A stretch of DNA of 64,000 bases from contig OZ245842.1 of the NCBI GenBank assembly GCA_965228895.1, positions 704,001 to 768,000 of the forward strand, read 5' to 3'. Source of the stretch: Alphaproteobacteria bacterium. Its GTDB lineage: Bacteria; Pseudomonadota; Alphaproteobacteria; SP197. Below, one piece after another: positions 1 through 64,000 of this stretch. The translations under genes and the position numbers were made by a program. Each line of letters opens with the position of its first letter. Position 1 is the stretch's first letter. The notes below the pieces were generated by a model. The model saw nothing but the letters and a program-made list of their open reading frames with translations, did no database searches and was not told where the DNA came from.

Positions 1-579
1 ATCGGCCTTGCCGTTTATGCGCGCGTTGCGGCTGCGGAGCGGGTGCCGGTTCAGCATGCCCTGGATGTCGGCGCCGACGGCGTGATCCTGCCGCAAATTC
101 AAAATGTCGCCCATGCGCGGGAAGTCACGGCCTATGCCAAGTACCCGCCGGCCGGTACGCGCGGCATGGGGTTCAGCCGCATTCAGGGCTATGCCGGTGT
201 CGGCGACGACTTTGCGCCTTCAGAGAACAAACGAACCTTGTGCTTTCCGATGATCGAGACCCCCGGCGCGCTCGCCGACTGCGAGGCGATTGCCGGGCTC
301 GATACGGTCGATGGTTTGTTCGTTGGACCAAGCGATCTTGGCATGACACGCGGCCGCGGCCAGGATCAGTGGAGCCAGGAAGGCATCGACGACATCCGCA
401 AGGCCGCTGACGCGGCGAAGAAGGCCGGCAAGCGGTTCGCGACGACCGGTGCGGAATCCCAGGTGGCTCGCGCCTTCGGTGACGAGGTCGGCGCGGACTT
501 CATGTCCGCCGGTGACGACCTCTCGGCGCTCGTCATTGGCTTCGAAGGGCTCATCACGATGGCGCGCGAGCCCGCGTAG
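1..579 (+). CDS. HpcH/HpaI aldolase family protein (5' part lies outside window)
   Basis: LDVGADGVILPQI, YPPAGTRG, MIET, LFVGPSDL motifs; frame open to window start. Confidence 0.85.
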   Translation: MGLAVYARVAAAERVPVQHALDVGADGVILPQIQNVAHAREVTAYAKYPPAGTRGMGFSRIQGYAGVGDDFAPSENKRTLCFPMIETPGALADCEAIAGLDTVDGLFVGPSDLGMTRGRGQDQWSQEGIDDIRKAADAAKKAGKRFATTGAESQVARAFGDEVGADFMSAGDDLSALVIGFEGLITMAREPA

Positions 580-635
580 CGGGGATAGGGCCCGCCATCG
601 TGACGGACCATGTTGTCTCATGGCCCGTTGCGCGG

Positions 636-2324
636 TCATCCCCCTCTGTGCTTGAAACTGTCGCGCCGGAAGCTATAGAGCGCCGCCGGGTCGACCGCGA
701 CATCGACAACCGCCGGTTTGCCGCATTGAAGCGCCGCCTCGACGGCCTCGCCCAACTCGCCGATGCGTTCGACACGAAAACCCGCTGCGCCATAAAGTTC
801 GGCTGCCTTGTCGAAGGGCGGGCTGCTGACGTCGGCGCCGATATAGCGTTCGCCGAAGAAGTCGCGCTGATACGCTTTCTCCGCGCCCCAGCACTTGTTG
901 TTCATAACGACGGTGACCGTGTTGATGCCATGGTCGACGGCGGTGCTGAGTTCGGAGATGGTCATGCCGAAACCGCCATCGCCCATCAGGCTGACGACCG
1001 GCCGCTCGGGGCGGCCGATTTTGATGCCGAGACCACAGGCGAATGAAAAGCCGACCAGGCCGAAGTCGAGCGGCGTGAAGAGGCTCGGCGGCTCCCAGTA
1101 GTTCAAGGCGTCCGTTGCCTGCAGGCAGAGCGTGCCGGCATCCAGCGTGATCGCGGCATCGCGCGGCAGGACGTCGCGCAGGACCTTGAAGAGGCCGGAC
1201 GGTTGGATCGGATGGGCATCGGTCGCCGCGTCGGCGTCCCGTTTTTTCAGGTAGGCCGCGCGCTCACTCGCGAACTGTTTTGTCCACGCTTCGACTTCCG
1301 CGCGCTTTGCCTGGTTGGCGACGGCGTCGCGCAACTGCAGCGCCGCCGTCGGTGCGTCCGCCCAGATACCGACGGCAACCGGGAAGTAGCGGCCTATGGC
1401 GGTCGGCTCCAGCTCAGTCTGGATGATCGCCGCCTTCTCGTTGATGTTGTCGTACGAATAGAACGTCGAGTTGAAACCCAGCCGTGTGCCAAGCGCCAGG
1501 ATGACATCCGCTTCCTTGGCCAGCCGTGACGCGACAGGATTGCCGCGCGGCCCCATCTGGCCGGCATTCAACGGATGGCCGAAGGGAATGGCGTCGCCAT
1601 GGCCGGGTGCGGTGACAACCGGCGCATTCAAAGCCTCGGCGAGCTCGAGGGCTTCGGCGTGACCGCCGGTATTCTTGATGCCGCCGCCGGCGACGATGAC
1701 CGGCCGTTCCGCGCCGCGCATCAGGTCGGCCGCCTGCTGGATCGCTTCTGCCGCGCCGGCGGGCACATGATGCGAGCGGTATGATGCGGGATCCTGGAAG
1801 GGCGGAAAGTCAGCAGTCGCCGACAACACGTCGCGCGGCAGGTTGAGCTGCACGGGGCCACGCCGGGGCGTCATGGCGACACGAAAGGCCTCGCGAAACA
1901 TCTCGGGCACGCGGTCCACCTGGGTCGCCGTCCAGGTCTTCTTGGTGACCGGGGTGAACAGCGCCTGCTGGTCGACCTCCTGAAAGGCATCGCGGTAGAC
2001 GTGGCCGGAAGAGAGCGATCCGGCGATCGAGACGACCGGCGAAAAAGCCGCGGCGGCTTGGCCCAGGCCCGTGACCAGATTGGTTGCGCCCGGGCCGTTC
2101 TGCCCGGCCAGGATGACGCCCGCCCGCCCCGTCGCGCGCGCATAACCGTCGGCCATGTGGGTGCCGGTGCGTTCGTCATGCACCCCAATGAAACTGATCT
2201 CCGGTGCATCGTAGAGCGCATCGAAAATCTCCATGGTCGCCGAGCCGATCAGGCCGAACACGTGCTCGACCTTTTCGGCCTTCAGCGCTTCGACGGCGGC
2301 TTGGCCGCCAGACAGTTTCTTCAT
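636..2324 (-). CDS. Thiamine-diphosphate-dependent enzyme (acetolactate synthase / sulfoacetaldehyde acetyltransferase-like)
   Basis: Start MKKLSGGQA (ATG 2324); VHDE catalytic Glu, GQNGPGATN, GDGGF...NN ThDP motif. Confidence 0.9.
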   Translation of the reverse strand: MKKLSGGQAAVEALKAEKVEHVFGLIGSATMEIFDALYDAPEISFIGVHDERTGTHMADGYARATGRAGVILAGQNGPGATNLVTGLGQAAAAFSPVVSIAGSLSSGHVYRDAFQEVDQQALFTPVTKKTWTATQVDRVPEMFREAFRVAMTPRRGPVQLNLPRDVLSATADFPPFQDPASYRSHHVPAGAAEAIQQAADLMRGAERPVIVAGGGIKNTGGHAEALELAEALNAPVVTAPGHGDAIPFGHPLNAGQMGPRGNPVASRLAKEADVILALGTRLGFNSTFYSYDNINEKAAIIQTELEPTAIGRYFPVAVGIWADAPTAALQLRDAVANQAKRAEVEAWTKQFASERAAYLKKRDADAATDAHPIQPSGLFKVLRDVLPRDAAITLDAGTLCLQATDALNYWEPPSLFTPLDFGLVGFSFACGLGIKIGRPERPVVSLMGDGGFGMTISELSTAVDHGINTVTVVMNNKCWGAEKAYQRDFFGERYIGADVSSPPFDKAAELYGAAGFRVERIGELGEAVEAALQCGKPAVVDVAVDPAALYSFRRDSFKHRGG

Positions 2325-2358
2325 GCCGGTCTTCCTTATCACGAACGGGGGCGGTGCA

Positions 2359-3156
2359 TCAGGACAGTGTCTCGCCCAGGAACCGCAAAATGGGATCGGT
2401 AAAAAGCTCGGGCTCCTCGGCAAGCCCCATGTGCTGGAGGTGCGGCACGATGACGGTCTGTGCGCCTGCAATTTCGCCCGCGATCGCGTACGACATGGCC
2501 GGTGTGCTGCCGGTGTCGTTCTCGGTGGTGATGACGAGCGTGGGCGCGGTAATCGGTGGGTCCGGTCGGATCAGCTCGATCACACCCTGGGCCAGCACCT
2601 GGCGGGCCTGGGCGTAGACGTCCGCGTCATTGGCCAGGATCCATTGCCGGGCAAGCGCGATAATCTCCGGCTGTTTTTCGCGAAAGCCGGGCGTGAACCA
2701 ACGCGCGATCGACGTGTCGAGATTGGCCGCCGGACCGCCGGCGGCCGTGTCGGCGGCGCGGTCCTCGACCAGCTTTTGCGCTTCAGGGCTGCGCTCGTGG
2801 GGCGAGTTGAGGATGGCAAGCGCAGAGGCCCGATCGGGATAATCCATGACGAAGCGCCGGTTGATCATGCCGCCGAGCGAATAGCCGACGACAGCCGCCT
2901 TGCCGATACCCAGGTGGTCGAGCAGAGCGCGCAGCTGACTTGCAAACACCGGTAAGGAAAGCACGGCGCCGGCCCGCGCACTTTCGCCATGGCCACAGAG
3001 GTCATAGCTGATCACGCGGTAGCGTTCTGCCAGCGCCGGAAGGTGCCATTGCCACATGTGTCGGTTCATGCCGAGACCGTGGATCAGCACAACGACCGGT
3101 TTGGTCTGAGGACCATCAATGCTGAAAGCGGTCCCGTCGTTGGTGCGTCCGGTCAT
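2359..3156 (-). CDS. Alpha/beta hydrolase (PcaD/TgnD-like)
   Basis: LIHGLG, YDLCGHGES, GYSLGG nucleophile elbow, D and H of the triad near the C-terminus. Confidence 0.85.
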   Translation of the reverse strand: MTGRTNDGTAFSIDGPQTKPVVVLIHGLGMNRHMWQWHLPALAERYRVISYDLCGHGESARAGAVLSLPVFASQLRALLDHLGIGKAAVVGYSLGGMINRRFVMDYPDRASALAILNSPHERSPEAQKLVEDRAADTAAGGPAANLDTSIARWFTPGFREKQPEIIALARQWILANDADVYAQARQVLAQGVIELIRPDPPITAPTLVITTENDTGSTPAMSYAIAGEIAGAQTVIVPHLQHMGLAEEPELFTDPILRFLGETLS

Positions 3157-3187
3157 CGTGTTCTTTCTGCCCTATCCGCTTCGGCGA

Positions 3188-4225
3188 TCAGGCGAAGGCG
3201 GGGATGACCTCGGAACAGAAGAGCTCGAGCGAGCGTTTTTGTTCCTTCAGGCCAAGACCCATGCTGGCGTAGTAGACAAACTCGTCGACGCCCAGGTCCT
3301 CATAGCGCTTCAGCTTGGCGATCACCTCGTCCGGCGTGCCGAACATCAGGTTCTCGCTGAGCATCTTGGGATCGTATTCGTCACGGTTGCCCAGCTCGTC
3401 GAACGGGATCGACTTGGGGAAACCATCGTCGACGTCACCGAGATTCTTGAACAGGTTCTCGAACTGACTGAGTTGCCGCTGTGCTGCTTTTACGGGTACT
3501 TCCCACTCGTCCTTGCTGTCGTAGACGGCGGTATGGCGCATCATCGCGAAGATCGGCCGGGTAGCGCCCGGATGGGCATCCATCGCTTCGTCGAGGCGGG
3601 ATTTGTAAAGCTCGGCCTCCGAGAACGGACGGGTGAGTGGCCACGACACGATGTGGCAACCGTGCTTGACCGCGTAGTCATAGGTGATCGGCGCGCGCGC
3701 CGCGACCCAGATCGGCGGATGCGGCTTTTGCAACGGCTTTGGCACCGAGGTCGATGTCGGGAACGTCCAGAATTCGCCGTCGTGTTCGTAGTCGCCGGCC
3801 CACAGCGCCTTCAATGCCGGTAGCATTTCGTGCATGTAGCGCCAGCCGTCGGTCTGTTTGAGGCCTGGCTGCATGCGGTCGAATTCGCGCTGATAGGCGC
3901 CCGAACCGATGCCGAACTCCAGCCGGCCGCCGCTGATCAGATCGACAAAGGCGGCCTCTCCCGCCAGCTCGATGGGATGCCAATAGGGCGCGACGACAAC
4001 CGCTGTGCCCAGCCGGATACGGTCCGTGTGATCGGCCCACCAGGTCAGGATCGTGAACGGATTGGGCGCGATGGTCATTTCCAGCGCGTGGTGCTCGGCC
4101 GCCCAGGCAATGTTGAAGCCGCCCTGATCGGCCATCTGGACCATTTCGAGCGTATGGCGCGCAACCTCGGCCATGTCCTGGCTGTCGTCCATGCGTTCCA
4201 TGTTGATGGCGATCTGAAATTTCAT
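3188..4225 (-). CDS. Luciferase-like (LLM) flavin-dependent monooxygenase, TgnB-like
   Basis: WAAEHH, TIAPNPF, WHPIELAGEAA, PKPLQKPHPPIWVAA; resembles trigonelline monooxygenase TgnB from recall. Confidence 0.85.
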   Translation of the reverse strand: MKFQIAINMERMDDSQDMAEVARHTLEMVQMADQGGFNIAWAAEHHALEMTIAPNPFTILTWWADHTDRIRLGTAVVVAPYWHPIELAGEAAFVDLISGGRLEFGIGSGAYQREFDRMQPGLKQTDGWRYMHEMLPALKALWAGDYEHDGEFWTFPTSTSVPKPLQKPHPPIWVAARAPITYDYAVKHGCHIVSWPLTRPFSEAELYKSRLDEAMDAHPGATRPIFAMMRHTAVYDSKDEWEVPVKAAQRQLSQFENLFKNLGDVDDGFPKSIPFDELGNRDEYDPKMLSENLMFGTPDEVIAKLKRYEDLGVDEFVYYASMGLGLKEQKRSLELFCSEVIPAFA

Positions 4226-4333
4226 GGCGTTCCCTTTCTCCCTAACAAGGCTCGACTTGGCGTCGAACCGCTCTAGCCTCCGGCGCGACCTTTGACCAGC
4301 CCTTCCGCGCGATCACGGTGCCGACGAACCCCA

Positions 4334-5815
4334 TCACCGTGCAACAAACTGGCTGCCGAGCGGCTCATCGGACGTGTTCATCCACACGGTCTTGGGCCGG
4401 GTGTAGTCGTGCATGGCCTGCAGCCCGCTTTCGCGGCCATAGCCTGAACCTTTGACGCCGCCGAACTCGGCGATGGGCGAGACCGCACGGTAGGTGTTGA
4501 CCCAGACAATGCCGGCTTTGACGGCGCGCGCCATCCTGAGCGATCGCGCGCTGTCGCGGGTAAAAATGCCGGCGGCCAGGCCGTGTTTGGTGTCGTTGGC
4601 CAGGCGGATGACATCGGCTTCGTCCTTGAACCGAAGGACACTCAAGACCGGCCCAAAGAGCTCAGTATCGACGATCCGCAAGTCCTGGCGCGGGCAGGCG
4701 ATGATCGTCGGTTCGTAATACAGGCCTTCCAGACCTTGGGGACGCTTGCCGCCGCACAGGAGCTCTCCGCCTTCGATCTGTGCCTGGGCGACCTCTCGCT
4801 CGATCATGTCGAGCTGCGCTTGGGTGCAAATCGGACCCATCTGCGTTTCGTCGGCCAGCGGGTCGCCGATCACAATTCGACCAGCCTGCGCGACCATGCG
4901 TTCAAGGAAGGTGTCGGCAATGCCTTCCTGCAAGTAGAGCCTGGAGCCGGCCACGCAGCTCTGGCCCGCTGCGCCGAAGATGCCGGATATGGCGCCGTTG
5001 ACCGCGCTTTCCAGGTTGACGTCATCGAACACGATGAAGGGCGACTTGCCGCCCAGTTCCAACGACACCTCGGCAAAGTTGTTGGTCGAGTTGTGGAGGA
5101 CATGCTGGGCGGCGATCGGGCCGCCGGTGAACGAGATGCGTGCGACCAGCGGATGTGAGGTGAGCACCCGGCCGCAGGGATCGCCATGGCCGGTCACGAT
5201 GTTGACGACGCCGGGCGGGATGCCCGCCTGGTCGATCAAACGGCCGAACGTCAGCATTGCCGCCGACGCATGCTCCGATGCCTTCAGCACGATCGTGTTG
5301 CCGGCGGCGAGTGCCGGACCAATCTTGACCGCGCTCAGAAAGAGCTGCGAGTTCCATGGCACCACCGCCGCGACGACTCCGAGCGGCTCGCGGTCGGTGA
5401 AGACGAACATGTCGGGCTTGTCGATGGGCAGCGTTTCGCCGCTCACCTTGTCGGCGCAGCCGGCGTAGAAATGAAAGAACTCGGCGATGTACTGAGCCTG
5501 CCAGCGGGTTTCCTTGAACAGCTTGCCGGTATCGATGGCCTCGATCCGTCCGAGCTCTTCGGACGTCTCCGCCAACAGATCGGCCAGGCGGCGCAGGCAG
5601 TGGCCGCGCTGGGTCGGGGTCATGGTTGCCCATGGTCCGTCGTTGAAGGCGCGATCGGCGGCGCGCACCGCGCGGTCGACATCGTCGGCGGTCGCCTCGG
5701 GAACCCTTGACCAGATTTCGCCAGTCGCCGGGTTGATGCTGTCGAACGCCGCGCCGTCGGACGCGTCCACCCACACACCATCGATCAGCATCTGAAAGGC
5801 CTGAACATCGGCCAT
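4334..5815 (-). CDS. Aldehyde dehydrogenase (TgnC-like)
   Basis: PWNSQL, FTGG, LELGGKSP, AGQSCVAG, ELFGPV; GGAGG RBS before ATG 5815. Confidence 0.92.
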   Translation of the reverse strand: MADVQAFQMLIDGVWVDASDGAAFDSINPATGEIWSRVPEATADDVDRAVRAADRAFNDGPWATMTPTQRGHCLRRLADLLAETSEELGRIEAIDTGKLFKETRWQAQYIAEFFHFYAGCADKVSGETLPIDKPDMFVFTDREPLGVVAAVVPWNSQLFLSAVKIGPALAAGNTIVLKASEHASAAMLTFGRLIDQAGIPPGVVNIVTGHGDPCGRVLTSHPLVARISFTGGPIAAQHVLHNSTNNFAEVSLELGGKSPFIVFDDVNLESAVNGAISGIFGAAGQSCVAGSRLYLQEGIADTFLERMVAQAGRIVIGDPLADETQMGPICTQAQLDMIEREVAQAQIEGGELLCGGKRPQGLEGLYYEPTIIACPRQDLRIVDTELFGPVLSVLRFKDEADVIRLANDTKHGLAAGIFTRDSARSLRMARAVKAGIVWVNTYRAVSPIAEFGGVKGSGYGRESGLQAMHDYTRPKTVWMNTSDEPLGSQFVAR

Positions 5816-5901
5816 GGAAGCGTCCTCCGCCACGATTCGCCTGTGGCGGCAATCTGGCGGGAACTCATAGTTTTGTGAAACGAAATATATTGTATATTTA
5901 G

Positions 5902-5916
5902 TTCGATAAAGTCGAA
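5902..5916. promoter_or_regulatory. Putative LysR-binding site (T-N11-A dyad)
   Basis: TTCGA-TAAAG-TCGAA dyad in the AT-rich gap between divergent ALDH and LysR genes. Confidence 0.5.
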
Positions 5917-5933
5917 TTCTCGGAGGTGGATCG

Positions 5934-6770
5934 ATGAATATGACGGGGCTTCAAACGTTTCTCGCGATTGTCGAAACCGGGAGCCTGGTCCGCGCGTCCG
6001 AGCAGCTGAACGTCGCCCAATCGACCGTGACCGCAAGGTTGAATGCGCTGGAAGCCGATCTGGGTCAAAGCCTATTGCATCGTCAAAAGTCCGGCGCGGC
6101 GCTGACCGCATCCGGCGTCAAATTCAAGCGCTACGCGGAGGTGATGACGGAGCTTTGGCGCCAGGCGCGCCAGGAAACGTCGCTGCCGGCCGGCATTGAG
6201 ACCGTCTGCAACATCGGCTGCGACATGGATCTGTGGCCGGTGCTGGGCCGCCGGTTCTTTGGCGACATCGTCGACGGTCATCCGGAAACGGCTCTATCCG
6301 TCCTACCCGGCGGTCCGGCGGATCTCGACCGATGGCTTGGCACCGGTTTGGTTGACGCAGTACTCAGCTATCAACCGACCGCGCGCGAGAACCAGACGGT
6401 TGTCGCGCTGCGCAACGAGCGTCTGGTCCTGGTGTCGACAAGGCCCGACAGCCCGATCCGCTTCGACCCCGGCTATGTCTATGTCGACGCGGGCGAGGAT
6501 TTTGGCCGCCGTCATGCGGCAGCCTACGCCGATGCCGACACCGCCACGATCAGTTTCGGCTGCGCGGTTTGGGCGCTCGACCATCTGTTGGAGCACGGTG
6601 GATCAGCCTATCTGCCTGAAAGCCTCGCTGCATCAGACCTCGCCGTCGGCAGGCTGCACCTTATCGACGGCGCGCCGGTCTTTTCGCGCACCGCCTACCT
6701 CATCACCAACGATGCGGCCGCCGCCGACTGGCCCTGGTTGCCAGCGCTTGTCGATCGGCTCTCGGCGTAG
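5934..6770 (+). CDS. LysR family regulator, divergent from the ALDH/LLM operon
   Basis: N-terminal HTH LQTFLAIVETGSLVRASEQLNVAQSTVT. Confidence 0.92.
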   Translation: MNMTGLQTFLAIVETGSLVRASEQLNVAQSTVTARLNALEADLGQSLLHRQKSGAALTASGVKFKRYAEVMTELWRQARQETSLPAGIETVCNIGCDMDLWPVLGRRFFGDIVDGHPETALSVLPGGPADLDRWLGTGLVDAVLSYQPTARENQTVVALRNERLVLVSTRPDSPIRFDPGYVYVDAGEDFGRRHAAAYADADTATISFGCAVWALDHLLEHGGSAYLPESLAASDLAVGRLHLIDGAPVFSRTAYLITNDAAAADWPWLPALVDRLSA

Positions 6771-6789
6771 GCCGTGAATTCGCCTGCGG

Positions 6790-8136
6790 TCAGACCATGC
6801 TTTTGACGTCCGCCGAGAAGGTCGGGAAGGCGTAGATCTGATCGCGCAGATCGGCGGCCGGAATGCCGTGGCGCATGGCGAGCGCGAAGAGGTGGATCAG
6901 CTCCTCGGCCTGATGACCGACCAGATGAGCGCCGACGATGCAGTCGCTCTCCGCATCGACCAGGGTCTTGGCGAAGGCGACCGTTTCGGCATAGGTGCGC
7001 CCGGAGAACCATTCGGTCATGTCCGACGTCACCACCTTGACATTGATGTCGCGTTCACGGGCTTGCTCTTCGGTCAGGCCGACGCTGCTCAGCGCCGGCA
7101 CCGTATAGACACTGCTCGGGATGGCATCGTAGTCGGGTTTCGTGGTCGGGCCGTTGACGATGTTGTTGCCGACGATCCGCCCTTCGTAGGTTGCGACGGG
7201 CGAAAGTTGGGCGGAGTGAACGAGCGCGTCGCCCGCCACCCACACCGCGGGATTGGAGATCGAGCGCAAGTAGTCGTCGACCTCGACGCGGATGCCGTCA
7301 TGGGCGATCCCAGCCACTTCCAGATCAAGCGCATCGACATTGGCGACCCGGCCCGCGCCGTTGACGACGCGCGTCGCTGTCTGCTGATGGGCTTTGCCGC
7401 CGTGTTCGTAGTCGACGCGGAGCTGGCCGCCGGCCTCGCTGATCTTCTGCACCGAGACGCCGGTCTTGACCGTGACGCCTAACCGTTCCGTCTCCGCCCG
7501 GATCGCGTCGACCGCATCGTGGTCGAGGCGCGGCAAGAGTCTTGGCAGCGCTTCCAGGATTGTGACTTTTGCGCCGGCACGCGCATAGACGTGACTGAAC
7601 TCCATGGCGATGACGCCGCCGCCGATAAAGATGACGGACTCAGGCATGGTTGTTTCCGACAACACCTCATCGGAGGTGATCATCAGTTCGGCGCCGGGGA
7701 TCGGCAGGGATCGGGGTTTCGAGCCTGTCGCGATGACGATGCTCTCGCCCTCGATCGTGCGGCCGTCGACATCGATTGTGTTGGGACCGGTGAAGCGGGC
7801 GTTGCCGGTGATGGCGGTGCCGCGCTGCTCCGCCAGCTTGCGCATGCTGCCCGGGATCGGCGCGATCAGGTCCTTTTCGCGGTCGATCATCGCCGCCCAA
7901 TCCAGACGTGGCTCACCGACGGTGATGCCGTGGGCCTTTGCCCGCTCGATTTCGTCGAGGCTATGGGCGGCGGCAACCAGCACCTTTTTGGGCGTACAAC
8001 CACGATTGGGACAGGTGCCGCCGAAGTCGCGGTCTTCGATCAAGGCAAGGCTCTTGCCGGCGCTGTGCACCATGCTCGATACACCGAACCCGGCATTGCC
8101 GGCGCCCAGGATGACAACATCAAACTTTTCGGTCAT
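6790..8136 (-). CDS. Class I pyridine nucleotide-disulfide oxidoreductase (glutathione reductase-like)
   Basis: GAGNAG, GGTCPNRGC redox disulfide, GGGVIA NADP fold, AGD. Confidence 0.9.
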   Translation of the reverse strand: MTEKFDVVILGAGNAGFGVSSMVHSAGKSLALIEDRDFGGTCPNRGCTPKKVLVAAAHSLDEIERAKAHGITVGEPRLDWAAMIDREKDLIAPIPGSMRKLAEQRGTAITGNARFTGPNTIDVDGRTIEGESIVIATGSKPRSLPIPGAELMITSDEVLSETTMPESVIFIGGGVIAMEFSHVYARAGAKVTILEALPRLLPRLDHDAVDAIRAETERLGVTVKTGVSVQKISEAGGQLRVDYEHGGKAHQQTATRVVNGAGRVANVDALDLEVAGIAHDGIRVEVDDYLRSISNPAVWVAGDALVHSAQLSPVATYEGRIVGNNIVNGPTTKPDYDAIPSSVYTVPALSSVGLTEEQARERDINVKVVTSDMTEWFSGRTYAETVAFAKTLVDAESDCIVGAHLVGHQAEELIHLFALAMRHGIPAADLRDQIYAFPTFSADVKSMV

Positions 8137-8187
8137 GGCTTCTTGCTCCAAGGGTCGACTGGTCGGATGCGCGGAAGGATCCGCGGG

Positions 8188-8652
8188 TTACAGGCCGAGG
8201 TCGGAAAGCCCCGGGTGATCGTCGGGACGTCGTCCGTCGGGCCAGAAGTACTTTCTGTCCTCATCGGTGATCGGCAGGTCGTTGATGCTGGCAATTCGCC
8301 GACGCATCAGGCCGGACTCATCGAACTCCCAGTTCTCGTTGCCGTAGGAACGGAACCACTGTCCGCCGTCGTCATGCCACTCATAGGCAAATCGCACGGC
8401 GATACGGTTGCCGCCGGTCGTCCACAGTTCCTTGATCAGGCGATAATCGAGCTCGCGTGCCCATTTTCGTTTTAAGAAGGCGATGATCGCGTCGCGGCCT
8501 TGCAGGAACTCCGCGCGGTTGCGCCATCGGCTGTCGACCGTGTAGGCCTGGGCAACCCGTTCGGGGTCGCGGCTGTTCCAGGCGTCCTCGGCAAGCCGCG
8601 CTTTCTGGGCTGCGGATTCCGTGTCAAACGGCGGAAGTGGTGGGTGGGTCAT
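8188..8652 (-). CDS. DUF1348 / NTF2-like (SnoaL-like) protein
   Basis: [38 protein letters not shown]. Confidence 0.9.
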
Positions 8653-8655
8653 GAG

Positions 8656-9090
8656 CTAGTTCCCGGACGATGGTTGTTGATCCGCAAACCGAAAACCCGC
8701 TGATGCCGTCGTTAAGCCCGTCACGTGGCGGGCATCGGCTTGATTTGATTCGATTTCGAGACGGGCGATCATCGAGGGGTGGAACCGACAAAAATAGTCT
8801 TGGACCATGTCAGCTATGATGACTGTCTGCCACGTACCGCCGGTTTCGATTTCTCCAGAATCCCAACTTTCGTCATTCGATGTGACGGTGTGCGAGACGA
8901 TGTCATCATTGATCCAGACCACAACGTCGCCGACAGATAGGGTCGGGTTTTCGGGGGTAAACTCAAACCCCTGAATGTGAATAACAACGTGCTTACCCTC
9001 GGCAGGCCGTGCCACAGTCGCAGCAAGAAGTGAGATTATGGCGGCAAGCGCCGCCATAATCATCATCGTCGGAATCTGTCGCATTACCAT
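8656..9090 (-). CDS. Exported cupredoxin (amicyanin/plastocyanin-like)
   Basis: Signal peptide; WINDDIVSHTV and YFCRFHPSM give the type-1 Cu ligands H,C,H,M. Confidence 0.85.
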   Translation of the reverse strand: MVMRQIPTMMIMAALAAIISLLAATVARPAEGKHVVIHIQGFEFTPENPTLSVGDVVVWINDDIVSHTVTSNDESWDSGEIETGGTWQTVIIADMVQDYFCRFHPSMIARLEIESNQADARHVTGLTTASAGFRFADQQPSSGN

Positions 9091-9095
9091 CGGTT

Positions 9096-9650
9096 TCAGT
9101 TCTGCAAGGTCTCGACCATGTTCGCGGCGTGCATTTCATGGGCCTTGAAGATGACGAGAGCCTCTTCGAACAACGACCTAACTTCTGCATTCTCGATGTT
9201 CGGGATAAACGTTGTCTCAACAAGGCCGTTGACTGCTGTGTGATAGCTAAGTTCGTTTTCAGCATAACGACGGTCGAAGGTTTCGCCACTTAACTGTCTC
9301 AATTCGTTGACCAACTGGTCGGCCTGCTGGTTGAGCTGCTGGCTCAGAAAGTTGTCTTCGGGCGAAACGTCGAGCTTTGCCAATAAGGCAAGCGCCTTTT
9401 CGTTAACCGCCTCGTGGTCTCGGATCATCGTTTGTGCAAACTCGCGAATCGCTGGATTGTCGGAAAGAGCCAGGGCAAGGTGTGCATAGCGGATGTCGAT
9501 GGAATCGGCCGTGTAGGCAACATGCGCGATCTCCAAGTCATTAAGATCGGCGGGTGACTCGGCCAAGGCTGGGCTAACCAGCGTCGAAAGGGCGGACGCC
9601 ACGGCCACAAAGGCCACGTATGCCGAAGCGAGTATTGTATTCCTCAACAT
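9096..9650 (-). CDS. Exported DUF4142 ferritin-like protein
   Basis: AGGAG RBS before ATG 9650; signal peptide; FAQTMIRDH, FDRRYAENELSYH. Confidence 0.85.
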   Translation of the reverse strand: MLRNTILASAYVAFVAVASALSTLVSPALAESPADLNDLEIAHVAYTADSIDIRYAHLALALSDNPAIREFAQTMIRDHEAVNEKALALLAKLDVSPEDNFLSQQLNQQADQLVNELRQLSGETFDRRYAENELSYHTAVNGLVETTFIPNIENAEVRSLFEEALVIFKAHEMHAANMVETLQN

Positions 9651-9780
9651 GTCATTTTCTCCTTTGGTTCGGGTTGGTGCGACATAGGCTGCAGACAGCG
9701 AAAGTCCGCTATGCCGCCTACTGATGACGTGTGCGATGAGAGCAAACATCAAACTACGTGATGGCCCCGACGTCGGCGGA

Positions 9781-12278
<2,498 letters not shown>

Positions 12279-12299
12279 ATGCTTTCCTTCCGACCCCGG

Positions 12300-12704
12300 T
12301 CAGGCCGCGATGAACTCGACGCGAATGCCGCCGGGAATGGCGCACATCATGTGCTTGGCTGGACCGTCGCCCAGGGGTTCCGGTGCGAACTCCACAGCGA
12401 CGTCGTCATTGGCCTTGAGAGCGCCGTGGAGATCGTCGAGCGCATCGGGGCTTTCGACGCCGAGCGCCAAGTGGTGCAGGCCAATGACGTTCTTGCGGTC
12501 AAACGGCACAGCGGTCTGCGGATCGGCGGCTTGCCAGAGCGTGATCATGGTCGCGCCGTCGGTGAGAAAGACGGCCGGGTACGCGGGAACATCACCGACC
12601 TGCTGATAACCCAGCGTGTCGACAAAAAAGGCCCGCGTCTTGGCGAGGTCGGGGACGGTCAAACCGACATGATGGGCGCCCCGGGTACGTGCGGTATCTG
12701 ACAT
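12300..12704 (-). CDS. VOC/glyoxalase family protein
   Basis: HHVGLTV, GLHHLAL, PGGIRVEF. Confidence 0.88.
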   Translation of the reverse strand: MSDTARTRGAHHVGLTVPDLAKTRAFFVDTLGYQQVGDVPAYPAVFLTDGATMITLWQAADPQTAVPFDRKNVIGLHHLALGVESPDALDDLHGALKANDDVAVEFAPEPLGDGPAKHMMCAIPGGIRVEFIAA

Positions 12705-12823
12705 GATCTTTTCCCCTTGCTGAGTGGTGTCCGGCGTCCGTGCGGTGCTGAGACCGTTGGGGCGCCATGGAAGGCAGATTTATATTTTTGGTGATCAGAG
12801 AGAATGGATATAAAGTTAAAAAG

Positions 12824-12846
12824 ATTATTGCGAATAATGGAATAAT
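12824..12846. promoter_or_regulatory. Putative LysR operator abutting the LysR start
   Basis: ATTATTGCGAATAATGGAATAAT with ATTATT/AATAAT dyad and ATTnC-N7-GnAAT pattern in a divergent intergenic region. Confidence 0.5.
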
Positions 12847-12848
12847 AA

Positions 12849-13748
12849 GTGGATCGCTTGCAGACCATGGCCGTGTTTGTTGCGGTCGCCGAAGAAACTG
12901 GCTTTTCGCCCGCGGCGCGGCGGCTGAATTTGTCGGCTGCCTCGGTGACGCGTGCGATTTCGGCGCTGGAAGATCGGTTGGGTGCGCGCCTGTTCCACCG
13001 TACGACCCGCACGGTCAGGCTGAGCGACGCGGGCGAGCGCTATCTCGACGATTGCCGGCGCATTCTGGCGGAGGTCGACGAGGCCGACCGGCACGCCGCC
13101 GGTACCTATGCCGCGCCGCGCGGCGCTGTCTCGGTGACGGCCTCGGCCTTGTTTGGTCGCATGATCATGGCGCCTGCGCTCCTGAATCTGCTCGACCGTT
13201 ATCCTGAGATCGCCGTCCGCTCGGTCTATGTCGATCGTGTCGTCCATTTGATCGAGGAAGGCATCGACGTTGCGGTGCGTATCGCCGAGTTACCGGATTC
13301 ATCGCTCAGCGCCGTGCGCGTCGGCCAGGTCAGGCGCGTTTTGTGCGCATCGCCCGACTATCTCGCGCGCCGCGGTCATCCGTCCGAGCCATCCGACTTA
13401 AGGGATCACGATCTCGTCGACTTCGCCCACATGACGCCTGGCGGCGAATGGGTGTTTCATAAGGATGGGAAGCGCCACGCCGTCAGGCCGCAGGCGAGAC
13501 TCAAGGTCAACAATGCCGACCCCGCCATTGCCGCCGCCATCGCCGGTCGGGGCATCACCCGCGTGCTTTCCTACATGATCGCGCCTTATCTGGCTTCCGG
13601 GCGGTTGGAGCTGGTGCTTGATGCGTTCGCGCCGCCGGCGGTGCCGATCCATGTCGTGCACAAAGAGGCCGGCCAAACTTCGGCGCGGGTACGCGCCGTG
13701 GTCGATCATCTGGTTGAGCACCTAAGAAACAATCCCTCGATCCGATAA
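12849..13748 (+). CDS. LysR family regulator (CrgA/DmlR-like)
   Basis: MDRLQTMAVF HTH; LIEEGIDVAVRI. Confidence 0.93.
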   Translation: MDRLQTMAVFVAVAEETGFSPAARRLNLSAASVTRAISALEDRLGARLFHRTTRTVRLSDAGERYLDDCRRILAEVDEADRHAAGTYAAPRGAVSVTASALFGRMIMAPALLNLLDRYPEIAVRSVYVDRVVHLIEEGIDVAVRIAELPDSSLSAVRVGQVRRVLCASPDYLARRGHPSEPSDLRDHDLVDFAHMTPGGEWVFHKDGKRHAVRPQARLKVNNADPAIAAAIAGRGITRVLSYMIAPYLASGRLELVLDAFAPPAVPIHVVHKEAGQTSARVRAVVDHLVEHLRNNPSIR

Positions 13749-13839
13749 CGATCGTCCGAGCGGCGGACGTCCATTGTCGCCATCCTATCCGTGGCCGTAC
13801 ACTGGCCGATCACTTGGCGAATGACCGGAATGTTTCGCG

Positions 13840-14718
13840 ATGACCGGATTGACGATCGACCCCCTAGACGAGGCCTTCGGTGCGCGTGTCGGAGGTGTTG
13901 CGATCTCGGGCGACCTCGGTGAGGACACGGTCACGGCCATCCACGACGCCATCGATCGCTATTCGTTACTGTGCTTTCCAGACCAGGACATGACCGACGA
14001 CAAACAACTGGCGTTCACCCGGCTATTGGGCGAACCGGAACCCGAGCATGTGACGTTCGGCAAAACCGGCGAAGTCACCTTTTTCGGCACCGTCGGCAAT
14101 GTCGAGGATGACGGCACCAAACGCGGCAACGCCGATGTCGGCACGCACTATCAGACCGGCAATCAGCTATGGCATTCGGTTTCGTCGTTTCGCGAAAGTC
14201 CGTCTTTCGTCTCGGTCGTTCATGCCTATGAGGTGCCGGGTGAGGGTGGTGCGACCGCCTTCGCCAGCATGCGTTCGGCTTACGCGCAGTTGCCGGACGC
14301 GCTACGCGAGACGATCGACCCGCTCTATGTCGTCCACGATTACGTCTTTTCGAGAAGTCCAATTGCACCGGTCGATCCGAACCACGCGGCGTCGCTGCCG
14401 CCGGTCATGCATCGCCTCGTCCGCGAGAACCCGGCGAACGGGCTCAAAAACTACTATGTCGGATCGCATGCCCGGTCGATTCCCGGCTGGTCAGGCATCG
14501 AAAGCCGCCGCTTGCTCGATGACCTGCTCGACCGCGCCACGATGCCGCATCATGTCGTGACCCATCAGTGGCGCGCCGGCGACCTCGTCATCTGGGACAA
14601 CCGCTGCCTGCTGCACCGGGGTACCGGCTACGATGCCGACCGCTGGCGCCGACGCATGCACCAGACCCGTGTCGTCGGCAGCGAACGCGGCGTCGTGCTG
14701 GGCGCCGCCGCGGCCTAG
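13840..14718 (+). CDS. TauD/TfdA family Fe(II)/2-oxoglutarate oxygenase with H-x-V in place of H-x-D
   Basis: GNQLWHSVSSF, GGATAFAS, WRAGDLVIWDNRCLLHRG, RRM. Confidence 0.88.
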   Translation: MTGLTIDPLDEAFGARVGGVAISGDLGEDTVTAIHDAIDRYSLLCFPDQDMTDDKQLAFTRLLGEPEPEHVTFGKTGEVTFFGTVGNVEDDGTKRGNADVGTHYQTGNQLWHSVSSFRESPSFVSVVHAYEVPGEGGATAFASMRSAYAQLPDALRETIDPLYVVHDYVFSRSPIAPVDPNHAASLPPVMHRLVRENPANGLKNYYVGSHARSIPGWSGIESRRLLDDLLDRATMPHHVVTHQWRAGDLVIWDNRCLLHRGTGYDADRWRRRMHQTRVVGSERGVVLGAAAA

Positions 14719-14723
14719 CCTCA

Positions 14724-14860
14724 GATCGGATCGCAGATTGATGGAACCACGCCATGGTTCCATCAATCTGCGTGAATCCGATCCAATTAAATGACATAGA
14801 GCAGATTCACCCATTTCGATTTCATCGCGAAGCGATCCAATCAAAGTGGGATCTGCTCTA
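14724..14860. repeat. CIR/RIME-like intergenic palindromic element: two inverted hairpin units around an AT-rich spacer
   Basis: Unit 1 has a perfect 18-bp IR (14732-14749/14755-14772) plus GATCGGAT/ATCCGATC. Unit 2 is TAGAGCAGAT...ATCTGCTCTA (14797-14860). Each carries a GANTC site. Confidence 0.75.
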
Positions 14861-16474
14861 GCGGCCGATCTCAAGCCCCTCGTAGTCGTTGGCACGAACG
14901 TCCTCGCAAATCTTGCGATAAGCGCCGACACCGCCGACATAGGGCAGGAAGACTCGTGGTTTGCCCGGAATATTGGCGCCCATATACCAGGAGTTCGCTT
15001 CCGGATAGAGCGTGTCGGCCGCGGTCTCGTTGACGTGGTCGACCCAGCGGTCTTCGGCGGCGACCGAGGGTTCGATACGCGCCATCTGACGGTCGCGAAC
15101 GCTCGCCATGCAGTCGCTGACCCATTCAACGTGCTGTTCGATCGACGTCATCATGTTGGATAGCACTGACGGACTACCCGGACCGGTGATGGTGAAGAAA
15201 TTGGGGAAGCCGGCGACCATCAAACCAAGATAGGTGCGCGGACCCGCCTTCCATTTCTCGCGCAGAGAAAGCCCGTCGCGACCTTTGATGTCGACATTGG
15301 TGAGCGCGCCGGTCATCGCGTCGAAACCGGTGGCGTAGACGATGGCGTCGAAAGCGTAGTCAGCGCCCGTCGTGCGTACGCCGGTCTCCGTGATTGCCTC
15401 GATCGGCGTGGCATGCAGATCGACCAGGGTCACGTTGTCGCGGTTATAGGTTTCATAATAGTCGGTATCGACGCACAGACGTTTGGTGCCGAACGGATGG
15501 GATTTCGGGCACAGAAGTTCGGCGACCTCGGGATCGTTAACACGGGAACGGATGTTGTTGCGCACGTACTCGGCGACCACCTCGTTGGCGCGGGGATTGG
15601 TCATGAGATCCCCGTAGGTTTCCATGACATTGAATCCGCCCTGATACCAGCGCCGTTCGATCTCCTTCTGCACGTCCTCTTCTGGCTGATCGACGAGCGG
15701 TTCCTCGTTCTCGTCGACGTAGAAACCGCCATCGGACCAGCGGGTGATCTCACGGATCTCCGCGTAGCGCGCCTTGTGCTCACGTTCGACATCGGGGTCG
15801 AGGGGGCCGTTCCAGGCGGGGATCGAAAAATTCGGCGTGCGCTGAAAGACCGTCAGGTGGCGTGCCTGTTGGGCGATGATGGGGATCGACTGGATCGCCG
15901 ATGACCCCGTTCCGATGACGCCGACGTCGAGTCCTGTGAAATCGACGCCTTCATGCGGCCACAGGCCCGTGTGATAGGTGGCCCCGCCAAAGCTGTCGCG
16001 GCCTGGAATGTCAGGAAGGCGCGAGGCGGAGAGGCAGCCTGTCGCCATGATGAACCACGTGGCGTCATAGGTCGCGCCCGTATCTGTTTCGATACTCCAG
16101 CGACCGCTTTCCTCGTTCCAGGATGCTGCCGTCGCCTTCGTGTTGAAGACGATGTCGCGGCGCAGGTCGAAACGCTCGGCGACATGGTCGGCGTAGCGCA
16201 GGATCTCCGGCTGCTCCGAATAGCGCTGTGGCCAGGACCACTCCTGCTGCAAGTCTTCGTCGAACGAGTAGGAGTAATCGAGACTCTCGATGTCGCAACG
16301 CGCGCCGGGATAACGGTTCCAGTACCAGGTGCCGCCGACATCCGATGCCGCCTCGACCACACGGACCGAGAAGCCCTGGTTGCGCAGGCGATGCAGCAAG
16401 TAGAGACCGGAAAACCCGGCGCCGACCACAAGGACATCCAGCTGTTCCGCATCGCGCCTGTTCTGTTTGCTCAT
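14858..16474 (-). CDS. Type I Baeyer-Villiger monooxygenase (cyclohexanone/phenylacetone/steroid monooxygenase family)
   Basis: GAGFSG, GGTWYWNRYPGARCD, fingerprint FGGATYHTGLWP, GTGSSA. Confidence 0.93.
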   Translation of the reverse strand: MSKQNRRDAEQLDVLVVGAGFSGLYLLHRLRNQGFSVRVVEAASDVGGTWYWNRYPGARCDIESLDYSYSFDEDLQQEWSWPQRYSEQPEILRYADHVAERFDLRRDIVFNTKATAASWNEESGRWSIETDTGATYDATWFIMATGCLSASRLPDIPGRDSFGGATYHTGLWPHEGVDFTGLDVGVIGTGSSAIQSIPIIAQQARHLTVFQRTPNFSIPAWNGPLDPDVEREHKARYAEIREITRWSDGGFYVDENEEPLVDQPEEDVQKEIERRWYQGGFNVMETYGDLMTNPRANEVVAEYVRNNIRSRVNDPEVAELLCPKSHPFGTKRLCVDTDYYETYNRDNVTLVDLHATPIEAITETGVRTTGADYAFDAIVYATGFDAMTGALTNVDIKGRDGLSLREKWKAGPRTYLGLMVAGFPNFFTITGPGSPSVLSNMMTSIEQHVEWVSDCMASVRDRQMARIEPSVAAEDRWVDHVNETAADTLYPEANSWYMGANIPGKPRVFLPYVGGVGAYRKICEDVRANDYEGLEIGR

Positions 16475-16477
16475 GTC

Positions 16478-17284
16478 CTAGCGACCCTTCCAATTGGGTT
16501 TGCGCTTCTCGGCGAAGGCGAGCGGGCCTTCGATGGCGTCTTCGGAGTCGGTCATGGCCTCGAACACCGGCACGCCGCTGTTGCCGCGCTTGGTCGCGCG
16601 CATCGCCTTGTCGATGGGCAGGTTCATGATGGCCGGCATGATGGCCTTCATCGCCTGCAGCGCCAGGGGCGCGCCTTGGCTCAACTGATCGGCAATCTCG
16701 CGGGTGCGGTCCATCAGTTCATCGGCGGGCAAGACTTCCTTGACCAGCCCCCAGTGTTTGGCCTCCTCGGCCGACATGTGACGGCCAGTAAAGAACAGGT
16801 CCATGGCGACGTTGTAGGGAATACGCCGCGGCAGGCGCTGGATGGCGCCGGCGCTGGCCAGAAAACCGCGCTCCATTTCCGGCAGCCAGAACTCCGCGTG
16901 TGAGGCAGCCATGATGATATCGCCGCATAAGGCGAGCTCGAAGCCACCACCGATCGCAAAGCCGTTGACGGCGGCGATGACCGGTTTGTGCAGGTCCCAG
17001 AACTCGGTCAGACCGGCAAAGCCACCGGGCGACTCGTCGCCTTCCACATCTTCCCGCGATTCCGCCGCTGCGACCGCCTTCAGGTCCCAGCCGGCGGAGA
17101 ACGCGCGGTCGCCGGTGCCGGTGATGATGCCGATCAGAAGGCCGTCATCGTCCTGCAAGGTGCGGAAGGCCCGGTAGAGCTCCATCGACGTCGCGGCGTC
17201 GATCGCGTTGACGGGAGGTCGATTAAGCGTGACCTCCAGGACCTTTCCCCGGCGCGTCGTCGTGACGCTTTCGGATTGAGACAT
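16478..17284 (-). CDS. Enoyl-CoA hydratase (CaiD-like)
   Basis: FSAGWDL, AVNGFAIGGGFEL, LPE, AFAEKRKPNWKGR. Confidence 0.9.
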   Translation of the reverse strand: MSQSESVTTTRRGKVLEVTLNRPPVNAIDAATSMELYRAFRTLQDDDGLLIGIITGTGDRAFSAGWDLKAVAAAESREDVEGDESPGGFAGLTEFWDLHKPVIAAVNGFAIGGGFELALCGDIIMAASHAEFWLPEMERGFLASAGAIQRLPRRIPYNVAMDLFFTGRHMSAEEAKHWGLVKEVLPADELMDRTREIADQLSQGAPLALQAMKAIMPAIMNLPIDKAMRATKRGNSGVPVFEAMTDSEDAIEGPLAFAEKRKPNWKGR

Positions 17285-17443
17285 CGTTCACCTCCCACCG
17301 GGCGACGCTGCTGTTGGTTGAGTAACCAACGCGGTGCATCCCGTCACCCGTTAGGCAAGCACCGGCTGAAAGCGGCGTCAGGCTATTGAGTCCTCATGCC
17401 CGTTGACAACCCCATAACAACTCCGGGCTCGAGAGGTCGAGGA

Positions 17444-18586
17444 TCAGGCAGCCGTGCGCAGCGTTTGAGCGAGCGCGTTCAGGTGATGGCGCATGTCGCC
17501 GAAAGAGGCGTTCATCATCATCAGCCGCTTCAGGTGGTGGCCGATGGGAAAGTCCATGGTCATGCCGATACCGCCATGGAGTTGGACACCTTCTTCGCCG
17601 ACGTTCCTCGCCGCCCGTCCGATCAGGAATTTGGCGGAGCTGGCAGCGCGTCTGCGGGTCGCCGTGTCCTTGTCCAGGTTCAAGGTCACGTCATAGACTG
17701 TCGATTGCGCGAGTTCGCACTCGGCATAGACGTCGACCATGCGGTGCTGCAGCGCCTGGAACGAGCCGAGCGTCTGTCCGAACTGCTCGCGTGTCTTCAG
17801 ATAGTCGAGGGTCGTGTGGTAGATCTCCCACATCGAGCCCACGGCATCGGCACAGGCAAATGCGATGGCGTGGTCGATAACCCGTTCCAGAACCGGAAAG
17901 GCTTTGCCGGCTTCACCCAGCAATGCGCCGGCACCAACCGTTACGTCATCAAGCAGAATGTTCGCCGCGCGGCTGCCGTCCTGCGTGCCGTAGCCGGTCA
18001 CGGTTAGGCCGGAAGCATCCGTGGGCACCAGGAACAGGCTGAGGCCGTCGCGGTCGTATTGTCCGCCGCCGGTGCGCGCGACAACCACGATGATGTCGGC
18101 GTCCCTGGCATAGAAGACGACGTCCTTCTGGCCTGTCAGTACATACCCGTCGCCATCCGGTTTTGCGGATGTCGTGACATCGTTCAGATTAAAGCGAGCC
18201 TGCCGTTCGCCATAGGCCAGCGCCAGCTTCAGTGTGCCCTCTGCGACCTTGGGCAGGAGGTCAAGGCGCTGTTCCTCGTTGCCGCCGAACAGAATGGCGT
18301 GACCACCCAGGACCACTGTCGCCAGATAGGGCGAGGTGACGAGACGCCGGCCGAACTGTTCGGCGATCAGCATAAGCTCGATCGGACCGCCGTCCAGACC
18401 GCCATAGGTCTCGGGAAATGGCGCGGCCATGCAGCCGAGCTCGGCGAACTGCTGCCAGTGTTCGTCGAGATATCCTTGTGGTGTCGCCACCGCCGCTTGG
18501 CGTTTGTCGAAGGGATAGAGGTCCGTGACGACCCGTCCGATGGTCTCGCGAAAGATGCGCTGGTCTTCGGTGAGAGAAAAATCCAT
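17444..18586 (-). CDS. Acyl-CoA dehydrogenase, PimD-like subunit
   Basis: TREQFGQTLGSFQALQHR, VQLHGGIGMT. Confidence 0.88.
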   Translation of the reverse strand: MDFSLTEDQRIFRETIGRVVTDLYPFDKRQAAVATPQGYLDEHWQQFAELGCMAAPFPETYGGLDGGPIELMLIAEQFGRRLVTSPYLATVVLGGHAILFGGNEEQRLDLLPKVAEGTLKLALAYGERQARFNLNDVTTSAKPDGDGYVLTGQKDVVFYARDADIIVVVARTGGGQYDRDGLSLFLVPTDASGLTVTGYGTQDGSRAANILLDDVTVGAGALLGEAGKAFPVLERVIDHAIAFACADAVGSMWEIYHTTLDYLKTREQFGQTLGSFQALQHRMVDVYAECELAQSTVYDVTLNLDKDTATRRRAASSAKFLIGRAARNVGEEGVQLHGGIGMTMDFPIGHHLKRLMMMNASFGDMRHHLNALAQTLRTAA

Positions 18587-18597
18587 GGGTCAGGTCC

Positions 18598-19800
18598 TCA
18601 AAGGCCCAGCACGGCCTTGGCGATGATATTTTTCTGGATTTCCGAGGAGCCGCCCCAGATGGTCGCCTTGCGCATGTTGAAGTAGGTGTGCGCGGCAAAC
18701 TCCGTTGCCTCCGGGCCCAGAGGCATGGCATTGCCTCTCTCATCGGAGTCGGTATCGGGTTCGATGTGACCGTAGGCGCCGATCGCTTCGACCATCAGGG
18801 TCAGGATCTGTTGGTGCAGTTCCGTGCCCCGAACCTTCAGCAGCGAGGCCTCGAAACCCATGGCGTCCGGGCCGCCCGGGCCGAACAGAAAGCGCTGCTC
18901 GGTCAGTTCAAGTTGGCGCAAGGCCGCTTCGACAGCGGCGATTTCCCGGGCGAACTCGGGATCGTCGATCAACCGTTCGCCGTTGGACGGTTCCTCGGCC
19001 GCAATCTCCTTAAGCCGCCTGAGTGTTCCCGTGCTCAGCCCGACCTCCGCCGAGCCGAACCGTTCCATGCCCAGGATGTATTTGCCGATGGACCAGCCCT
19101 TGTGCTCCTCGCCCAAACGGTTGGCAACGGGGACGCGCACGTTGTCGAAATAGGTCTGGTTGAGCTCGTCGCCGCCCTCGAAGGAGAGGATTGGGCTGAT
19201 CGACAGGCCCGGCGACGTCATGTCGACGAACAGGACGGTGATGCCGTGCTGTTTCTTGCCGGACGAGTCCGTGCGGAACAGGCCGAACAGGTAATCGGCA
19301 TAGGGCGCGCTGCTGGTCCAGGTCTTGGTGCCGTTGATGACGTATTCGTCACCCTCGCGGACCGCGCGACATTGCAATGCGGCCAGATCCGACCCGGCGT
19401 TGGGTTCGGAATAGCCCTGGCAGAGAAGGATGTCGCCATTGGCCAGGCCCGGCAGAAAACGCTGCCTCAGATCGTCCGTGCCGAACTCGATTAGCGCCGG
19501 CCCGACCATGCCGGCGGAAAAGAGATCCAGCGGCGGCGCATCGTTCTCCCTGAGTTCGCGTTCAAAGACGTACTGCTGCTCGTAACTCCAGCCCGGTCCG
19601 CCAAATTCGGTCGGCCAGCTCGGGCAGCTCCATCCGCCGTGATCGTGCAGGATGCGGGTCCATCGTTTGGTGTCGAAGGGAGTCAGGCCGCTACGCTCGC
19701 GGCGCACTTTGTCGCGCAGATCGTCCGGCAGGTTGGCGCGGATGAACGTGCGAACCTCGTCGCGGAACCGCTCGATGCTATCATCGAAGTCGAGATTCAA
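18598..19800 (-). CDS. Acyl-CoA dehydrogenase, PimC-like catalytic subunit
   Basis: CQGYSEPNAGSDLA, IWGGSSEIQKNII; GGAGG RBS before TTG 19800. Confidence 0.88.
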   Translation of the reverse strand: MNLDFDDSIERFRDEVRTFIRANLPDDLRDKVRRERSGLTPFDTKRWTRILHDHGGWSCPSWPTEFGGPGWSYEQQYVFERELRENDAPPLDLFSAGMVGPALIEFGTDDLRQRFLPGLANGDILLCQGYSEPNAGSDLAALQCRAVREGDEYVINGTKTWTSSAPYADYLFGLFRTDSSGKKQHGITVLFVDMTSPGLSISPILSFEGGDELNQTYFDNVRVPVANRLGEEHKGWSIGKYILGMERFGSAEVGLSTGTLRRLKEIAAEEPSNGERLIDDPEFAREIAAVEAALRQLELTEQRFLFGPGGPDAMGFEASLLKVRGTELHQQILTLMVEAIGAYGHIEPDTDSDERGNAMPLGPEATEFAAHTYFNMRKATIWGGSSEIQKNIIAKAVLGL

Positions 19801-19953
19801 TTTGACCCCTCCGTGAACCACACCGCGCCCGTGCCGACGCGGACGCCAACCTATGGCGCGTGCCGCTGGTTCTCAACCAGAATAGGGCGCCATGTCTATC
19901 ACCTCGCGTTCGGGCGTTGCCCGAACGGCCACGATCCGCTCTCTATCCATGAG

Positions 19954-20017
19954 TAGAGCAGATTCACCCGTATCGAAGGAATCGCGACGCGATTCCATCA
20001 ATGCGGGATCTGCTCTA
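19954..20017. repeat. Single hairpin unit of the same CIR/RIME-like repeat family
   Basis: TAGAGCAGATTCACCC...GGGATCTGCTCTA, same termini as 14797-14860; three GANTC sites. Confidence 0.8.
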
Positions 20018-20087
20018 GGTTTCACGCCCACTGGACCCAGGCACCGCATCTGTCGCCATCTCTATTCCCGTGACCGGAGACCACACC

Positions 20088-22199
20088 ATGGCCCTCGACC
20101 GCCTGCTCGCCCCTCGCTCGATCGCCGTCGTCGGCGCATCCGAGCGTCCGTCGATCGGTCGAACCATCATCGGCTCGCTGGCCACGCTGGGTTTCTCCGG
20201 CGCTATCTATCCCGTGCATCCGCGCCACGAGACCGTCCTGGGGCACCCCTGTTATGCCAGCCTGACCGACATTCCCGGCAGCGTTGGTCTGGCGGCTCTG
20301 TGCCTCGGCTATGAGCGAATCATGCCGGAGGTCGAAAAGGCCGTGGCGAAGGGCGTACGGGCACTGGTGATCTTCAGCGGCGGTTTTGCCGAGGCCGGCG
20401 AGGAGGGGCGTGCGGCGCAGACGCGCCTGATCGAGATCTGCCGCGACAACGATATCGCGCTGTGCGGTCCCAACTGCATGGGTGTGATGAGCGTCCACAA
20501 CAAGAGCCACGCCTACATGATGGACGTGTTCGACCCGGCAGCACTTGCCGGCAATGTCGGTCTGATCTCGCAGAGCGGTTCGATTTCGATCGGTCTGTTG
20601 ACCGACACGCGGCGATTCGGTTTCAGCCACGTCATCTCGTCGGGCAACGAGGCGGTCGTCACGACCGCCGCCTACATGGAGTATCTGATTGACGATCCCG
20701 CGACGGAGATCATCGCGATCTTCGCGGAGTCGATCAACGAAGCCGAGCGGTTCGTCGCGGCGCTCGACCGGGCAAGCGATGCGGGCAAACCGGTGGTCGT
20801 CTTGAAGGCGGGTAAATCGGCGCGCGCCGCTGCCGCGATCCAGACCCACACCGGCGGCATGGCCGGCGAATCGCGGGTACTGTCGGCTGTCTTGCGGGCG
20901 CACCGCGCCATCGAGGTCAATGATCTCGAAGAAATGACGGAAGTGCTGGCGGCGCTCCAAAGCCGTTCCTGGCCGAAAGGTGACCGGATCGCCATCGTCA
21001 CGGGATCGGGCGGCCATGCGGAACTGTTGTTGGATGCGACAACAGAGGCAGGCTTGAACCTGCCGCCGTTGGGGCAGGCCACGCGCACGGCGATCGAAAC
21101 CGAGATCGGGTCGCTGACCGGTGATGGTAACCCGGCGGACGCTTGGGGGCAGGGCGACTTCGCCGCCAATTTCACCGTCGCGCTGCGCGAGATCGCGGCA
21201 TCCGGCGATTATGACGCCATCGTCCTGTCGCTCGACGCCAATGACGGGCAGGCGGTTGATTATGCCGATCAAGACGAAGCGATCAACGGCGTGATGCGCG
21301 GTGCGCGCGCCGAGCACGACCTGCCGCTCTACCTCATGTCGACGCGCCACGGCGTGCACAAGACCGTGCAGATCAATGCCATGCGCGACGAAGGCATCCC
21401 ATCTCTGGGCGGCATGAAGCAGGCGCTGGGCGCGATCACGCGGGTCGCGCATTGGGTCGGGAGTTCAGCCGCAAACCAACCAGCAGTGGGCGGCGATCGT
21501 GTTGGCGCGGAACGGCCTGACTGGGCGTCGCGTGTCTCGGTTCACGAGTTTGACGCCAAGCGTCTTTTGGCGGCGGCGGGGCTCCCCACGGTCAACGAAC
21601 GGCTGGTCGATGATCTGCCAGCAGCTCTTCAGGCCGCGAGCGATCTTGGTTATCCCGTTGTTCTTAAGGCTGTCGGCGATGTGATTCCCCACCGAAGCGA
21701 GTATGGTCTGATCGAATTGCGTCTTTCGGATGCCGACGCGATGGCCGCCGCGTGGTCCAGGCTCCAGGAACGCCTCGGTGCGATGCCTGAAGCGCCGCAG
21801 CCAGCGCAGTTTGTTGTGCAGGCCATGGCGGCGTCCGGCGTCGAAGTCATCGCCGGCATTGCGCGCGATCCGGCGTTTGGTCTGGTTATGGCGGTCGGTC
21901 CGGGAGGCGTTTTCGCCGAGCTGTTCGATGACGTCGCAATGTGCTGTTTGCCGCCGCGCCCCGGTGATATCGAAACCATGCTGTCGGGCAGCCGTCTGGC
22001 CCAGTTGCTGGCCGGTTTTCGCGGGTCGGGTCCGGCCGATGTAGCGGCCCTGAACAAGGCGCTCACTGCGCTCGCCGAATTCGCGACGGACCATGCGGAC
22101 GTGATCGAAGGTATCGATATCAACCCGCTGCTCGTCTATCCGGACGGCCAGGGCTGCCTGGTCGTCGATGCCCTGATCGTGCCGCGCTCAGGCAGCTAG
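20088..22199 (+). CDS. ADP-forming acyl-CoA synthetase (acetate-CoA ligase family, fused alpha/beta)
   Basis: PRSIAVVGAS, GPNCMG, SQSG, HTGGMAG phospho-His, C-terminal ATP-grasp with DINPL. Confidence 0.9.
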   Translation: MALDRLLAPRSIAVVGASERPSIGRTIIGSLATLGFSGAIYPVHPRHETVLGHPCYASLTDIPGSVGLAALCLGYERIMPEVEKAVAKGVRALVIFSGGFAEAGEEGRAAQTRLIEICRDNDIALCGPNCMGVMSVHNKSHAYMMDVFDPAALAGNVGLISQSGSISIGLLTDTRRFGFSHVISSGNEAVVTTAAYMEYLIDDPATEIIAIFAESINEAERFVAALDRASDAGKPVVVLKAGKSARAAAAIQTHTGGMAGESRVLSAVLRAHRAIEVNDLEEMTEVLAALQSRSWPKGDRIAIVTGSGGHAELLLDATTEAGLNLPPLGQATRTAIETEIGSLTGDGNPADAWGQGDFAANFTVALREIAASGDYDAIVLSLDANDGQAVDYADQDEAINGVMRGARAEHDLPLYLMSTRHGVHKTVQINAMRDEGIPSLGGMKQALGAITRVAHWVGSSAANQPAVGGDRVGAERPDWASRVSVHEFDAKRLLAAAGLPTVNERLVDDLPAALQAASDLGYPVVLKAVGDVIPHRSEYGLIELRLSDADAMAAAWSRLQERLGAMPEAPQPAQFVVQAMAASGVEVIAGIARDPAFGLVMAVGPGGVFAELFDDVAMCCLPPRPGDIETMLSGSRLAQLLAGFRGSGPADVAALNKALTALAEFATDHADVIEGIDINPLLVYPDGQGCLVVDALIVPRSGS

Positions 22200-22204
22200 G
22201 TCGA

Positions 22205-22891
22205 TCAGACGATCTCGCAGGTCATGGCGGGCAGGCCAGCGATCTCGGCGACCAGGCTATCGCCGCGCTGGACAGCGCCGACACCCGCCGGCGTGCCGGT
22301 GAAGATAAGGTCGCCGGGCTTGAGTTCGATCAGCCGGGACAGATAGGCGATCGCTTCGGGCGTCTTCCAGATCATCTGGTTGAGATTGCCCGATTGCCGC
22401 TCTGCGCCGTTCACCGTCAATGTGATGGCGGCTTGCTCGATCCCTGGACAATCTGCCGCCGGCGTCAAAGCGCCGACGGGGCCGGACGCGTCAAAACCTT
22501 TCGCCATGTCCCAGGGGCGGCCAGCCTTTTTGGCAGCCGCCTGGAGGTCGCGGCGGGTCAGGTCGATACCGACCGCATAGCCGAAGACACAGGCCAGGGC
22601 ATCGGTTTCAGCAATGTCACGGCCGCCGCGGCCAAGGGCGGTGACCATCTCGACCTCGTGATGCATATCGTCGGTCGCCGGCGGATAGGCAATCGCGCCG
22701 CCGCCGGGAACGATGGCGGTCGCCGGTTTTGAAAAGAAGAAGGGCTCCTCGCGGTCTGGGTTGCCGCCCATTTCAATCGCGTGGTCGGCGTAGTTGCGCC
22801 CGATGCAGAAGACCCGAGCGACCGGGAACAGGGCGTCGCTGCCGTTGATCGCCAAGCAGACGGGATCGAGTGGCGGAATGGCAAAGGTCAT
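22205..22891 (-). CDS. Fumarylacetoacetate hydrolase family (acylpyruvase / fumarylpyruvate hydrolase-like)
   Basis: CIGRNYADH, HHEVE, DLTRRDLQ, AKGFD, GDLIFTGTPAGVG. Confidence 0.92.
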   Translation of the reverse strand: MTFAIPPLDPVCLAINGSDALFPVARVFCIGRNYADHAIEMGGNPDREEPFFFSKPATAIVPGGGAIAYPPATDDMHHEVEMVTALGRGGRDIAETDALACVFGYAVGIDLTRRDLQAAAKKAGRPWDMAKGFDASGPVGALTPAADCPGIEQAAITLTVNGAERQSGNLNQMIWKTPEAIAYLSRLIELKPGDLIFTGTPAGVGAVQRGDSLVAEIAGLPAMTCEIV

Positions 22892-23018
22892 CGATGGGTC
22901 TCCGGGCGTGGGGCATTGACTGAGAACGCATGGCTTGCGTCATTCTGCACTTTTCCTCAAGGCCGAACTCGACCATAGATGTCGGATCGTTCCCAGTTTT
23001 GCGGCAGAAAGGTTGTTC

Positions 23019-23999
23019 ATGCCCGAAAACGTGGTTCTTGTAACCGGCGGCGCCGGCTATGTCGGCAGTCATGCGTGCAAGGCGCTGGCTGGCGCAGGTT
23101 ACACGCCCGTGTCCTACGACAATCTGGTGAACGGCCACCGTGATCTCGTGCGTTGGGGACCGTTGGAAGAGGGCGACATTCTGGATGGCGCACGCCTGGA
23201 TGAAGTCATCGACCAGTATCGTCCCGGCGCCGTCATGCATTTCGCAGCATTTGCTGAAGTAGCGGAATCCGTACGTGAGCCCGAGCGCTACTTCCGCAAC
23301 AACGTCGAAGGGTCACGCAGTGTTCTCGACGCCATGGTGCGACACGGGATTGTCCGGATCGTTTTTTCCAGCACCTGTGCGGTCTACGGCATGCCCGACG
23401 TGGTTCCGATCCCCGAGGAGACGCCACGGCACCCGATCAATCCCTATGGTGAGACCAAGGCCGCGGTCGAGGATGCGCTCGCGGAGTTCGGTCGAAACCA
23501 CAGCATCGGCTGGACAGCACTTCGGTACTTCAATGCGGCGGGCGCCGATCCGGATGGCGAGGCCGGCGAACACCACGAACCTGAAAGCCACTTGATACCA
23601 TTGGTGCTGGATACGGCGTTAGGCCGCCGTGAGGCCATTACCGTCTATGGCGACGACTACCCGACGCCAGACGGTTCGTGCCTGCGCGACTATGTTCACG
23701 TCGCCGATCTGGCGACCGCCCATGTTTCGGCCCTCAAGCGCCTGGAGTCGGGCGGCTCGAGCCTTGCCATCAACCTGGGATCCGGCACCGGTGCCTCGGT
23801 CCTGGAGATCATCGCGGCGGCCCAGCGCATCACGGGCGCTGACATCGCCACCGTCATCGGAGATCGCCGGCCCGGCGATCCGCCATCGCTGATCTGCCTG
23901 CCGGAACGTGCGCAACACGAACTCGGTTGGTCGACGACCTATGATATCGAAGCGCAGATCGGCCATGCCTGGGCCTGGCACCGCCAACGGTTCGGTTAA
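23019..23999 (+). CDS. galE: UDP-glucose 4-epimerase
   Basis: GGAGYVGSH, FSSTCAVYG, YGETK, LRYFNAAGAD, RDYVHV. Confidence 0.9.
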   Translation: MPENVVLVTGGAGYVGSHACKALAGAGYTPVSYDNLVNGHRDLVRWGPLEEGDILDGARLDEVIDQYRPGAVMHFAAFAEVAESVREPERYFRNNVEGSRSVLDAMVRHGIVRIVFSSTCAVYGMPDVVPIPEETPRHPINPYGETKAAVEDALAEFGRNHSIGWTALRYFNAAGADPDGEAGEHHEPESHLIPLVLDTALGRREAITVYGDDYPTPDGSCLRDYVHVADLATAHVSALKRLESGGSSLAINLGSGTGASVLEIIAAAQRITGADIATVIGDRRPGDPPSLICLPERAQHELGWSTTYDIEAQIGHAWAWHRQRFG

Positions 24000-24100
24000 C
24001 CCGCTCAATGATGGATATGGCTGTCGGACCAACGTGATGGCGGTCGCGCTACAACCAAATACCACGCGCCGTCCGGTTGGATTTTGGGTTATGAAGACCC

Positions 24101-25051
24101 ATGATCAGTCAAAAGACCATGCTGGTGACGGGCGGTGCTGGCTTTCTGGGTTCGCACCTGTGCGAGCGCCTGCTCAATGACGGCTACGCCGTGGTGGCCG
24201 TCGATAACTTCTTCACCGGTGATCGGCGCAAGGTTCGCGGCCTTATGGACAATCCGGATTTTGAGCTGATCCGGCACGATGTCACGCTGCCACTGTTCAT
24301 TGAGGTCGATGCCATCTTCAACTTTGCCTGCCCGGCATCACCGGTTCACTATCAACACGACCCCGTCCAGACGACCAAAACCAGTGTCCACGGTGCGATC
24401 AACATGCTGGGTCTTGCCAAACGGCTGAGGGTGCCGATCTTGCAGGCGTCGACGTCGGAGGTGTATGGCGATCCCGCCGTCCATCCGCAGGCCGAAGACT
24501 ACTGGGGGCATGTCAATCCGATCGGCCCAAGGTCTTGTTATGACGAGGGAAAGCGCTGCGCCGAGACCTTGTTCTTTGACTACTACCGCCAGCATCAACT
24601 GCCGATCAAGGTGATCCGGATTTTCAACACCTATGGGCCGCGCATGCACGTGTCCGACGGCCGTGTGGTGTCAAACTTTGTGGTGCAGGCGTTGCGCGGC
24701 GAGCCAATCACGCTTTATGGCGACGGCGAACAGACGCGTTCGTTCTGTTATGTCGACGATTTGATCGAAGGCTGCTTGGCAATGATGGAGGGGCCGCCTG
24801 ACTTCATCGGCCCGGTCAATCTTGGTAACCCACACGAGGTCACGATCCGCGAGCTCGCCGAGACGATTATCGAGATGACGGGATCAAACTCGACGCTGAC
24901 TTTCGAGCCGCGCCCCGACGACGATCCACAGCGACGTTGTCCCGATGTCACGCTGGCGGGCAAAAAGCTCGGCTGGCAGCCGTCGATACCGCTTAAGGAA
25001 GGTTTAGGGTCGACAATCGACTACTTTGACGCCTTGTTGAGTGAGAGGTAG
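24101..25051 (+). CDS. UDP-glucuronate decarboxylase (UDP-xylose synthase family)
   Basis: [36 protein letters not shown]. Confidence 0.92.
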
Positions 25052-25100
25052 CACGACCGTCCAGCGGCTCAGTGATAGTGATGGCAAGTAGATAGCTTCG

Positions 25101-25583
25101 ATGCTGACATTCGATACGGACGGAACACGCGCCTTCTGGCAGAAGGCTTGTTTGGCAACCGGCGTGGATGCGGCAACCCCTCATCATGCCGGTACGTTCG
25201 CCGAGCCGGTCAGCAGCGATCGCGCGTCGTTTATCGACGTACTCGCGGAAATGGCGCGTGATGGGACCAAATGCGGTACGGCCCACATGTTGCTGCAGTT
25301 CGTCACCGAAGAGATTCGCATCCGCGAGCCCGGTGACTGCTGGATCGTGACGACAACCCAGGGCAAGCCGCTTTGTGTCGTCCAGATCACCGCGGTCGCG
25401 ATCACGCCGTTCGAGGATGTCGGTGAAGCCTTTGCGGCATCGGAGGGCGAGGGGGATCTGAGCGTGAAACACTGGCGCGGCGCGCACATCAACTACTTCA
25501 AGAAGCAGTGCGCGCGGTGGGGTCGACTGTGGCATGACCGCCAGCCTATCGTGTGCGAGAGCTTCGAGCTGATCTACCCTTAG
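25101..25583 (+). CDS. ASCH domain protein
   Basis: GTKCGTA (GxKxxT), AASEGEGDLS...WR...H...F, CESFEL. Confidence 0.85.
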   Translation: MLTFDTDGTRAFWQKACLATGVDAATPHHAGTFAEPVSSDRASFIDVLAEMARDGTKCGTAHMLLQFVTEEIRIREPGDCWIVTTTQGKPLCVVQITAVAITPFEDVGEAFAASEGEGDLSVKHWRGAHINYFKKQCARWGRLWHDRQPIVCESFELIYP

Positions 25584-25616
25584 GCGCTTGGTGCTCCATC
25601 GCCGGCGAGAGGAGCA

Positions 25617-26150
25617 ATGGCCGTGAACGTGATCGATCTGACCTTGCCGATGCACGCGGAGATGGACGTTTATCCCGGCGATCCGGCGCCGCGCTACGAC
25701 TTGATCGAGGTTTTTGCGGAGACCGGCTGGAACATGCGCAGGCTGGAGATGAACGGCCATGACGGTACCCATGTCAACGTACCCCTGCACGCCACGGCCG
25801 ACGGCAGGAACCTCGACGATTACGATCTCTCCAATTTTGTCGGCGAAGCCGTCCTCTATGAATCCGATGCCGATATCGCGCCCGACCTGGGGTTGATCTT
25901 CCACGCCACGGACATCTCCTGGTCAAGCGCCAAGGCAATTGTCGATATCGGCCCGCGTTTCATCGGGTTGCCGGCACGGTTCGAGTTCGACATCGCTATC
26001 GAGCGGTGGTTGTTGGAACGCGATGTCATCTCATTCGAGCGGCTGATCAACACCGACCGACTGCCCAAACGTTTCTTTTTTCACGGCGCGCCGCTCAAGA
26101 TTGTCCAGGGCGACGGCAGTCCGGTTCGCGCTTATGCCATCACCGACTAA
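25617..26150 (+). CDS. Cyclase family metal hydrolase (kynurenine formamidase-like, short)
   Basis: IDLT, YPGDP, HDGTHVNVPLH, PLKIVQGDGSPVRAYA. Confidence 0.85.
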   Translation: MAVNVIDLTLPMHAEMDVYPGDPAPRYDLIEVFAETGWNMRRLEMNGHDGTHVNVPLHATADGRNLDDYDLSNFVGEAVLYESDADIAPDLGLIFHATDISWSSAKAIVDIGPRFIGLPARFEFDIAIERWLLERDVISFERLINTDRLPKRFFFHGAPLKIVQGDGSPVRAYAITD

Positions 26151-26203
26151 ACAAGATGCCATTCCCGCCTGATTGGGAGCGTGGACCACCTTTGCATCGA
26201 TCC

Positions 26204-26255
26204 TTATCAATGTAAGATATCAGACCTTAAGATTTATCAATCTAAGCGCATTGAT
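26204..26255. promoter_or_regulatory. Putative operator region upstream of importer 1
   Basis: TTATCAATGTAAG/TTATCAATCTAAG direct repeat 30 bp apart, plus ATCAAT-N8-ATTGAT dyad. Confidence 0.45.
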
Positions 26256-26377
26256 GACGATAAACCCGTGAATGGGCGGCAATCGACCGTGCCAAACCAT
26301 AGGCGTAGCCAATGGCTGCCCTTCGGTTTGTCGCGGTTATCGCCGTGAACTCCAAAAGAACCCAGGGAGGCGGGAGT

Positions 26378-27442
26378 ATGTTCAAGCGTTTTGAGGGTAA
26401 GAGTTTTGCCGAGCGGCATGGTGCCGGCCGGCTGAGCACCATGGTGGCCGGCATCGCGGTCGGCGCTGCCATCGGTATTGGCACCTTGATGACGGCGCCG
26501 GCTCAGGCTGAAGAAGGTGTGATCCGTTGCGCCTATCCCTATTGGTTCGGCTTCGCGCCGGTGCCGGTGGCGAGCGCCATGGGCTATTTCGAAGAGGAAG
26601 GCCTTGAGGTCACGACCGTCTTCGATAACGACCGCGCGAACGTCTATCCCGGTCTCGAAATCGGCGATCTCGACTGCACCATGCGCACGATCGGCGAGCA
26701 TATGTCGCGCCCGCTGGCCGAAGACTCGAACTTCGTCGTCATCGGCCTGATCGATATCTCCGTTGGCGCCGACGGTGTTGTCGCCGCACCCGATGTCAAC
26801 GATGTTACCGACCTGATCGGCCGCACCTTCGCCGGCGAGATCAACCACCCGGGCACATTGATGACAGCGCACGCGTTGAGGGAAGCCGGTCACAGCTTTT
26901 CCGACGTCAACGTCCGACTGATCAACACCGATGACAGCCCGGCCGTCTTCGAAGACGACGATGTCGCCGCCGTCGCGACGTGGGAACCGATGATGAGCGA
27001 CATTGTCGCCAACACGTCGCGCGAGGGTTCGAAGATCCTGCTGTCGTCGGCAGACTTCAACGGCCTGATCACCGACGTCGTCATCGTCAACAAGGAAGAC
27101 TATGAGGCCGACCGCGAGAAGTACGCGGCGTTCATGCGCGGCATCTATCGCGCCGTCGATCTCTACAACAACGACCCCGAGAAGTTCCTCGAGGTCGCGG
27201 CGCCGGCCTATGAGGTCACGCCCGAGCAGATGAAGGTCGATATTGAAGGCGTCTACTACACCTCCTACGAGGATGCGGTCGAATACTTCGGCACCGATGG
27301 TCAGCCGGCCAAGCTTGCCGACGTGGTCAACGCGCTGAACGATATTCAGGTCGAGCTCGACCTGATGGACGCGCCGATCTCGATGGAGGCCATGTCGGAC
27401 CCGAGCCTGACCGACGGTCTGTTCGACGGCAAGACGCGCTAA
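26378..27442 (+). CDS. ABC transporter substrate-binding protein, NitT/TauT family
   Basis: Signal peptide; YWFGFAP, DISVGADG, ATWEP, LITDV; very acidic. Confidence 0.88.
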   Translation: MFKRFEGKSFAERHGAGRLSTMVAGIAVGAAIGIGTLMTAPAQAEEGVIRCAYPYWFGFAPVPVASAMGYFEEEGLEVTTVFDNDRANVYPGLEIGDLDCTMRTIGEHMSRPLAEDSNFVVIGLIDISVGADGVVAAPDVNDVTDLIGRTFAGEINHPGTLMTAHALREAGHSFSDVNVRLINTDDSPAVFEDDDVAAVATWEPMMSDIVANTSREGSKILLSSADFNGLITDVVIVNKEDYEADREKYAAFMRGIYRAVDLYNNDPEKFLEVAAPAYEVTPEQMKVDIEGVYYTSYEDAVEYFGTDGQPAKLADVVNALNDIQVELDLMDAPISMEAMSDPSLTDGLFDGKTR

Positions 27443-27474
27443 CCGTCTACCGTCTGACCTTTTTGTGTATCCCA

Positions 27475-27509
27475 CACCGGCTTTGCGGGCTTAGCCTGCA
27501 AAGCCGGTG
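27475..27509 (+). terminator. Stem-loop after the SBP gene (mRNA-stabilising or partial terminator)
   Basis: CACCGGCTTTGCGGGC-TTA-GCCTGCAAAGCCGGTG, 16-bp stem with one G-U; no U-tract downstream. Confidence 0.55.
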
Positions 27510-27574
27510 GCGGGCGCCTGTCATGTGTGTCCGGCTCCGGCGCACCGCGCGCTCCATCAAGGAGGACTGACCTG

Positions 27575-28363
27575 ATGGCCCTCAGATCGGCGCTGTTCGC
27601 CTATCGCGGCGAATCGTCGCCCCGTACCGACCTCGTCCTGGCCGTGGTCGCCTTGGCTGGTTTCTTTATCGTCTGGTACTTGATCTCAGTTTTCGAGATC
27701 GTGTCGCAGCGGTTCCTGCCGACACCCATCGACGTTGTGGTGGCGCTATGGACCATGCTGACGGTCAACAACTTCATCGAGGATATCTGGATCTCGGTGG
27801 CGCGGGTTTGGGGCGCGTTCGCGCTCTCGGTCGTGTTTGCCGTGCCGATCGGCATCTGGATGAGCAGCTACCGCATCGTCGGCACGCTGATCGAGCCGGT
27901 TGTCGACTTTATCCGCTATCTACCCGTGCCGGCCCTCGTACCGCTCTTGATTATCTGGTTCGGCATTGGCGAAGCCTCGAAGATCGCGGTGTTGTTTATG
28001 GGGACGTTCTTTCAGCTTGTTTTGCTGATCGCCGACGATGCCAAGCGCGTGCCTAAGGAATTCATCGAGATCGGCTATACCCTTGGCGGCAAGCCACGCA
28101 ACATCACCAAGGACATCGTGTTCCGGTCGATGATGCCGAACCTGGTCGACAACCTCAGGATCACACTGGGTTGGTGTTGGACCTGGATCATCGTTGCCGA
28201 GATCGTCGCCGCCAACAGCGGCATTGGGCACGCTATCTGGTCGATGCGCCGGTTCCTCAAGACGCCGGAAGTGATGGCCGGTATTCTGACCATCGGCATT
28301 ATCGGCCTGGTGACCGATCAGTTGATCCGTGTCGCCCATCGCCGTTACTTCCGGTACCTCTAG
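27575..28363 (+). CDS. ABC permease, NitT/TauT family
   Basis: AGGAGG RBS; RYLPVPALVPL, WFGIGE, AEIVAANSGIG. Confidence 0.9.
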   Translation: MALRSALFAYRGESSPRTDLVLAVVALAGFFIVWYLISVFEIVSQRFLPTPIDVVVALWTMLTVNNFIEDIWISVARVWGAFALSVVFAVPIGIWMSSYRIVGTLIEPVVDFIRYLPVPALVPLLIIWFGIGEASKIAVLFMGTFFQLVLLIADDAKRVPKEFIEIGYTLGGKPRNITKDIVFRSMMPNLVDNLRITLGWCWTWIIVAEIVAANSGIGHAIWSMRRFLKTPEVMAGILTIGIIGLVTDQLIRVAHRRYFRYL

Positions 28364-28372
28364 GAGCAGGCG

Positions 28373-29185
28373 ATGGTCGATCCATCAAGATTTGTCGATG
28401 TCCGTGGTGTCTCGAAAGTGTTTGAGACGGGCGGGCGTGTCGTCGAACCGATTGCCGTCATCAACGACGTCTCGATGACCTTGGCAGAGGGTGAATTCGT
28501 CGTCTATCTCGGCCCTTCCGGCTGCGGCAAGACGACCCTGATGCGCATCGTCGGCGGCCTGGAGACTGCGTCATCCGGCGAGATCTGGCTGGCTGACGAG
28601 AAGGTCACCGGGCCTGATCGGCGCAAGGGCATGGTGTTTCAGACCTACACCTCGTTTCCCTGGCTGACGGTCTCGGAAAACATTCACTTCGGCACCAAGT
28701 ACCGCACCGACATTTCGCCGAAGCAGAAGCAAGAGATTTCCGACCACTATCTCGACCTCGTCGGCCTCAACAAGTTCGCCGACTTTCACGTCAACCGCAT
28801 CTCGGGCGGTATGCGCCAACGTGTCGCTATTGCGCGAACCCTTGCCGCTGAGCCCGACATTTTGCTGATGGACGAACCGTTTGGCGCCCTTGATGCACAG
28901 ACCCGTGAACATCTGCAGGTCCAGATGCGCGAGATCTCGCGGATCGAGAACAAGACGGTGATTTTTGTGACCCACGATGTCGAGGAGGCGATCTTTCTTG
29001 CTGATCGCATCGTGATCTTTTCCGCGCGCCCGGCGACGATTGTCGAAGAAATCGACGTGACCCAAAAGCTGCCGGTTCACCGCGACATGACGACCAAGGA
29101 GACAGAGGACTTCTTCCACCTGCGCAACCATGTGCGTGACGTCATGCGACACCTGGAGACCGATGACGATGCGGTGGACGTGTAG
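28373..29185 (+). CDS. ABC ATP-binding protein, NitT/TauT family
   Basis: GPSGCGKT, ISGGMRQR, MDEPFGALD, VTHD. Confidence 0.93.
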   Translation: MVDPSRFVDVRGVSKVFETGGRVVEPIAVINDVSMTLAEGEFVVYLGPSGCGKTTLMRIVGGLETASSGEIWLADEKVTGPDRRKGMVFQTYTSFPWLTVSENIHFGTKYRTDISPKQKQEISDHYLDLVGLNKFADFHVNRISGGMRQRVAIARTLAAEPDILLMDEPFGALDAQTREHLQVQMREISRIENKTVIFVTHDVEEAIFLADRIVIFSARPATIVEEIDVTQKLPVHRDMTTKETEDFFHLRNHVRDVMRHLETDDDAVDV

Positions 29186-29971
29186 GTGACCGGCATGGCG
29201 ACCATGGGACTTGAAGGCAAAAAGGTGGTGATCACCGGCGGTAGCCGCGGGGTGGGATTGGGGATTGCTGAAGGGTTCGCCGGCGTTGGCTGTGACCTCA
29301 CGCTGATCGCCCTGGATGACGAGGTCGAGGACGTCGCCGCCCAACTGGCGGACAAGTACGGTTGCCCCGTGCGCGGCTTTCTATGCGACATCACCGATCG
29401 CGGCAGCTTGGACGCGGTGGCGCAGCAGATCGACCGGGTCGATGTGCTCGTCAACAACGCTGGCCTAGAACTCATCACGCCAATTGAAGACGAAGACCCG
29501 GATATCGAAGAGACGTTCCGACGCATCGTCGACATCAACGTCATGGGGACCTACTACGTCACACGGCGTTGCCTGCCCAAGATGCCGGATGGTGGGCGCA
29601 TCATCCTGACCGCATCGCAGTGGGCGAAGTCGGCGGTCGGCGAGTTCAGCGCCTATTGCGCGTCAAAACACGCCAACCTGGGTTTCATGCGCAGCCTGGC
29701 CAAGGAACTGGGGCCGCGCGGCATCAGCGTCAACGCGGTTTGCCCAGGCTGGGTCCGCACCATCGCCAGCATGCGTTCGCTCGCTGCCATGGCGCGCCGC
29801 GTCGACCGCGCCGAGAGCGACTTGTTGGATGAGATTGTCGCGGCCCAGGCGTTCCCCGGATTGATGGAGCCGCGTGAGATGGCCGACACCTATCTGTTCC
29901 TGGCTTCCGATGCGGCGCGCAACATTACCGGCCAAGCCATTACCGTCGACCGTGGTGACATATTGGTCTGA
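29186..29971 (+). CDS. Short-chain dehydrogenase/reductase (start may be 29195 or 29204)
   Basis: TGGSRGVG, NNAG, YCASK, VCPGWVRT. Confidence 0.9.
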   Translation: MTGMATMGLEGKKVVITGGSRGVGLGIAEGFAGVGCDLTLIALDDEVEDVAAQLADKYGCPVRGFLCDITDRGSLDAVAQQIDRVDVLVNNAGLELITPIEDEDPDIEETFRRIVDINVMGTYYVTRRCLPKMPDGGRIILTASQWAKSAVGEFSAYCASKHANLGFMRSLAKELGPRGISVNAVCPGWVRTIASMRSLAAMARRVDRAESDLLDEIVAAQAFPGLMEPREMADTYLFLASDAARNITGQAITVDRGDILV

Positions 29972-29985
29972 AACGCGCGGACCCC

Positions 29986-31347
29986 TCAGGGTCCAATCAC
30001 GACCAGCTTCAAGTCGTTCACGTTGGTGCCGGTAGCACCGGTCATAATCAGCGATCCCATACCGTCCAGAGCCGGCGTGGCGTTGTGGCGCCGCAGCACG
30101 TCGTGGAGGTCGATGCCGGCCGCTGTTGCGCGTGCCATGCTCGATCCATCAACCAGACCGCCCGCTGCATCCGAAGGGCCGTCGGAACCGTCGGTATCGA
30201 TCCCCAACAGGGCGACATCATCCAGACCATCCAGATGGATAGCACCGGCTACGGCGAATTCCTGGTTGGGACCGCCTACACCGTGTGCGCCGTCGATCGT
30301 GACAGTGGTCTCGCCACCGCCGATCAGAACGCAAGGCGCAGGGATGGGATGACCGCTCAGCCGGACCTCATGCGCCATGGCTGCCATGGTTCGTCCGAGC
30401 TCACGGCTCTCACCCTCGAACGCCGTCGATAACAGGAGCGGCTGAAAGCCAAGCGCCTCGGCGCGCCGGGCGGCGGCGTGGCATGCGGCATCGGCGGCGA
30501 CGAGGACATGATCAATCCGATCGAGATGGGCGAGGTCGGCGTCTTTCGGTGTCTCCTGCGAAGGTCCGGCATGTTTCAGGTAATCGGCGATGGCGGCTGG
30601 AATGATCGGCCACAGGTTGTACTTGTCGAGCGTATGCCGTGCATCGTCGAAGGTTGCGGTATCGGGGACCGTCGGGTCGGTGATGTAGTCGAGAGCATCG
30701 CCGATAACGTCGGACACCGTCACGTTGATCAGGATGGTCCCAGCAGGCAACGCAGCAGCCAGCCGCCCCCCTTTCACGGTACTGACGTGTTTGCGCACAG
30801 CATTGATTTCGCGAATGTTCGCACCGCAGGTCAGCAGTTTGCGATTAAGCGCCTTCTTGTCGTCAAGCGAAACGCCGGAAACAGGCGAGACGAACAAAGC
30901 CGAGCTACCGCCCGTCACCGCAGCGATGACCACATCGCCCGGCCGCACGGCCTTCAGCAGATCGACGGTGCGCCCGGCTCCTTCCAATGACATCTCGTCG
31001 GGCACCGGGTGGGCGGCGTGCATGAGTTCGATATGCGTCAGACGACCTTGTTGCCCGGTCTTGCAGACGACAAGACCTGCGTCAACGCGTGCACCGAGCA
31101 TGTCATCAAGGACCTTGGCAATAGGAAACGTCGCCTTGCCGGTACCGATGACAAAGACCCGTCGCCCATCCAGATCAATGGCGCGTTGGCCGATCTTCAG
31201 GACGTTACCGTCAAGGGAGAGAAGGCTGGCGGCCGCTGCGCCAGGATCGCAAGCTGAGAGTGCGCTTTCGACGAGATCGAGCGCGACCTCACGCGCCGGA
31301 TTGGCGGCCTGAAGCAGTGCCTCGCGATTGGTAACGATCGGCTTCAT
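29986..31347 (-). CDS. Type-2 glycerate kinase family protein (DUF4147/MOFRL, TtuD-like)
   Basis: GTGKA, AAHPVPD, GGSSAL, INAVRKH, SDVIGD, GGETTV, TDGSDG, TGTNVND. Confidence 0.9.
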   Translation of the reverse strand: MKPIVTNREALLQAANPAREVALDLVESALSACDPGAAAASLLSLDGNVLKIGQRAIDLDGRRVFVIGTGKATFPIAKVLDDMLGARVDAGLVVCKTGQQGRLTHIELMHAAHPVPDEMSLEGAGRTVDLLKAVRPGDVVIAAVTGGSSALFVSPVSGVSLDDKKALNRKLLTCGANIREINAVRKHVSTVKGGRLAAALPAGTILINVTVSDVIGDALDYITDPTVPDTATFDDARHTLDKYNLWPIIPAAIADYLKHAGPSQETPKDADLAHLDRIDHVLVAADAACHAAARRAEALGFQPLLLSTAFEGESRELGRTMAAMAHEVRLSGHPIPAPCVLIGGGETTVTIDGAHGVGGPNQEFAVAGAIHLDGLDDVALLGIDTDGSDGPSDAAGGLVDGSSMARATAAGIDLHDVLRRHNATPALDGMGSLIMTGATGTNVNDLKLVVIGP

Positions 31348-31380
31348 GATGCATCGACCCGTCGTGCGGTCGACGTGGCG

Positions 31381-32664
31381 TCAGCCAGGCCGGTGAAAAT
31401 TGTGTCCGGCATAGGCGGCTGTCGCGCCGAGTTCCTCTTCGATCAGCAGCAGGCGGTTGTGTTTGGCGGTCCGTTCGCCGCGCACAGGCATGCCGGTCTT
31501 GATCTGGCCGCTGTTGAGTGCGACCACGAGGTCGGAAATGAGCGGATCTTCGGTCTCGCCGGACCGTTCGGAGACCTGCACGCCATAGCCATGGCGGTAG
31601 GCGAAGGCGGCGGCATCGAGCGCTTCGCTCAATGAGCCGATCTGGTTGACCTTGAACAGCATGGCGTTCGCGGCGCCGATGGCGACACCCATGCGCAGCC
31701 GTTCGACATTGGTGACGAACAAATCGTCGCCGACAATCTGCGTCTGCGGCAGTTCGTTGGTGACCTTGACGAACCCGTCGAGGTCGTCTTCATCGAGCGG
31801 GTCCTCCATGGAACCCAACGGATACTTGTCGGCGACTTGTTTATAGAGATCGATCAGGGCGTCACGGTCATAGTCGGTGTCGTCGAGAACGTAGACATCG
31901 CGCTCCTTGTCGAACCAATGGGTCGATGCGCAGTCGAGGCCGTAGACGATGTCTTCGCCGAAACCTGGCCGGTAGCCTGCCGCTTCGCAGGCGCGCTGCA
32001 TGAACTCGAAGGGCTCCCAGATGCCGCGCATGGGCGTGGCGAACCCGCCTTCATCGCCGGTGTTGGTGGCGAGAATGCCGTACTTCTCAATGACGAGATC
32101 GCGCAGCGCCTCGTTGATCTCCGTGGTGATCTGAAGCGCGTGAGCGTAGCTCTCCGCGCCCACGGGCATGATGATGAATTCTTGGATCTCCAGGTCGTTG
32201 GCGGTCAGCTTGCCGCCGTTCAGACAATTCATCAGCGGTACCGGCAGCACCCGGCAAAGCGGGTTGATATAGCGATAGAGCGGCAGGCCGGAGACCTGTG
32301 CGCCGGCGCGCGCGACTGCCAGAGAGACACCCAGGATCGCGTTGGCGCCCAGGCGGTTCTTGTTCGGTGTGCCGTCGAGTTCGCACATCACCTGGTCGAT
32401 CCGCCGCTGTTCGGTGACGTCCATGCCCAGGACCGCTTCGGCGATCTCGCCGGTGACATTGGAGACGGCCTGGCGAACGCCCTGGCCGAAGTAGCGGTTA
32501 CCGCCATCGTGCAGCACGCGGGCTTCGTGGGTGCCGGTCGAGCGGCCCTGGGGCACATCGGCGCGCCCGGCCATGATGCCGTCGACCCAGACATCGACCT
32601 GGACCGTCGGCCAGCCCCGGCAATCGATGATTTCGCGGGCTCGGATGTCTGAGATTTCGTTCAT
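31381..32664 (-). CDS. eno: Enolase paralog with altered substrate-binding residues
   Basis: Full enolase fold (REIID, GANAILGVS, QEF, GDEGG, GDDL, KVNQIG, QIKTG) but PQGRST, NGGKL and SERSGE deviate; symbol denotes family only. Confidence 0.85.
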   Translation of the reverse strand: MNEISDIRAREIIDCRGWPTVQVDVWVDGIMAGRADVPQGRSTGTHEARVLHDGGNRYFGQGVRQAVSNVTGEIAEAVLGMDVTEQRRIDQVMCELDGTPNKNRLGANAILGVSLAVARAGAQVSGLPLYRYINPLCRVLPVPLMNCLNGGKLTANDLEIQEFIIMPVGAESYAHALQITTEINEALRDLVIEKYGILATNTGDEGGFATPMRGIWEPFEFMQRACEAAGYRPGFGEDIVYGLDCASTHWFDKERDVYVLDDTDYDRDALIDLYKQVADKYPLGSMEDPLDEDDLDGFVKVTNELPQTQIVGDDLFVTNVERLRMGVAIGAANAMLFKVNQIGSLSEALDAAAFAYRHGYGVQVSERSGETEDPLISDLVVALNSGQIKTGMPVRGERTAKHNRLLLIEEELGATAAYAGHNFHRPG

Positions 32665-32750
32665 GGCGTGTCTTTCCGATCCGGTATGGACAAACCAGCG
32701 GTAGCGCAGGTTCTGGGAAACGTTGGCTCGTGGCCAGGACGGTCGTTGAT

Positions 32751-33707
32751 CTAGCGCCGCTGGTCAAACGATTCGGCGAGCAGGCACAAAACTTCATACA
32801 TCATGGTGGCGCCGACCAAGGCTGTATTGCCGCTGGGATCGAACGGCGGCGCGACCTCAACGATGTCGCCGCCGCGCAGATCGAGGCCGCGCAGGCCGCG
32901 CAGAAGTTTCTGAGCATCGATCGTCGTCATGCCGCCGACTTCCGGTGTGCCGGTGCCCGGCGCGTAAACGGGATCGAGGCCATCGACGTCGAACGAGATA
33001 TAGGTCGGGCCGTCGCCGACAACACGGCGCGCTTCGGCAATCACCTTGTCGATCCCAATCTCGGCGACTTCCTCCATGAACACGACGCGCATGCCGCTCT
33101 CTATGGAGAAATCCCAGCCTTCATTCGTGTTCTGCGCGCCGCGAATGCCAATCTGCACGGTGCGCTTGGGGTCGAGCAGGCCGTCCTCGACAGCACGGCG
33201 GAAGGGCGCGCCATGGGTGAACTTGCAGCCCAGGAACTCGTCCCATGTATCGGTGTGGGCGTCGATGTGCACCATGCCAAGCGGCTGGTCAGTCGCGATC
33301 GCGCCAAAGATCGGATAGGTGATCGAGTGGTCGCCGCCGGCAGACAGTGGCACGACACCTTGAGCGTGCAAACGGGTGTAGTAGTCCCGGATGTCGTCCA
33401 TCACCGCTTCGATCTCAAAGACGCGGTGAAACAGCACATCGCCCGCATCGACGACCTTGCAGAGTTCGTAGGGATTGACCCGCGTCACGTGATGGATGGC
33501 GCGCATCAGGCTCGACATGTTGCGGATTTCACGCGGGCCGTGCCGTGCGCCCGGCCGGTTGGTCGTGCCGCCGTCAAACGGCACGCCGATCATGGCGATG
33601 TCAACATCGTCAAATTCGGTTGCCAGGGGTGCCCGCATGAAAGTCGGGATTTCGGTATAGCGCGGCGCGGTCATCGGGTCGCGGCGTTGTTCGCTGTTCG
33701 ATGTCAC
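32751..33707 (-). CDS. Ureohydrolase, guanidinopropionase (GpuA)-like
   Basis: GGDHS, DAHTD, DVDGLDP, APGTGTPE; segments GGTTNRPGARHGPREIRNMSSLMR and ALVGATMMYEVLCLLA resemble P. aeruginosa GpuA from recall. Confidence 0.88.
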   Translation of the reverse strand: MTSNSEQRRDPMTAPRYTEIPTFMRAPLATEFDDVDIAMIGVPFDGGTTNRPGARHGPREIRNMSSLMRAIHHVTRVNPYELCKVVDAGDVLFHRVFEIEAVMDDIRDYYTRLHAQGVVPLSAGGDHSITYPIFGAIATDQPLGMVHIDAHTDTWDEFLGCKFTHGAPFRRAVEDGLLDPKRTVQIGIRGAQNTNEGWDFSIESGMRVVFMEEVAEIGIDKVIAEARRVVGDGPTYISFDVDGLDPVYAPGTGTPEVGGMTTIDAQKLLRGLRGLDLRGGDIVEVAPPFDPSGNTALVGATMMYEVLCLLAESFDQRR

Positions 33708-33796
33708 CGGCTTGAACCCCCCTCAATTTCCCGTCTAATGCGGCGGATCGTGGCATCGACAATGTGTTGATAAAATCTGATTTAACGCATAATTAA

Positions 33797-33812
33797 TTCG
33801 ATATCCGTCGAA
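33797..33812. promoter_or_regulatory. Putative LysR site in a divergent promoter
   Basis: TTCGA-TATCCG-TCGAA dyad in AT-rich gap. Confidence 0.4.
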
Positions 33813-33837
33813 CTGGGAAACGCTGGGGGTCCATGCC

Positions 33838-34779
33838 ATGCTGCATTCTCTCCACACACCCGATATTCGCCTGCTGCGCGTCTTCATGACCGTCGTCGAA
33901 TGCGGCGGGTTTTCGGCGGCGCAGATCGCGCTCAATGTCGGTCAGTCGACGATCAGCACGCAGATGAGCGATCTGGAAAGCCGGCTTGGGATGCGTCTGT
34001 GCCGGCGTGGGCGCAGCGGTTTCGCGCTGACCGAAGACGGCAAGTTCGTCTATGAGTCCGCGAAATCCCTGTTTCGCTCGATCGATCATTTTACCTCTGC
34101 GGTCAACGGCGCGCGTGGCGGGCTCAGCGGCGAGCTGCGTATCGCGTTTGCCGACGTGCTCTATCGCAACCCGGACTTTCGCCTGGCCCAGGCGATTGCC
34201 GTCTTTCTGGAGCGCGGCGCCGATGTTCGTTTCGATCTCAGCACGGCCAACCCTCTGGACATCGAACATGGCGTTCTCGGCGAACGTTACCACTTGGGCA
34301 TTCATACCTATCCCAGCCATGTCCCCGGCCTGCGTTACTATCCAGCGTTCAAGGAAGAGCAGACCCTCTATTGCGGGCGCAAACACCCGCTGTTCGAGCG
34401 GATCGGCAAGGGCCGGCTCAGCCTCGACGAGGTCCAGCAATTCGATTATGTGCAGCGGTCGTACTATGGCGGTGCCTTGTCGACCGGACCGTTCAAGCCG
34501 GCCAACATTGCGGCGTCGGCCGACAACATGGAAGCACTGCTGGTGCTCCTGATGTCCGGGCATTTTATCGGGCATCTGCCGACCGCCTGGGCCAGCGAGT
34601 ACGTCGCGCAAGGCGAACTGGCGCCGATTCTGCCCAAGAAGTCGCGCTACTACACGCAGTTCGAGATAGCGGTGCGTGTCGGTGGTCCCCAATCCATGCT
34701 GATCGAGACGTTTTTGTCGGACCTCAGGGAGCTGCTTCCAGGCGGCGGTTCTGACAAAAGCCTGGCGAAGGCGAGTTAG
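33838..34779 (+). CDS. LysR family regulator (GbuR/GpuR-like)
   Basis: DIRLLRVFMTVVECGGFSAAQ...LCRRGRSGF; divergent from the ureohydrolase. Confidence 0.9.
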   Translation: MLHSLHTPDIRLLRVFMTVVECGGFSAAQIALNVGQSTISTQMSDLESRLGMRLCRRGRSGFALTEDGKFVYESAKSLFRSIDHFTSAVNGARGGLSGELRIAFADVLYRNPDFRLAQAIAVFLERGADVRFDLSTANPLDIEHGVLGERYHLGIHTYPSHVPGLRYYPAFKEEQTLYCGRKHPLFERIGKGRLSLDEVQQFDYVQRSYYGGALSTGPFKPANIAASADNMEALLVLLMSGHFIGHLPTAWASEYVAQGELAPILPKKSRYYTQFEIAVRVGGPQSMLIETFLSDLRELLPGGGSDKSLAKAS

Positions 34780-34909
34780 GTCAGCGATGACCGATGTATC
34801 GATCGTCAGCCACCTATTCCAGCAGGGGCCGCTGCGCTGGCACGATAACGGTGGGTACGCTCCATCCCGCGTGCCCAACGCCGGCTGACGCCGAATAAAG
34901 GAATCCAGG

Positions 34910-36172
34910 ATGCTGCCCAACGTCGTTCGTGTTCGCCAACCCATCAAGACCGACCCGCTCAGCGATATCAAAGCGGCAGTCCATGGTGGTGTCGCCAAAC
35001 TCGACTTGGCGTCGCGGACACAACCCGGCGACACAGTCGCGGTCGGCTGCAGCAGCCGTGGCATCGCGAACTACGGACATATCGTCGCGCACACGGTCGC
35101 GGCGCTGAAGCAGGCGGGCCTCAAACCCTTCCTGTTTCCGGCCATGGGCAGCCATGGCGCGGCGACCGCCGAGGGCCAGCGCCAGGTCCTGATCGGACAG
35201 GGTATCGAGCCCGCCGAACTCGATGTCACCATCGAGTCATCGCTCGACGTCGATCAGATCGCCGCGCTGGACGACATGGGGATTCCCGTCCTGATCGACC
35301 GCCATGCCAACGGCGCCGACCACATCGTCCTGATCAACCGCGTGAAGTCGCACACGGAGTTCACCCACAGCTTCGAAAGCGGTCTGATGAAGATGATGGC
35401 GATCGGCATGGGCAAGGAGGAGGGCGCCACGCTCTATCACAAGGCGTTCATGGTTCACGGCTACGCGCCGGTCATTCGCGCCATCGCCGATACGATCCTC
35501 GACACCGGCAAGATCCTGTTTGGCGTCGGCATTGTCGAGGACGGGCGCGCGCAAACCGCCGGTGTCGAGATCTTATCCAGCGAAGACCTGATCGCCGGGG
35601 AGGAGGCGCTGCTGCGCCAGTCCAAAGCGTTCGAGCCACGCCTACCGCTCGACGACATCGACGTGTTGCTGATCGACGAGATGGGCAAGGACATCTCCGG
35701 TTCCGGTTTCGACACCAAGGTTGTCGGCCGGATCAACATGCCGCTTGTGACCGCCGACCCCGAAACGCCGCGTATCAAACGCATCGTCGTGTGCGACCTG
35801 ACCGCCGCGTCAGCGGGCAATGCGGACGGCGTCGGCAGTGCCGACTTCATCACCAGACGCCTCTACGACAAAATCGATATCAAGGCACTCTACGTGAATG
35901 CTATCGCCGGTTCGGAACCGGAGCACGCGCGTATTCCCATGGTCATGGAAACGGCGCGCGAGGCGACCGAAGCCGCGGCCGGATCGGTTGGTCTGATCGC
36001 AACGGACGATCTCAAGCTGGTTCGCATTCAAAACACCCTTCGCCTCGAGGCGATCGACGTGTCAACGGCATGCCTGCCGGCTCTGGCTGGCCGCCCGGAC
36101 ATCACGGCGACCGGCGAACCGGCCGAACTGGCTTTCGATGGCGATGGTGAACTCCACCCATTTGATGGCTAG
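34910..36172 (+). CDS. LarA-superfamily nickel-pincer-dependent isomerase (DUF2088/DUF362-type)
   Basis: SRGIAN, PAMGSHG, NRVKSH, ESGLMKM..IGMGK, GKDISGSG; directly upstream of larC-larE-larB. Confidence 0.78.
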   Translation: MLPNVVRVRQPIKTDPLSDIKAAVHGGVAKLDLASRTQPGDTVAVGCSSRGIANYGHIVAHTVAALKQAGLKPFLFPAMGSHGAATAEGQRQVLIGQGIEPAELDVTIESSLDVDQIAALDDMGIPVLIDRHANGADHIVLINRVKSHTEFTHSFESGLMKMMAIGMGKEEGATLYHKAFMVHGYAPVIRAIADTILDTGKILFGVGIVEDGRAQTAGVEILSSEDLIAGEEALLRQSKAFEPRLPLDDIDVLLIDEMGKDISGSGFDTKVVGRINMPLVTADPETPRIKRIVVCDLTAASAGNADGVGSADFITRRLYDKIDIKALYVNAIAGSEPEHARIPMVMETAREATEAAAGSVGLIATDDLKLVRIQNTLRLEAIDVSTACLPALAGRPDITATGEPAELAFDGDGELHPFDG

Positions 36173-36214
36173 ACTCGAACGGTCCTTCGTTGACCTGGGA
36201 GCCACCACAACGGC

Positions 36215-37429
36215 ATGACAGCACCGCGCCATATCCACCTCGACATGCTTGGCGGCATTGCCGGCGATATGTTCGCCGCGGCGATGCTTGATGCGGTCCC
36301 GTCATCGCGTTCCGGCCTGTCCGAGGCGCTTTCGGCCGACGGCTTGGCGTCACTCGCCAAGGTGACATGGTCGGACGCCAGCAATGGCGGCATGGCCGGT
36401 GTCCATTTTTCCGTTAAGCCGCTTCACGCAGGCGGCCGCGATCACGATCACCGGTCCTATCGCGATGTCCTGAACATCCTGGCCGGCCTGCCGTTGGGCG
36501 ATACCGTCCGTGACCGCGCTCAGGCCATCTTCACCCTGCTCGCCGACGCCGAGGCGGCGGTTCACGGTGTCGACCGCGCGGATGTGGTGTTTCACGAGGT
36601 CGGCGCCGTCGACTCGATCATCGATATCGTCGCCGGCGCCTGGCTGATCGAGGCGGTCGCGCCCTGCACCTGGTCGTCGTCGCCGGTTCCGCTGGGATCG
36701 GGGCGTGTCCGGACCGACCACGGACCGCTCCCGGTGCCCGCGCCAGCCACGGCTCTGCTGCTGAAGGATATGCCGACCTTTGTCGACGGGATCGCCGGCG
36801 AACGGGTGACGCCGACCGGCGCGGCGCTGTTGAGGAACCTCAATCCGTCATTCGACGGTCCAGCGGCGGTGATGGCCTTGAACGCCACGGGTCACGGCCT
36901 TGGCACACGCCAGTTGGACGGCGTTGCCAATCTGCTGCGCGTGCTCGTGTTTGAAAGCAGCGTTTCGCAAGGGCAAGACGAGATTCTGTGCTGCACCTTC
37001 GAGATCGACGATCAGACACCGGAGGATCTGGCAGTCGGTCTCGATCGGCTGCGTGCTGTCGACGGTGTCGTCGACGTCTTGCAGATGTCTGCCATCGGCA
37101 AGCACGGGCGCCAGTGTACGCATATTCAGATCCTCGCCACGCCGGGACGCCTCGAACCGGTGGCCGAGGCCATCTTCCAGGAGACGACGACGCTGGGGCT
37201 CAGGTGGCAGCGCATGGCGCGACGTGTTCTCGCGCGTAACACCGTCGGAACCGACGGCGCCGGAACGTCCGTCGCCGTCAAGCTGGCAAAACGGCCGGAC
37301 GGCGTAACAACCGCGAAAGCGGAGATGGGCGATCTTGTCGATACACCTGGTGGTCACGAAGGCCGGCGTGTTGCACGTGCCAAGGCGGAAGGGTTGGCGC
37401 GCAATGGGGAAGGCGGGCGCAATGGCTGA
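36215..37429 (+). CDS. larC: Nickel insertion protein LarC (full length, single ORF)
   Basis: GIAGDMF, HDHR, FHEVGAVDSIIDI, HGPLPVPAPAT, TPTGAA, EIDDQTPE, ETTTLGLR. Confidence 0.92.
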   Translation: MTAPRHIHLDMLGGIAGDMFAAAMLDAVPSSRSGLSEALSADGLASLAKVTWSDASNGGMAGVHFSVKPLHAGGRDHDHRSYRDVLNILAGLPLGDTVRDRAQAIFTLLADAEAAVHGVDRADVVFHEVGAVDSIIDIVAGAWLIEAVAPCTWSSSPVPLGSGRVRTDHGPLPVPAPATALLLKDMPTFVDGIAGERVTPTGAALLRNLNPSFDGPAAVMALNATGHGLGTRQLDGVANLLRVLVFESSVSQGQDEILCCTFEIDDQTPEDLAVGLDRLRAVDGVVDVLQMSAIGKHGRQCTHIQILATPGRLEPVAEAIFQETTTLGLRWQRMARRVLARNTVGTDGAGTSVAVKLAKRPDGVTTAKAEMGDLVDTPGGHEGRRVARAKAEGLARNGEGGRNG

Positions 37430-38270
37430 CGTCAAGGCCGGCCTCTTGGCGCTTCTCGCTCAACCCAAGGGCACGGCCCTTCTGGACGTCTTGTCGGGGG
37501 TTGGCGACAAGGCGCTCGCGGTCAGTGGCGGTGTCGACAGCATGACACTCGCCGTTATCGCCCACCGTGCCGATCCCGAGAGCTCGACCATTTGCCATGC
37601 TGTGTCGCCGGCGGTGCCGCCGGAAGCGACGGAACGGGTCAGGCAATACGCCGAGAAGGAGGGTTGGCGCCTCGACCTGATTGACGCCGGTGAGTTTGAC
37701 GATCCGCGTTATCTCGCCAACCCGCTCGACCGCTGTTTCTTCTGCAAGACCGATCTTTACGGCGCCATCGCCGCAGGACGCGCGGGGACGACCTTGATGT
37801 CGGGCACCAATCTCGACGATCTCGGCGATTTCCGGCCGGGCCTGAAGGCTGCGGCGAACCACGATGTCATACATCCGTTCGTTGAAGCGAATTTCACCAA
37901 GGCCGACATTCGCGCGGCGGCCGATGCGCTTGGTCTGAGCGACATTAAGGTACTGCCCGCCATGCCGTGCCTGGCAAGCAGGATCGAGACGGGCCTTGCC
38001 GTTTCCCCGGACCTCGTGCGTAGCGTGCACGCCGCCGAGACGCTGGTTGCCAAGCACGTCGACGTTGCGACCGTGCGCTGCCGGGTCGCGCACAACGGCA
38101 TCCGCATCGAACTTGATGAGGATGCGCTCGCGGGCTTGAGTGGCCCAAGTCGAGACATGCTTGCGGACAAGATCGCTCAACTTTTCAGCCGGACCGATAC
38201 GGTACCTGGCGTTCTGTTTGCCGCCTACAAACAGGGTAGCGCGTTCATCGGCAAACCCGGCGATGACTGA
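37422..38270 (+). CDS. larE: NPN sulfur insertase LarE (CxxC-C type)
   Basis: SGGVDS PP-loop, RCFFCK, GTNLDDLGDFRPG, PCLASR; overlaps larC stop. Confidence 0.88.
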   Translation: MADVKAGLLALLAQPKGTALLDVLSGVGDKALAVSGGVDSMTLAVIAHRADPESSTICHAVSPAVPPEATERVRQYAEKEGWRLDLIDAGEFDDPRYLANPLDRCFFCKTDLYGAIAAGRAGTTLMSGTNLDDLGDFRPGLKAAANHDVIHPFVEANFTKADIRAAADALGLSDIKVLPAMPCLASRIETGLAVSPDLVRSVHAAETLVAKHVDVATVRCRVAHNGIRIELDEDALAGLSGPSRDMLADKIAQLFSRTDTVPGVLFAAYKQGSAFIGKPGDD

Positions 38271-38934
38271 GACGCCGGCGTTCCGGTTTGACCGTGCGCG
38301 CGAATCGCGGATCGGTTTTGGCGAAGCGGTGTTCTGCGAGAGCAAAACCGCCGAGCAGATTGCGGCGATCCTGCATGAAGTCGGCGAGGATACGCCGATC
38401 CTGCTGACCAGGTTGAGTGTCGAGAAGGCCGACGCGCTGCCGCAGGCCCTGCGCAACCGCCTCGATTTCGATGATTTGTCACGGACCGCCTATCTACGGC
38501 CCCGGCATCCGCTGCGCGATACCGCGCGTGTGGCCGTCTTGAGCGGGGGAACCTCCGATTTGCCGGTCGCGCACGAGGCGGTCAGAACGCTGGGGTTTCA
38601 CGGCGAACCCAGCCAGATCCATCACGATGTCGGCGTCGCCGGCTTGTGGCGGTTGGAGGCGTGCCTGGATGACATCCGCGCCATGCCGTTGGTCATCGTG
38701 ACAGCGGGCATGGAGGGTGCCCTGGTCAGCGTCGTCGCGGGCCTGGTGCCCGGCGTCGTGATCGCCCTGCCGACGTCGGTCGGCTATGGCGCGGCGGAAG
38801 GTGGGCGTACCGCCATGTTTGCCGCGCTCACGTCTTGCGCGCCGGGCATCACGGTCGTCAACATCGACAATGGCTACGGCGCAGCGTGCGCCGCGCTGCG
38901 GCATCTCAACATGCTGGATCGCAGAAGCGGCTGA
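38263..38934 (+). CDS. larB: NaAD carboxylase/hydrolase LarB (PurE-like fold)
   Basis: EAVFCESKT, GTSDLPVA, DVGVAG, AGMEGAL, PTSVGYG, SCAPG, NIDNGYGAA. Confidence 0.93.
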   Translation: MTETPAFRFDRARESRIGFGEAVFCESKTAEQIAAILHEVGEDTPILLTRLSVEKADALPQALRNRLDFDDLSRTAYLRPRHPLRDTARVAVLSGGTSDLPVAHEAVRTLGFHGEPSQIHHDVGVAGLWRLEACLDDIRAMPLVIVTAGMEGALVSVVAGLVPGVVIALPTSVGYGAAEGGRTAMFAALTSCAPGITVVNIDNGYGAACAALRHLNMLDRRSG

Positions 38935-38940
38935 CGGCGC

Positions 38941-39906
38941 TCAGGCGCTCTTGCCCTTTTCGTGGAAGATGAAGCCGAGCACGTTCATTAGGAACTGAGC
39001 AGCCAGGAACGCGGTCGATCCCGTGTGATCGTAGTCCGGTGCGACCTCGACAAAGTCGATGCCCACAATGTCGCCCTTCTTGGAGAGACCCTGAAACAGC
39101 TCCAGCACCTCGTAGTAAAGGAAACCGCCATGACTTGGCGTCCCGGTGCCCGGCGCGATCGACGGGTCGAACCCGTCGACATCGATGGTGGCGTAGTAGC
39201 GCACGCCGTCAGGAATACGCTCGAGCACGCCCTGGGTGCCCAACCGCCGGACATCGCGCACCGAGAGAATATCGGAGCCTGCCTTGCGGGCGGCCGCATA
39301 GTCGTCGCGGTTCGATGACGAGACGTTGCGGATGCCGAGCTGACTGAAACCGGTGACGTGTTTCATTTCGGATGCCCGGCGCAGGGGGTTGCCGTGGCCG
39401 TAGCGCACGCCGTGCCGCTCGTCGACGAAGTCCAGATGCGCGTCGATATGGATGATGTGCACGGGTTCCTGGTCGGCGAAGGCGCGAATGCAGGGAATAT
39501 GCACCGAATGATCGCCGCCCAGGACGACCGGCAGCGCGCCGGCATCAAGGATGGCGCGCACGCCCTTCTCGATATTGTCATGACTCTGGGTCGTGTCGGT
39601 ATGGATCATGTCGGCATCGCCGATATCAACCATGCGTACCTGATCGACCGGCATGTAGCTGATGTCATCCTCGAAGTCGTAGGCGCCGCCGTGGCCGAAC
39701 GAGAACAGCGTGGACGCCTCGCGGATGGCGCGGGGCCCGAAACGGGCGCCGGCGCGGTACTGGGTGCCCATGTCGAATGGCGCGCCCAGCACGGCGACGT
39801 CGGCCTTGATGGCCGACCAATCCAGACACGGCGGCTGCTTGCCGAAGGTGCAGTGGCCGACGAATGGCAGGTCGAGACGTCCTTCTTCGTAAGCGTTCGA
39901 GGTCAC
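38941..39906 (-). CDS. Ureohydrolase / agmatinase family protein (second, distinct subfamily)
   Basis: GARFGP, GGDHS, DAHLD, DVDGFDP, APGTGTPS; GTG 39906 with AAGGGGG RBS (alternative start 39924). Confidence 0.88.
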   Translation of the reverse strand: MTSNAYEEGRLDLPFVGHCTFGKQPPCLDWSAIKADVAVLGAPFDMGTQYRAGARFGPRAIREASTLFSFGHGGAYDFEDDISYMPVDQVRMVDIGDADMIHTDTTQSHDNIEKGVRAILDAGALPVVLGGDHSVHIPCIRAFADQEPVHIIHIDAHLDFVDERHGVRYGHGNPLRRASEMKHVTGFSQLGIRNVSSSNRDDYAAARKAGSDILSVRDVRRLGTQGVLERIPDGVRYYATIDVDGFDPSIAPGTGTPSHGGFLYYEVLELFQGLSKKGDIVGIDFVEVAPDYDHTGSTAFLAAQFLMNVLGFIFHEKGKSA

Positions 39907-40018
39907 GAACACCCCCTTTGTCAATTCACTATGCCAAGGCTACGCGGGCAGGTAAGGCCACACGTTTAGGGCCGAAGCACCACCCAGATCAAGCGATCTG
40001 GCGAAGTTCAGCCGGTGT

Positions 40019-42367
40019 TCAAACGCCTCCCAAGGCCCGGACCACACGCTCCGGCGTCATCGGCAGATCGACCCAGACGCCGGTCGCGTTGTAGACCGCC
40101 TGAGCCACCGCCGCGATCGAGGCGGCGATCGGCGATTCGCCCGCGCCGCGCGCGCCAAACGGGCCGACGGGGTCGTAGGACTCGCTGAACATGACCTTGG
40201 CCTGATGCGGGAAGTCGGCCGCGCGCAGCAGTTTGTAGTCCAAGAGGTTGGCGTTCTTGATCGCGCCGGTCTCCTCGTCGAACACCAGGTGCTCGTAGAT
40301 CGCGAAACCGGCACCGCAAATGGCGCCGCCGACAACCTGGTTCTTCAAGACCTGGGGGTTGACCACGGTGCCGCTGTCCTGGGCCGCCAGGAAGTCGAGC
40401 AGCTTGATCTGGCCGGTCTCGATATCGACCTCGACCTCGACGAACTGTGCGGCGAACTGACGGGCGAAGGTGGTCGCCGGTGGCATCGGCACGGACGGGC
40501 GGCCTGTGATCGATGACGTCTGACCGAGCGTATCGGAGCGGATCTCGTGCAACACCTGGGTGATCGGGAAACGCCGGTTGGAGTCCGGCTGGCCCTTGGG
40601 ATGGACGACGCCTTCGGTGATATCGAGATCGCCGGGATCGACGCCATCGAACAACTCGCGCGCGGCGATCTCCAGAAGCTGGCGTCGCGCGTCCATGGTC
40701 GCCGCGCGCGTCGCCCAGCCGACCCGGTACATGGTGTTACTGGCAAGCGAGCCGTGGCTCCAGGGACAGGAATCCGTGTCGCCGGTCTCGATTTCGACCA
40801 TGTCCAAGGACACGCCCATGGCTTCGGCGGCGACCTGGGATTGCGTGGTCTCGCTGCCCTGGCCCTGACGGCCGACGCTGCAATGGACCTTCAGGCTGCC
40901 ATCCGGATTGATGCGCACGACGGCCGACGTGCTGCCCTCGAATTCGACGCCGCAGACATGGGCGCCGGTGCCGACACCGACAGCACGATGCAAGGGGCCG
41001 TCGACGGTGTGGGGTTTGCCCCAGCCTTTCCACCGCTCCTTCCAGCCGAACGCCTCGGCGCCCATGGTCAGGATATCCTCGGTCGAGCCGCTGGAGAGAT
41101 GGAACAGTTCCGGCCAGTCTTCCTTCAGATCGTCGCGAATCCCGTCGATGTACTCTTTGATGTTGCCCTTCATGTTGTGTTTGCTGTGCTGCATGCGCAG
41201 CTCTTCGCCGGGCTTGATCTGGTTCTTGATGCGGAAGTCGACGGGATCCATGCCGACTTTCTCGGCCAGCTGATCGGCAACCCGTTCGACGCTGGCGCCC
41301 AACGTGCAATCGCCGACGCCGCGCATGCAGCCGGCGGTCAGCAGGTTCGTGTTGATGCCGTGGACGGCATAGTGGCCGTGCTGGGCGCGGCCCCACATGT
41401 CGACACAGAAGAAGCCGACATCGTCCTTGAATCCATATCCGCCGTTGTCGATGAGGTGGTCGAACTGGGCGAGCGTGATGGTGCCGTCCTTTGTGCAGCC
41501 CATGCGGCCGCGCGTGCGTTCGAGGTGGCGGCGCTTGACGGTCGCCATGCACTCTTCGTTGGTCAGTTCGATCTTCACCGGGCGGCGGGCCTTTTTGGCC
41601 AGCAACACGGTAAGGATCATGAAGTTGTTGCTCCACCACTGACCGAAGGAACTGCCGCAGGGTAGCGCCATGACGCGGATCTTGCTGAGCGGGATGCCGA
41701 GCGCTTCGTGAACGCCGTCACGCAGTTCAGACGGCGTCTGCGATGACGTCCACAGCGTCACCTTGTCGCCCATCCATTCGGCGATGGCGGCATTGCGGCC
41801 AAGTGGCGCGTATTGCTGGCTTTCGTAGAAGATGTCGCAGTCGACCGTGATGTCGGCGTTCTTCTCACCCTCCGCCACGTCACCCCACTCGACGATATAG
41901 GGTTCGCGTTCGTTGCCTTCGTCACGGATTTGGGGCGCGTCCGCGTTGCGCGCTTTTTCCATGTCCAGGACGTGGGGCAGGACTTCGTACTCGACCTCGA
42001 TCAGGCTCAGCGCGTGTTCGGCGATGTCTTCGGTCTTGGCGGCGACGGCGGCCATGTCGTCGCCGACAAAGCGGCCGATACCATCGAGCACCTTGCCGCG
42101 GTAGTTAAACCAAGCGGCTTCCCAGTCCAGACCGGGCGTGTCGAGGTGGGTCAGCACGCCATAAACACCGGGCAGGGCCTCGGCCTTGCTGGTATCGATG
42201 CGCGTGATCCGGGCGTGCGGGTGCGGGCAGCGCAGGATCTTGCCATAGGCCATGTTCTGGACTTTCAGATCGACCGCGTACTTCAGCGCACCCGTTACCT
42301 TTTCGCTGGCGTCCTTGACGTGGACGCCCTTGCCGACGACGGAAAAGCTCTTGTCTTCGTAACCCAT
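40019..42367 (-). CDS. Xanthine dehydrogenase family molybdopterin-binding subunit
   Basis: KVTG..Y, PHA.I, MRGVG, GQGSET, GDTD, QVVGG, GARGAGE. Confidence 0.92.
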   Translation of the reverse strand: MGYEDKSFSVVGKGVHVKDASEKVTGALKYAVDLKVQNMAYGKILRCPHPHARITRIDTSKAEALPGVYGVLTHLDTPGLDWEAAWFNYRGKVLDGIGRFVGDDMAAVAAKTEDIAEHALSLIEVEYEVLPHVLDMEKARNADAPQIRDEGNEREPYIVEWGDVAEGEKNADITVDCDIFYESQQYAPLGRNAAIAEWMGDKVTLWTSSQTPSELRDGVHEALGIPLSKIRVMALPCGSSFGQWWSNNFMILTVLLAKKARRPVKIELTNEECMATVKRRHLERTRGRMGCTKDGTITLAQFDHLIDNGGYGFKDDVGFFCVDMWGRAQHGHYAVHGINTNLLTAGCMRGVGDCTLGASVERVADQLAEKVGMDPVDFRIKNQIKPGEELRMQHSKHNMKGNIKEYIDGIRDDLKEDWPELFHLSSGSTEDILTMGAEAFGWKERWKGWGKPHTVDGPLHRAVGVGTGAHVCGVEFEGSTSAVVRINPDGSLKVHCSVGRQGQGSETTQSQVAAEAMGVSLDMVEIETGDTDSCPWSHGSLASNTMYRVGWATRAATMDARRQLLEIAARELFDGVDPGDLDITEGVVHPKGQPDSNRRFPITQVLHEIRSDTLGQTSSITGRPSVPMPPATTFARQFAAQFVEVEVDIETGQIKLLDFLAAQDSGTVVNPQVLKNQVVGGAICGAGFAIYEHLVFDEETGAIKNANLLDYKLLRAADFPHQAKVMFSESYDPVGPFGARGAGESPIAASIAAVAQAVYNATGVWVDLPMTPERVVRALGGV

Positions 42368-42384
42368 GTCAGGTCCTCCTTCGC

Positions 42385-42876
42385 TCAGTCGGCCGCGCGC
42401 CTGCCGGCGCTATCGCTCGCCCGCATCTTTTCCGCCGCTTTCATCACGGCATCGACGATGTAGGGATAGGCGCCGCAGCGGCAGATGTTGCCGCTCATGG
42501 CGATCGCCGTTTCCTCGCGTGTCGGGTCGGGGTTTGCCGCCAGAAACGCCTTGGCGCTCATGACAAAACCGGGCGTGCAGAAGGCGCACTGAAACCCCTG
42601 TTCTTCGATGAAGGCCTCTTGGATCGGGTGCAGGTCGTCGCCTGTGCCCAGACCTTCGATGGTCTGAAGGTCGTGCTGTTCGGCCTGGTTGACGAGGACC
42701 ATGCATGAGGTGACGGGTTCGCCGTCGACCAGCACCGTGCACGAGCCGCACTCACCTTCCGAACAGGAGACGCGCACGCCAATAAGGCCGAGGTCGTTGC
42801 GCAGGACGTCGGCCAGCGTGCGGTTGGGCGCCACGTCCAACTCATGCGTCTCGCCATTGACCTTGAGTGTCGTCAT
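42385..42876 (-). CDS. Xanthine dehydrogenase family 2x[2Fe-2S] subunit
   Basis: CSEGECGSC...C, QCAFCTPG, GNICRC. Confidence 0.95.
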   Translation of the reverse strand: MTTLKVNGETHELDVAPNRTLADVLRNDLGLIGVRVSCSEGECGSCTVLVDGEPVTSCMVLVNQAEQHDLQTIEGLGTGDDLHPIQEAFIEEQGFQCAFCTPGFVMSAKAFLAANPDPTREETAIAMSGNICRCGAYPYIVDAVMKAAEKMRASDSAGRRAAD

Positions 42877-43760
42877 GTGACGTTCCCTCCGAGCTTGATA
42901 ATCGAATCGGTGAGAGCGCGCTTGACCATGACCTTGATCATGGCGCGGCGATAATCAGCGCTGGCGCGTACATCGGAGATCGGCTTGGCATCGGCCGCGG
43001 CCAGTTCGCCGGCCTTGACCAGCAAGCCGCCATCGATGTCGGAGAGGTTCGCACCCTCAAGCACCGCCTCCGCGGCGGCGGAGCGAATGATGATGGGCGC
43101 CACGGCACCGAGGGCGATACGCGTCTTCACGATATCTGATTGCGCGTCGGCCCAAACGGCGGTCGATGCGTTGACCAGCGCAATATCGACGACGGTCCGG
43201 TCGATGCGCCGATAAGATGCCTCGACGCGCTGGTCGGCGGGCAGGGGTATGACGATCTCCGAGAGCAAATCGCCGTTGGCGACGACCGTGTGGTTCACGC
43301 CCTCGAAAAAATCCTCCATGGCGACCCGGCGTTCACCCTCGGATCCAAAAATGACGGCCTCGGCATCCAAAGCGACAAAGGCCGGCGACAGATCGGCTGC
43401 CGGCGATGCGTTGCACAGATTGCCGCCGACCGTCGCGATCGATCGGGTCTGCGGCGTGCACATCAGCTTGGTGATGTCGCTTAATGTCTTGAGGTGAGGG
43501 TGATGGTCAGCGGCGTTTTCGAGCGCTGCGAGCGTCGCCATCGCGCCGACACGAATCGAATTGTCGCCGACCTCGATAAACCGCAGTTCGTCGAGGAAGG
43601 TGAGGTCGATGCAGTGGTCGAGCGACACCTCCTCGCGTTGCCACAGCAGGGTCATGTCGGTGCCACCGGCCCAGTAACGCGCGCCGTCACCCAGACTGGC
43701 GCGCATGGCCACGGCCTCCTGTAGCGAGGACGGGCGCGAATAGTCGAACTGAGAACGCAT
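42873..43760 (-). CDS. Xanthine dehydrogenase family FAD-binding subunit
   Basis: Start MRSQFDY; AGGTD, ATVGGNLCNASPAAD, PISDVRASADYR. Confidence 0.92.
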   Translation of the reverse strand: MRSQFDYSRPSSLQEAVAMRASLGDGARYWAGGTDMTLLWQREEVSLDHCIDLTFLDELRFIEVGDNSIRVGAMATLAALENAADHHPHLKTLSDITKLMCTPQTRSIATVGGNLCNASPAADLSPAFVALDAEAVIFGSEGERRVAMEDFFEGVNHTVVANGDLLSEIVIPLPADQRVEASYRRIDRTVVDIALVNASTAVWADAQSDIVKTRIALGAVAPIIIRSAAAEAVLEGANLSDIDGGLLVKAGELAAADAKPISDVRASADYRRAMIKVMVKRALTDSIIKLGGNVT

Positions 43761-43791
43761 TATCTTTCTCCCACACCGTCTCAACAGGAGA

Positions 43792-43833
43792 CGGAAAAAG
43801 GGTGCGGGCAAGGGCTGGGCCCCTTGCCCGCAC
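43792..43833 (-). terminator. Intrinsic terminator-like hairpin between the SBP gene and Mo-enzyme genes
   Basis: 13-bp stem GTGCGGGCAAGGG/CCCTTGCCCGCAC followed by a T5 run on the minus strand. Confidence 0.6.
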
Positions 43834-43845
43834 AGGGTGGTCAAC

Positions 43846-44997
43846 TCAAGGGCCGACGCGGCCGATCCACTTGTTGGAACTATACTCCTGGTCGTATCCC
43901 TCGGAGCCCAGCCATTCGATGATGCTGTTGTCGATACCGTCGGCGGCTGACACACGTTCATCCATAACGCCGGCCTCCGAATAGACATCGGCGAACAGCT
44001 CCCACGTGTCGGCGAGATAGCCGGCCTCGCAGTCAGCCTTGTCACCGACCATCTGCCCCCAGCCGCTGGCGGATGCCGGCGGCGCCGGCGCGCCTTCAGG
44101 AATGCTGGCGCACAGGGGTTCGCCGCCTTCTAGGCCGACGGCGCCCATGTTCTGGTTGATGTTCAGCATGACCGCGCCGTACTGGGTCAGGCGCACGTCC
44201 TCGACGGGCCAATCCAGACCTGCGGCGACGATCTCGTTGCCTTCATCGGGGTTTTCCTTCCACCAGTTGACGGCCTCGAACCAGGCGCGAATGACTTCGC
44301 GGGCGGTGTCCGGGTTCGCCTCGAGCCATTCCTGATTGCAGGCGATCGAGTCGGAGATCAGGCCGCGTTCCCACGTCTTGTCGGTGAAGCTGGATTTCAG
44401 CATGTGCGAATCCTCGCGCTCCAATGATTGGGTCGAGAACGGGATCCACGTGACGTCGACGTCCAGTGCGCCGCTGGCGAACGCCGCCGTCGACTCCTGG
44501 GGCAACATGATCGTGTGATTGACCTCGTCGAACGGAATACCCGCCCGTTTCAGGGTCAACAGCATCCACATGTGGTTCAAGAAGCCGTAATCAGCGGCAA
44601 ACGTGCGGCCGCGCAGGTCCGCTTCGGTCTGGATGTCATTGGAGACAACCATCTGGTCGAGGCCATAGGACATCAGCGGCACGGCGACATGCTTCACCGG
44701 CACGGCCGACGAGGCGGTAACGACCGTGTTGTCCATGGTTGTCATGATGCACTGGATCGAGTTGTTCGAGAGGCCGGCATTGCGCGCGGTCGTATCCTCG
44801 ATGATCTTGACATCGACATTGATGCCGTCGGCCAGACCCTTTTCCTTGACGATGAACCAGGGGCCGTAGACCGAGACGGAAATGATGGAGACGGTGAAGT
44901 CTTCCTCGGCATGAGGTGATGCCGTGGGGATCGTGCTGCCTGCAACGGCGAGGCAGAACGCGAGCGCCGCGGTTGGCAGCGAAAGCAAACTTCTCAT
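43846..44997 (-). CDS. ABC substrate-binding protein, NitT/TauT family
   Basis: Signal peptide; SYGLDQ, TWIPF, LISD; AAGGAGGAGG RBS. Confidence 0.85.
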   Translation of the reverse strand: MRSLLSLPTAALAFCLAVAGSTIPTASPHAEEDFTVSIISVSVYGPWFIVKEKGLADGINVDVKIIEDTTARNAGLSNNSIQCIMTTMDNTVVTASSAVPVKHVAVPLMSYGLDQMVVSNDIQTEADLRGRTFAADYGFLNHMWMLLTLKRAGIPFDEVNHTIMLPQESTAAFASGALDVDVTWIPFSTQSLEREDSHMLKSSFTDKTWERGLISDSIACNQEWLEANPDTAREVIRAWFEAVNWWKENPDEGNEIVAAGLDWPVEDVRLTQYGAVMLNINQNMGAVGLEGGEPLCASIPEGAPAPPASASGWGQMVGDKADCEAGYLADTWELFADVYSEAGVMDERVSAADGIDNSIIEWLGSEGYDQEYSSNKWIGRVGP

Positions 44998-45063
44998 GGG
45001 GTCCTCCTCCTTAGGGTCGTTTGTTGTTGGCGGGCACGCGACAACAGCACTGACACGTACCTG

Positions 45064-45873
45064 TCATTGCGCCTGAATCTCTTCGCGCATCCAGGCGAAC
45101 AGCTGGCGTTCGGTTTCGATGTAGCCGGGCTCCGCCAAGAGCTCTTCTTTCTTGGCAAAGCGCCGGCCTTGCTTGAACTCCAGCAGTATGTCCTGCTTGA
45201 TCCGGCCGGGGTTGCGCGTGAAGAAGACGATTCGATCGGCGAGATAGATCGCCTCCTGGATGTCGTGGGTCACCGCGATCACCGTCTTTTTCTCAGCCTC
45301 GATGATCTCGATCATCATTTCCTGCATTTCCCAGCGGACCTGTGCGTCGAGCGCGCCGAACGGCTCATCCATCAACAGCACCGTCGGGTTCTGCGCCAGT
45401 GTGCGGGCGATTGCGACGCGCTGTTTCATGCCGCCGGAGAGTTCGCTGGGATAGGACTTGGCCGCGTGGCCCAGGTGCACTTCCTCGAGCAACTGCTTGG
45501 CCTTTGCCTGTCGTTCTTTCTTCGGCACGCCCAAGATCTTCATGCCGTATTCGATGTTGCCGAGCGCGGTGAGCCATGGAAACGACGTATAGGCCTGGAA
45601 CACCATGCCGCGGTCGGGGCCGGGCCCGATAATCGGCTGGTCGTAGACCGTGATAGCGCCTTCCGTCGGCAGCTCGAGGCCGGCGATCATGCGCAGCATA
45701 GTCGTCTTGCCGCAGCCCGAAGGCCCGATAAAGGCGGTCACTTGGCCTTCCGGCAGGTCGAGCGTGATGTCGTCGACCGCGGTGAAGCTGCCGCCCAGAT
45801 AGCGCCGGGTGACGCCGGTAGCGCGAATGGCGACATTGTCGGTTGTTGACGTGGTGCTTGCGGGCTGCGCCAT
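45064..45873 (-). CDS. ABC ATP-binding protein, NitT/TauT family
   Basis: GPSGCGKT, LSGGMKQR, MDEPFGALD. Confidence 0.93.
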   Translation of the reverse strand: MAQPASTTSTTDNVAIRATGVTRRYLGGSFTAVDDITLDLPEGQVTAFIGPSGCGKTTMLRMIAGLELPTEGAITVYDQPIIGPGPDRGMVFQAYTSFPWLTALGNIEYGMKILGVPKKERQAKAKQLLEEVHLGHAAKSYPSELSGGMKQRVAIARTLAQNPTVLLMDEPFGALDAQVRWEMQEMMIEIIEAEKKTVIAVTHDIQEAIYLADRIVFFTRNPGRIKQDILLEFKQGRRFAKKEELLAEPGYIETERQLFAWMREEIQAQ

Positions 45874-45876
45874 GAC

Positions 45877-46785
45877 TCAACCCCGTCGCTTGCGGTTCCA
45901 GGGAAAGAAGTAGTGGGCGGCGATGCGGAAGCTGATATCGGTCAGCACGCCCAATATGCCAATCGTCAGAATGCCCGCCATGATGATGTCGACTTTCAAG
46001 AACCGCCCCGCGCGCATCATCACCGCGCCGATGCCGTCCTGGGCCGCGACAATCTCCGCGATCACAAGATAGGTCCAGCTCACCGCGATCATGTTGCGCA
46101 TGGAATCGACAATCGCCGGCGAGGCCGCGCGTACGACGACGCCCATGACGATCTGGCGCCGTGTTGCGCCCATGGTGAGCGCCGCCTCGACCAGCGCTTT
46201 CTCGACCGCCTCGGTGTTGTCCAGAATGAGGGCGACCAGAAAGAAGATGACGCCCAGAAACAGCAGCGCGAGCTTTTGCGTATCGGTCGGTCCGAACCAG
46301 ACCAGCAGCAGCGGGATGAACGAGGCCGCCGGCAAGTAGCGTGCGCCGGAAAAGATCGGGTTTATCAGCGCGCGCATGTTCGAAAAGCAGCCCATGAAGA
46401 CGCCAAGCGGAATGGCGAGCAGACAGGCGGCAAAGAAGCTTGCGAAAACGCGCGCGACCGAGATGCCGACATCGGCCATGTAGTCTTTCTCGGTGATCAG
46501 CATGACGAGCGTCGAGATGACGTGCTGCGGTGACGGCAGGAAGCGCCGGCTTTCTTCCGGTGTCAGGTAATGACCGGCTTCCCACAGCAGGAAGAACGCG
46601 GCGCCGCCGATCAGCCCGTAGATGGCCGTCTGGCGGGAGTTGACGGGGGTCAGAAGTCTAAGCGCCTGACGTCGTCTGCCGCCGGCAGGCCCATCCTTGC
46701 GCTGCGTGCCCGTGGGAACGGTGCCCGCTCTAGCGTTCTTTGCCGCGTCCACCATGCGCCCCTTGCCCCGCGTCGTCGTTGGCAT
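45877..46785 (-). CDS. ABC permease, NitT/TauT family (start uncertain, 46785 or 46755)
   Basis: FLPSP, RYLPAASFIPL, EAALTMGA, AEIVAAQDGIG. Confidence 0.88.
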   Translation of the reverse strand: MPTTTRGKGRMVDAAKNARAGTVPTGTQRKDGPAGGRRRQALRLLTPVNSRQTAIYGLIGGAAFFLLWEAGHYLTPEESRRFLPSPQHVISTLVMLITEKDYMADVGISVARVFASFFAACLLAIPLGVFMGCFSNMRALINPIFSGARYLPAASFIPLLLVWFGPTDTQKLALLFLGVIFFLVALILDNTEAVEKALVEAALTMGATRRQIVMGVVVRAASPAIVDSMRNMIAVSWTYLVIAEIVAAQDGIGAVMMRAGRFLKVDIIMAGILTIGILGVLTDISFRIAAHYFFPWNRKRRG

Positions 46786-47034
46786 CGTCTTCACGACGCC
46801 TTGGGGCAAAGACTGAACCTGCAATAACGTTCGACGAATCGCTGATTCGCTACCTATTCATTCAGCTTGGGAAATGTATTGGCTGCCCGCCAGGAATTGA
46901 AGTTACGGCCTTTGCGTGGCTTTGGCCGCCGGTTATGGCATTGCTGGACGTTCCGTAATGTACCTGGACAGCGCTCAACTCTGTCACCCGCTGTGTTGGG
47001 CTTGAGCGCTTCAGAACCAATTGACCTGTTCACT

Positions 47035-47059
47035 TCAATGTAAACCAGGTTAACATTGA
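47035..47059. promoter_or_regulatory. Near-perfect palindrome in the divergent importer-2/LysR promoter
   Basis: TCAATGTAAACC-A-GGTTAACATTGA, one mismatch. Confidence 0.5.
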
Positions 47060-47128
47060 TCTAATCGGGCATATTGCGATGCAACATCCACACGACTTTG
47101 CGGCCCGATTCGATAGCGGGGAGATGTC

Positions 47129-48058
47129 ATGGCCTTTCGCATCAGCGATGTCGATATTCGCCAACTTCATGTTTTTCGAGCTGTTGTCGAATGCCGCGGT
47201 TTCACGAGCGCGCAGTCGGTGCTGAACATCGGTCAATCGACCATCAGCAATCAAATGGCGCAGCTCGAGACGCGTCTGGGTGTTCGCCTTTGCGAACGCG
47301 GTCGGACCGGATTCGAGCTCACGCCGAAAGGCCGGCGTGTTTACGAGGAAACGCTGAAGCTGTTCCGGGCGCACGAGGATTTCCAGAACATCACGTCAGA
47401 ACTGAAAGGACGCTTGAGCGGCTATCTCAACATCGCGCTGATCGACAACGTGGCGACCGATCCGGAATGCCCGATCGTGCGAGCCCTCAACCTCTTCAAC
47501 AGCCGGGACCATGAGGTCAGCGTGCGCATGGAGATCATGCCGCCCGGCGATATCGAACGCGCGGTGCTGGATCTCGACATCGATGTTGCGATCGGGACCT
47601 TTCACCACCGGGTACCCGGACTCGACTATCGCGACATCTATATCGAAGAGAACGCACTTTTGTGCGGATATCAAAACCCGATCTTTTCGATGACCGACGA
47701 TGCCGAGATTCACGAGGCCGTGCGCACGGCGCGCAAGGTCACGCGCTCCTATCTCGATAAACACGACATCGCATCACTGGGTGAAGACGAGGGCGCGCCG
47801 TTCGCGGTCGTGCAGCATCTGGAAGCCGCAGCGATCCTCATTCTGGGCGGCGGTCATATCGGCTTTTTGCCGCGCCATCTCGCCCAGCTATGGGTGTCGC
47901 GCAACGAGATGAAACCGGTCTTGCCCTTGGAGTACGTCTACAAGTCCGTCTTCTCGATCGTGACCCGCAAGGCGCCCAGGAAGTCGATGATCCTGAAATC
48001 CTTTTTGGCCGACCTCACCGAAGCCTCGCAACTCGGTGACCAGCTTCGGGTTGCTTAG
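47129..48058 (+). CDS. LysR family regulator (paralog of 33838-34779)
   Basis: DIRQLHVFRAVVECRGFTSAQSVLNIGQSTIS...LCERGRTGF. Confidence 0.9.
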   Translation: MAFRISDVDIRQLHVFRAVVECRGFTSAQSVLNIGQSTISNQMAQLETRLGVRLCERGRTGFELTPKGRRVYEETLKLFRAHEDFQNITSELKGRLSGYLNIALIDNVATDPECPIVRALNLFNSRDHEVSVRMEIMPPGDIERAVLDLDIDVAIGTFHHRVPGLDYRDIYIEENALLCGYQNPIFSMTDDAEIHEAVRTARKVTRSYLDKHDIASLGEDEGAPFAVVQHLEAAAILILGGGHIGFLPRHLAQLWVSRNEMKPVLPLEYVYKSVFSIVTRKAPRKSMILKSFLADLTEASQLGDQLRVA

Positions 48059-48104
48059 TCCGAGGGCGTAGCGTCACAACAAGACCAGCAAGGTGGGGGT
48101 ACGC

Positions 48105-48956
48105 ATGGCCGAGCAAGGCGGATTCAAGGCGGGGTTGTCCTATTACGACTTCGGGCGCACGACGTTCCATGCGTCGCAGTTCGACCAACGATTTTCGTAT
48201 TGTCTCTACGTACCGCTCGACTATGAGGAGAACGGCTGCAAGACCTATCGCCTGGCGGTGACGATTCATGGAACCGGGCGCAATGCGGCGGGCTACCGCG
48301 ACAGCTTGTCGGACTTTGCCGACGCCAACGACTGCATCATCCTGGCGCCGCTTTTCCCTGCCGGTATCGCCAAACCAGGTGATCTCTCGGGTTACAAACT
48401 GATTGGCTCTCACGGCATTCGCTACGATCACGTGCTGCTCGCTATGATCGACGAAATCGCTGGCAAGTACCGTGTCGATGCCGAGCGCTTCTTGCTCTAC
48501 GGCTTTTCCGGCGGCGGTCATTTCAACCATCGGTTTTTCTATCTCCACCCCGAGCGGCTGCTCGGGGCCTCGATCGGTGCGCCCGGCGTTGTGACCCTGC
48601 TCGATCAAACCCGTGATTGGTGGGTCGGCGTCAGAAATCTCGAGGCGGTGTTCGGCAAGGCCCTGGACATAGACCGCATGCGCGAGGTCGCGGTCCAGAT
48701 GGTGATCGGCGATGAAGACACCGACACCTGGGAGATCACGATTCGACCCGGAAGCTCGTGGTGGATGGAGGAGGCCAACATCGCAGGCTCGACCCGGATC
48801 GACCGCATCAACGCACTGCGCGAAAGCTACGAGGACGAAGGGATCGCCGTCAGGCTGGATACCGTTCCTGGTACCGCCCACGAGCCCGATGCGGTGATTG
48901 AGCCGGTGAAACAGTTCTTTGCCGACGTGCTGCTCGGCCGCTCGGTGCGGCTCTGA
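48105..48956 (+). CDS. Alpha/beta hydrolase (poly-aspartate hydrolase / depolymerase-like)
   Basis: IHGTGR, LAPLFP, YGFSGGG, GDED, PGTAH. Confidence 0.8.
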   Translation: MAEQGGFKAGLSYYDFGRTTFHASQFDQRFSYCLYVPLDYEENGCKTYRLAVTIHGTGRNAAGYRDSLSDFADANDCIILAPLFPAGIAKPGDLSGYKLIGSHGIRYDHVLLAMIDEIAGKYRVDAERFLLYGFSGGGHFNHRFFYLHPERLLGASIGAPGVVTLLDQTRDWWVGVRNLEAVFGKALDIDRMREVAVQMVIGDEDTDTWEITIRPGSSWWMEEANIAGSTRIDRINALRESYEDEGIAVRLDTVPGTAHEPDAVIEPVKQFFADVLLGRSVRL

Positions 48957-48979
48957 CGTCTGGCCACAGGCGTGTTGCG

Positions 48980-49882
48980 TTACTCGGCCGCCCGTTCGAC
49001 CACGACGGGTCCGTCGTAATAGGGCAGGCGCTCGACGCGAGGTGTGTAGCGGCCCGACCCGATTTCGCTCCTGACATGGGCGGCAATATCATCCATGCGC
49101 GCGAACCAAACGTCGCCCTTGTCCTGCATATAAGTGATCAGACCTTCGACCGCGCGCAGCCGCGCCAGGCGCCCGGAAACGAACGGATGCCAGACGGCGA
49201 TCCACAGGCCCCCATAGTCCCACGCGGCGTCGAACTCCTCACGGAACCCGGCTATCGCCTCGGACGGTGAGCGAATCGACATCATGTAGTCGAGATCGCT
49301 CATGTGGACGTAGGGCGGCCAGTCGTCGAGCCCCCAATGGGTCGGCAGTTCGACGAGATCACCGCGATCGGACTGGATGAGATAAGGGATATCGTCGCCC
49401 ATCAAAGAGGCGTCGTAGGTGAAGCCTTCCTCCAGGAGCAGATCGAGCGTGTGGTCGGAGAAGTTATAGAGCGGCGCCCGGAAACCGCGCGGTCGCTCAC
49501 CCGTATGACGTTCGATGATCTCGATACCGCGGCGCAACCAATGCTGCTCTTCGGCGCGCGACAACTCGTTGGGGTGTTCGTGGATGTAACCGTGATGGGC
49601 GACTTCGTGGCCATCCTTGACCATCGCCGCGACGGCGTCGGGGTAACGTTCGATGCACCAAGCGGGTACATAGAACGTCTGCTTCAACTCATGACGCCGG
49701 TAAAGGTCAAGGATGCGCGGCATGGCGACGGAAGGGCCGTATCGCAGTTGGGAAAGCGCGGAGATCCTGCGATGCGCATCGCTCGGATGGGCCAGGTGCA
49801 GGATGCTGTCGGCATCCATGTCGAAGGTGAATGCGACCGCGCAACGCGCGCCGTTCGGCCATGAAACTCCGTTTTCAATCAT
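48980..49882 (-). CDS. Polysaccharide deacetylase family (CE4, H. pylori PgdA / cyclic-imide hydrolase-like)
   Basis: WPNGARCAVAFTFDMD, HGYIHE, GFRAP, DDWP, WHPFVSGR. Confidence 0.87.
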   Translation of the reverse strand: MIENGVSWPNGARCAVAFTFDMDADSILHLAHPSDAHRRISALSQLRYGPSVAMPRILDLYRRHELKQTFYVPAWCIERYPDAVAAMVKDGHEVAHHGYIHEHPNELSRAEEQHWLRRGIEIIERHTGERPRGFRAPLYNFSDHTLDLLLEEGFTYDASLMGDDIPYLIQSDRGDLVELPTHWGLDDWPPYVHMSDLDYMMSIRSPSEAIAGFREEFDAAWDYGGLWIAVWHPFVSGRLARLRAVEGLITYMQDKGDVWFARMDDIAAHVRSEIGSGRYTPRVERLPYYDGPVVVERAAE

Positions 49883-50068
49883 CGCGTCCTCTCGGCAACC
49901 GTCTTTGATACAACCTTATCGTCATGCCGTCTGAAATGCCTGACAGCACATCCACGTGGGGCAGACGACCTTAGCCGAATGCGTCCGCGTTGAAACAGGC
50001 ACTTCTTTGGATTGGCCATCTGTGTCTCGGCTATCTTGCCGCTAACGCCTGCCGACGATGGCCCACAA

Positions 50069-50953
50069 TCACAGGTCGGACGATGTGGTCAGGTCGACTT
50101 GAACGCCGTCGCGTACAAAACTGTACGTACCGTCTTTCGCATAGACGGAAAAACAGGCGTGCCGCATTCCCAACGTACCGGATAGGCAAACCCGATTGTC
50201 GTCGAAGCGATACCAGCCGTACTCCACGTCATTGAGCTGATCGGTGCTGTCCCCGCGCTTGGTATAGACAGCATGGTTGTTCTCGAAGAACACGATCTGA
50301 AAGCTCGCCCCGTCGCCGGTGTCGGTGAGCTGACCGTCATGTGTCACCCCGTCGATAGCAGTGCGTAGCTCCTCATCCAACAGCCGTGTCGCCGTCGGAT
50401 CGAGCTCGGCAGTCGGTTCCGACAGCGTGAACCAGGACGTGACCCGGTTGTCGGCATCGAGATAGCTATAGGTATCGCCGTTCTGGTAGACATCGGAACA
50501 ATCGAAATCGGCATCGTACCTGGTGCAGATCTGACCGTTCTCGAACTTCCATTCTCCGGAGTAAGACCAGGTTTCCGGGTTGTTTTCCGGCCCTGATTTG
50601 CCACGGATTCCGCCACTGACCAGGTAGTTTTCCTTGTAGTGAAGCCAGGTGTTTGAGCCGTCGTCGTAGTATTGGCCGGCGTGGACCTGACCGTCGAACA
50701 GGGCCAACAACGCATCCTCGGGCACCTTCTGCGCATCGACACTAAGCTCCGAGACGCTTGGATCGCCAAACAACTCGATCATCAGTCCCGGACCGGCAAA
50801 CGAGCCGAGGAAGTAGAGATAGAACGCCGACGGCACCAGCATCGCCAGACCAGGCGCCCAGTTCTTTCGACGCAAAATCCAATTCAGGCCTGTGAGCGCG
50901 GTGGCGATACCCGCGCCGAAGAAGACCAAAGCGATCGCCATTCCAAGCCACAT
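50069..50953 (-). CDS. Membrane protein with two N-terminal TM helices and a tandem-duplicated Cys-containing beta domain
   Basis: Two hydrophobic segments; repeats ...GEWKFENGQIC..C..VY..GDTYSY and ...GWYRFDDNRVC..C..VY..DGTYSF. Confidence 0.7.
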   Translation of the reverse strand: MWLGMAIALVFFGAGIATALTGLNWILRRKNWAPGLAMLVPSAFYLYFLGSFAGPGLMIELFGDPSVSELSVDAQKVPEDALLALFDGQVHAGQYYDDGSNTWLHYKENYLVSGGIRGKSGPENNPETWSYSGEWKFENGQICTRYDADFDCSDVYQNGDTYSYLDADNRVTSWFTLSEPTAELDPTATRLLDEELRTAIDGVTHDGQLTDTGDGASFQIVFFENNHAVYTKRGDSTDQLNDVEYGWYRFDDNRVCLSGTLGMRHACFSVYAKDGTYSFVRDGVQVDLTTSSDL

Positions 50954-51076
50954 GCGAAACCCCCTCTATAACGCACGGAATCGCGTTCATGTTCTGATGT
51001 GACAGACGCCGGAACGCTCTTACCTGATGAGGCAAAGACTGACCGTCTTCCTCGAAGCTGCTAGACTAACGCTGTT

Positions 51077-51436
51077 ATGGCAGACGACAACAGCGCTGAA
51101 GCTCGTTTTGAGGCCCGCCGGCGAGAGGCCGAACGGTTACGCGTGGCGGCCCGTTCGACGACACCGAACGCTTACAAACAGACCGAGCGTCCGGCCATTC
51201 CGGATACGGAAGTCGTCGACACGGGTGTTAATGCCCAAGAGACCTATTCGTCGTTGTTCGGCTCTTTTTCCGGCACCCGGACCCTGCGCGAGCATATTGC
51301 GAGCGCCATGATGCTGGGCGCTCAGGGATTGGCTTATCTTGGCTTGGTAGCCGTTCTCAGTCTGGCCCAATGTTCTTGGTGGTACGAACGGGGCATGTAC
51401 TCTGATCCCGATCGTATCGATTCTGTCGGCCGCTGA
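51077..51436 (+). CDS. Hypothetical membrane protein
   Basis: 119 aa ORF with one C-terminal hydrophobic segment, filling the intergenic space. Confidence 0.5.
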   Translation: MADDNSAEARFEARRREAERLRVAARSTTPNAYKQTERPAIPDTEVVDTGVNAQETYSSLFGSFSGTRTLREHIASAMMLGAQGLAYLGLVAVLSLAQCSWWYERGMYSDPDRIDSVGR

Positions 51437-51462
51437 CCCGCCGGTTCGCCGGCTCAAGGTGG

Positions 51463-52674
51463 CTAGGCGACGGCGCCGGCCTTGCGCAACGCTTCGACTT
51501 CCTTGTCGGAGAAACCCGACTCTTTCAAGACCGCATTGGTATGTTCGCCTGCCCGTGGCGCGGGGCCCGTTACGCCGCCCTGGGTGCGCGTCATGCGGAT
51601 CGGCGTGTTGGCGATACGTGCGGTGTGCGCTGACCCGGCATGGGGCACGTCGGCCAGCATGGAGCGGGCCGCCAGATGGGGATCTTCAAACAGATCCTCG
51701 ACGGTGTTGACGGGGCCGAACGGCACGCGGCCGCCGATCGCCTCGGCAATCTCCGCCTTGGTCTGCGTCTGGGTCCACGCGGTGACCAGGGCGACCACCT
51801 CATCGCGGCGCGCCGTGCGCCCGGCATTGTCGCGATAGCGCGGATCCGTGCCCAGTTCGGGCTGTCCCATGGCGCTGCTCAGAAGCTCCCAGAAATGATC
51901 GCGCGGACAGCCGATGGCGACCCAACCGTCCTTGCACGGGAAGGTGCCGAACGGCGCGAACAGCGGGTGGTGATTGCCGTCGCGCCCAGACACCTCGCCA
52001 CGGTAGCTGTAGACCATGGCGGCACGTTCACAGACGGCAAAAATGCCGTCGACCATGGCGACGTCCAGGAACTGGCCTTCGCCGGTCTGGCGTGCATGAA
52101 GCACGGCTGAGACGATGCCGAACGCCGTCATCATGGCCGGAATGGTGTCGCCGACACCCGGTCCGATCTTGGTCGGCGCGCCATCGGGTTCGCCGGTCAC
52201 CTGCATGATGCCGCCCATGGCCTGGGCGACGATGTCATAGGCCGGCCAGTCCTGATAAGGGCTCTCGCCCGTGCGTGGATCGCCGAACCCGCGGATGGCG
52301 GCATAGACCAGCTTCGGATTGATGGCTGCCAGACTTTCGTAGCCGAGCTCCAGGCGGTCCATGACGCCGGCGCGAAAGTTTTCGATCACGACGTCGGCGC
52401 TCTCGACCAGGCGTCGAAATGCGGCCTTGCCGGCATCGTTCTTCAGATCGATGCGGATCGAGCGCTTGTTGCGGTTGATGCTCTTGAAGTAGCCGCCGTA
52501 TTCGCGCGTTTCGTCATCATCAAAGTGCGGCCCGAACACGCGCGTCGCCTCGCCTTGCGGCGGTTCGATCTTGATGACATCCGCCCCCTGGTCGGCCAGC
52601 ATCATCGTGCAGAAGGGCCCGGCCATCATCTGGCTGAGATCGAGCACACGCAGGCCGGTGAGCGCGCCGGTCAT
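51463..52674 (-). CDS. CaiB/BaiF family III CoA-transferase
   Basis: LTGLRVLDLSQMMAGP, NRNKRS, ENFRAG, YDIVAQA, GD catalytic Asp, PRAGEHT. Confidence 0.93.
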   Translation of the reverse strand: MTGALTGLRVLDLSQMMAGPFCTMMLADQGADVIKIEPPQGEATRVFGPHFDDDETREYGGYFKSINRNKRSIRIDLKNDAGKAAFRRLVESADVVIENFRAGVMDRLELGYESLAAINPKLVYAAIRGFGDPRTGESPYQDWPAYDIVAQAMGGIMQVTGEPDGAPTKIGPGVGDTIPAMMTAFGIVSAVLHARQTGEGQFLDVAMVDGIFAVCERAAMVYSYRGEVSGRDGNHHPLFAPFGTFPCKDGWVAIGCPRDHFWELLSSAMGQPELGTDPRYRDNAGRTARRDEVVALVTAWTQTQTKAEIAEAIGGRVPFGPVNTVEDLFEDPHLAARSMLADVPHAGSAHTARIANTPIRMTRTQGGVTGPAPRAGEHTNAVLKESGFSDKEVEALRKAGAVA

Positions 52675-52936
52675 AGCGCTGCCAGGCGTGGTATGCCGGC
52701 GTTGGTCGTCATCGGATCGGTGGTCCTTTCTAGGATTCGGGGCGGAACGGATGGCATTGGGTCGCCGCAGACCGTTGTTGCACGTGTTCTCCAACATGGT
52801 TGCCGTTCTGTCAAAACAACGGCCTGCCTTGAGTTGTGGCCAACCGCCTGGGCGTTGAAACGTGCCAAGCAAGGACCCGGCCGTGGTTCCTGCACCCTAC
52901 AGTCGTAGGGACGTAGCTACGCAAAACTGCCGGTAT

Positions 52937-52951
52937 GTTCTTGTTATGTTC
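52937..52951. promoter_or_regulatory. Alphaproteobacterial LexA (SOS) box
   Basis: GTTC-TTGTTAT-GTTC matches GTTC-N7-GTTC, just upstream of a DNA glycosylase ATG. Confidence 0.8.
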
Positions 52952-52978
52952 TGTTGCGCATGGCATGGTGTCGGAGTC

Positions 52979-53812
52979 ATGCAACTCGCGCTTTTCATAG
53001 ATGAACGCCATCAGACGCTACCTGAGGTCGATGATCGGCTACGGCGGCGATTTGGTAGTCCGGGACCATGGCTGCGGCTCGATCCGGTTAGCCAGTTGAT
53101 GGCCGGTATGATTGGCGGCAAGACACCCGGTGCCGTCTCTCAGCAGGCTTTTGAGGCTATGCTCCGCCGCTTCGATGCCTGGGAGGAGGTTCGCGATGCG
53201 TCGGTCGATCAGATTTACCAGCCAATTCGGGCGGTGACCTTCGCGGACGTCAAAGCCGGGCGACTGAAACAGGCATTGCAGATTGTTTCTGCGGAGCGTG
53301 GCCGGCTGGAGCTGGACTTTCTGACAACGATGACTGTCGATCGCGCGTTAGCGTGGCTCGAGCGATTGCCGGGGGTCGGCCGCAAGACGTCGGCGGTCAC
53401 CCTTAACTTCAGTGCATTGCGACAGAAATCGTTGGTCATCGATACCCATCATCTGCGGGTATTGCGGCGTTTGGGGCTTGTCGGGCCACGCGCGGTCACA
53501 ACCGAGGCCTACGAACGTGTTGTGGCTTGGCTTCCACAGGCGTGGCGGGCTGACGATTTCACCGACCACCACCATCTCATGAAAACCTTGGGCCAGACGA
53601 TTTGCCGTCATGCGGTGAGGGACTGTCCACGATGTCCGCTGCAGGCGCTGTGTCCGGCCGCGTTGTTTCGTTCGCGCCACGACGGTTCCGAGGTTCCCGC
53701 AAGACGTCAGCGCGACAATGTCGTCGCCCGGCAACGCCGTTCGACTGAGGTTTTGCGGTTCGGATCTGTTGACCGGTGCTCGCGCCGTGCAGGCAGGCAA
53801 GACCGCCGGTGA
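52979..53812 (+). CDS. Endonuclease III-like HhH-GPD DNA glycosylase with [4Fe-4S] motif
   Basis: LPGVGRKT, IDTH, C-x6-C-x2-C-x5-C; GGAG RBS before ATG 52979. Confidence 0.88.
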   Translation: MQLALFIDERHQTLPEVDDRLRRRFGSPGPWLRLDPVSQLMAGMIGGKTPGAVSQQAFEAMLRRFDAWEEVRDASVDQIYQPIRAVTFADVKAGRLKQALQIVSAERGRLELDFLTTMTVDRALAWLERLPGVGRKTSAVTLNFSALRQKSLVIDTHHLRVLRRLGLVGPRAVTTEAYERVVAWLPQAWRADDFTDHHHLMKTLGQTICRHAVRDCPRCPLQALCPAALFRSRHDGSEVPARRQRDNVVARQRRSTEVLRFGSVDRCSRRAGRQDRR

Positions 53813-53823
53813 TATGGAGGTGT

Positions 53824-55380
53824 TCAGCGCTGGCGTAAGCCGACGGAGTGTTCCACGGTTTGCGGGTTCGGCTGTTCGGCATGCGTGCGCATCCACAAGT
53901 CGAGCTGCTGCGCTTCAACCTCGTCAAGGCGCAGGCCGAGTTTGGATCGGCGCCAAAGCACATCATCGGCCGAGCGCGCCCATTCCTTTTGCATAAGCCA
54001 ACGGACTTCTGTTTCCGTCAGGTCGCCGCCGAAACAGCGGCCGAGGTCTGCTGCGCATCGGGCATCGCCAAGTATGTCCGCGGTCTCGGAACCGTAGGTT
54101 CGTATCAAACGCCGCGCCCAAGCCTTATCCAAGAACGGATAATTCGTGCACAGTTTGGCCTCGGCCTCCAGGTGAGCATCGACCGGCATGGCGCCGCCGG
54201 GCAACGCGACACCGGCCGTCCATGGTTCGTCCATCGCTGGCAGGTAAGGTTTCAATTTTGCCAGAGCGGCTTCGGCAAGCCGGCGATAGGTCGTGATCTT
54301 GCCGCCGAACACATTGAGCAGAGGCGCGCTGCCATCGGACGCGTCGACCTTCAGAACGTAATCGCGCGTTGCCTTGGTGCTGCTGCGCGCACCGTCGTCG
54401 TAAAGCGGCCGTACACCGGAATAGGTCCAGACGATGTCTTTCTGCCCGATCGGTTCTGCGAAGTAGGCGCTGGCCGCATCCAGCAGATAGGCTCGTTCTT
54501 TCGCCGTGCAGGAAGCCGCTTCAGGTGAACCGTCATGGTCCAATTCGGTCGTGCCGATCAGCGTAAAATCGTCTTCGTAAGGAATGGCGAAGACGATGCG
54601 GTCGTCGTTCATCTGGAAGATGTAGGCCCGGTTATGTTCGAACTGCCGCGCCACGACAATATGACTGCCGCGCACGAGGCGAGTGCGCGCGGGTGCGTTG
54701 CGATGCAGTTTGTAGCGGATGATGTCATCGACCCAGGGGCCGCCGGCATTGACCAGGCATCGCGCCTGAATCTGCCGAGTCGCGCCGGTTTGACCGTCCT
54801 CCAACGTGACCTGCCATCGCCCTCCCTGGCGTTGGGCCAGGACGCAGGTCGTGCCGACGGCAATGGTGGCGCCTTGGTCGGCGGCGGCGCGCGCGTTCAG
54901 GACGACAAGCCGGGCGTCGTCGATCCAGCAATCGGAGTACTCGAAGGCGCGTTTGTACGTTGGCTTCAGCGGTTGCCCTGCCTCGTCCTGCCGCAGGTCG
55001 AGCGTCCGTGTTGGCGGCAACAGACGGCGGCCGCCCAGGTGATCGTAAAGGAAGAGGCCAAGGCGGATCAGCCATGCCGGGCGCAGGCCCGGATGATGTG
55101 GCAGGACAAAGCGCATGGGCCAGGCAATGTGGGGCATGGCCCGCAACAGAATTTCACGTTCCACCAGCGCCTCGCGAACCAGCCGGAACTTGAAATGTTC
55201 GAGATAACGCAGCCCGCCGTGGATCAGTTTTGTCGACGCCGACGACGTTCCCTGGGCGAGATCGCCTTGTTCGCACAGAAAGACGCTGAGGCCGCGGCCC
55301 GCCGCGTCGCGGGCGATGCCGCAGCCGTTGATACCGCCGCCAATGATTGCGATGTCATAGGTGTCGGCGTTGTCAGTCAT
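53824..55380 (-). CDS. glpD: FAD-dependent glycerol-3-phosphate dehydrogenase
   Basis: GGGINGCG, TSSASTKLIHGGLRYLE, GVRPL, GGKITTYR, WRRSKLG. Confidence 0.95.
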   Translation of the reverse strand: MTDNADTYDIAIIGGGINGCGIARDAAGRGLSVFLCEQGDLAQGTSSASTKLIHGGLRYLEHFKFRLVREALVEREILLRAMPHIAWPMRFVLPHHPGLRPAWLIRLGLFLYDHLGGRRLLPPTRTLDLRQDEAGQPLKPTYKRAFEYSDCWIDDARLVVLNARAAADQGATIAVGTTCVLAQRQGGRWQVTLEDGQTGATRQIQARCLVNAGGPWVDDIIRYKLHRNAPARTRLVRGSHIVVARQFEHNRAYIFQMNDDRIVFAIPYEDDFTLIGTTELDHDGSPEAASCTAKERAYLLDAASAYFAEPIGQKDIVWTYSGVRPLYDDGARSSTKATRDYVLKVDASDGSAPLLNVFGGKITTYRRLAEAALAKLKPYLPAMDEPWTAGVALPGGAMPVDAHLEAEAKLCTNYPFLDKAWARRLIRTYGSETADILGDARCAADLGRCFGGDLTETEVRWLMQKEWARSADDVLWRRSKLGLRLDEVEAQQLDLWMRTHAEQPNPQTVEHSVGLRQR

Positions 55381-56164
55381 GGCCGTTTGTCATATCGGGT
55401 ATGCCGCTGGCGACGGTGATGCCGACGCCTTCGCGTTCGCAGGCGCTGCAAAACGCCTGGGGCGGTCGACGATCGCTGACAAAGTGATCGATATCGGAGA
55501 GGTCACAGATACGCACCGGCGCGCTTCGCTCGAACTTCGTGTGGTCGCAGACCAGGATCGTGCGCCGGGCGTTGGCGGTAATGGCGCGCGCGACGGCGAC
55601 CTCGCGAACGTCGAAATCCATGATCGAACCGTCTTCGTCCAGCGCGGATGCGCCGATCACGGCGTAGTCGACTCGGAACTTGCGAATGAACTCCACCGCG
55701 TCATTGCCGACAATGGCGCCGTCTGATTGGCGCACGGCGCCGCCGGCCAGAATGATCTCCTTGGTGGTCGTGCCGGACAGAATGTTCACCACGTTGATGT
55801 TGTTGGTGACGACGAAGAGGTCGTGGCGATCACGCAGGGCCAGGGCGACCTGTTCGGTCGTCGTGCCGATATTGATGATCATCGAGCAACCGTTGGGGAT
55901 CATCGCAGCGGCGTGTTGCCCGATCGCGCGCTTTTCTTCCAAGGCAAGCGCGCGGCGCTCGGCATAGTCCAGGTTGGTCACGCTGGTTGCCGGCACGGCA
56001 CCGCCATGGACGCGGGTCAGCAAGCCACCCCGGCTCATCAGGTTGAGATCGCGGCGAATCGTCTGGGTCGTCACGCCAAAATCGGCCGCAAGGCCGTCGA
56101 CCGAAACGCGGCCTTCGACACGTGCCCGCGCCATGATTTCCGTTTGGCGATCGCTCAGAACCAT
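55373..56164 (-). CDS. glpR: DeoR family glycerol-3-phosphate regulon repressor
   Basis: TIRRDL HTH, RVHGGA, NIGTTTE; overlaps the glpD start. Confidence 0.9.
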   Translation of the reverse strand: MVLSDRQTEIMARARVEGRVSVDGLAADFGVTTQTIRRDLNLMSRGGLLTRVHGGAVPATSVTNLDYAERRALALEEKRAIGQHAAAMIPNGCSMIINIGTTTEQVALALRDRHDLFVVTNNINVVNILSGTTTKEIILAGGAVRQSDGAIVGNDAVEFIRKFRVDYAVIGASALDEDGSIMDFDVREVAVARAITANARRTILVCDHTKFERSAPVRICDLSDIDHFVSDRRPPQAFCSACEREGVGITVASGIPDMTNGHD

Positions 56165-56228
56165 AGGGACCAGCTTTTCTGCACTCTTTCAGATGATACA
56201 TGTTTTCTTTTCGGATGAAATACACCGG

Positions 56229-56250
56229 TTTCACTTGACGGTAAGTGAAA
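56229..56250. promoter_or_regulatory. Putative GlpR operator overlapping a -35-like TTGACG
   Basis: TTTCACTT-GACGGT-AAGTGAAA dyad between glpR and the transporter. Confidence 0.55.
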
Positions 56251-56321
56251 AAATAAATGAACATTCTGTGCATCGGACCGGGTGCGTTACCGGGATGCAG
56301 GAGGAACAGGGGAGACGAGCC

Positions 56322-58067
56322 ATGCGCACAGGATTTAGAGCGGCGGCCGTGGCGATCAGTTTGATCGTCGCGACGCCGGCTGCTTACGCCGACATAGAGG
56401 CGGCAGAACAATGGGTTAACGACGAATTTCAGCCCTCGGCCCTGACGGTCGAGGAGCAGATGGCGGAGATGCAGTGGTTCATCGACGCTGCCAAGCCGTT
56501 CGCCGGCATGGAGATCAACGTGTTGTCGGAAACCATTCCGACGCACACCTACGAGTCGCAGGTGCTGACCCAGGCGTTCGAGGACATCACCGGCATCAAG
56601 GTCAACCATCAGCTTCTGGGTGAAGGCGAGGTGGTCCAGGCCGTCCAGACCCAGATGCAGACAGGGCGTAACCTCTACGATGCCTATATCAACGACAGCG
56701 ATCTGATCGGTACCCATTCGCGCCTGCAGCTTGCCGTCAACCTGACCGAGTGGATGGCCGGCGAAGGCGCCGATGTCACCAATCCCGGTCTCGACATCGA
56801 AGACTTCATCGGCATCTCGTTCACGACCGGCCCTGACGGCAATATTTATCAGTTGCCCGACCAGCAGTTCGCGAACCTCTATTGGTTCCGCAAGGACTGG
56901 TTCGACCGCGAGGATCTGCAGGAGCAGTTCAAGGAAATCTACGGCTACGATCTCGGCGTTCCCGTCAACTGGTCGGCCTATGAGGACATCGCCGAGTTCT
57001 TCACCGTCCATGTCGGCGAGATCGACGGCGTCACCGTCTATGGCCACATGGACTACGGCAAGCGCGCGCCCGATCTGGGCTGGCGCATGACCGACGCATG
57101 GCTCTCCATGGCCGGTGCCGGCGACACGGGCCTGCCGAACGGCGTGCCGGTCGACGAGTGGGGCATTCGCATGGAAGCCGGCACGTGTAATCCGGTCGGC
57201 GCCAGTGTCAGCCGCGGTGGTGCTGCCAACGGTCCGGCTGCCGTCTACGCCATCCGCAAATGGGATGAATGGCTGCGCGAATATGCGCCGCCGGCGGCTG
57301 CCAGCTATGACTTCTATCAATCGCTGCCGGCATTGGCGCAGGGCAACGTGGCCCAGCAGATCTTCTGGTACACGGCGTTCACGGCCTCCATGGTCGCGCC
57401 CAAGGAAGACGGCAACAACACGGTCGACGATGCGGGAACGCCGCTGTGGCGCATGGCGCCGAGCCCGCACGGCCCCTATTGGGAAGAAGGCCAGAAGCTC
57501 GGTTATCAGGATGCCGGTTCGTGGACAATCCTGAAGTCGACGCCGACCGATCGCGCGAAGGCGGCTTGGCTTTATGCCCAGTTCGTCGTCTCCAAAACGG
57601 TCGACGTGAAGAAGAGCCAGGTTGGCTTGACGTTTATTCGTGACAGCACCGTGCGTCACGAAAGCTTTACGGAACGGGCGCCCCAGCTTGGCGGTCTCGT
57701 TGAGTTCTACCGGTCTCCCGATCGTGTCCTGTGGACACCGACGGGCATCAACGTCCCCGATTATCCCAAGCTTGCCCAGATCTGGTGGCAGCAGATCGGT
57801 GACGTGAACTCCGGCGCGTTCACGCCGCAGGAGGCCATGGACCGGCTGGCCAGCGAGATGGATCAGGTGATGGCGCGGATGCAGGCAGCCGACGAGCAAG
57901 CGGACGTTTACGGGGGGTGCGGACCGCGGCTCAACGAAGAGAGTGATCCCGAGTACTGGTTGTCGCAACCGGGATCGCCGAAGCCGATGTTGGAGAACGA
58001 GAAGCCGATGGGTGAAACCATCAGCTACGAAGAGTTGGTCCAGCGCTGGGCTGCTTCGGACGAGTGA
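56322..58067 (+). CDS. Glycerol ABC transporter substrate-binding protein (GlpV-like)
   Basis: Signal peptide; INDSDLIGTH, QLPDQQFANLYWFR, GHMDYGK; glp context. Confidence 0.9.
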   Translation: MRTGFRAAAVAISLIVATPAAYADIEAAEQWVNDEFQPSALTVEEQMAEMQWFIDAAKPFAGMEINVLSETIPTHTYESQVLTQAFEDITGIKVNHQLLGEGEVVQAVQTQMQTGRNLYDAYINDSDLIGTHSRLQLAVNLTEWMAGEGADVTNPGLDIEDFIGISFTTGPDGNIYQLPDQQFANLYWFRKDWFDREDLQEQFKEIYGYDLGVPVNWSAYEDIAEFFTVHVGEIDGVTVYGHMDYGKRAPDLGWRMTDAWLSMAGAGDTGLPNGVPVDEWGIRMEAGTCNPVGASVSRGGAANGPAAVYAIRKWDEWLREYAPPAAASYDFYQSLPALAQGNVAQQIFWYTAFTASMVAPKEDGNNTVDDAGTPLWRMAPSPHGPYWEEGQKLGYQDAGSWTILKSTPTDRAKAAWLYAQFVVSKTVDVKKSQVGLTFIRDSTVRHESFTERAPQLGGLVEFYRSPDRVLWTPTGINVPDYPKLAQIWWQQIGDVNSGAFTPQEAMDRLASEMDQVMARMQAADEQADVYGGCGPRLNEESDPEYWLSQPGSPKPMLENEKPMGETISYEELVQRWAASDE

Positions 58068-58079
58068 GGCTGCCTTGGG

Positions 58080-58128
58080 AACTACGGCCGCCATGCTGGG
58101 TACATGGCGGCCGTAGTTTCCGCTTTTT
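58080..58128 (+). terminator. Hairpin after the SBP gene
   Basis: Perfect 16-bp stem AACTACGGCCGCCATG/CATGGCGGCCGTAGTT, then TCCGCTTTTT. Confidence 0.65.
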
Positions 58129-58197
58129 CTCCCGCTCCCCCACGACGCGCGGGCGTCGCCTGATACGGGTGTATTTTGCACAGGCGGATTGCGTCAC

Positions 58198-59265
58198 ATG
58201 ACCCTGGAGTTCCGGAACGTCGCAAAACGCAGCGGCGGCGAGACGTTGATCCACGCGTGCTCGTTCACGTTCGAGGCGCCGGGATTCAACATCCTTCTGG
58301 GCGCCACCAATGCCGGCAAGACGACACTGATCAAGCTGATGGCGAACCTGGAACGGCCATCGGAAGGTGAGATCTGGTTCGACGGCAAGAACGTGACCCA
58401 CGCGGCGACGCAAAAGCGCAATGTCAGCCTGGTGCACCAGTTCTTCGTCAACTATCCCCACATGTCGGTCTACGAGAACATCGCCTCGCCGCTGAAAATC
58501 GAGCGCGTGCCGTCGGCTGAGATCAAGCGGCGCGTTAGCGAGACAGCGGAACTTCTCAAGCTCGGGCCGTTTCTGCAGCGCCGCCCCGCGGAATTGTCCG
58601 GTGGTCAGCAGCAACGCACCGCGCTCGCCCGTGCGCTGGTCAAGGAAAGCAGCCTCGTGCTGCTCGACGAACCGCTGGTCAATCTTGACTACAAGCTGCG
58701 CGAGGAATTGCGAGATGAATTGCCGCGCTTGTTTTCGGGCCGCAGCGCCATCGTTGTCTACGCGACGTCGGAGCCGACCGAGGCGCTGATGCTGGGTGGG
58801 CGCACCGCGACGATCTGGCAGGGCAGGGTGACCCAGGTCGGCGATACGGCGGATGTCTATCGCCGGCCCAACACGGTGGAGACCGCCCAGGTCTTCTCCG
58901 ATCCGCCGATCAACACCGCGCCGGTGGTCAAGGCTGATGGCGAGATCAGACTTGGCGAAACCGTGCGCTGGCCGGCCGAAGGTGACGTCGCGGCCATGCC
59001 GGATGGCGTCTACACTGTCGCCGTCAGGCCGCATTTTGTTTCGCCGATCGCAGACGGGCCGGGAAGTGTCGCGGTTACCGGCCGAGTCTTGATCACCGAG
59101 TTGTCGGGTTCCGAGAGTACGGCGCATTTCGAGTTCGAGGGTCTGACTTGGGTTTCGCAAAGCCATGGTGTGCACAGCTATCAGATCGGCGAGATCCATG
59201 GCTTCAACATCGATACCAAAGGCTGCCTTTACTTCCGCGACGACGGCACGCGGGTAACCGGGTAG
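58198..59265 (+). CDS. Glycerol ABC ATP-binding protein (GlpS-like)
   Basis: GATNAGKT, LSGGQQQR, LDEPL, YATSEP. Confidence 0.88.
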   Translation: MTLEFRNVAKRSGGETLIHACSFTFEAPGFNILLGATNAGKTTLIKLMANLERPSEGEIWFDGKNVTHAATQKRNVSLVHQFFVNYPHMSVYENIASPLKIERVPSAEIKRRVSETAELLKLGPFLQRRPAELSGGQQQRTALARALVKESSLVLLDEPLVNLDYKLREELRDELPRLFSGRSAIVVYATSEPTEALMLGGRTATIWQGRVTQVGDTADVYRRPNTVETAQVFSDPPINTAPVVKADGEIRLGETVRWPAEGDVAAMPDGVYTVAVRPHFVSPIADGPGSVAVTGRVLITELSGSESTAHFEFEGLTWVSQSHGVHSYQIGEIHGFNIDTKGCLYFRDDGTRVTG

Positions 59266-59277
59266 GGATCGGACGTC

Positions 59278-60360
59278 ATGGCGAGAATTGAGCTGAAAGA
59301 TCTCAGGCACAGCTATGTCGCGGAACCGAAAGGTCCCGACGACTATGCGCTGAAAGGTCTCGATCTGGCTTGGGATGACGGTGGCGCCTATGCCCTGCTG
59401 GGGCCGTCCGGCTGCGGCAAGACGACCTTGCTCAACATCATTTCAGGCCTGATTGCCCCGTCCGAAGGTCAGATCTTGTTCGACGGCCACGATGTCACCG
59501 ACCTGCCGCCATCGCAGCGCAACATCGCCCAGGTTTTCCAGTTCCCGGTCATCTATGACACCATGACCGTGTTCGATAACCTGGCCTTTCCGCTGCGCAA
59601 CCGTGGCGTCGACCACGGCCGTATCGCGACCCGCGTCAACGATATCGCCGAGCTGCTCGAGCTCAGTGACATCCTGGGGCATCGCGCGTCCGGTCTAACG
59701 CCAGACGTTAAGCAAAAGCTCTCCATGGGGCGCGGCCTGGTGCGCGAAGACGTCAACGTCATCATGTTTGACGAACCGCTGACCGTGATCGATCCGCATC
59801 TGAAGTGGAAGCTGCGCTCCAAACTGAAGGAACTGCATCAAACGGTCGGTGCGACGATGATTTATGTCACTCACGACCAGACGGAAGCGCTGACCTTCGC
59901 TGACCAGGTCGTTGTCATGCGTGAGGGCGAAGTCGTCCAGGTCGGTACGCCGGTCGACCTCTTTGAAACGCCGGCCCACACCTTCGTCGGGCACTTCATC
60001 GGCTCGCCGGGCATGAACGTCATGCCGTGCGAGGTGCGCGACGGCGCGGTGTTCGTGCAGGGTGTTCATATTCCCATGGCCGCGCAGGTTGAGGTGGCGC
60101 CGGGCTCGGGTCCGCTCGAAGTTGGCGTGCGTCCGGAATACATTGATGTCGCCGATGACGGCTTGCCAGTCGAGGTCACACGGGTTGCCGATTCCGGACG
60201 CTTCCGCATCGTCGAGGCTCATGCCGGGGCCGAGCGTATCAACGTCCTGACCCGCGAAGATCAAGTGACGCCCTTGGGGCCGGCAAAGCTGCGCTTCGAT
60301 CCTGCCCGGACACGGGTCTATGCGGACGGCCGGCTCGTGACCGGCGCGGCGGGGGGCTAG
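59278..60360 (+). CDS. Glycerol ABC ATP-binding protein (GlpT-like, degenerate signature)
   Basis: GPSGCGKT, FQFPVIYDTMTV, FDEPLTVIDP. Confidence 0.9.
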   Translation: MARIELKDLRHSYVAEPKGPDDYALKGLDLAWDDGGAYALLGPSGCGKTTLLNIISGLIAPSEGQILFDGHDVTDLPPSQRNIAQVFQFPVIYDTMTVFDNLAFPLRNRGVDHGRIATRVNDIAELLELSDILGHRASGLTPDVKQKLSMGRGLVREDVNVIMFDEPLTVIDPHLKWKLRSKLKELHQTVGATMIYVTHDQTEALTFADQVVVMREGEVVQVGTPVDLFETPAHTFVGHFIGSPGMNVMPCEVRDGAVFVQGVHIPMAAQVEVAPGSGPLEVGVRPEYIDVADDGLPVEVTRVADSGRFRIVEAHAGAERINVLTREDQVTPLGPAKLRFDPARTRVYADGRLVTGAAGG

Positions 60361-60363
60361 GCC

Positions 60364-61230
60364 ATGCTCTCCAAGGTACAGACGCAGAGAGCCTGGATCT
60401 TCGTCATCCCGGTCGTGCTGCTGGTCGCCTTCAACGCGCTGGTGCCGTTGATGACGGTGGTCAACTATTCGGTTCAGGAGACGTTCGGCGACAATCTCTT
60501 CTTCTGGCACGGCGTCGGCTGGTTTGAGGATGTGCTGCATTCCGAACGCTTTCATGCGGCGCTCGGGCGACAGCTCCTGTTCACCTTCACCATCCTGTTC
60601 ATCGAGATTCCGCTTGGCGTCATCATTGCGCTCGCCATGCCCAAGCGCGGCATCTGGGTGCCCGTGTGCCTGGTGCTGATGGCCCTGCCGCTCTTGATCC
60701 CCTGGAACGTTGTGGGGTCGATGTGGAACATCTTCACGCTGCCGGACATCGGCATGATGGGCTACACGATCAATTCCCTGGGCATCGACTACAACATGAC
60801 CCAGCAGCCGTTCGCGGCGTGGTTCACCATCATCTTGATGGACGTCTGGCACTGGACGTCGCTGGTTGTGTTGCTGACCTACGCCGGTCTGATTTCGATC
60901 CCCGACGCCTATTACCAGGCCGCCGCGATCGACGGCGCCAAGCCATGGGCCGTGTTCCGCCATATCCAGCTGCCCAAGCTCAAGCGCGTGCTGACTATCG
61001 CCATTCTGCTGCGCTTCATGGACAGTTTCATGATCTATACGGAACCGTTCGTCATGACCGGCGGCGGGCCCGGTAACACAACGACGCTGCTGTCGATTGA
61101 TCTCGTCAAGATGGCGCTCGGCCAGTTCGACCTGGGCCCGGCGGCCGCGATGTCGCTGATCTATTTCCTCATCACGCTTTTGCTGTCATGGGTGTTCTAT
61201 ACCGTCATGACGCGTCACGACGCGAAGTGA
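60364..61230 (+). CDS. Glycerol ABC permease (GlpP-like)
   Basis: PLMTVVNYSVQ, MDVWHWTSLV, QAAAIDGA. Confidence 0.9.
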   Translation: MLSKVQTQRAWIFVIPVVLLVAFNALVPLMTVVNYSVQETFGDNLFFWHGVGWFEDVLHSERFHAALGRQLLFTFTILFIEIPLGVIIALAMPKRGIWVPVCLVLMALPLLIPWNVVGSMWNIFTLPDIGMMGYTINSLGIDYNMTQQPFAAWFTIILMDVWHWTSLVVLLTYAGLISIPDAYYQAAAIDGAKPWAVFRHIQLPKLKRVLTIAILLRFMDSFMIYTEPFVMTGGGPGNTTTLLSIDLVKMALGQFDLGPAAAMSLIYFLITLLLSWVFYTVMTRHDAK

Positions 61231-61243
61231 GGGGGCGGGTGTC

Positions 61244-62041
61244 ATGAAACCACGTTCGCTCATCGTCATCGTCTACATCGTCTTCCTGATGCTGCCGATC
61301 TATTGGCTGCTCAGCATGTCGTTCAAGACAACCAACGAGATCCTCGGCGGATTCACGCTGCTGCCCCAGGACTTCACGCTCGAGAACTACATGACGATCT
61401 TTACCGATCCGACGTGGTACTGGGGCTACATCAACTCGTTGATCTACGTCACGATGAACACGGTGATCTCTGTCGCGGCTGCCCTGCCGGCGGCCTACGC
61501 GTTCTCGCGCTTTACGTTCATCGGCGACAAACACCTTTTCTTCTGGCTGCTGACGAACCGCATGGCGCCGCCGGCGGTGTTCGCGCTGCCGTTCTTCCAG
61601 CTCTATTCCGCCGTCGGCCTGTTCGATACCCATATCGCGGTGGCATTGGCGCACTGCTTGTTCAACATCCCGCTGGCGGTGTGGATCCTGGAAGGTTTCA
61701 TGTCGTCGGTGCCCAAGGAGCTCGATGAGACTGCCTATGTGGACGGCTATTCGTTCCCGCGCTTCTTCTTCCAGATCTTTATCCCGAACATCAAATCCGG
61801 CATCGGCGTCGCGGCCTTCTTCTGTTTCATGTTCTCCTGGGTCGAGATGTTGCTCGCCAAGACCCTGACGGCGGTCGATGCCAAGCCGATCGCCGCGACC
61901 ATGACGAAGACCGCGTCGAGCGCAGGATACGAGCTCGGGTTGTTGGCGGCCGCGGGCGTTCTCACCATCATCCCGGGCGCGTTTGTGATCTATTTCGTGC
62001 GCAACTACATCGCCAAGGGTTTTGCCCTTGGTCGGGTCTAG
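61244..62041 (+). CDS. Glycerol ABC permease (GlpQ-like)
   Basis: WLLTNRMAP, DETAYVDG, VRNYIAKGFALGRV. Confidence 0.9.
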   Translation: MKPRSLIVIVYIVFLMLPIYWLLSMSFKTTNEILGGFTLLPQDFTLENYMTIFTDPTWYWGYINSLIYVTMNTVISVAAALPAAYAFSRFTFIGDKHLFFWLLTNRMAPPAVFALPFFQLYSAVGLFDTHIAVALAHCLFNIPLAVWILEGFMSSVPKELDETAYVDGYSFPRFFFQIFIPNIKSGIGVAAFFCFMFSWVEMLLAKTLTAVDAKPIAATMTKTASSAGYELGLLAAAGVLTIIPGAFVIYFVRNYIAKGFALGRV

Positions 62042-62053
62042 AGGAGGCGGACC

Positions 62054-62335
62054 ATGGGATTGGAATGGATGGCCTGGACCTGGTCGACCGCCGGATTCTT
62101 TATCGGCGTGTTTGCCGCCATCGCCTTGATGGGCGTGCTCGAATGGCGCTTTCCAGGCGGCGCCGGCCGCCGTGGTATCCTGGGACTCGACACCACGCGC
62201 GGCGACCGGCTTTTCATCACGCTGCTTGGCTCCGCCTTCATCCTCTTGGCGTGGCTCGGCCTGATGGGCACGCCCATGTGGGGCGGTCTCGCCATTGCCA
62301 TCGTCTGGATGGTGCTGGTGTTCTGGCTCGTCTGA
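62054..62335 (+). CDS. DUF2160 small membrane protein (GlpU-like)
   Basis: WMAWT, TTRGDRLFI; GAGGAGG RBS. Confidence 0.88.
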   Translation: MGLEWMAWTWSTAGFFIGVFAAIALMGVLEWRFPGGAGRRGILGLDTTRGDRLFITLLGSAFILLAWLGLMGTPMWGGLAIAIVWMVLVFWLV

Positions 62336-62364
62336 CCTTCGTCGGGCCGCTGGTCGGCCATCGC

Positions 62365-62392
62365 TTGACCGGCCTTCGGGTGTTGCTATCGT
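62365..62392 (+). promoter_or_regulatory. Possible sigma70 promoter for the PhyH gene
   Basis: TTGACC-N16-TATCGT. Confidence 0.35.
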
Positions 62393-62428
62393 TGGTTCCC
62401 GTCACGCTTAAGTCGATGGAGAGTTGAG

Positions 62429-63319
62429 GTGTCCAAACCTGCGATAGAGCATGTCTCCGCCACGACCGATGCCGGCGAGATCGTCGGTATTCTGGAGCGC
62501 GACGGCTGCGTCATCATCGACCGGCTTCTGGATGAGGATTTCTGCGAGCGCATTCTGTGCGATCTCGAACGTTGGATGAACCGTGTGCCGGATGGCGGCG
62601 GCGAGTGGGTCGGCTACAAGACGCGCCGCGTTCACGGTCTGGTCGCCAAGTCGAAAGCGGTCCGCGACAACATCTGCAATCCGCTGGTGCTGGAAATCAT
62701 GGACGGCGTGCTCGGCCCCTGGTGCGACACCTTTCAGCTCAGCGCCTGTTCGACCGCGTCGATCGGTCCGGGCGAAACCTCGCAAGAACTGCACCGCGAC
62801 GATCTGATGTTCCCGTTCGTCCATCCCAGCGAGCGGGTCGTCTACTGCACGACATTCTGTGCGCTCAGTGATTTCACGGCCGAGAATGGCGCCACCTGTG
62901 TCGTGCCAGGCAGTCATCTATGGGATGACGAACGCCAGCCGCGCGAAGACGAGGTCGTCCAGGCGGTCATGCCCAAGGGGTCGATGCTGCTCTTCACCTG
63001 TGCCGTCTATCACGGTGGCGGCGCGAACGTGACGGCCGATCAATGGCGCCACGCCCTCTTCACGTCTTATGTCGTCGGCTGGCTGCGCCAGGAAGAAAAC
63101 CAGTATCTCGTTAGTCCGCCGGAGATCGCGCGGCTCTATACGGAACAGATGCAACGGTTGATCGGCTACCAGGTGCATCGGCCATTCCTCGGCTGGTACG
63201 ACCTGCAGGAACCGCTGCTGTTGTTGGATGGTTATGACGAGCTGTCGTCGGCCAATCTCGACCTCTACGCCGACGGCGAAGACCATGGCGTCTTGAGCAA
63301 GCGTGTCCGGCGCGCCTGA
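62429..63319 (+). CDS. Phytanoyl-CoA dioxygenase (PhyH) family Fe/2OG enzyme
   Basis: LHRDD (HxD), ENGATCVVPGSHLW, YHGGGAN, GWLRQEENQYL. Confidence 0.9.
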   Translation: MSKPAIEHVSATTDAGEIVGILERDGCVIIDRLLDEDFCERILCDLERWMNRVPDGGGEWVGYKTRRVHGLVAKSKAVRDNICNPLVLEIMDGVLGPWCDTFQLSACSTASIGPGETSQELHRDDLMFPFVHPSERVVYCTTFCALSDFTAENGATCVVPGSHLWDDERQPREDEVVQAVMPKGSMLLFTCAVYHGGGANVTADQWRHALFTSYVVGWLRQEENQYLVSPPEIARLYTEQMQRLIGYQVHRPFLGWYDLQEPLLLLDGYDELSSANLDLYADGEDHGVLSKRVRRA

Positions 63320-63328
63320 CGGCGAGCG

Positions 63329-64000
63329 TCACCGATCGTCGTCGATCGAGATCGGCCCCATGGAACGCGCCATGGCGGTCGGTTGACGCCAGCGCCTGTG
63401 CATCCACAGCCACTGATCCGGATGTTCGCGCACCCACGAGTCGACAACCGCTGTCATCGCGGCGGTTGCGCCTTCGACATTGACGCGGCCATCGGGGTCG
63501 CGCGGTAGGTCGAGCGGCGGCGTCAGTTCCAGGAAGAAACGGTGGCCGGGCAGGCGGACGGCGCGTGCGCCGTGGACCGGGCAATCGTATTGGCGCGCCA
63601 GCATGCCGAGGACCGGGTTGGTCAGCGCGGGACGGCCCAGGAACGGCACGGTAAGGCCGCGTGAGAAGTGCTGATCGATCAACATGCCGATATGGCCGCC
63701 TTCATCGAGCACCTTGCGTAACGCGAAGATGGCGCCGCGCCGCGAAGCCTCGAGCCCGCCCATGGTTTCGCGTCTGATCTCCTCGACGATCTGCCGCGAC
63801 ACCGGATCGTTGGGCGGTCGGTAGACGGCCGTGACGTCAAGCCCGTGCCGGGCGCCGCAAATGGCCGTCAACTCCCAGTTCGCGAGATGGGCGGAAAAGA
63901 TGATGCCCGGCTTGCCGTCATCGCGCAGGTCGGCAAAGTAATCGACACCGGACACCTCGACTCTCCCGTTGGGAACGGGATCGTCGTGGTTGTAATCCAT
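63329..64000 (-). CDS. Lipid A late acyltransferase (LpxL/HtrB/LpxXL family); 5' part probably outside window
   Basis: AHLANWE, YRPPN, LIDQ, VPFLG, HPDQWLWMHRRW. Confidence 0.88.
   Translation of the reverse strand: MDYNHDDPVPNGRVEVSGVDYFADLRDDGKPGIIFSAHLANWELTAICGARHGLDVTAVYRPPNDPVSRQIVEEIRRETMGGLEASRRGAIFALRKVLDEGGHIGMLIDQHFSRGLTVPFLGRPALTNPVLGMLARQYDCPVHGARAVRLPGHRFFLELTPPLDLPRDPDGRVNVEGATAAMTAVVDSWVREHPDQWLWMHRRWRQPTAMARSMGPISIDDDR

Follow-up and report, generated by a model that had tools for sequence, protein, structure and literature searches.

Gene content and layout of the block

The block spans positions 26,312-49,882 of the window, the whole 64,000-nt stretch of DNA that was analysed. 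ORF calls and matches to Pfam and NCBIfam recover all 22 genes listed in an earlier note on this DNA, in the gene classes named there and at essentially the same coordinates (Table 1). The left module comprises 26,312-38,934 and a PuuE-like hydrolase at 48,980-49,882, which is assigned to it because of synteny in a distant member of the Arenicellales (locus L001). The right module contains the Mo hydroxylase, importer 2 and ureohydrolase 2. For larE, larB and the FAD subunit, the longest ORF begins within the gene upstream, and the real start probably lies farther downstream.

Table 1. Genes of the block, in window positions; L001 is the syntenic Arenicellales locus.
Feature	Position	Strand	Evidence
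SBP 1, NitT/TauT-type ABC importer	26312..27442	+	Pfam NMT1 62 bits; NCBIfam SsuA_fam 86 bits, below cut-off; L001 homolog 61% identical
ABC permease 1	27527..28363	+	Pfam BPD_transp_1; TauC/SaoP-like; L001 homolog 64% identical
ABC ATPase 1	28373..29185	+	Pfam ABC_tran; L001 homolog 59% identical
SDR, end of importer-1 operon (0-nt gap)	29186..29971	+	Pfam adh_short_C2 173 bits; L001 homolog 59% identical
DUF4147+MOFRL kinase, glycerate 2-kinase family	29986..31347	-	Pfam DUF4147 217 bits, MOFRL 111 bits; PDB 1x3l 324 bits; L001 homolog 54% identical
Rewired enolase-family protein	31381..32664	-	TIGR01060 504 bits; L001 homolog 77% identical
Ureohydrolase 1, 3-guanidinopropionase-like; heads ureohydrolase-enolase-kinase operon	32751..33707	-	PDB 3nip 409 bits; L001 homolog 76% identical
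LysR regulator 1, divergent from ureohydrolase 1	33838..34779	+	NCBIfam LysR models; L001 homolog 52% identical
Distant LarA-family protein, NPN-dependent isomerase, NCBIfam group 22	34910..36172	+	NF052515 452 bits (cut-off 400); Pfam Lar_N 29.6 bits; L001 homolog 63% identical
LarC, nickel insertion, CTP-dependent cyclometallase	36215..37429	+	Pfam Ni_insertion 314 bits; TIGR00299, NF052512 over cut-off
LarE, sulfur transferase	37335..38270	+	TIGR00268 225 bits (cut-off 150), match from ORF residue 47; start probably near 37470
LarB, NaAD carboxylase/hydrolase	38140..38934	+	NF033503 244 bits (cut-off 175), match from residue 50; start probably near 38290
Ureohydrolase 2, agmatinase family; end of Mo-hydroxylase operon	38941..39924	-	Pfam Arginase 276 bits; top PDB match 1wog agmatinase 195 bits
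Mo hydroxylase large (molybdopterin) subunit	40019..42367	-	Pfam Ald_Xan_dh_C, MoCoBD_1, MoCoBD_2; top NCBIfam XdhA 428 bits (cut-off 780)
Mo hydroxylase 2x[2Fe-2S] subunit	42385..42876	-	Pfam Fer2, Fer2_2
Mo hydroxylase FAD subunit	42873..44045	-	Pfam FAD_binding_5, CO_deh_flav_C from residue 99; start probably near 43750
SBP 2, NitT/TauT type	43846..44997	-	Pfam NMT1, NMT1_2; SsuA_fam 92 bits; 27% identical to SBP 1
ABC ATPase 2	45064..45873	-	Pfam ABC_tran; 50% identical to ATPase 1
ABC permease 2	45877..46824	-	Pfam BPD_transp_1; 38% identical to permease 1
LysR regulator 2, divergent from importer-2/Mo-hydroxylase operon	47129..48058	+	Pfam HTH_1, LysR_substrate
Alpha/beta hydrolase	48093..48956	+	NCBIfam PHB-depolymerase-type esterase, E 5e-8 (weak); no Pfam match at 1e-6; Atlas clusters named alpha/beta hydrolase, score 0.99
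Polysaccharide-deacetylase/PuuE-allantoinase-like hydrolase	48980..49882	-	Pfam Polysacc_deac_1 71 bits; PDB 3rxz 231 bits; PuuE 3cl6 86 bits

The modules share paralogous components. Two NitT/TauT importers point inward as had been described, importer 1 on the + strand and importer 2 on the - strand, and both binding proteins match NMT1/SsuA-type models; the two LysR regulators are likewise paralogs (38% identity over 297 aa, E 1e-65), as are the two ureohydrolases (34%). The term "island" does not apply in the sense of a mobile element: tRNA genes and flanking repeats were searched for around the block and none was found, and G+C is 0.59-0.65 within the block vs 0.56-0.66 outside. The window flanks hold assorted catabolic genes.

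The LarA-like protein is predicted to have the LarA fold (AF2 model, pLDDT 85.9; top Foldseek PDB matches all of the LarA family), while in a sequence alignment with LarA its NPN-binding residues are not alignable. Directly downstream lie larC, larE and larB, all three over their NCBIfam cut-offs. Both ureohydrolases match Pfam Arginase (E <= 1e-82) with the metal motifs GGDH, DAHxD and DVDxxDP intact. Ureohydrolase 1 matches the solved P. aeruginosa 3-guanidinopropionase (3nip; E 1e-121) at 409 bits vs 293 bits for the guanidinobutyrase 3nio, and gaps of 86 and 33 nt separate the genes of its run with the enolase and the kinase. The nearest NCBIfam model of the SDR is 3-hydroxybutyrate dehydrogenase (172 bits vs a cut-off of 258). 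By Pfam, neither a urease nor a gene handling the amine remaining after urea release is found in the window.

Neighbourhoods of the LarA-like gene

Eighty loci with LarA homologs were compared, 18 in the LarA clade of the window and 62 outside. Around its LarA homolog, L001 shares synteny with the window over ten genes (SBP 1, permease, ATPase, SDR, deacetylase-family hydrolase, kinase, enolase, ureohydrolase 1, LysR 1 and the LarA-like gene), across a class-level distance. The PuuE-like hydrolase homolog lies there between the SDR and the kinase, with 60% identity over 120 aligned residues (49-168); the SDR and hydrolase frames are disrupted there, either by decay or through an assembly error. 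Beyond the window, the guanidino version was found in this one distant genome only.

Kinase and enolase adjoin the LarA homolog at eight of the 80 loci (L001, L003, L004, L005, L007, L011, L020, L054). All eight fall within the one clade (18 tree rows, SH-aLRT 98), so that the trio is found at 8/18 in-clade loci vs 0/62 outside, and at 0/60 tree rows outside. L040, at a contig end, has the kinase without the enolase, and neither gene is found in the examined DNA of the in-clade loci L006, L009, L010, L014 and L023. The trio occurs across phyla, in Desulfobacterota and Acidobacteriota, where methylamine methyltransferases stand alongside in the ureohydrolase's stead; MttB-family methyltransferases are present at 8/18 in-clade loci vs 0/62 outside, and class-III aminotransferases at the trio loci L004, L020 and L054. 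Across these neighbourhoods, the nitrogen-removing enzymes vary around a common core. With methyltransferases, aminotransferases and a D-amino-acid dehydrogenase in the ureohydrolase's place, the substrate suggested is of a broader kind, an N-substituted hydroxy acid in general. At L014 and L026, the LarA homolog is accompanied by an IlvD-type dihydroxy-acid dehydratase and not by kinase and enolase, which speaks for a leaving group that is a beta-hydroxyl rather than an amine.

The earlier note had tied the NPN gene to guanidino breakdown across the block and had named recurrence of its partners elsewhere as evidence that would support this. The tie is supported for the LarA-like gene, ureohydrolase 1, kinase and enolase, through the L001 synteny and the recurrence of the trio, with the ureohydrolase recurring at L001 only. 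It is not supported for the right module and the alpha/beta hydrolase: homologs of the Mo subunits, SBP 2, ureohydrolase 2 and the alpha/beta hydrolase are found at 0/80 loci, and all of them are absent within 10 kb at L001 despite the synteny of the left module. More distant LarA-family members lie in sugar-acid contexts, with an MR_MLE enzyme and an SDR, with galactarate/altronate dehydratase and AcnX, or, on H. volcanii pHV3, with Gfo/Idh/MocA and GH28. The published context of group 22, whose numbering may differ from that of NCBIfam, lists SDR, dihydroxy-acid dehydratase, TRAP transporter and sugar kinase (PMC7583248 Table S1).

The rewired enolase and its kinase

The description of the enolase as "rewired" is borne out by five motifs that differ from canonical S. 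meliloti enolase (DCRGWPT/DSRGNPT, VPQGRSTG/VPSGASTG, NGGKLTAN/NGGAHADN, ASTHWF/ASTEFF and SERSGET/SHRSGET). The protein carries W18, Q39, R41, L153, H249, W250 and E366 for canonical N, S, A, H, E, F and H; both active-site histidines are swapped (L153, E366), together with five more motif residues (15, 18, 22, 39, 41). The alignment retains the Mg ligands, the Lys base and the Glu residues. Among the best 120 relatives, each at least 73% identical to the window protein, SERSGET is kept in 119, NGGKLTAN in 118 and DCRGWPT in 119; canonical enolases are about 50% identical. At the sequence level, the rewired enolase is a conserved subfamily, apparently under selection.

The kinase matches PDB 2b8n ("glycerate kinase, putative") at 271 bits and stays well under the NCBIfam glycerate 2-kinase equivalog cut-offs (213 vs 550). 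It adjoins the rewired enolase or lies one gene off in all six contexts inspected (the window, L001, L004, L007, a P. caribensis plasmid and a Salmonella plasmid). On the Salmonella plasmid, pyruvate kinase and ACS-family MFS transporter genes accompany the pair; on the P. caribensis plasmid, the pair lies near a DadA-like oxidoreductase, RidA and a D-2-hydroxyacid dehydrogenase, counted here with the nitrogen-removing variants, and near a GhrA-like reductase. No LarA homolog is annotated near the pair on either plasmid; therefore, the trio is not obligatory.

A candidate route and competing readings

The reading that we favour, with about even confidence in its parts taken jointly, is that the block consists of two paralogous LysR-controlled modules for guanidino compounds, with the nickel-pincer enzyme confined to the left one. 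The left module would act on an N-substituted 2-hydroxy acid, and the right module, as an operon of its own with importer 2, Mo hydroxylase and ureohydrolase 2, would serve a different N-rich substrate. In the order of steps that we infer, the compound taken up by the NitT/TauT importer would be a 2-hydroxy acid that carries a guanidino group and probably has three carbons, or else a precursor that masks this acid in cyclic or acylated form; the SDR and the PuuE-like hydrolase may prepare it. The 3-substituted three-carbon acid proposed earlier fits the 3-guanidinopropionase as nearest solved relative of ureohydrolase 1, which would release urea. The LarA-family enzyme, with cofactor from larC-larE-larB, would invert the C2 hydroxyl and might thereby make the acid stereo-uniform, and the MOFRL kinase would phosphorylate the 2-OH. 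The rewired enolase would then remove the beta-substituent to yield an enol phosphate (PEP or a PEP analogue), from which ATP would be regained and a 2-oxo acid formed.

An ordinary glycerate funnel would resemble the way in which the tartrate, allantoin and serine pathways end. In such a funnel, which we consider unlikely, the LarA homolog would be an L- to D-glycerate racemase, the MOFRL protein a true glycerate 2-kinase and the enolase paralog a 2-phosphoglycerate-to-PEP enzyme, with the ureohydrolase and importers mere neighbours. The kinase's family fits, and the enolase score over the TIGR01060 phosphopyruvate hydratase cut-off (504 vs 300) counts against an altered role. The Salmonella cluster resembles the Agrobacterium ttu operon in gene content, the GhrA-like reductase of P. 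caribensis is compatible with glycerate, and the IlvD-type variant suits a 2,3-dihydroxy acid. Among the published LarA homologs, some are highly active as glycerate racemases (PMC11770544). However, a spare enolase copy retained for flux only would be expected to remain canonical, whereas the changed histidines and motif residues are kept in 118-119 of the 120 best relatives; the kinase falls far below its equivalog cut-off, and ureohydrolase 1 shares an operon with enolase and kinase in both the window and L001.

The same low probability is given to a single pathway in which the whole 23.5-kb block handles one substrate, perhaps a cyclic guanidine, by Mo hydroxylase oxidation, hydrolase ring opening, the ureohydrolases, the LarA homolog, kinase and enolase to PEP; from the sequence, one pathway for the whole block is not proven. 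The genes are contiguous, regulators and importers are paralogous between modules, and the far-right PuuE-like hydrolase has its homolog inside the L001 left module, so that the two block ends would be functionally tied. NMT1-type binding proteins handle pyrimidines, and 3-guanidinopropionate would formally correspond to a ring-opened dihydro-2-aminopyrimidinone. Large-subunit and LarA homologs also appear to share contigs, judged by matching sizes (165,993 and 37,149), but only in the two nearest relatives, while large-subunit orthologs (63-85% identity) are widespread over many lineages. The absence of right-module homologs from the compared loci stands against one pathway, and the Mo operon is self-sufficient because it has its own regulator, importer and ureohydrolase. 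Very unlikely, in our estimate, is a chance neighbourhood in a region rich in catabolic genes, where three or four operons would have nothing to do with one another, with the LarA homolog epimerising an unrelated sugar acid like other "group 22" members. The contexts of distant family members, the published group 22 context and the catabolic gene mix of the flanks are in line with it; the ten-gene synteny at L001 and the clade-specific trio are not.

The earlier note knew of no described pathway joining these genes, and a literature search agrees for the left module, yielding no description of a LarA-like/kinase/enolase/ureohydrolase module. Set beside the known pathways, the block looks like an undescribed route that would carry an N-bearing hydroxy acid into central metabolism.

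Layout of the block and its two modules

ORF listing with Pfam and NCBIfam scans recovered in the window the full gene inventory that the earlier note had drawn up for a single-pathway catabolic island. Strands and gaps assign these genes to five transcription units, a to e (see table), which form a left module (importer 1, an SDR, ureohydrolase 1, a rewired enolase, a MOFRL kinase, a LarA-like gene and larC-larE-larB) and a right module (importer 2, a three-subunit Mo hydroxylase and ureohydrolase 2). The paralogs of the two modules share 50% sequence identity for the ATPases, 38% for both the LysR regulators and the permeases, 34% for the ureohydrolases and 27% for the binding proteins; the set of regulator, importer and ureohydrolase is therefore present in the block as two paralogous copies. 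As a mobile element, the proposed island lacks the hallmarks: no tRNA genes or flanking repeats were found at the block, no transposase or integrase is present among the flank ORFs of the window, and the G+C content is like that of the flanks. Against the PDB, the binding proteins SBP1 and SBP2 gave weak SsuA/TauA matches alone, with no clue to their ligands. When 20 kb of the block was searched against plasmid DNA, only short matches were returned, the best of them (75%) to ureohydrolase 2, and the Leisingera homolog of this ureohydrolase is located in an unrelated gene context.

Coordinates of the transcription units and of further features in the window and in fetched loci (L numbers)
Locus	Feature	Coordinates	Strand	Remarks
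Window	Unit a: SBP1, permease, ATPase, SDR	26312-29971	+	gaps 84, 9, 0 nt
Window	Unit b: ureohydrolase 1, enolase, MOFRL kinase	33707-29986	-	gaps 86, 33 nt
Window	Unit c: LysR1	33838-34779	+	
Window	Unit c: LarA-like, larC, larE, larB	34910-38934	+	
Window	Unit d: permease 2, ATPase 2, SBP2, Mo hydroxylase FAD/FeS/Mo subunits, ureohydrolase 2	46824-38941	-	
Window	Unit e: LysR2	47129-48058	+	
Window	Unit e: alpha/beta hydrolase	48093-48956	+	
Window	Unit e: polysaccharide-deacetylase/PuuE-like hydrolase	48980-49882	-	
Window	ASCH-domain ORF	25101-25583	+	just left of block, before the next ORF
Window	Cyclase/arylformamidase-like ORF	25617-26150	+	short; first half of family profile only
Window	294-aa ORF	50069-50953	-	right of block; no Pfam/NCBIfam match
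Window	ORFs of 783, 429 and 422 aa	55833-60963	-	no Pfam/NCBIfam match
Window	Left flank: more LysR regulators, TauD-family dioxygenase, luciferase-like monooxygenase, aldehyde dehydrogenase, TPP enzyme	12849-14715; 1-8151	+ (12849-14715)	
L001 (Arenicellales)	SDR and PuuE-like hydrolase homologs	2659-4324		broken into several frames
L001 (Arenicellales)	Transposase, group-II-intron-type reverse transcriptase	12282-15511		downstream of LarA homolog
L003 (Holophagaceae)	LarA homolog	10001-11255		matches in two overlapping pieces
L004 (Desulfobacterota)	Split MttB-family gene	17030-18499	-	two ORFs, one frame
L054 (Desulfobacterota)	Split MttB-family gene	3111-4592	-	two ORFs, one frame
L020 (Desulfobacterota)	Split MtbB-type gene	1495-2883	-	two ORFs, one frame
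L014	LarA-homolog context with BCCT transporter, IclR regulator	10001-16296		
L082 (Haloferax volcanii pHV3)	LarA-like homolog, 38% identical	374393-375769		annotated 'DUF362 domain-containing protein'
L084 (Salmonella enterica serovar India plasmid NZ_CP022016.1)	Rewired-enolase cluster	463635-471609		enolase 78% identical; IS elements upstream

The left module is repeated gene for gene in the Arenicellales locus L001, with identities of 61% for the binding protein, 64% for the permease, 59% each for the ATPase and the SDR, 54% for the kinase, 77% for the enolase, 76% for the ureohydrolase, 52% for LysR and 63% for the LarA-like protein. In a lower-threshold search, a homolog of the PuuE-like hydrolase was detected between the SDR and kinase genes of L001 (60% over residues 49-168, with three smaller fragments in different frames); by this synteny, the window's own copy, at the right end of the block, belongs with the left module. 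Neither lar genes nor a Mo hydroxylase were found within 10 kb in L001. The broken frames in this locus reflect either assembly indels or decay.

The Mo hydroxylase of the right module has the Mo, FAD and 2x[2Fe-2S] subunit domain set in Pfam scans. Its large subunit stays below all named equivalogs (XdhA, PucD, PaoC, CoxL and HcrA), the best being XdhA with 428 bits for a cut-off of 780, and reaches 411 bits with the 4-hydroxybenzoyl-CoA reductase model (cut-off 995). Orthologs of this subunit are common: the best 120 relatives are 63-96% identical and come from sources named, among others, Rhodobacteraceae, Parvibaculaceae, Silicimonas, Arenicellales, Mycolicibacterium, Solirubrobacteraceae and Thermomicrobiales. 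Only two of these 120 (96% and 90% identical) are on contigs of the same sizes as contigs with LarA homologs (165,993 and 37,149 nt; LarA identities 89% and 80%); thus, as far as seen, both modules occur together in near relatives only. Among plasmid proteins, the best match to the large subunit was 34% identical, so this collection offers no close annotated context.

Catabolic genes are abundant throughout the window. The cyclase/arylformamidase-like ORF near the left end of the block is probably truncated, and some of the long matchless ORFs to the right may be spurious in G+C-rich DNA.

The rewired enolase, its kinase partner and the ureohydrolases

The window enolase is a full-length family member (Pfam Enolase_N and Enolase_C; TIGR01060, 504 bits for a cut-off of 300) and is about 51% identical to the housekeeping eno of S. 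meliloti. In an alignment of canonical and paralog sequences, columns D244, E287, D313, K338, K389, E162 and E205 are kept; following the yeast enolase literature, we take the first three to be the metal (Mg) ligands and the others to be the catalytic Lys/Glu residues. The protein differs at seven positions within conserved motifs, and the canonical DSRGNPTVE, VPSGASTG, NGGAHADN, ASTEFF and SHRSGET read DCRGWPTVQ, VPQGRSTG, NGGKLTAN, ASTHWF and SERSGET, respectively. Two active-site histidines, presumably equivalent to yeast enolase H159 and H373, are replaced by L153 and E366, which leaves the window protein without the canonical His pair. Moreover, Ser/Ala of the mobile loop are changed to Q39 and R41, an Asn to W18 and a Glu-Phe pair to H249-W250.

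These changes are shared by the best 120 relatives of the window enolase, none of which falls below 73% identity: SERSGET and DCRGWPT are each present in 119/120, NGGKLTAN in 118/120 and VPxGRSTG in about 112/120, and decay can therefore not account for them. For canonical enolases in plasmid or chromid records, identity to the window protein drops to about 50%. Judged from these alignments, the rewired enolase is a distinct subfamily inside enolase proper, which has probably diverged in function; its source annotation is 'enolase' or 'phosphopyruvate hydratase'. The enolase partners at two further LarA-homolog loci, L003 and L005, lack even the GDEGG motif (ARSYGYEAP) and carry a Gly at the histidine of SHRSGET.

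The kinase matches DUF4147 (217 bits) and MOFRL (111 bits) and, in the PDB, 1x3l (324 bits) and 2b8n (271 bits), and it falls below the glycerate 2-kinase equivalogs NF041176 (213 for a cut-off of 550) and NF040791 (159 for 670). It adjoins the rewired enolase or is one gene away in all six contexts compared, namely the window, L001, L004, L007 and two annotated plasmids (P. caribensis and Salmonella serovar India) that carry the subfamily at 76-78% identity. A LarA homolog is present in four of the six; in the two plasmid contexts none is annotated nearby. The P. caribensis context comprises GntR, the enolase, the DUF4147 kinase, Lrp, a PotD-like ABC system, a DadA-like FAD oxidoreductase, RidA, a GhrA-like D-2-hydroxyacid dehydrogenase, a class II aldolase and GNAT, and the Salmonella context comprises the enolase, an ACS-family MFS transporter, the DUF4147 kinase, Ddl, GntR, pyruvate kinase and GNAT. 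Searches of 5,426 E. coli genomes and of the plasmid set revealed no further copies of the Salmonella enolase-kinase cluster. Four additional contigs (9,792, 19,704, 20,150 and 101,241 nt), with the same sizes in both homolog lists, probably hold a LarA-clade gene together with a rewired enolase.

Both ureohydrolases have intact metal-binding motifs. Ureohydrolase 1 (Pfam Arginase, 298 bits; GGDH at 124, DAHTD at 149 and SFDVDGLDP at 238) matches the 3-guanidinopropionase of P. aeruginosa over its full length (3nip, 409 bits, E 1e-121), and more weakly guanidinobutyrase (3nio, 293 bits), proclavaminate amidinohydrolase (217 bits) and agmatinases (at most 205 bits, the score of the E. coli enzyme). 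By these matches, it is 3-guanidinopropionase-like. Ureohydrolase 2 is nearest to the agmatinase of D. radiodurans (195 bits).

The LarA-like protein and the neighbourhoods of its homologs

The LarA-like protein scores 452 bits with NCBIfam NF052515, 'nickel pincer cofactor-dependent isomerase, group 22' (cut-off 400), and 29.6 bits with Pfam Lar_N (cut-off 23.3). Its AlphaFold2 model (pLDDT 85.9) is predicted to have the two-domain fold of LarA: the 16 PDB matches that Foldseek lists at E < 1e-7 all belong to the LarA family (TM 0.43-0.55, identity 10-17%), and the top LarA-family structures with a Foldseek probability of 1.0 include 9eia, 9q3k, 9q3j, 4nar, 6d6z and 5huq. No solved LarA chain was found by sequence with either the protein alone or an 18-sequence family profile, and the candidate catalytic residues were therefore placed by spacing alone. 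H82, H148, K161 and H177, invariant in 18/18 aligned relatives, are spaced 66/13/16, as compared with 66/10/16 for H108, H174, K184 and H200 of LarA (Figure 3 legend, PMC7583248), a comparison of spacing only and not of residues aligned with LarA. Immediately downstream are larC, larE and larB, all scoring above their NCBIfam cut-offs; of the evidence collected, these genes argue most strongly for use of the NPN cofactor by the LarA-like protein. Together, the LarA-like protein is a putative NPN-dependent 2-hydroxy-acid racemase/epimerase. Assignment to the single-histidine LarA subfamily was rejected, since its solved structures are unmatched by sequence and its contexts are glycolytic in the available part of PMC12611868.

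More than 6,700 relatives of the LarA-like protein were found at E <= 1e-10 among the candidates scored. Matches came from 117 plasmid records, with haloarchaeal megaplasmid copies frequent among them; the one on Haloferax volcanii pHV3 is flanked by Gfo/Idh/MocA oxidoreductases and a GH28 glycoside hydrolase. With one genome scanned per species, 80 of 593 LarA-relative loci were examined as a sample, and 26 window proteins were compared with them by tblastn (E <= 1e-8, query coverage of 50% or more). A MOFRL kinase was detected in nine of the 80 loci and an enolase in eight (L001, L003, L004, L005, L007, L011, L020 and L054); the ninth kinase locus, L040, is a 3-kb contig with the kinase only. 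In the seven non-proteobacterial loci with the trio of LarA homolog, kinase and enolase, the three genes are adjacent and point in the same direction. Of the single pathway envisaged in the earlier note, the kinase and enolase recur beside LarA homologs, a ureohydrolase occurs only in L001 and a Mo enzyme in none of the 80 loci.

In a quick IQ-TREE maximum-likelihood tree of 78 rows, from which L003 (LarA gene in two pieces) and L039 and L044 (internal stops) were omitted, all trio-bearing LarA homologs fall into one 18-row clade (SH-aLRT 98), and the trio is found in none of the 60 rows outside. Within the clade, L002, L008, L012 and L026 are flanked on each side by under 4 kb of sequence, and neither kinase nor enolase was found in the available flanks of L006, L009, L010, L014 and L023. 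The two-piece match in L003 may be due to a frameshift. More distant LarA-family members have sugar-acid contexts, in agreement with the group 22 table in the available PMC7583248 supplement, where the group numbering is possibly not that of NCBIfam.

The clade is also associated with methyltransferases, and in Pfam and NCBIfam scans of its Desulfobacterota loci these and other enzymes take the place of the ureohydrolase. In a tblastn control over all loci, MttB homologs were found in 8/18 loci inside the clade and in 0/62 outside. MttB-family methyltransferases are encoded in the Desulfobacterota loci L004 and L054, one copy being split near residue 330, which we take to be the pyrrolysine position of MttB, and L020 has an MtbB-type dimethylamine methyltransferase that is also split. 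The break between the two ORFs presumably coincides with the expected site of an in-frame pyrrolysine amber codon, and these Desulfobacterota may read UAG as pyrrolysine. Further neighbours are a corrinoid protein in L054, MtaA-like URO-D family proteins in L007, L011 and L020, class-III aminotransferases in L004, L020 and L054, and Nik/Opp-type ABC systems in L007 and L020. In L014 and L026, kinase and enolase are replaced, and the LarA homolog is accompanied by an IlvD/Edd-type dehydratase and an MttB homolog; L010 contains a choline sulfatase, EamA, the LarA homolog and MttB.

Candidate chemistry and relation to known systems

The trio would fit a short reaction sequence, in which the 2-OH of a 2-hydroxy acid would be activated by phosphorylation, following the logic of glycerate 2-kinase, and an enolase-type C2 carbanion would expel the beta-substituent. 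The resulting enol phosphate would pay the ATP back, while the LarA homolog would supply the correct C2 configuration. A nitrogen-bearing core substrate is suggested by several observations: enzymes that remove N groups flank the core (ureohydrolase, methyltransferases, aminotransferases, or D-amino-acid dehydrogenase with RidA), the enolase pocket has exchanged a His for Glu and gained two Trp, and ureohydrolase 1 is guanidinopropionase-like. The preferred candidate class of substrate is a 3-N-substituted lactate; 3-guanidinolactate would be converted to isoserine.

What the enolase would expel is a separate matter. One tentative and rather unlikely proposal is that rewired enolase and MOFRL kinase form a C-N lyase system not recognised before: the 2-OH of 3-amino-, 3-guanidino- or 3-trimethylammonio-lactate would be phosphorylated and the N group expelled, yielding PEP plus ammonia, guanidine, or tri-/dimethylamine, and, with the new LarA clade, either enantiomer could be used. 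Such a deamination or amine release would be PLP-free, radical-free and ATP-neutral. It would explain why the trio lies beside a guanidinopropionase-like enzyme in Proteobacteria and, in Desulfobacterota, beside MttB-/MtbB-family genes, some of them split where an in-frame pyrrolysine stop would be expected. Against amine expulsion by the enolase, the IlvD-type variant in L014 and L026 and the retained E205 suggest that the leaving group is a hydroxyl, which would fit glycerate or a 4-N-substituted 2,3-dihydroxybutanoate.

Should the preferred reading of a 3-N-substituted lactate hold, the trio would provide a physiological role and a genomic marker for a large uncharacterised nickel-pincer clade, and a route by which carbon from guanidino compounds, and from methylated amines in anaerobes, reaches PEP. 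It would also place a functionally diverged subfamily within enolase proper, whose members are generally regarded as monofunctional and receive the automatic annotation 'phosphopyruvate hydratase'; the signature SERSGET plus NGGKLTAN would stop its mis-annotation as glycolytic enolase. The trio makes the function of LarA homologs outside the known racemase groups directly testable.

What is new is the combination of these genes, since each enzyme family by itself is known; the LarA clade has no characterised member. Full-text literature searches, whose scope did not extend to subscription journals and bioRxiv supplements, found no paper describing a LarA-like/kinase/enolase module, and the description of the gene combination as undescribed in the earlier note agrees with the literature searched. 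With the LarA superfamily, the window protein shares the predicted fold, the Lar_N and group 22 profile matches and the adjacent larC-larE-larB; its four invariant residues resemble those of LarA in spacing only. It differs in its identity of 10-17% to solved structures, and the characterised activities in the available parts of PMC7583248 and Urdiain-Arraiza et al. 2024 (PMC11770544) are all outside its clade. The genomic contexts in these parts have no enolase, MOFRL kinase or ureohydrolase: the available text of PMC11770544 gives no match for 'enolase', 'agmatinase', 'guanidin' or 'group 22', and the available PMC7583248 supplements give none for 'arginase', 'agmatinase', 'COG0010' or 'COG2379', their sole 'enolase' match being a COG4948 enolase-superfamily enzyme of another group.

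In comparison with canonical enolase, both domains, the metal ligands and the Lys/Glu columns are the same, whereas the two histidines and the loop and pocket residues are different. Tartrate (ttuD/ttuE), allantoin and serine-cycle pathways end in glycerate 2-kinase and enolase (and pyruvate kinase), and the ttu cluster has the tartrate dehydrogenase TtuC beside the kinase. The window shares with these end steps the kinase family and the proposed phosphorylation of a 2-OH followed by elimination to an enol phosphate, and the Salmonella plasmid version includes a pyruvate kinase as well, but the window's enolase active site is altered and its MOFRL kinase is below the equivalog cut-offs. Profile scans found no tartrate dehydrogenase, glyoxylate carboligase or hydroxypyruvate reductase in the window, and no isocitrate/isopropylmalate-dehydrogenase-family protein (TtuC type) is present among the scanned ORFs.

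Three-subunit Mo hydroxylases occur in N-heterocycle catabolism, as in xanthine, nicotinate and uracil dehydrogenases. The window enzyme has the same subunit set, and its operon also encodes an importer and a C-N hydrolase, but it reaches no equivalog cut-off; we know of no described pathway that pairs a Mo hydroxylase with an agmatinase-family ureohydrolase. The 3-guanidinopropionase gene pair of P. aeruginosa presumably consists of GpuA and the LysR regulator GpuR and, to our knowledge, the GpuA system involves neither a NitT/TauT importer nor an NPN enzyme. The full-length match to 3nip, the divergent LysR gene adjoining ureohydrolase 1 and the metal motifs are shared with this system, whereas ureohydrolase 1 of the window heads an operon with the rewired enolase and the MOFRL kinase.

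Follow-up and report, generated by a model that had tools for sequence, protein, structure and literature searches.

A gene for a kinase of the DUF4147/MOFRL type and a gene for an enolase paralogue with an altered active site (ENOv) form a conserved, mobile core whose members are almost always found side by side, and together they probably convert a small hydroxy acid, perhaps isoserine, into phosphoenolpyruvate (PEP) by an undescribed route. The pair was followed outwards from one stretch of DNA, the window (64,000 nucleotides, contig OZ245842.1, positions 704,001-768,000 of the forward strand; all coordinates below are window positions), where it stands behind a ureohydrolase gene, UH1. We give a probability of roughly 40% to the reading that best fits this operon, namely that the genes make up a catabolic island under LysR control which serves a small guanidino 2-hydroxy acid and in which isoserine is carried on to PEP (the isoserine route). 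The observations behind it are the identities of the genes, the active-site substitutions in ENOv, the near-obligate pairing, the synteny between genomes and the LarA fold of a neighbouring protein. No description of an isoserine-type kinase/enolase route to PEP was found in the literature searched. The features concerned are as follows.

26312..29185 (+): ABC importer, convergent with the operon (Pfam, NCBIfam), comprising an NMT1/SsuA-type binding protein (26312-27442), a permease (27527-28363) and an ATPase (28373-29185)
29186..29971 (+): short-chain dehydrogenase (SDR) at the end of the transporter operon (adh_short_C2, E 8e-51)
29986..31347 (-): kinase with DUF4147 and MOFRL domains, related to class II glycerate 2-kinases, at the end of the operon, 453 aa (Pfam, PDB matches)
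31381..32664 (-): ENOv, enolase paralogue with altered active site, 427 aa (Pfam, TIGR01060, alignment to 2pa6, tree)
32751..33707 (-): UH1, arginase-family ureohydrolase closest to GpuA, first gene of the operon, 318 aa (Pfam, PDB match)
33708..33837 (no strand): divergent control region between UH1 and the LysR gene, 130 bp (sequence)
33838..34779 (+): LysR-family regulator, first gene of the lar-side operon (HTH_1 and LysR_substrate)
34910..36172 (+): distant LarA-family nickel-pincer-cofactor isomerase, putative 2-hydroxy-acid racemase (NF052515, Lar_N, fold)
36215..37429 (+): LarC, nickel insertion enzyme for the nickel-pincer cofactor (Pfam Ni_insertion, E 2.2e-93)
37335..38270 as the listed ORF (+): LarE, cofactor sulfur transferase (TIGR00268, 225 bits, cut-off 150)
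38140..38934 as the listed ORF (+): LarB, cofactor carboxylase/hydrolase (NF033503, 243.6 bits, cut-off 175)

A first-pass annotation had described three co-oriented genes at 29986-33707, separated by short gaps and divergent from a LysR gene, and the ORF listing agrees with it in each respect, giving three minus-strand ORFs at exactly these coordinates with gaps of 86 and 33 bp and the LysR gene 130 bp away on the opposite strand. The lar genes, the ABC transporter and the SDR had been overlooked. The annotation had also remarked on the lack of a beta-alanine aminotransferase, and indeed none of the 62 ORF translations scanned in the window carries an aminotransferase domain, nor was a urease seen among them. 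That the beta-alanine enzyme is missing carries little weight as evidence, since in P. aeruginosa its gene is reportedly not clustered with gpuA either. With no aminotransferase in the window, the operon is self-contained only if isoserine is taken to PEP.

The description of UH1 as a GpuA-like hydrolase was also correct (Pfam Arginase, E 6.8e-89). Its best match among solved structures is the P. aeruginosa 3-guanidinopropionase 3nip (409 bits over residues 3-314), ahead of the guanidinobutyrase 3nio (293 bits) and of agmatinase (205 bits or less), so it lies nearer to GpuA than to guanidinobutyrase or agmatinase, and the metal-binding motifs GGDHS, DAHTD and SFDVDGLDP of the arginase fold are visible in the alignment. 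The P. aeruginosa gpuA system (3nip/3niq) shares with the window a close full-length hydrolase homologue and an adjoining LysR regulator. There, however, the neighbours of gpuA are said to be a permease and gpuR only, whereas here the hydrolase gene comes first in an operon shared with the enolase/kinase pair and stands opposite the lar genes, which suggests that its substrate is 2-hydroxylated, being the 2-hydroxy analogue of 3-guanidinopropionate. No literature was found on 3-guanidino-2-hydroxypropanoate as a natural product, and it is not a known one, a point against the isoserine route.

The full layout of LysR, LarA, UH1, ENOv, kinase and ABC genes recurs in five loci from Alphaproteobacteria and Arenicellales (L001, L002, L006, L007 and L025), with UH1 orthologues (75-96% identity) and LysR orthologues (50-96% identity) in the same positions and with the binding protein, permease and ATPase conserved beside the kinase in all five. 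These are the only loci, out of 29, in which UH1 accompanies the pair, and all belong to one subclade; UH1 is thus a lineage-specific feeder outside the core, one of several such feeders. The earlier isoserine-to-PEP reading holds as regards gene identities and layout, but what it called a "three-gene operon" consists of a core of two genes to which a feeder has been added. The rarity of UH1 counts against the isoserine route. It could also mean that UH1 is a plain 3-guanidinopropionase alongside which the enolase/kinase pair was merely inserted, as its absence from 24 of the 29 pair-bearing loci and the evident mobility of the pair, with its plasmid copies and patchy taxonomic spread, would allow; but five further genomes, belonging to two classes, preserve the gene order and the short gaps with proteins that have diverged to 50-77% identity, and one divergent regulator region serves both sides, so that we consider such a chance association very improbable.

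ENOv belongs to the enolase family by every profile used (Enolase_N, E 2.6e-51; Enolase_C, E 1.4e-95; TIGR01060, 504 bits against a cut-off of 300), resembles canonical enolase (EC 4.2.1.11) in its two-domain fold and its length, and is about 46-51% identical to the best-scoring canonical-type representatives. In yeast numbering we take the magnesium ligands of enolase to be S39, D246, E295 and D320, the base K345 and the acid E211, with E168, K396, R374/S375 and the active-site His159 and His373 as further conserved residues, His373 presumably sitting beside C3 of the substrate. Alignment to 2pa6 showed that ENOv retains the magnesium ligands (S42, D244, E287, D314), the catalytic K338 and E205, and also E162, K389 and the phosphate-binding R367/S368, but that both histidines are replaced, His159 by L153 (followed by T154) and His373 by E366; further differences from the canonical enzyme are Ser to Cys15, Asn to Trp18, Ala to Arg41 and Tyr to His402. 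The alignment and the counts of these residues in homologues bear out the earlier label of enolase variant. The full six-position signature (C15, W18, R41, L153, E366, H402) is complete in 118 of 120 close homologues, the exceptions being one with Asp at 366 and one lacking the N-terminus (E366 in 119/120, L153 in 120/120). Among the best 150 representatives listed at 50% identity, only 4 have Glu at the 373 position and 110 have His. In the tree the proteins with E366 group together as one clade (29 rows, SH-like support 94), and E366 and C15 occur in all 29 intact clade members from the loci while His is kept in the four canonical enolase loci. The change of His159 to Leu is not clade-wide, as the histidine is retained in L023, L027, L028 and L029, which counts against the isoserine route, and R41, found in most members, is missing from L023 and L027. 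The product of ENOv is probably PEP. The yeast H373N enolase reportedly keeps partial activity, and so a Glu at this position need not abolish dehydration of 2-phosphoglycerate.

The kinase (DUF4147, E 3.5e-64; MOFRL, E 4e-32) is homologous to class II glycerate 2-kinases, matching 1x3l with 324 bits and 2b8n with 271 bits, but differs from the known enzymes in scoring well short of what the NCBIfam equivalog models for glycerate 2-kinase require (213 bits for a cut-off of 550, and 159 for one of 670), both of these models being archaeal. It retains all the large conserved motifs of P. horikoshii PH0495 (deposited as a hypothetical protein), an observation that counts against the isoserine route. 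Agrobacterium vitis offers a parallel in its tartrate (ttu) operon, where ttuD encodes a kinase and ttuE a pyruvate kinase, and the likeness is that of a DUF4147/MOFRL kinase in a catabolic operon feeding lower glycolysis. Likewise, on a Salmonella plasmid the kinase/enolase pair is followed, within one string of genes, by a pyruvate kinase, as would suit a pathway ending in PEP; the window kinase differs from the ttu enzyme in being tied to a dedicated non-canonical enolase.

That tie is close. Of 29 intact loci, drawn from many phyla and with many Desulfobacterales among the carriers, 27 have the kinase gene directly downstream of the ENOv-clade gene, the exceptions being L022, where it is one gene away, and L018, with no kinase within 800 bp; it is absent from all four canonical enolase loci. 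ENOv thus differs from canonical enolase in its setting too, standing in a regulated catabolic operon with the kinase nearly always next, and members of its clade are plasmid-borne in two cultured strains. The genes adjoining the pair are mostly those for C-N hydrolases, carbamoyltransferase/carbamate kinase and 2-oxo-acid reductases. Enzymes that would release amines include a CN-hydrolase (L011) and creatininase-family proteins (L022, L028, L029), and there are a carbamoyltransferase gene between ENOv and kinase in L022, a carbamate kinase after the kinase in L013 (374 bits, cut-off 358) and hydantoinase A/B in L005 and L009. Such neighbours, freeing amines from guanidino, ureido and amide compounds, fit the isoserine route. 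Others are D-2-hydroxy-acid dehydrogenases (L003, L018), PanE-like reductases (L017, L021), an Ldh_2 enzyme (L023), true alanine dehydrogenases (L011, L017, L021), SHMT (L011), class III transaminases (L008, L026) and, on a P. caribensis plasmid, GhrA, a D-amino-acid-dehydrogenase-like enzyme and RidA. This second group, the enzymes of the P. caribensis plasmid included, counts against the isoserine route, as a route through hydroxypyruvate and glycerate would suit them equally well or better.

The pair could be an ordinary glycerate branch, in which a D-glycerate 2-kinase and a working, dedicated phosphopyruvate hydratase take glycerate, derived from hydroxypyruvate or tartronate semialdehyde, to PEP; in the window the product of the GpuA-like enzyme would be isoserine or beta-alanine, the semialdehyde would be made by an unlinked transaminase, and its reduction would fall to the SDR, which would so gain a role. 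Besides the neighbours just named, GhrA among them, this is favoured by the TIGR01060 score of ENOv and by its intact metal ligands and Lys/Glu acid-base pair, and the allantoin region of E. coli is another place where a carbamate kinase accompanies a glycerate kinase. The assayed MOFRL-family members described in PMC2063504 are glycerate 2-kinases, and racemization of glycerate is within the capability of LarA-family enzymes according to PMC11770544. A glycerate branch would leave unexplained, however, why a dedicated enolase accompanies the kinase in 27 of 29 loci despite a housekeeping enolase, why a canonical enolase does so in none of four, and why His has become Glu throughout the clade. 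No domain set of the glyoxylate carboligase/tartronate-semialdehyde reductase type was seen in the 134 neighbouring ORFs scanned, and the scanned window translations include no transaminase, and so we regard this explanation as unlikely, though it deserves to be taken seriously.

The LarA-family protein matches NF052515 (NCBIfam "group 22") with 452 bits against a cut-off of 400 and Lar_N with 29.6 bits, and phmmer found no match for it in the PDB. Its AlphaFold model (pLDDT 79.9) resembles LarA structures, which fill the top ten ranks of its PDB fold matches and every row listed down to rank 18 (TM 0.44-0.57), at only 12-16% identity to solved members. LarA enzymes have two catalytic His, a cofactor-binding Lys and a nickel-binding His. 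All 10 sequences compared share H82, H148, K161 and H177, which by their spacing, as opposed to a residue-level alignment, are like LarA H108, H174, K184 and H200 (PMC7583248). With the predicted fold, the above-cut-off family match and the cofactor genes larC, larE and larB all directly 3' of it, the protein resembles the LarA superfamily as described (PMC7583248, PMC11770544). LarC scores above the cut-offs of both TIGR00299 and NF052512; the family match of LarE begins at residue 47, so its true start is probably later, and that of LarB begins at residue 50 of the listed ORF. Table S3 of PMC7583248 gives "Group 22" as "Unknown function", although NCBIfam's numbering may differ, and the gene neighbours which that table gives for the group preceding group 23 (TRAP transporters and sugar kinases) are unlike those found here. 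LarA-like genes also lie immediately 3' of the kinase in L015, L019 and L026.

The presence of a LarA-family gene points to a stereochemical problem at C2, and would also suit a pair that handles some other three-carbon 2-hydroxy acid, one that the housekeeping enolase does not accept as the 2-phosphate, the product still being PEP. Candidates would be L-glycerate, with the opposite stereochemistry of proton abstraction, and 3-sulfolactate, with elimination of sulfite in a reversal of the first steps of coenzyme M biosynthesis. In favour of such a substrate are the strictness with which the kinase is paired to a non-canonical enolase, the new Arg41 of most members and the frequent Desulfobacterales. 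The window, L003 and L029 also have binding proteins of the NMT1/SsuA type, which are relatives of sulfonate binders, and there is the Ldh_2 enzyme of L023, which scores best with L-sulfolactate dehydrogenase at 272 bits, below the cut-off. Neither candidate accounts for the operon of the window, however, because a ureohydrolase can yield only an amine; a Glu added beside C3 is a poor match for an anionic sulfonate, the scanned neighbours showed neither a sulfite exporter nor a sulfite reductase, and L023 and L027 lack R41. We think a substrate of this kind quite improbable.

The isoserine route is fitted by the clade-wide Glu beside C3 taken together with the near-constant kinase pairing and the LarA-family co-location. 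In it the ABC system would import the guanidino 2-hydroxy acid, most simply 3-guanidino-2-hydroxypropanoate, and the GpuA-like ureohydrolase would take off urea to leave isoserine; the LarA-family enzyme would equilibrate the C2 stereocentre and the MOFRL kinase would phosphorylate the 2-hydroxyl, giving 2-phosphoisoserine. The retained Lys of ENOv would then abstract the C2 proton and the C3 substituent would leave as ammonium to give PEP, with Glu in place of His next to C3. Every substrate here, the order of the steps and ammonium as the leaving group we infer. Extending the scheme to all carriers, with ENOv as a 2-phosphoisoserine ammonia-lyase, the kinase as an isoserine 2-kinase and the two genes as a mobile hub in many phyla, is more tentative still, and we hold it somewhat doubtful. 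The SDR gene, 14 bp from the kinase stop codon and present in L001, L002, L007 and L025 at 62-92% identity (it was not detected in L006), is conserved yet has no role in the scheme, which counts against it.

Enolase proper is generally regarded as a family with a single reaction, and so a well-populated, strongly conserved clade with a changed catalytic-site residue and its own kinase, spread across phyla and plasmids, points to an unrecognised route to PEP. If the extended scheme is true, ENOv would give the enolase family proper its first C-N lyase, and the hub would funnel guanidino-, ureido-, amido- and other N-substituted 3-amino-2-hydroxypropanoates, which could come from, for example, 5-hydroxylated pyrimidines or 2,3-diaminopropionate, into glycolysis with ATP recovered from PEP. 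The locus also places an uncharacterised LarA group in a physiological setting for the first time and likely provides a new substrate class for GpuA-like ureohydrolases, and the automatic annotation of genes now labelled "phosphopyruvate hydratase" and "DUF4147 protein" would need correction.

As to control of the island, the LysR regulator, which the first-pass annotation had likened to GpuR/GbuR, reached no NCBIfam equivalog cut-off, and a sigma-70 consensus scan of 33708-33837 gave nothing above the level of shuffled sequence. The same region contains an AT-rich dyad, TTAACGCATAATTAA, at 33782-33796, which is identical in L001 and partly retained in L002 and is a candidate LysR box.

The first-pass annotation had described a three-gene operon that would lead from a guanidino acid through isoserine to phosphoenolpyruvate (PEP), divergent from a LysR gene. 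Its three minus-strand ORFs were recovered in our ORF listing, which was called mechanically and in which start sites are partly uncertain, with gaps of only 86 and 33 bp between them and with the LysR gene on the opposite strand starting 130 bp away:

29186-29971, plus strand, short-chain dehydrogenase (SDR)
29986-31347, minus strand, DUF4147/MOFRL kinase
31381-32664, minus strand, enolase paralogue (ENOv)
32751-33707, minus strand, GpuA-like ureohydrolase (UH1)
33838-34779, plus strand, LysR regulator, followed by LarA-like, LarC, LarE and LarB genes

Pfam matches (E 1e-32 to 1e-95) agreed with the identities proposed for the operon genes, namely an arginase-family protein, a complete two-domain enolase and a DUF4147/MOFRL kinase, and the window does lack an aminotransferase, as had been said (domain in 0 of 62 ORF translations scanned); a urease domain was likewise found in none of the 62. 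Consensus scanning of 29800-35000 for promoters and terminators gave a signal no higher than that of shuffled sequence and no site in the divergent region. The SDR and kinase genes converge, their stop codons lying 14 bp apart (29972-29985), where consensus scanning picked up nothing resembling a terminator hairpin. A megablast of 26000-38000 against plasmids returned short ABC-ATPase fragments only and no close annotated relative.

ENOv scores 504 bits with the NCBIfam enolase model, above its cut-off of 300, has the archaeal M. jannaschii enzyme as its best PDB match (466 bits) and shares about 46-51% identity with the canonical-type representatives that score best. Alignment to 2pa6 showed that the residues binding Mg, the catalytic Lys and Glu and the Arg-Ser that binds phosphate are retained while three motifs are altered (PSGASTG to PQGRSTG, GGKHAGN to GGKLTAN and SHRSGETED to SERSGETED), changes which we take to be A38R, H159L and H373E in yeast numbering. 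In enolase the C3 hydroxyl of 2-phosphoglycerate is surrounded by His373, Glu168 and Glu211, and the phosphate is contacted by His159. Comparison of alignment columns between 120 variant-type and 102 canonical-type proteins gave six clean differences (C15, R41, L153, T154, E366 and H402), two more flagged columns being alignment gaps and not differences; W18 of the variant type corresponds to the Asn of the canonical DSRGNPT motif. The full C/W/R/L/E/H signature was present in 118 of the 120 close homologues, the exceptions being one protein with Asp at 366 and one without its N-terminus. At the yeast His373 position the best 150 representatives (50% clustering) have His in 110 cases, Ala in 16 and Glu in only 4. 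The Ala proteins (P0153, P0160, P0173, P0214 and others) usually carry Asp for Glu168 and make up a further non-canonical enolase group of some size. In a FastTree phylogeny of 108 enolase-family rows, built without the fragments of L024, L030, L034, L036 and L040 and with representatives of 400-470 residues, the 29 E366 proteins formed one clade (SH-like support 94), placed among other non-His enolase-like proteins, with canonical enolases across the midpoint root.

A single scan of species-representative genomes gave 40 loci, all on MAG contigs, the nearest being from an alphaproteobacterial MAG at 95% identity. An intact E366-type gene was present in 29 (L001-L023, L025-L030), fragments in three (L024, L036, L040), canonical His/His enolases in four (L031-L034) and a third enolase-like type in four (L035, L037-L039). 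The MOFRL kinase lies directly downstream of the E366 gene in 27 of the 29 intact loci (gap -133 to +143 bp), the exceptions being L022, with one gene between, and L018, with no kinase within the available 800 bp; it was beside none of the four canonical enolases. Carriers include Alphaproteobacteria, Arenicellales, Acidobacteriota, a Mycobacteriaceae-labelled MAG, Desulfobacterales, Aerophobetes, Anaerolineae and Acidimicrobiales. The prediction that the kinase and altered enolase work together, and are distinct from the housekeeping enzymes, is well supported. It is very improbable that the three operon genes are unrelated neighbours. The kinase shares all large motifs with PH0495; we know of no ligand-bound structure. 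The third enolase-like family, from Dehalococcoidia MAGs (L035 4062-6809, L037 2313-5059, L038 8454-11257; 37-39% identical), has Thr at yeast E168, Asn at H373 and Arg-Ser swapped to Ser-Arg, and a MOFRL-like kinase gene lies directly upstream in all three of these loci. The pairing of such a kinase with an enolase-like protein looks like a design that recurs.

A tblastn search of plasmids returned two copies of the E366 type from cultured strains. Plasmid 2 of P. caribensis MWAP64 has the order GntR, eno, DUF4147, with an ABC system, a D-amino-acid-dehydrogenase-like flavoenzyme, RidA, GhrA and GNAT slightly further away. A 473-kb Salmonella plasmid (NZ_CP022016.1, 11992-19966) carries eno, MFS, DUF4147, a D-Ala-D-Ala-ligase paralogue (345 bits, above the subfamily cut-off), GntR, pyruvate kinase and GNAT, with IS elements nearby. 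Salmonella is known to have a housekeeping enolase on its chromosome as well. The pyruvate kinase in this string supports PEP as the predicted product of kinase and altered enolase, an endpoint that we regard as well supported. Megablast of the Salmonella eno-MFS-kinase stretch found no match in complete E. coli genomes and, among plasmids, its source record only.

The ureohydrolase has a narrower distribution. The best PDB match of UH1 is the P. aeruginosa 3-guanidinopropionase 3nip (409 bits across residues 3-314), against 293 bits for guanidinobutyrase and at most 205 for agmatinases, and its metal-binding motifs are intact, so the label "GpuA-like" is correct. UH1 adjoins the pair in no more than 5 of the 29 intact loci (L001, L002, L006, L007 and L025). 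All five also have the LysR gene, a LarA-like gene and an ABC transporter of the NMT1 type, and four have the SDR, the proteins of these islands being 50-96% identical to those of the window. Together with the window and L008 these loci group in a single subclade (support 92), of which Gln39 is a marker. The proposed operon is therefore part of an island that is conserved overall, but the core is the two-gene pair and the ureohydrolase is a lineage-specific feeder. A reading in which guanidine is expelled and UH1 serves as guanidine hydrolase was rejected: UH1 is closely related to GpuA, and most loci with the pair lack it.

For the window operon we favour, tentatively (probability about 0.4), the isoserine route, in which the hydrolase would free the amine, the kinase would activate C2 and the enolase paralogue, acting as a lyase, would expel ammonium. 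It is the only reading that makes this operon complete, and ammonium would be well matched by a third carboxylate next to C3, a position whose substituent is inferred. Against it, the SDR is without a role in the scheme and the proposed guanidino-hydroxy acid is no known metabolite. A full-text literature search, with subscription journals outside its coverage, found no paper joining isoserine, enolase and kinase and nothing on phosphoisoserine, an isoserine kinase or guanidinolactate-type names; within the same coverage, no such route appeared by title or abstract among the papers retrieved on isoserine and catabolism. For an enolase homologue with MOFRL or DUF4147 only a T. tenax glycerate kinase paper qualified, via MOFRL, and in its retrieved sections enolase appears only as a glycolysis or coupling enzyme (PMC2063504).

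Neighbours of the pair in other loci were surveyed with Pfam on 134 ORFs, with NCBIfam added, and include two groups.

Table. Neighbours of the enolase/kinase pair.
C-N-cutting or carbamoyl-handling enzymes:
CN-hydrolase: L011, directly upstream of the pair
Creatininase-family genes: L022, L028, L029
Ornithine-carbamoyltransferase-like gene: L022, between enolase copy and kinase
Carbamate kinase: L013, directly after the kinase (374 bits, cut-off 358)
Hydantoinase A/B, caprolactamase type: L005, L009
Asparaginase_2: L022
8-oxoguanine deaminase: L028 (NCBIfam, 554 bits, cut-off 532)
MtmB-like methyltransferase and corrinoid protein: L023
Polysaccharide-deacetylase-family genes, weak PuuE-type allantoinase similarity: L002 12602-13435, minus, and L006 12869-13312, minus, between kinase and SDR/ABC genes
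2-hydroxy-acid makers or amino-group movers:
D-2-hydroxy-acid dehydrogenase: L003, L018
PanE-like reductases: L017, L021
Ldh_2: L023
Shikimate-dehydrogenase-like gene: L005
Alanine dehydrogenases, above cut-off: L011, L017, L021
SHMT: L011
OCD-family genes: L017, L021
DAO: L005, L021
Class III transaminases: L008, L026

An intermediate that bears an amine is also suggested by the loci with a carbamoyltransferase, carbamate kinase, CN-hydrolase or creatininase. Those with reductases, alanine dehydrogenase or transaminases suit hydroxypyruvate and glycerate equally well, and an ordinary glycerate module is a somewhat less probable alternative to the isoserine route. Less probable again is another beta-substituent or the L-enantiomer; sulfolactate and L-glycerate readings of this kind are kept as a rival only. 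The presence of carbamate kinase, carbamoyltransferase, Ldh_2, PuuE-like and 8-oxoguanine deaminase genes near the pair prompted an allantoin/glyoxylate-to-glycerate reading. We did not adopt it, since the 134 neighbouring ORFs included neither a TPP enzyme of the glyoxylate-carboligase type nor a gene of the tartronate-semialdehyde-reductase type. The PuuE-like genes may open the ring of a cyclic precursor; the window has a weakly PuuE-like polysaccharide-deacetylase-family gene 19 kb away (48980-49882, minus strand). In L028, an Acidimicrobiales MAG, the 8-oxoguanine deaminase and creatininase-family genes (4980-6464, 9009-9965) lie upstream of the pair, a context that hints at a link to oxidised-purine breakdown.

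Downstream of the LysR gene, the LarA-like protein, the first of four genes (LarA-like, LarC, LarE, LarB), exceeds the cut-off (452 bits against 400) of the NCBIfam model "nickel pincer cofactor-dependent isomerase, group 22", and phmmer against the PDB returned nothing for it, even at E 10. An AlphaFold model built from 10 homologues (pLDDT 79.9, pTM 0.81) retrieved LarA-family structures at all top ten ranks and in every listed row to rank 18 (TM 0.44-0.57, 12-16% identity), and this fold comparison settled the LarA assignment. LarA-like genes (55-57% identity) directly follow the kinase in L015, L019 and L026, and L022 has a more canonical LarA. Known LarA enzymes invert C2 of 2-hydroxy acids (PMC7583248, PMC11770544), and this co-location supports a chiral 2-hydroxy acid as the predicted kinase substrate. 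Group 22 is given as "Unknown function" in Table S3 of Desguin 2020 (PMC7583248), whose group numbers may differ from those of NCBIfam, and the retrieved part of that supplement lists no enolase, glycerate-kinase or arginase COG. The LarE and LarB ORFs (37335-38934) share about 95 and 130 bp with the ORFs upstream of them; as the family matches do not start until residues 47 and 50, translation probably begins at internal start codons.

The window also contains a second, separate LysR-controlled ureohydrolase unit (38941-47129):

38941-39924, minus strand, agmatinase-family ureohydrolase (UH2), 34% identical to UH1, best PDB match agmatinase 1wog
40019-44045, minus strand, Mo-hydroxylase subunits (three-subunit xanthine-dehydrogenase family)
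43846-46824, minus strand, NMT1-type ABC transporter
47129-48058, plus strand, LysR of this operon

It is not conserved beside the enolase/kinase pair in the other loci, and may be a pathway that processes a guanidino or amino N-heterocycle.

Follow-up and report, generated by a model that had tools for sequence, protein, structure and literature searches.

The question raised by this locus is whether a diverged enolase-family gene, lying within the 64,000-nucleotide stretch of DNA that was analysed (hereafter the window), encodes an additional enzyme for the conversion of 2-phosphoglycerate (2-PGA) to phosphoenolpyruvate (PEP) or, as had been proposed in the first-pass annotation, an ammonia-lyase. 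The gene and the codons of its most conspicuous replacements are as follows.

31381..32664, minus strand: enolase-family gene of the Cys13/Glu373 clade, encoding P0001 (427 aa), described from its open reading frame and translation, Pfam and NCBIfam matches, residue table and tree
31567..31569, minus strand: GAA codon of Glu366, at the position of yeast His373 (SHRSGE), read from the sequence; Glu in 119 of 120 close homologs
32206..32208, minus strand: codon of Leu153 (NGGKL), the equivalent of the closing-loop residue His159 in yeast; coordinates derived from the residue number and the ORF start
32542..32544, minus strand: codon of Arg41, at the position of Ala38 adjoining the Mg-binding Ser39 (PxGRSTG), computed from the ORF
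32611..32622, minus strand: codons of Cys15 to Trp18 (DCRGWP for DSRGNP), computed from the ORF

P0001 is a full-length enolase in which both Enolase_N and Enolase_C are matched in Pfam, and it scores 504 bits against TIGR01060 (cut-off 300) over residues 4-423. Among PDB entries the enolase 2pa6 matches best (466 bits), which we take to be the enzyme of Methanocaldococcus jannaschii, and tblastn gave ~51% identity to the genome's own eno. At E <= 0.001 no MAAL-domain match was obtained, the only Pfam matches being Enolase_N, Enolase_C, and a weak MR_MLE_C. The motifs LDCAS, MEDP, VGDD, KVNQIG, GDEGG, IQEF, and QIKTG were all found in the translation. In yeast numbers, which were transferred to P0001 through alignment with canonical enolases (His373, His159, Ser39, Glu211, and Lys345), P0001 and the whole clade retain Asp246, Glu295, Asp320, and Ser39 (which we take to be the Mg ligands), Lys345 (presumably the base), Glu211 (presumably the acid), Glu168, Arg374-Ser375 (taken as the phosphate site), as well as Lys396 and Gln167 (taken as contacts of the carboxylate). 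A score so far above the equivalog cut-off counts against an ammonia-lyase and, together with the retention of all Mg, base, acid, phosphate, and carboxylate residues, favours an ordinary enolase isozyme dedicated to a catabolic operon, in which the histidine replacements would be tolerated or tune the kinetics, an explanation that we consider unlikely. On the other side stand SERSGE, NGGKL, PQGRSTG, and DCRGWP, where canonical enolases have SHRSGE, NGGxH, PSGASTG, and DSRGNP; all of the kept and changed motifs named in the first-pass annotation could be located in the translation, with the GAA codon at 31569-31567 of the minus strand. The residue at yeast position 373 presumably faces C3 of the substrate, and where Glu366, Arg41, and Trp18 lie with respect to C3 and to the phosphate is likewise assumed from known enolase structures.

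Among the best 120 homologs of P0001, which are 73-100% identical to it (73-88% for the closest database homologs), SERSGE and DCRGWP are each present in 119, NGGKL in 117, and PxGRSTG in 112. Because 117-119 of the 120 closest homologs carry the same changes, the altered motifs of P0001 are not errors, as had been argued before, and with the frame intact both a sequencing error and a pseudogene are ruled out. Position 36 (Gln in P0001) varies within the clade (Ala in 72, Gln in 24, and Ser in 13), and its Gln is therefore no clade hallmark. In the tree, the Cys13/Glu373 sequences, for which a phylogeny of SERS-type enolases had been suggested, form a single conserved clade (support 0.945) that spans 57-100% identity, and Glu373 and Cys13 occur together in 28 of its 29 members according to the residue table and the tree. 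The fixation of both residues over such a span argues against an ordinary isozyme, and so does the finding that position 373 is His in every row of the residue table with an otherwise full canonical signature. A separate enolase-like clade has a smaller residue (Ala or Gly) in place of His373 plus Asp in place of Glu168, and a library of representatives at 50% identity, used to sample other enolase-like variants, gave a top match 51% identical that is not from the Glu373 clade. Glu373-type proteins are annotated in databases as phosphopyruvate hydratase throughout, and our literature searches found no description of a Cys13/Glu373 enolase clade.

Cys13 is constant through the whole Glu373 group, and the Trp of position 16 is F, Y, L, or D in early branches. 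His159 is retained only in the early-branching loci L025, L026, L028, and L029; its reported replacement holds for P0001 (Leu153) and for the 117 homologs with NGGKL but is not a hallmark of the whole group. These early-branch differences at positions 16, 38, and 159 suggest that the Glu373 group contains more than one specificity, which would suit the same chemistry (abstraction of the C2 proton and beta-elimination to PEP or a PEP analogue) with a different group on C3. This group might be a substituted amine (methylamine, or urea or guanidine as the direct leaving group) or the sulfite of 2-phospho-3-sulfolactate, or the substrate might be longer. We regard such a substrate as rather unlikely. 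In its favour, Arg41, newly present on the closing loop, could provide an anion-binding site. The Arg in place of Ala38 could also suit a C4 dicarboxylate, for example phosphorylated 3-hydroxyaspartate converted to phosphoenol-oxaloacetate and ammonium, with Arg41 binding the extra carboxylate; this appears very improbable, considering that the position of Arg41 is Leu in L025 and L026 and that the surroundings of C3 are otherwise unchanged and leave little room.

Immediately beyond the variant enolase gene lies a putative partner enzyme.

29986..31347, minus strand: MOFRL/DUF4147 kinase (glycerate-2-kinase-like; Pfam DUF4147 and MOFRL), proposed as a hydroxy-acid 2-kinase

This gene lies 33 bp downstream of the enolase gene. 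Of 30 related loci, 28 have a MOFRL gene directly after the variant enolase and in the same orientation, whereas none of 4 canonical-type loci does. The homology of the kinase to glycerate 2-kinases speaks for the isozyme explanation, whose operon would supply glycerate from serine, hydroxypyruvate, or tartronate semialdehyde for phosphorylation by a linked glycerate 2-kinase, an arrangement that we again hold to be unlikely. However, the linked kinase is far under the equivalog cut-offs for glycerate 2-kinases (213 bits versus 550 for NF041176 and 159 versus 670 for NF040791), low scores that may partly reflect distance because both models bear the names of archaeal lineages (GlyK_Thmprot and gly_kin_Thpl), and the linked kinases carry clade-specific changes within conserved motifs. 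Its PDB relatives are 1x3l and 2b8n. One such change, Gly224 to Asp, is found in 25 of 27 linked kinases, with Gly kept in L024-L026. The P0193 fusion, with Leu at position 373 of its enolase portion, also has the Asp. Since L024-L026 lack the change and a Leu373 fusion carries it, it is not specific evidence and was set aside as an independent mirror of the gain of Glu. A natural MOFRL-enolase-like fusion was found in a sister lineage, and enolase-like fusions both with MOFRL and with APH kinases exist.

The canonical eno of the source genome has SHRSGE, NGGAH, PSGASTG, and DSRGNP, and a canonical eno (627-691 bits) is present in all six carrier genomes that were checked (the source genome and five others), as had been anticipated for the source genome. 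The possibility that the variant is the sole enolase of its genome is thus ruled out. A second MOFRL kinase, unlinked and better-scoring, is likewise found in 6/6 carrier genomes. Both the variant enolase and its linked kinase are therefore extra copies of unlinked genes, which argues against an ordinary isozyme.

The variant enolase has probably shifted away from plain dehydration of 2-PGA. Regarding the direction of the shift, we tentatively suggest, at somewhat less than even probability, that kinase and lyase form a module in which a 3-amino-2-hydroxy acid of the isoserine type is phosphorylated at O2 and then loses ammonium to give PEP. We infer the substrate, the leaving group, the roles of the residues, and the product as follows. 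The MOFRL kinase would transfer phosphate to O2 of a small 3-amino-2-hydroxy acid, the simplest candidate being isoserine (3-amino-2-hydroxypropanoate). The resulting 2-phospho-carboxylate would be bound exactly in the manner of enolase, by the two-Mg site and the Arg-Ser, Lys, and Gln residues that the enolase-like enzyme has kept, and the retained Lys338 would take the C2 proton. The C3 ammonium, held by the new Glu366 and the retained Glu162 and Glu205, would then be expelled, leaving PEP and NH4+ as products. The replacement of His373 by Glu swaps charge at nearly the same size and may thereby offset the +1 charge of an ammonium substrate, and an active site so altered yet otherwise intact would count for an ammonia-lyase. 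The same features bear on other C3 groups, since a new Glu beside two retained Glu would be a poor site for a sulfonate and a replacement residue of the same size argues against a bulkier substituent.

Other genes around the enolase in the window provide a further indication of the substrate.

26312..29185, plus strand: NitT/TauT-type ABC importer, consisting of an NMT1/SsuA-like binding protein (26312-27442), a permease (27527-28363), and an ATPase (28373-29185) (Pfam, NCBIfam)
29186..29971, plus strand: short-chain dehydrogenase resembling 3-hydroxybutyrate dehydrogenase, last gene of the transporter operon (Pfam, NCBIfam)
32751..33707, minus strand: arginase-family ureohydrolase, nearest 3-guanidinopropionase (Pfam Arginase, PDB match)
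33838..34779, plus strand: LysR-family regulator, divergent from the ureohydrolase-enolase-kinase genes (ORF, NCBIfam LysR-type matches)
34910..36172, plus strand: divergent LarA-like nickel-pincer isomerase (NCBIfam group 22, NF052515), proposed C2 racemase or epimerase
36215..38934, plus strand: LarC (36215-37429), LarE (37335-38270), and LarB (38140-38934), for synthesis of the nickel-pincer cofactor (profile matches)

The ureohydrolase gene lies 86 bp upstream of the variant enolase gene. Its product best matches PDB entry 3nip, a 3-guanidinopropionase (409 bits), ahead of the guanidinobutyrase 3nio (293 bits), and falls just below the cut-off of the NCBIfam agmatinase subfamily (290.5 versus 302). 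The substrate of 3-guanidinopropionase is a C3 acid that carries its nitrogen on C3, which fits an ammonia-lyase downstream and, this acid being a C3 monocarboxylate, weighs against a C4 dicarboxylate. In this window, the amine would first be freed from a 3-guanidino acid by the ureohydrolase. The guanidinium leaving group that had also been considered is less likely for this reason, and the ureohydrolase in general argues for removal of the guanidino group before the lyase step rather than for its direct departure. The LarA-like isomerase, which scores 452 bits against the group 22 model NF052515 (cut-off 400) and whose gene is directly followed by the larC, larE, and larB genes, would set the configuration at C2. 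The accessible portion of one report describes racemisation of glycerate by LarA homologs (PMC11770544), which suits the isozyme explanation; that portion contains no mention of enolase, isoserine, guanidino compounds, or group 22.

Much of this arrangement recurs. The ureohydrolase, the NitT/TauT-type importer, and the short-chain dehydrogenase are conserved with the module in L003, L004, L009, L010, and L030, and the LysR gene is at the same place in L009. LarA-like homologs lie beside the module in these five loci and in L019, L021, and L032, and in L042 a LarA-like gene is found downstream of the kinase gene at a distance of ~5.5 kb. Many loci encode a LarA-like isomerase or a 2-hydroxyacid dehydrogenase, in keeping with a kinase that acts on a free chiral 2-hydroxy acid. 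Elsewhere, other C-N-cleaving enzymes are encoded, namely creatininase in five loci, hydantoinase A/B in two, and, once each, a CN-hydrolase, an M20 protein plus an amidase, an OTCase (its gene sits between the enolase and kinase genes), and a carbamate-kinase-like protein. Amino-acid or amine-type transporters also recur. Ureohydrolase, creatininase, carbamoyl-cleaving enzymes, and such transporters would be unneeded for glycerate, and their recurrence, together with the duplication of both genes and the linkage to the kinase, provides circumstantial support for an ammonia-lyase. A plasmid locus with pyruvate kinase and another locus with an FAD oxidoreductase, RidA, a hydroxypyruvate-reductase-like enzyme, and an Lrp/AsnC regulator are circumstantial evidence of the same kind, although the pyruvate kinase suits an isozyme equally.

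The neighbourhoods also contain evidence on the other side. They are heterogeneous, with no C-N hydrolase within the stretch scanned in ~12 of ~29 loci, and the conserved short-chain dehydrogenase is not accounted for by an ammonia-lyase. Aminotransferases, alanine dehydrogenase, and 2-oxoacid or 2-hydroxyacid dehydrogenases are found in many loci, and a GhrA-like reductase in the Paraburkholderia caribensis locus. Such a set (aminotransferase or alanine dehydrogenase, 2-oxoacid reductase, kinase, and enolase) fits a route from serine through hydroxypyruvate, glycerate, and 2-PGA to PEP, and thus an ordinary isozyme, as well. The ammonia-lyase idea of the first-pass annotation is therefore borne out in part: the context fits a phosphorylated 3-amino-2-hydroxy acid, but the same context fits the route from serine and glycerate to PEP. 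The diversity of neighbours also leaves room for other C3 groups, including an MtmB-like methyltransferase with a corrinoid protein plus an Ldh_2-family dehydrogenase in L025, UxaA/SuyB-like proteins in L020 and L024, and the NitT/TauT-type importer of this window; however, no sulfite exporter or sulfite oxidoreductase family was matched among the 190 neighbour ORFs scanned. For a C4 dicarboxylate, L024 has Asparaginase_2 and a gene of the aspartate/ornithine-carbamoyltransferase family and L021 an aspartate-aminotransferase-like gene, but no recurring dicarboxylate transporter was found in the loci scanned, a TRAP system being present in L042 only. Isoserine itself is no established common metabolite, which counts against an ammonia-lyase, and it is called non-natural in the accessible part of one paper (PMC7057948). 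Literature searches found neither an isoserine-deaminating enzyme nor a pathway for isoserine-type compounds.

Comparison with known systems may clarify what would be new. The variant resembles canonical enolase (phosphopyruvate hydratase, EC 4.2.1.11; TIGR01060) in its fold, domain pair, and catalytic and binding residues, and PEP is its likely product, but it differs by the clade-conserved His373Glu, His159Leu, Ala38Arg, Ser13Cys, and Asn16Trp, by being an extra copy linked in an operon to its own kinase, and by a proposed leaving group that is ammonium instead of hydroxide. Within the enolase superfamily, 3-methylaspartate ammonia-lyase, which has a single Mg and lacks a phosphate site, abstracts the alpha-proton of a carboxylate with elimination of ammonia, and the scaffold can therefore carry out C-N elimination. 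It belongs to a different subgroup from P0001, and the likeness is one of mechanism, not of membership. Pairs of a kinase and a lyase are also familiar, such as ethanolamine kinase with ethanolamine-phosphate phospho-lyase and hydroxylysine kinase with its phospho-lyase, in which ATP-dependent phosphorylation of a hydroxy-amine precedes an ammonia-releasing elimination. Those phospho-lyases are PLP enzymes that expel the phosphate, whereas here a metal-dependent enolase would leave the phosphate on PEP, and the ATP would consequently be recoverable through pyruvate kinase. Phosphosulfolactate synthase ComA interconverts PEP plus a small nucleophile, sulfite, with a propanoate that is phosphorylated at C2 and substituted at C3; the variant enolase is proposed to run this type of reaction in reverse. 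ComA, however, is from an unrelated family, its C3 group is anionic, and it operates in biosynthesis. Finally, a PLP-dependent enzyme described in the accessible part of PMC8154272 deaminates the phosphonate analogue of isoserine by elimination and is reportedly inactive on D,L-isoserine; unlike the variant enolase, it depends on PLP and has an unrelated fold.

A broader proposal, which we advance with limited confidence and as a possibility rather than an expectation, is that the enolase subgroup holds a widespread and horizontally spread 2-phospho-3-aminopropanoate ammonia-lyase with a dedicated MOFRL "isoserine 2-kinase". Its net route would convert an amine-bearing C3 hydroxy acid and ATP to PEP and NH4+, and would be ATP-neutral after pyruvate kinase. 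The module might then serve as a common end-point for the breakdown of C3 amino acids capped by guanidino, ureido, or cyclic amidine groups and, given that kinase fusions of both the MOFRL and APH types exist, might belong to a larger, still unexplored radiation of enolase-like lyases coupled to kinases. To our knowledge, the enolase subgroup has been treated as monofunctional, and an ammonia-lyase activity would be a new job for the family. A catabolic fate would be defined for isoserine-type compounds, and a testable handle would be gained on the substrates of the flanking ureohydrolases, creatininase-like enzymes, and LarA group 22; a test should be straightforward in Paraburkholderia caribensis MWAP64, a carrier available in culture, for which the locus on plasmid 2 (eno plus a DUF4147 protein) has been annotated. 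If the proposal is true, hundreds of phosphopyruvate hydratase annotations and the metabolic models that contain them would be wrong, and the canonical enolase scaffold would have been recruited for C-N cleavage by a charge swap at one residue.

The minus-strand ORF 31381-32664 specifies a protein of 427 residues (P0001) that matches both Enolase_N and Enolase_C and scores 504 bits against the NCBIfam enolase equivalog (cut-off 300), its top solved relative being the enolase entry 2pa6 (466 bits), the Methanocaldococcus jannaschii enzyme. Each of the kept and altered motifs listed in the first-pass annotation was found in the translation, including the Glu codon of SERSGE (GAA at 31569-31567). 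The aligned sites in the canonical enolase of the same genome read SHRSGE, NGGAH, PSGASTG, and DSRGNP. Judged from its sequence, P0001 is a member of the enolase family by profile, yet it has neither His373 nor His159. The retained residues in its clade, examined in an alignment of 158 sequences (19 clade samples, 14 locus-derived homologs, the canonical eno of the genome, and 124 full-length representatives from a 50%-identity library), include all metal ligands, Lys345, Glu211, Glu168, Gln167, Arg374-Ser375, and Lys396 (numbered as in yeast enolase).

Sequencing error, which had already been argued against, can be set aside because the changed motifs are common to a clade of 73-100% identical homologs: among the 120 best database homologs in this range, SERSGE and DCRGWP were each present in 119, NGGKL in 117, and PxGRSTG in 112. 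The phylogeny proposed earlier for SERS-type enolases (FastTree, LG+gamma) placed 28 sequences with Cys13 and Glu/Asp373 in one 29-member clade (support 0.945), the sole exception carrying Val373. Within the Cys13/Glu373 group these two residues are unvarying and Leu159 is seen only alongside Arg38, while His159 is retained in four early-branching loci (L025 and L026 with Leu38; L028 and L029 with Arg38), implying that His373 to Glu was the primary change and that His159 to Leu came later. The sister group, poorly supported as such (0.447), is made up of further non-canonical enolase-like proteins whose residue 373 is G, N, P, Y, A, L, M, or V. P0001 is a genuine enolase variant, conserved and wrongly annotated.

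The host genome is a single contig of 5.53 Mb with the window at 704001-768000, and the canonical eno that the first-pass annotation expected elsewhere is present at 2.243 Mb (637 bits). A second MOFRL/DUF4147 kinase lies at 3.843 Mb and scores 295 bits, compared with 218 for the copy linked to P0001; no class-I glycerate kinase was found in this genome. The same duplication was observed in all five other carrier genomes (reached via L005, L009, L010, L014, and L030), where a canonical eno (627-691 bits) accompanies the variant (490-528 bits) and the higher-scoring of two MOFRL kinases is the unlinked copy. The 40 relatives searched include two genomes of the same genus that carry the variant (93-95% identity), and the remaining 38 have no match above 55% identity to the P0001 query. 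Near-80% relatives were detected in records labelled Acidobacteriota, Arenicellales, Mycobacteriaceae, Desulfobacterales, Candidimonas, and others, as well as on two large plasmids. This pattern of occurrence is characteristic of an accessory module that moves horizontally. Five genomes of the same class (G032, G033, G035, G038, and G040) contain, besides the canonical enolase, an extra enolase-like match with 39-42% identity to P0001.

The variant and its neighbors in the window are arranged as follows.

29186-29971, plus strand: 3-hydroxybutyrate-dehydrogenase-like SDR
29986-31347, minus strand: linked MOFRL/DUF4147 kinase
31381-32664, minus strand: variant enolase (P0001)
32751-33707, minus strand: ureohydrolase
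38941-46824, minus strand, and 47129-48058, plus strand: second neighboring operon with its own LysR regulator

The minus-strand order is ureohydrolase, enolase-like gene, and kinase, with gaps of 86 bp and 33 bp. In 30 related loci with a Glu373-type enolase (L003-L032), the MOFRL kinase is downstream on the same strand in 28 and immediately adjoins the enolase in 27 of these, an aspartate/ornithine-carbamoyltransferase-family gene intervening in L024. L020 has just 802 bp of downstream contig, in which presence of the kinase is not assessable, and L027 has a truncated or broken enolase copy without a kinase. This Acidobacteriota copy (L027:9737-11137) is matched over residues 4-292 alone, no kinase is found in approximately 9.7 kb of downstream sequence, and it may represent a decaying module. 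None of the four canonical-type loci from the same scan (L033-L036, the last almost without downstream sequence) has a kinase nearby. Comparison of 27 linked kinases with six unlinked paralogs revealed changes in the former at conserved sites (Ser145 to Thr, Ser223 to Thr, and Asn421 to His), and 25 of the 27 have Asp in place of Gly224. Asp224 was not counted as specific evidence, since L024-L026 lack it and the fusion protein P0193 has it.

The ureohydrolase is most similar, among solved structures, to 3-guanidinopropionase 3nip (409 bits), well above guanidinobutyrase (293 bits) and agmatinases. Divergent from these three genes are a LysR regulator, a LarA-like nickel-pincer isomerase (a divergent member, NCBIfam group 22, 452 bits), LarC, LarE, and LarB, and facing the kinase convergently are a NitT/TauT-type ABC importer and then the SDR. 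The full arrangement was found again in L003, L004, L009, L010, and L030. The SDR closes the transporter operon, is conserved in all six ureohydrolase-type loci (58-92% identity), and has no part in the proposed pathway. The second operon encodes another NitT/TauT-type ABC importer (NMT1 binding protein, ATPase, and permease), a three-subunit xanthine-dehydrogenase-family molybdenum hydroxylase, and a second arginase-family ureohydrolase, which points to breakdown of a guanidino or amidino N-heterocycle, whose products might enter the pathway of the enolase module.

A Pfam scan of 190 neighbor ORFs from 26 loci identified recurring C-N-cleaving families, namely creatininase (L018, L022, L024, L028, and L029), hydantoinase A/B (L008 and L011), CN-hydrolase (L014), M20 peptidase and amidase (L007), polysaccharide-deacetylase-family hydrolases (L004, L009, and L042), a carbamate-kinase-like protein (L016), and Asparaginase_2 (L024); a C-N hydrolase is absent from the scanned stretch in about 12 of 29 loci. 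Aminotransferases (L005, L021, and L032), alanine dehydrogenase (L014, L018, and L022), ornithine-cyclodeaminase-like and DAO-type oxidoreductases, and several families of 2-hydroxyacid or 2-oxoacid dehydrogenases were also detected, and no sulfite exporter or sulfite oxidoreductase families were found among the scanned ORFs. Further neighbors are LarA group-22-like genes (L019, L021, L032, and L042) and amino-acid/amine-type transporters (LIV-type in L006, L013, and L026; SBP_bac_3 in L012; polyamine-type in L014). Genes flanking the enolase-kinase pair on Paraburkholderia caribensis plasmid 2 encode GntR and Lrp/AsnC regulators, an ABC system, an FAD oxidoreductase, RidA, and a hydroxypyruvate-reductase-like protein. 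The variant enolase cluster of L066 (NZ_CP022016.1 454644-473456), carried by a 473-kb plasmid with the label Salmonella enterica serovar India, includes pyruvate kinase as well as an MFS transporter, the kinase, a D-Ala-D-Ala-ligase-like gene, GntR, and a GNAT, with IS200 and IS21 elements nearby. The kinase family, reductases, and aminotransferases would also fit an ordinary enolase isozyme serving a glycerate route, and LarA homologs that racemise glycerate have been described (PMC11770544). Such an isozyme appears unlikely; it would not account for why a His that is invariant elsewhere is consistently lost, why both genes are duplicated, or why neighboring genes encode nitrogen-releasing enzymes.

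A shift of function away from plain 2-PGA dehydration is probable. The retained residues imply that the substrate is still a 2-phospho-carboxylate held by two Mg ions, with Lys taking the proton from C2. The changes are concentrated at position 373, which in yeast enolase structures is next to the C3 hydroxyl together with Glu168 and Glu211, and on the two lids closing over the substrate. His to Glu alters the charge at nearly the same bulk, and a C3 -NH3+ in place of -OH brings one extra positive charge, which would be offset by the new carboxylate; in addition, ammonium can leave without acid catalysis. We tentatively propose that P0001 is a 2-phospho-3-aminopropanoate ammonia-lyase whose 2-phosphate ester substrate would come from the linked kinase, with ATP regained from PEP by pyruvate kinase. 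The upstream 3-guanidinopropionase-like enzyme would fit a C3 acid whose nitrogen is attached to C3, and the LarA-like isomerase and dehydrogenases would fit a free chiral 2-hydroxy acid. The diverse C-N hydrolases would fit precursors with different caps (guanidino, ureido, or cyclic), and the combination of oxidase, RidA, and reductase would allow 2,3-diaminopropionate-type amino acids to enter via the 2-oxo acid. A different C3 leaving group or substituent seems rather doubtful, and early branches may differ in specificity; phosphorylated 3-hydroxyaspartate, for which support is scattered, is a very improbable substrate.

P0001 is outside the methylaspartate ammonia-lyase family and has no MAAL domains, but the ammonia-lyase proposed here may work in a similar way. 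PbfA, a PLP-type lyase that acts on isoserine's phosphonate analogue, is reported to be inactive on isoserine itself (PMC8154272). Among the papers listed by a literature search made without most subscription journals, such that prior work may exist, none described an enzyme of this kind or how bacteria catabolize isoserine, and none was relevant to isoserine with enolase, phosphoisoserine, or enolase homologs.

Coupling of kinases to enolase-like proteins is a recurrent theme, as indicated by fusions in the representative library. P0193 (908 residues) is a natural DUF4147-MOFRL-Enolase_N-Enolase_C fusion whose enolase part is of a different non-canonical type (Leu373, Ile211, Asp168, and Glu167); it connects the two families in Rosetta-stone fashion, although its specificity type is unlike that of P0001. 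In P0178 and P0251, an N-terminal APH-type kinase is fused to enolase-like domains with Ala or Gly373 and Asp168. These two belong to a second non-canonical group, with His373 to Ala (Gly in P0251) and Glu168 to Asp, which also comprises P0153, P0160, P0173, P0189, P0206, P0214, P0231, P0232, P0234, P0237, P0244, P0255, and P0259 and may represent a further lyase coupled to a kinase, with more room in the C3 pocket. Three enolase-like Dehalococcoidia genes (L037:5520-6806, L039:3671-5056, and L040:9536-11254; 37-38% identity to P0001) have an altered phosphate/acid site in pairwise alignment (Asn373, Ser374, Arg375, Arg396, and Gln211) and a MOFRL-like kinase directly upstream. Four library enolases with SHRSGE and NGG..H (P0130, P0141, P0144, and P0142) are predicted to be fused to phosphoglycerate kinase, guanylate kinase, a phosphoglucose isomerase fragment, or RpiB; these fusions could be either real or gene-calling artefacts in metagenomes. 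Overall, there is strong genomic evidence that the variant enolase and its kinase form a dedicated kinase-lyase module, in which putative C-N lyase chemistry of P0001 is plausible.
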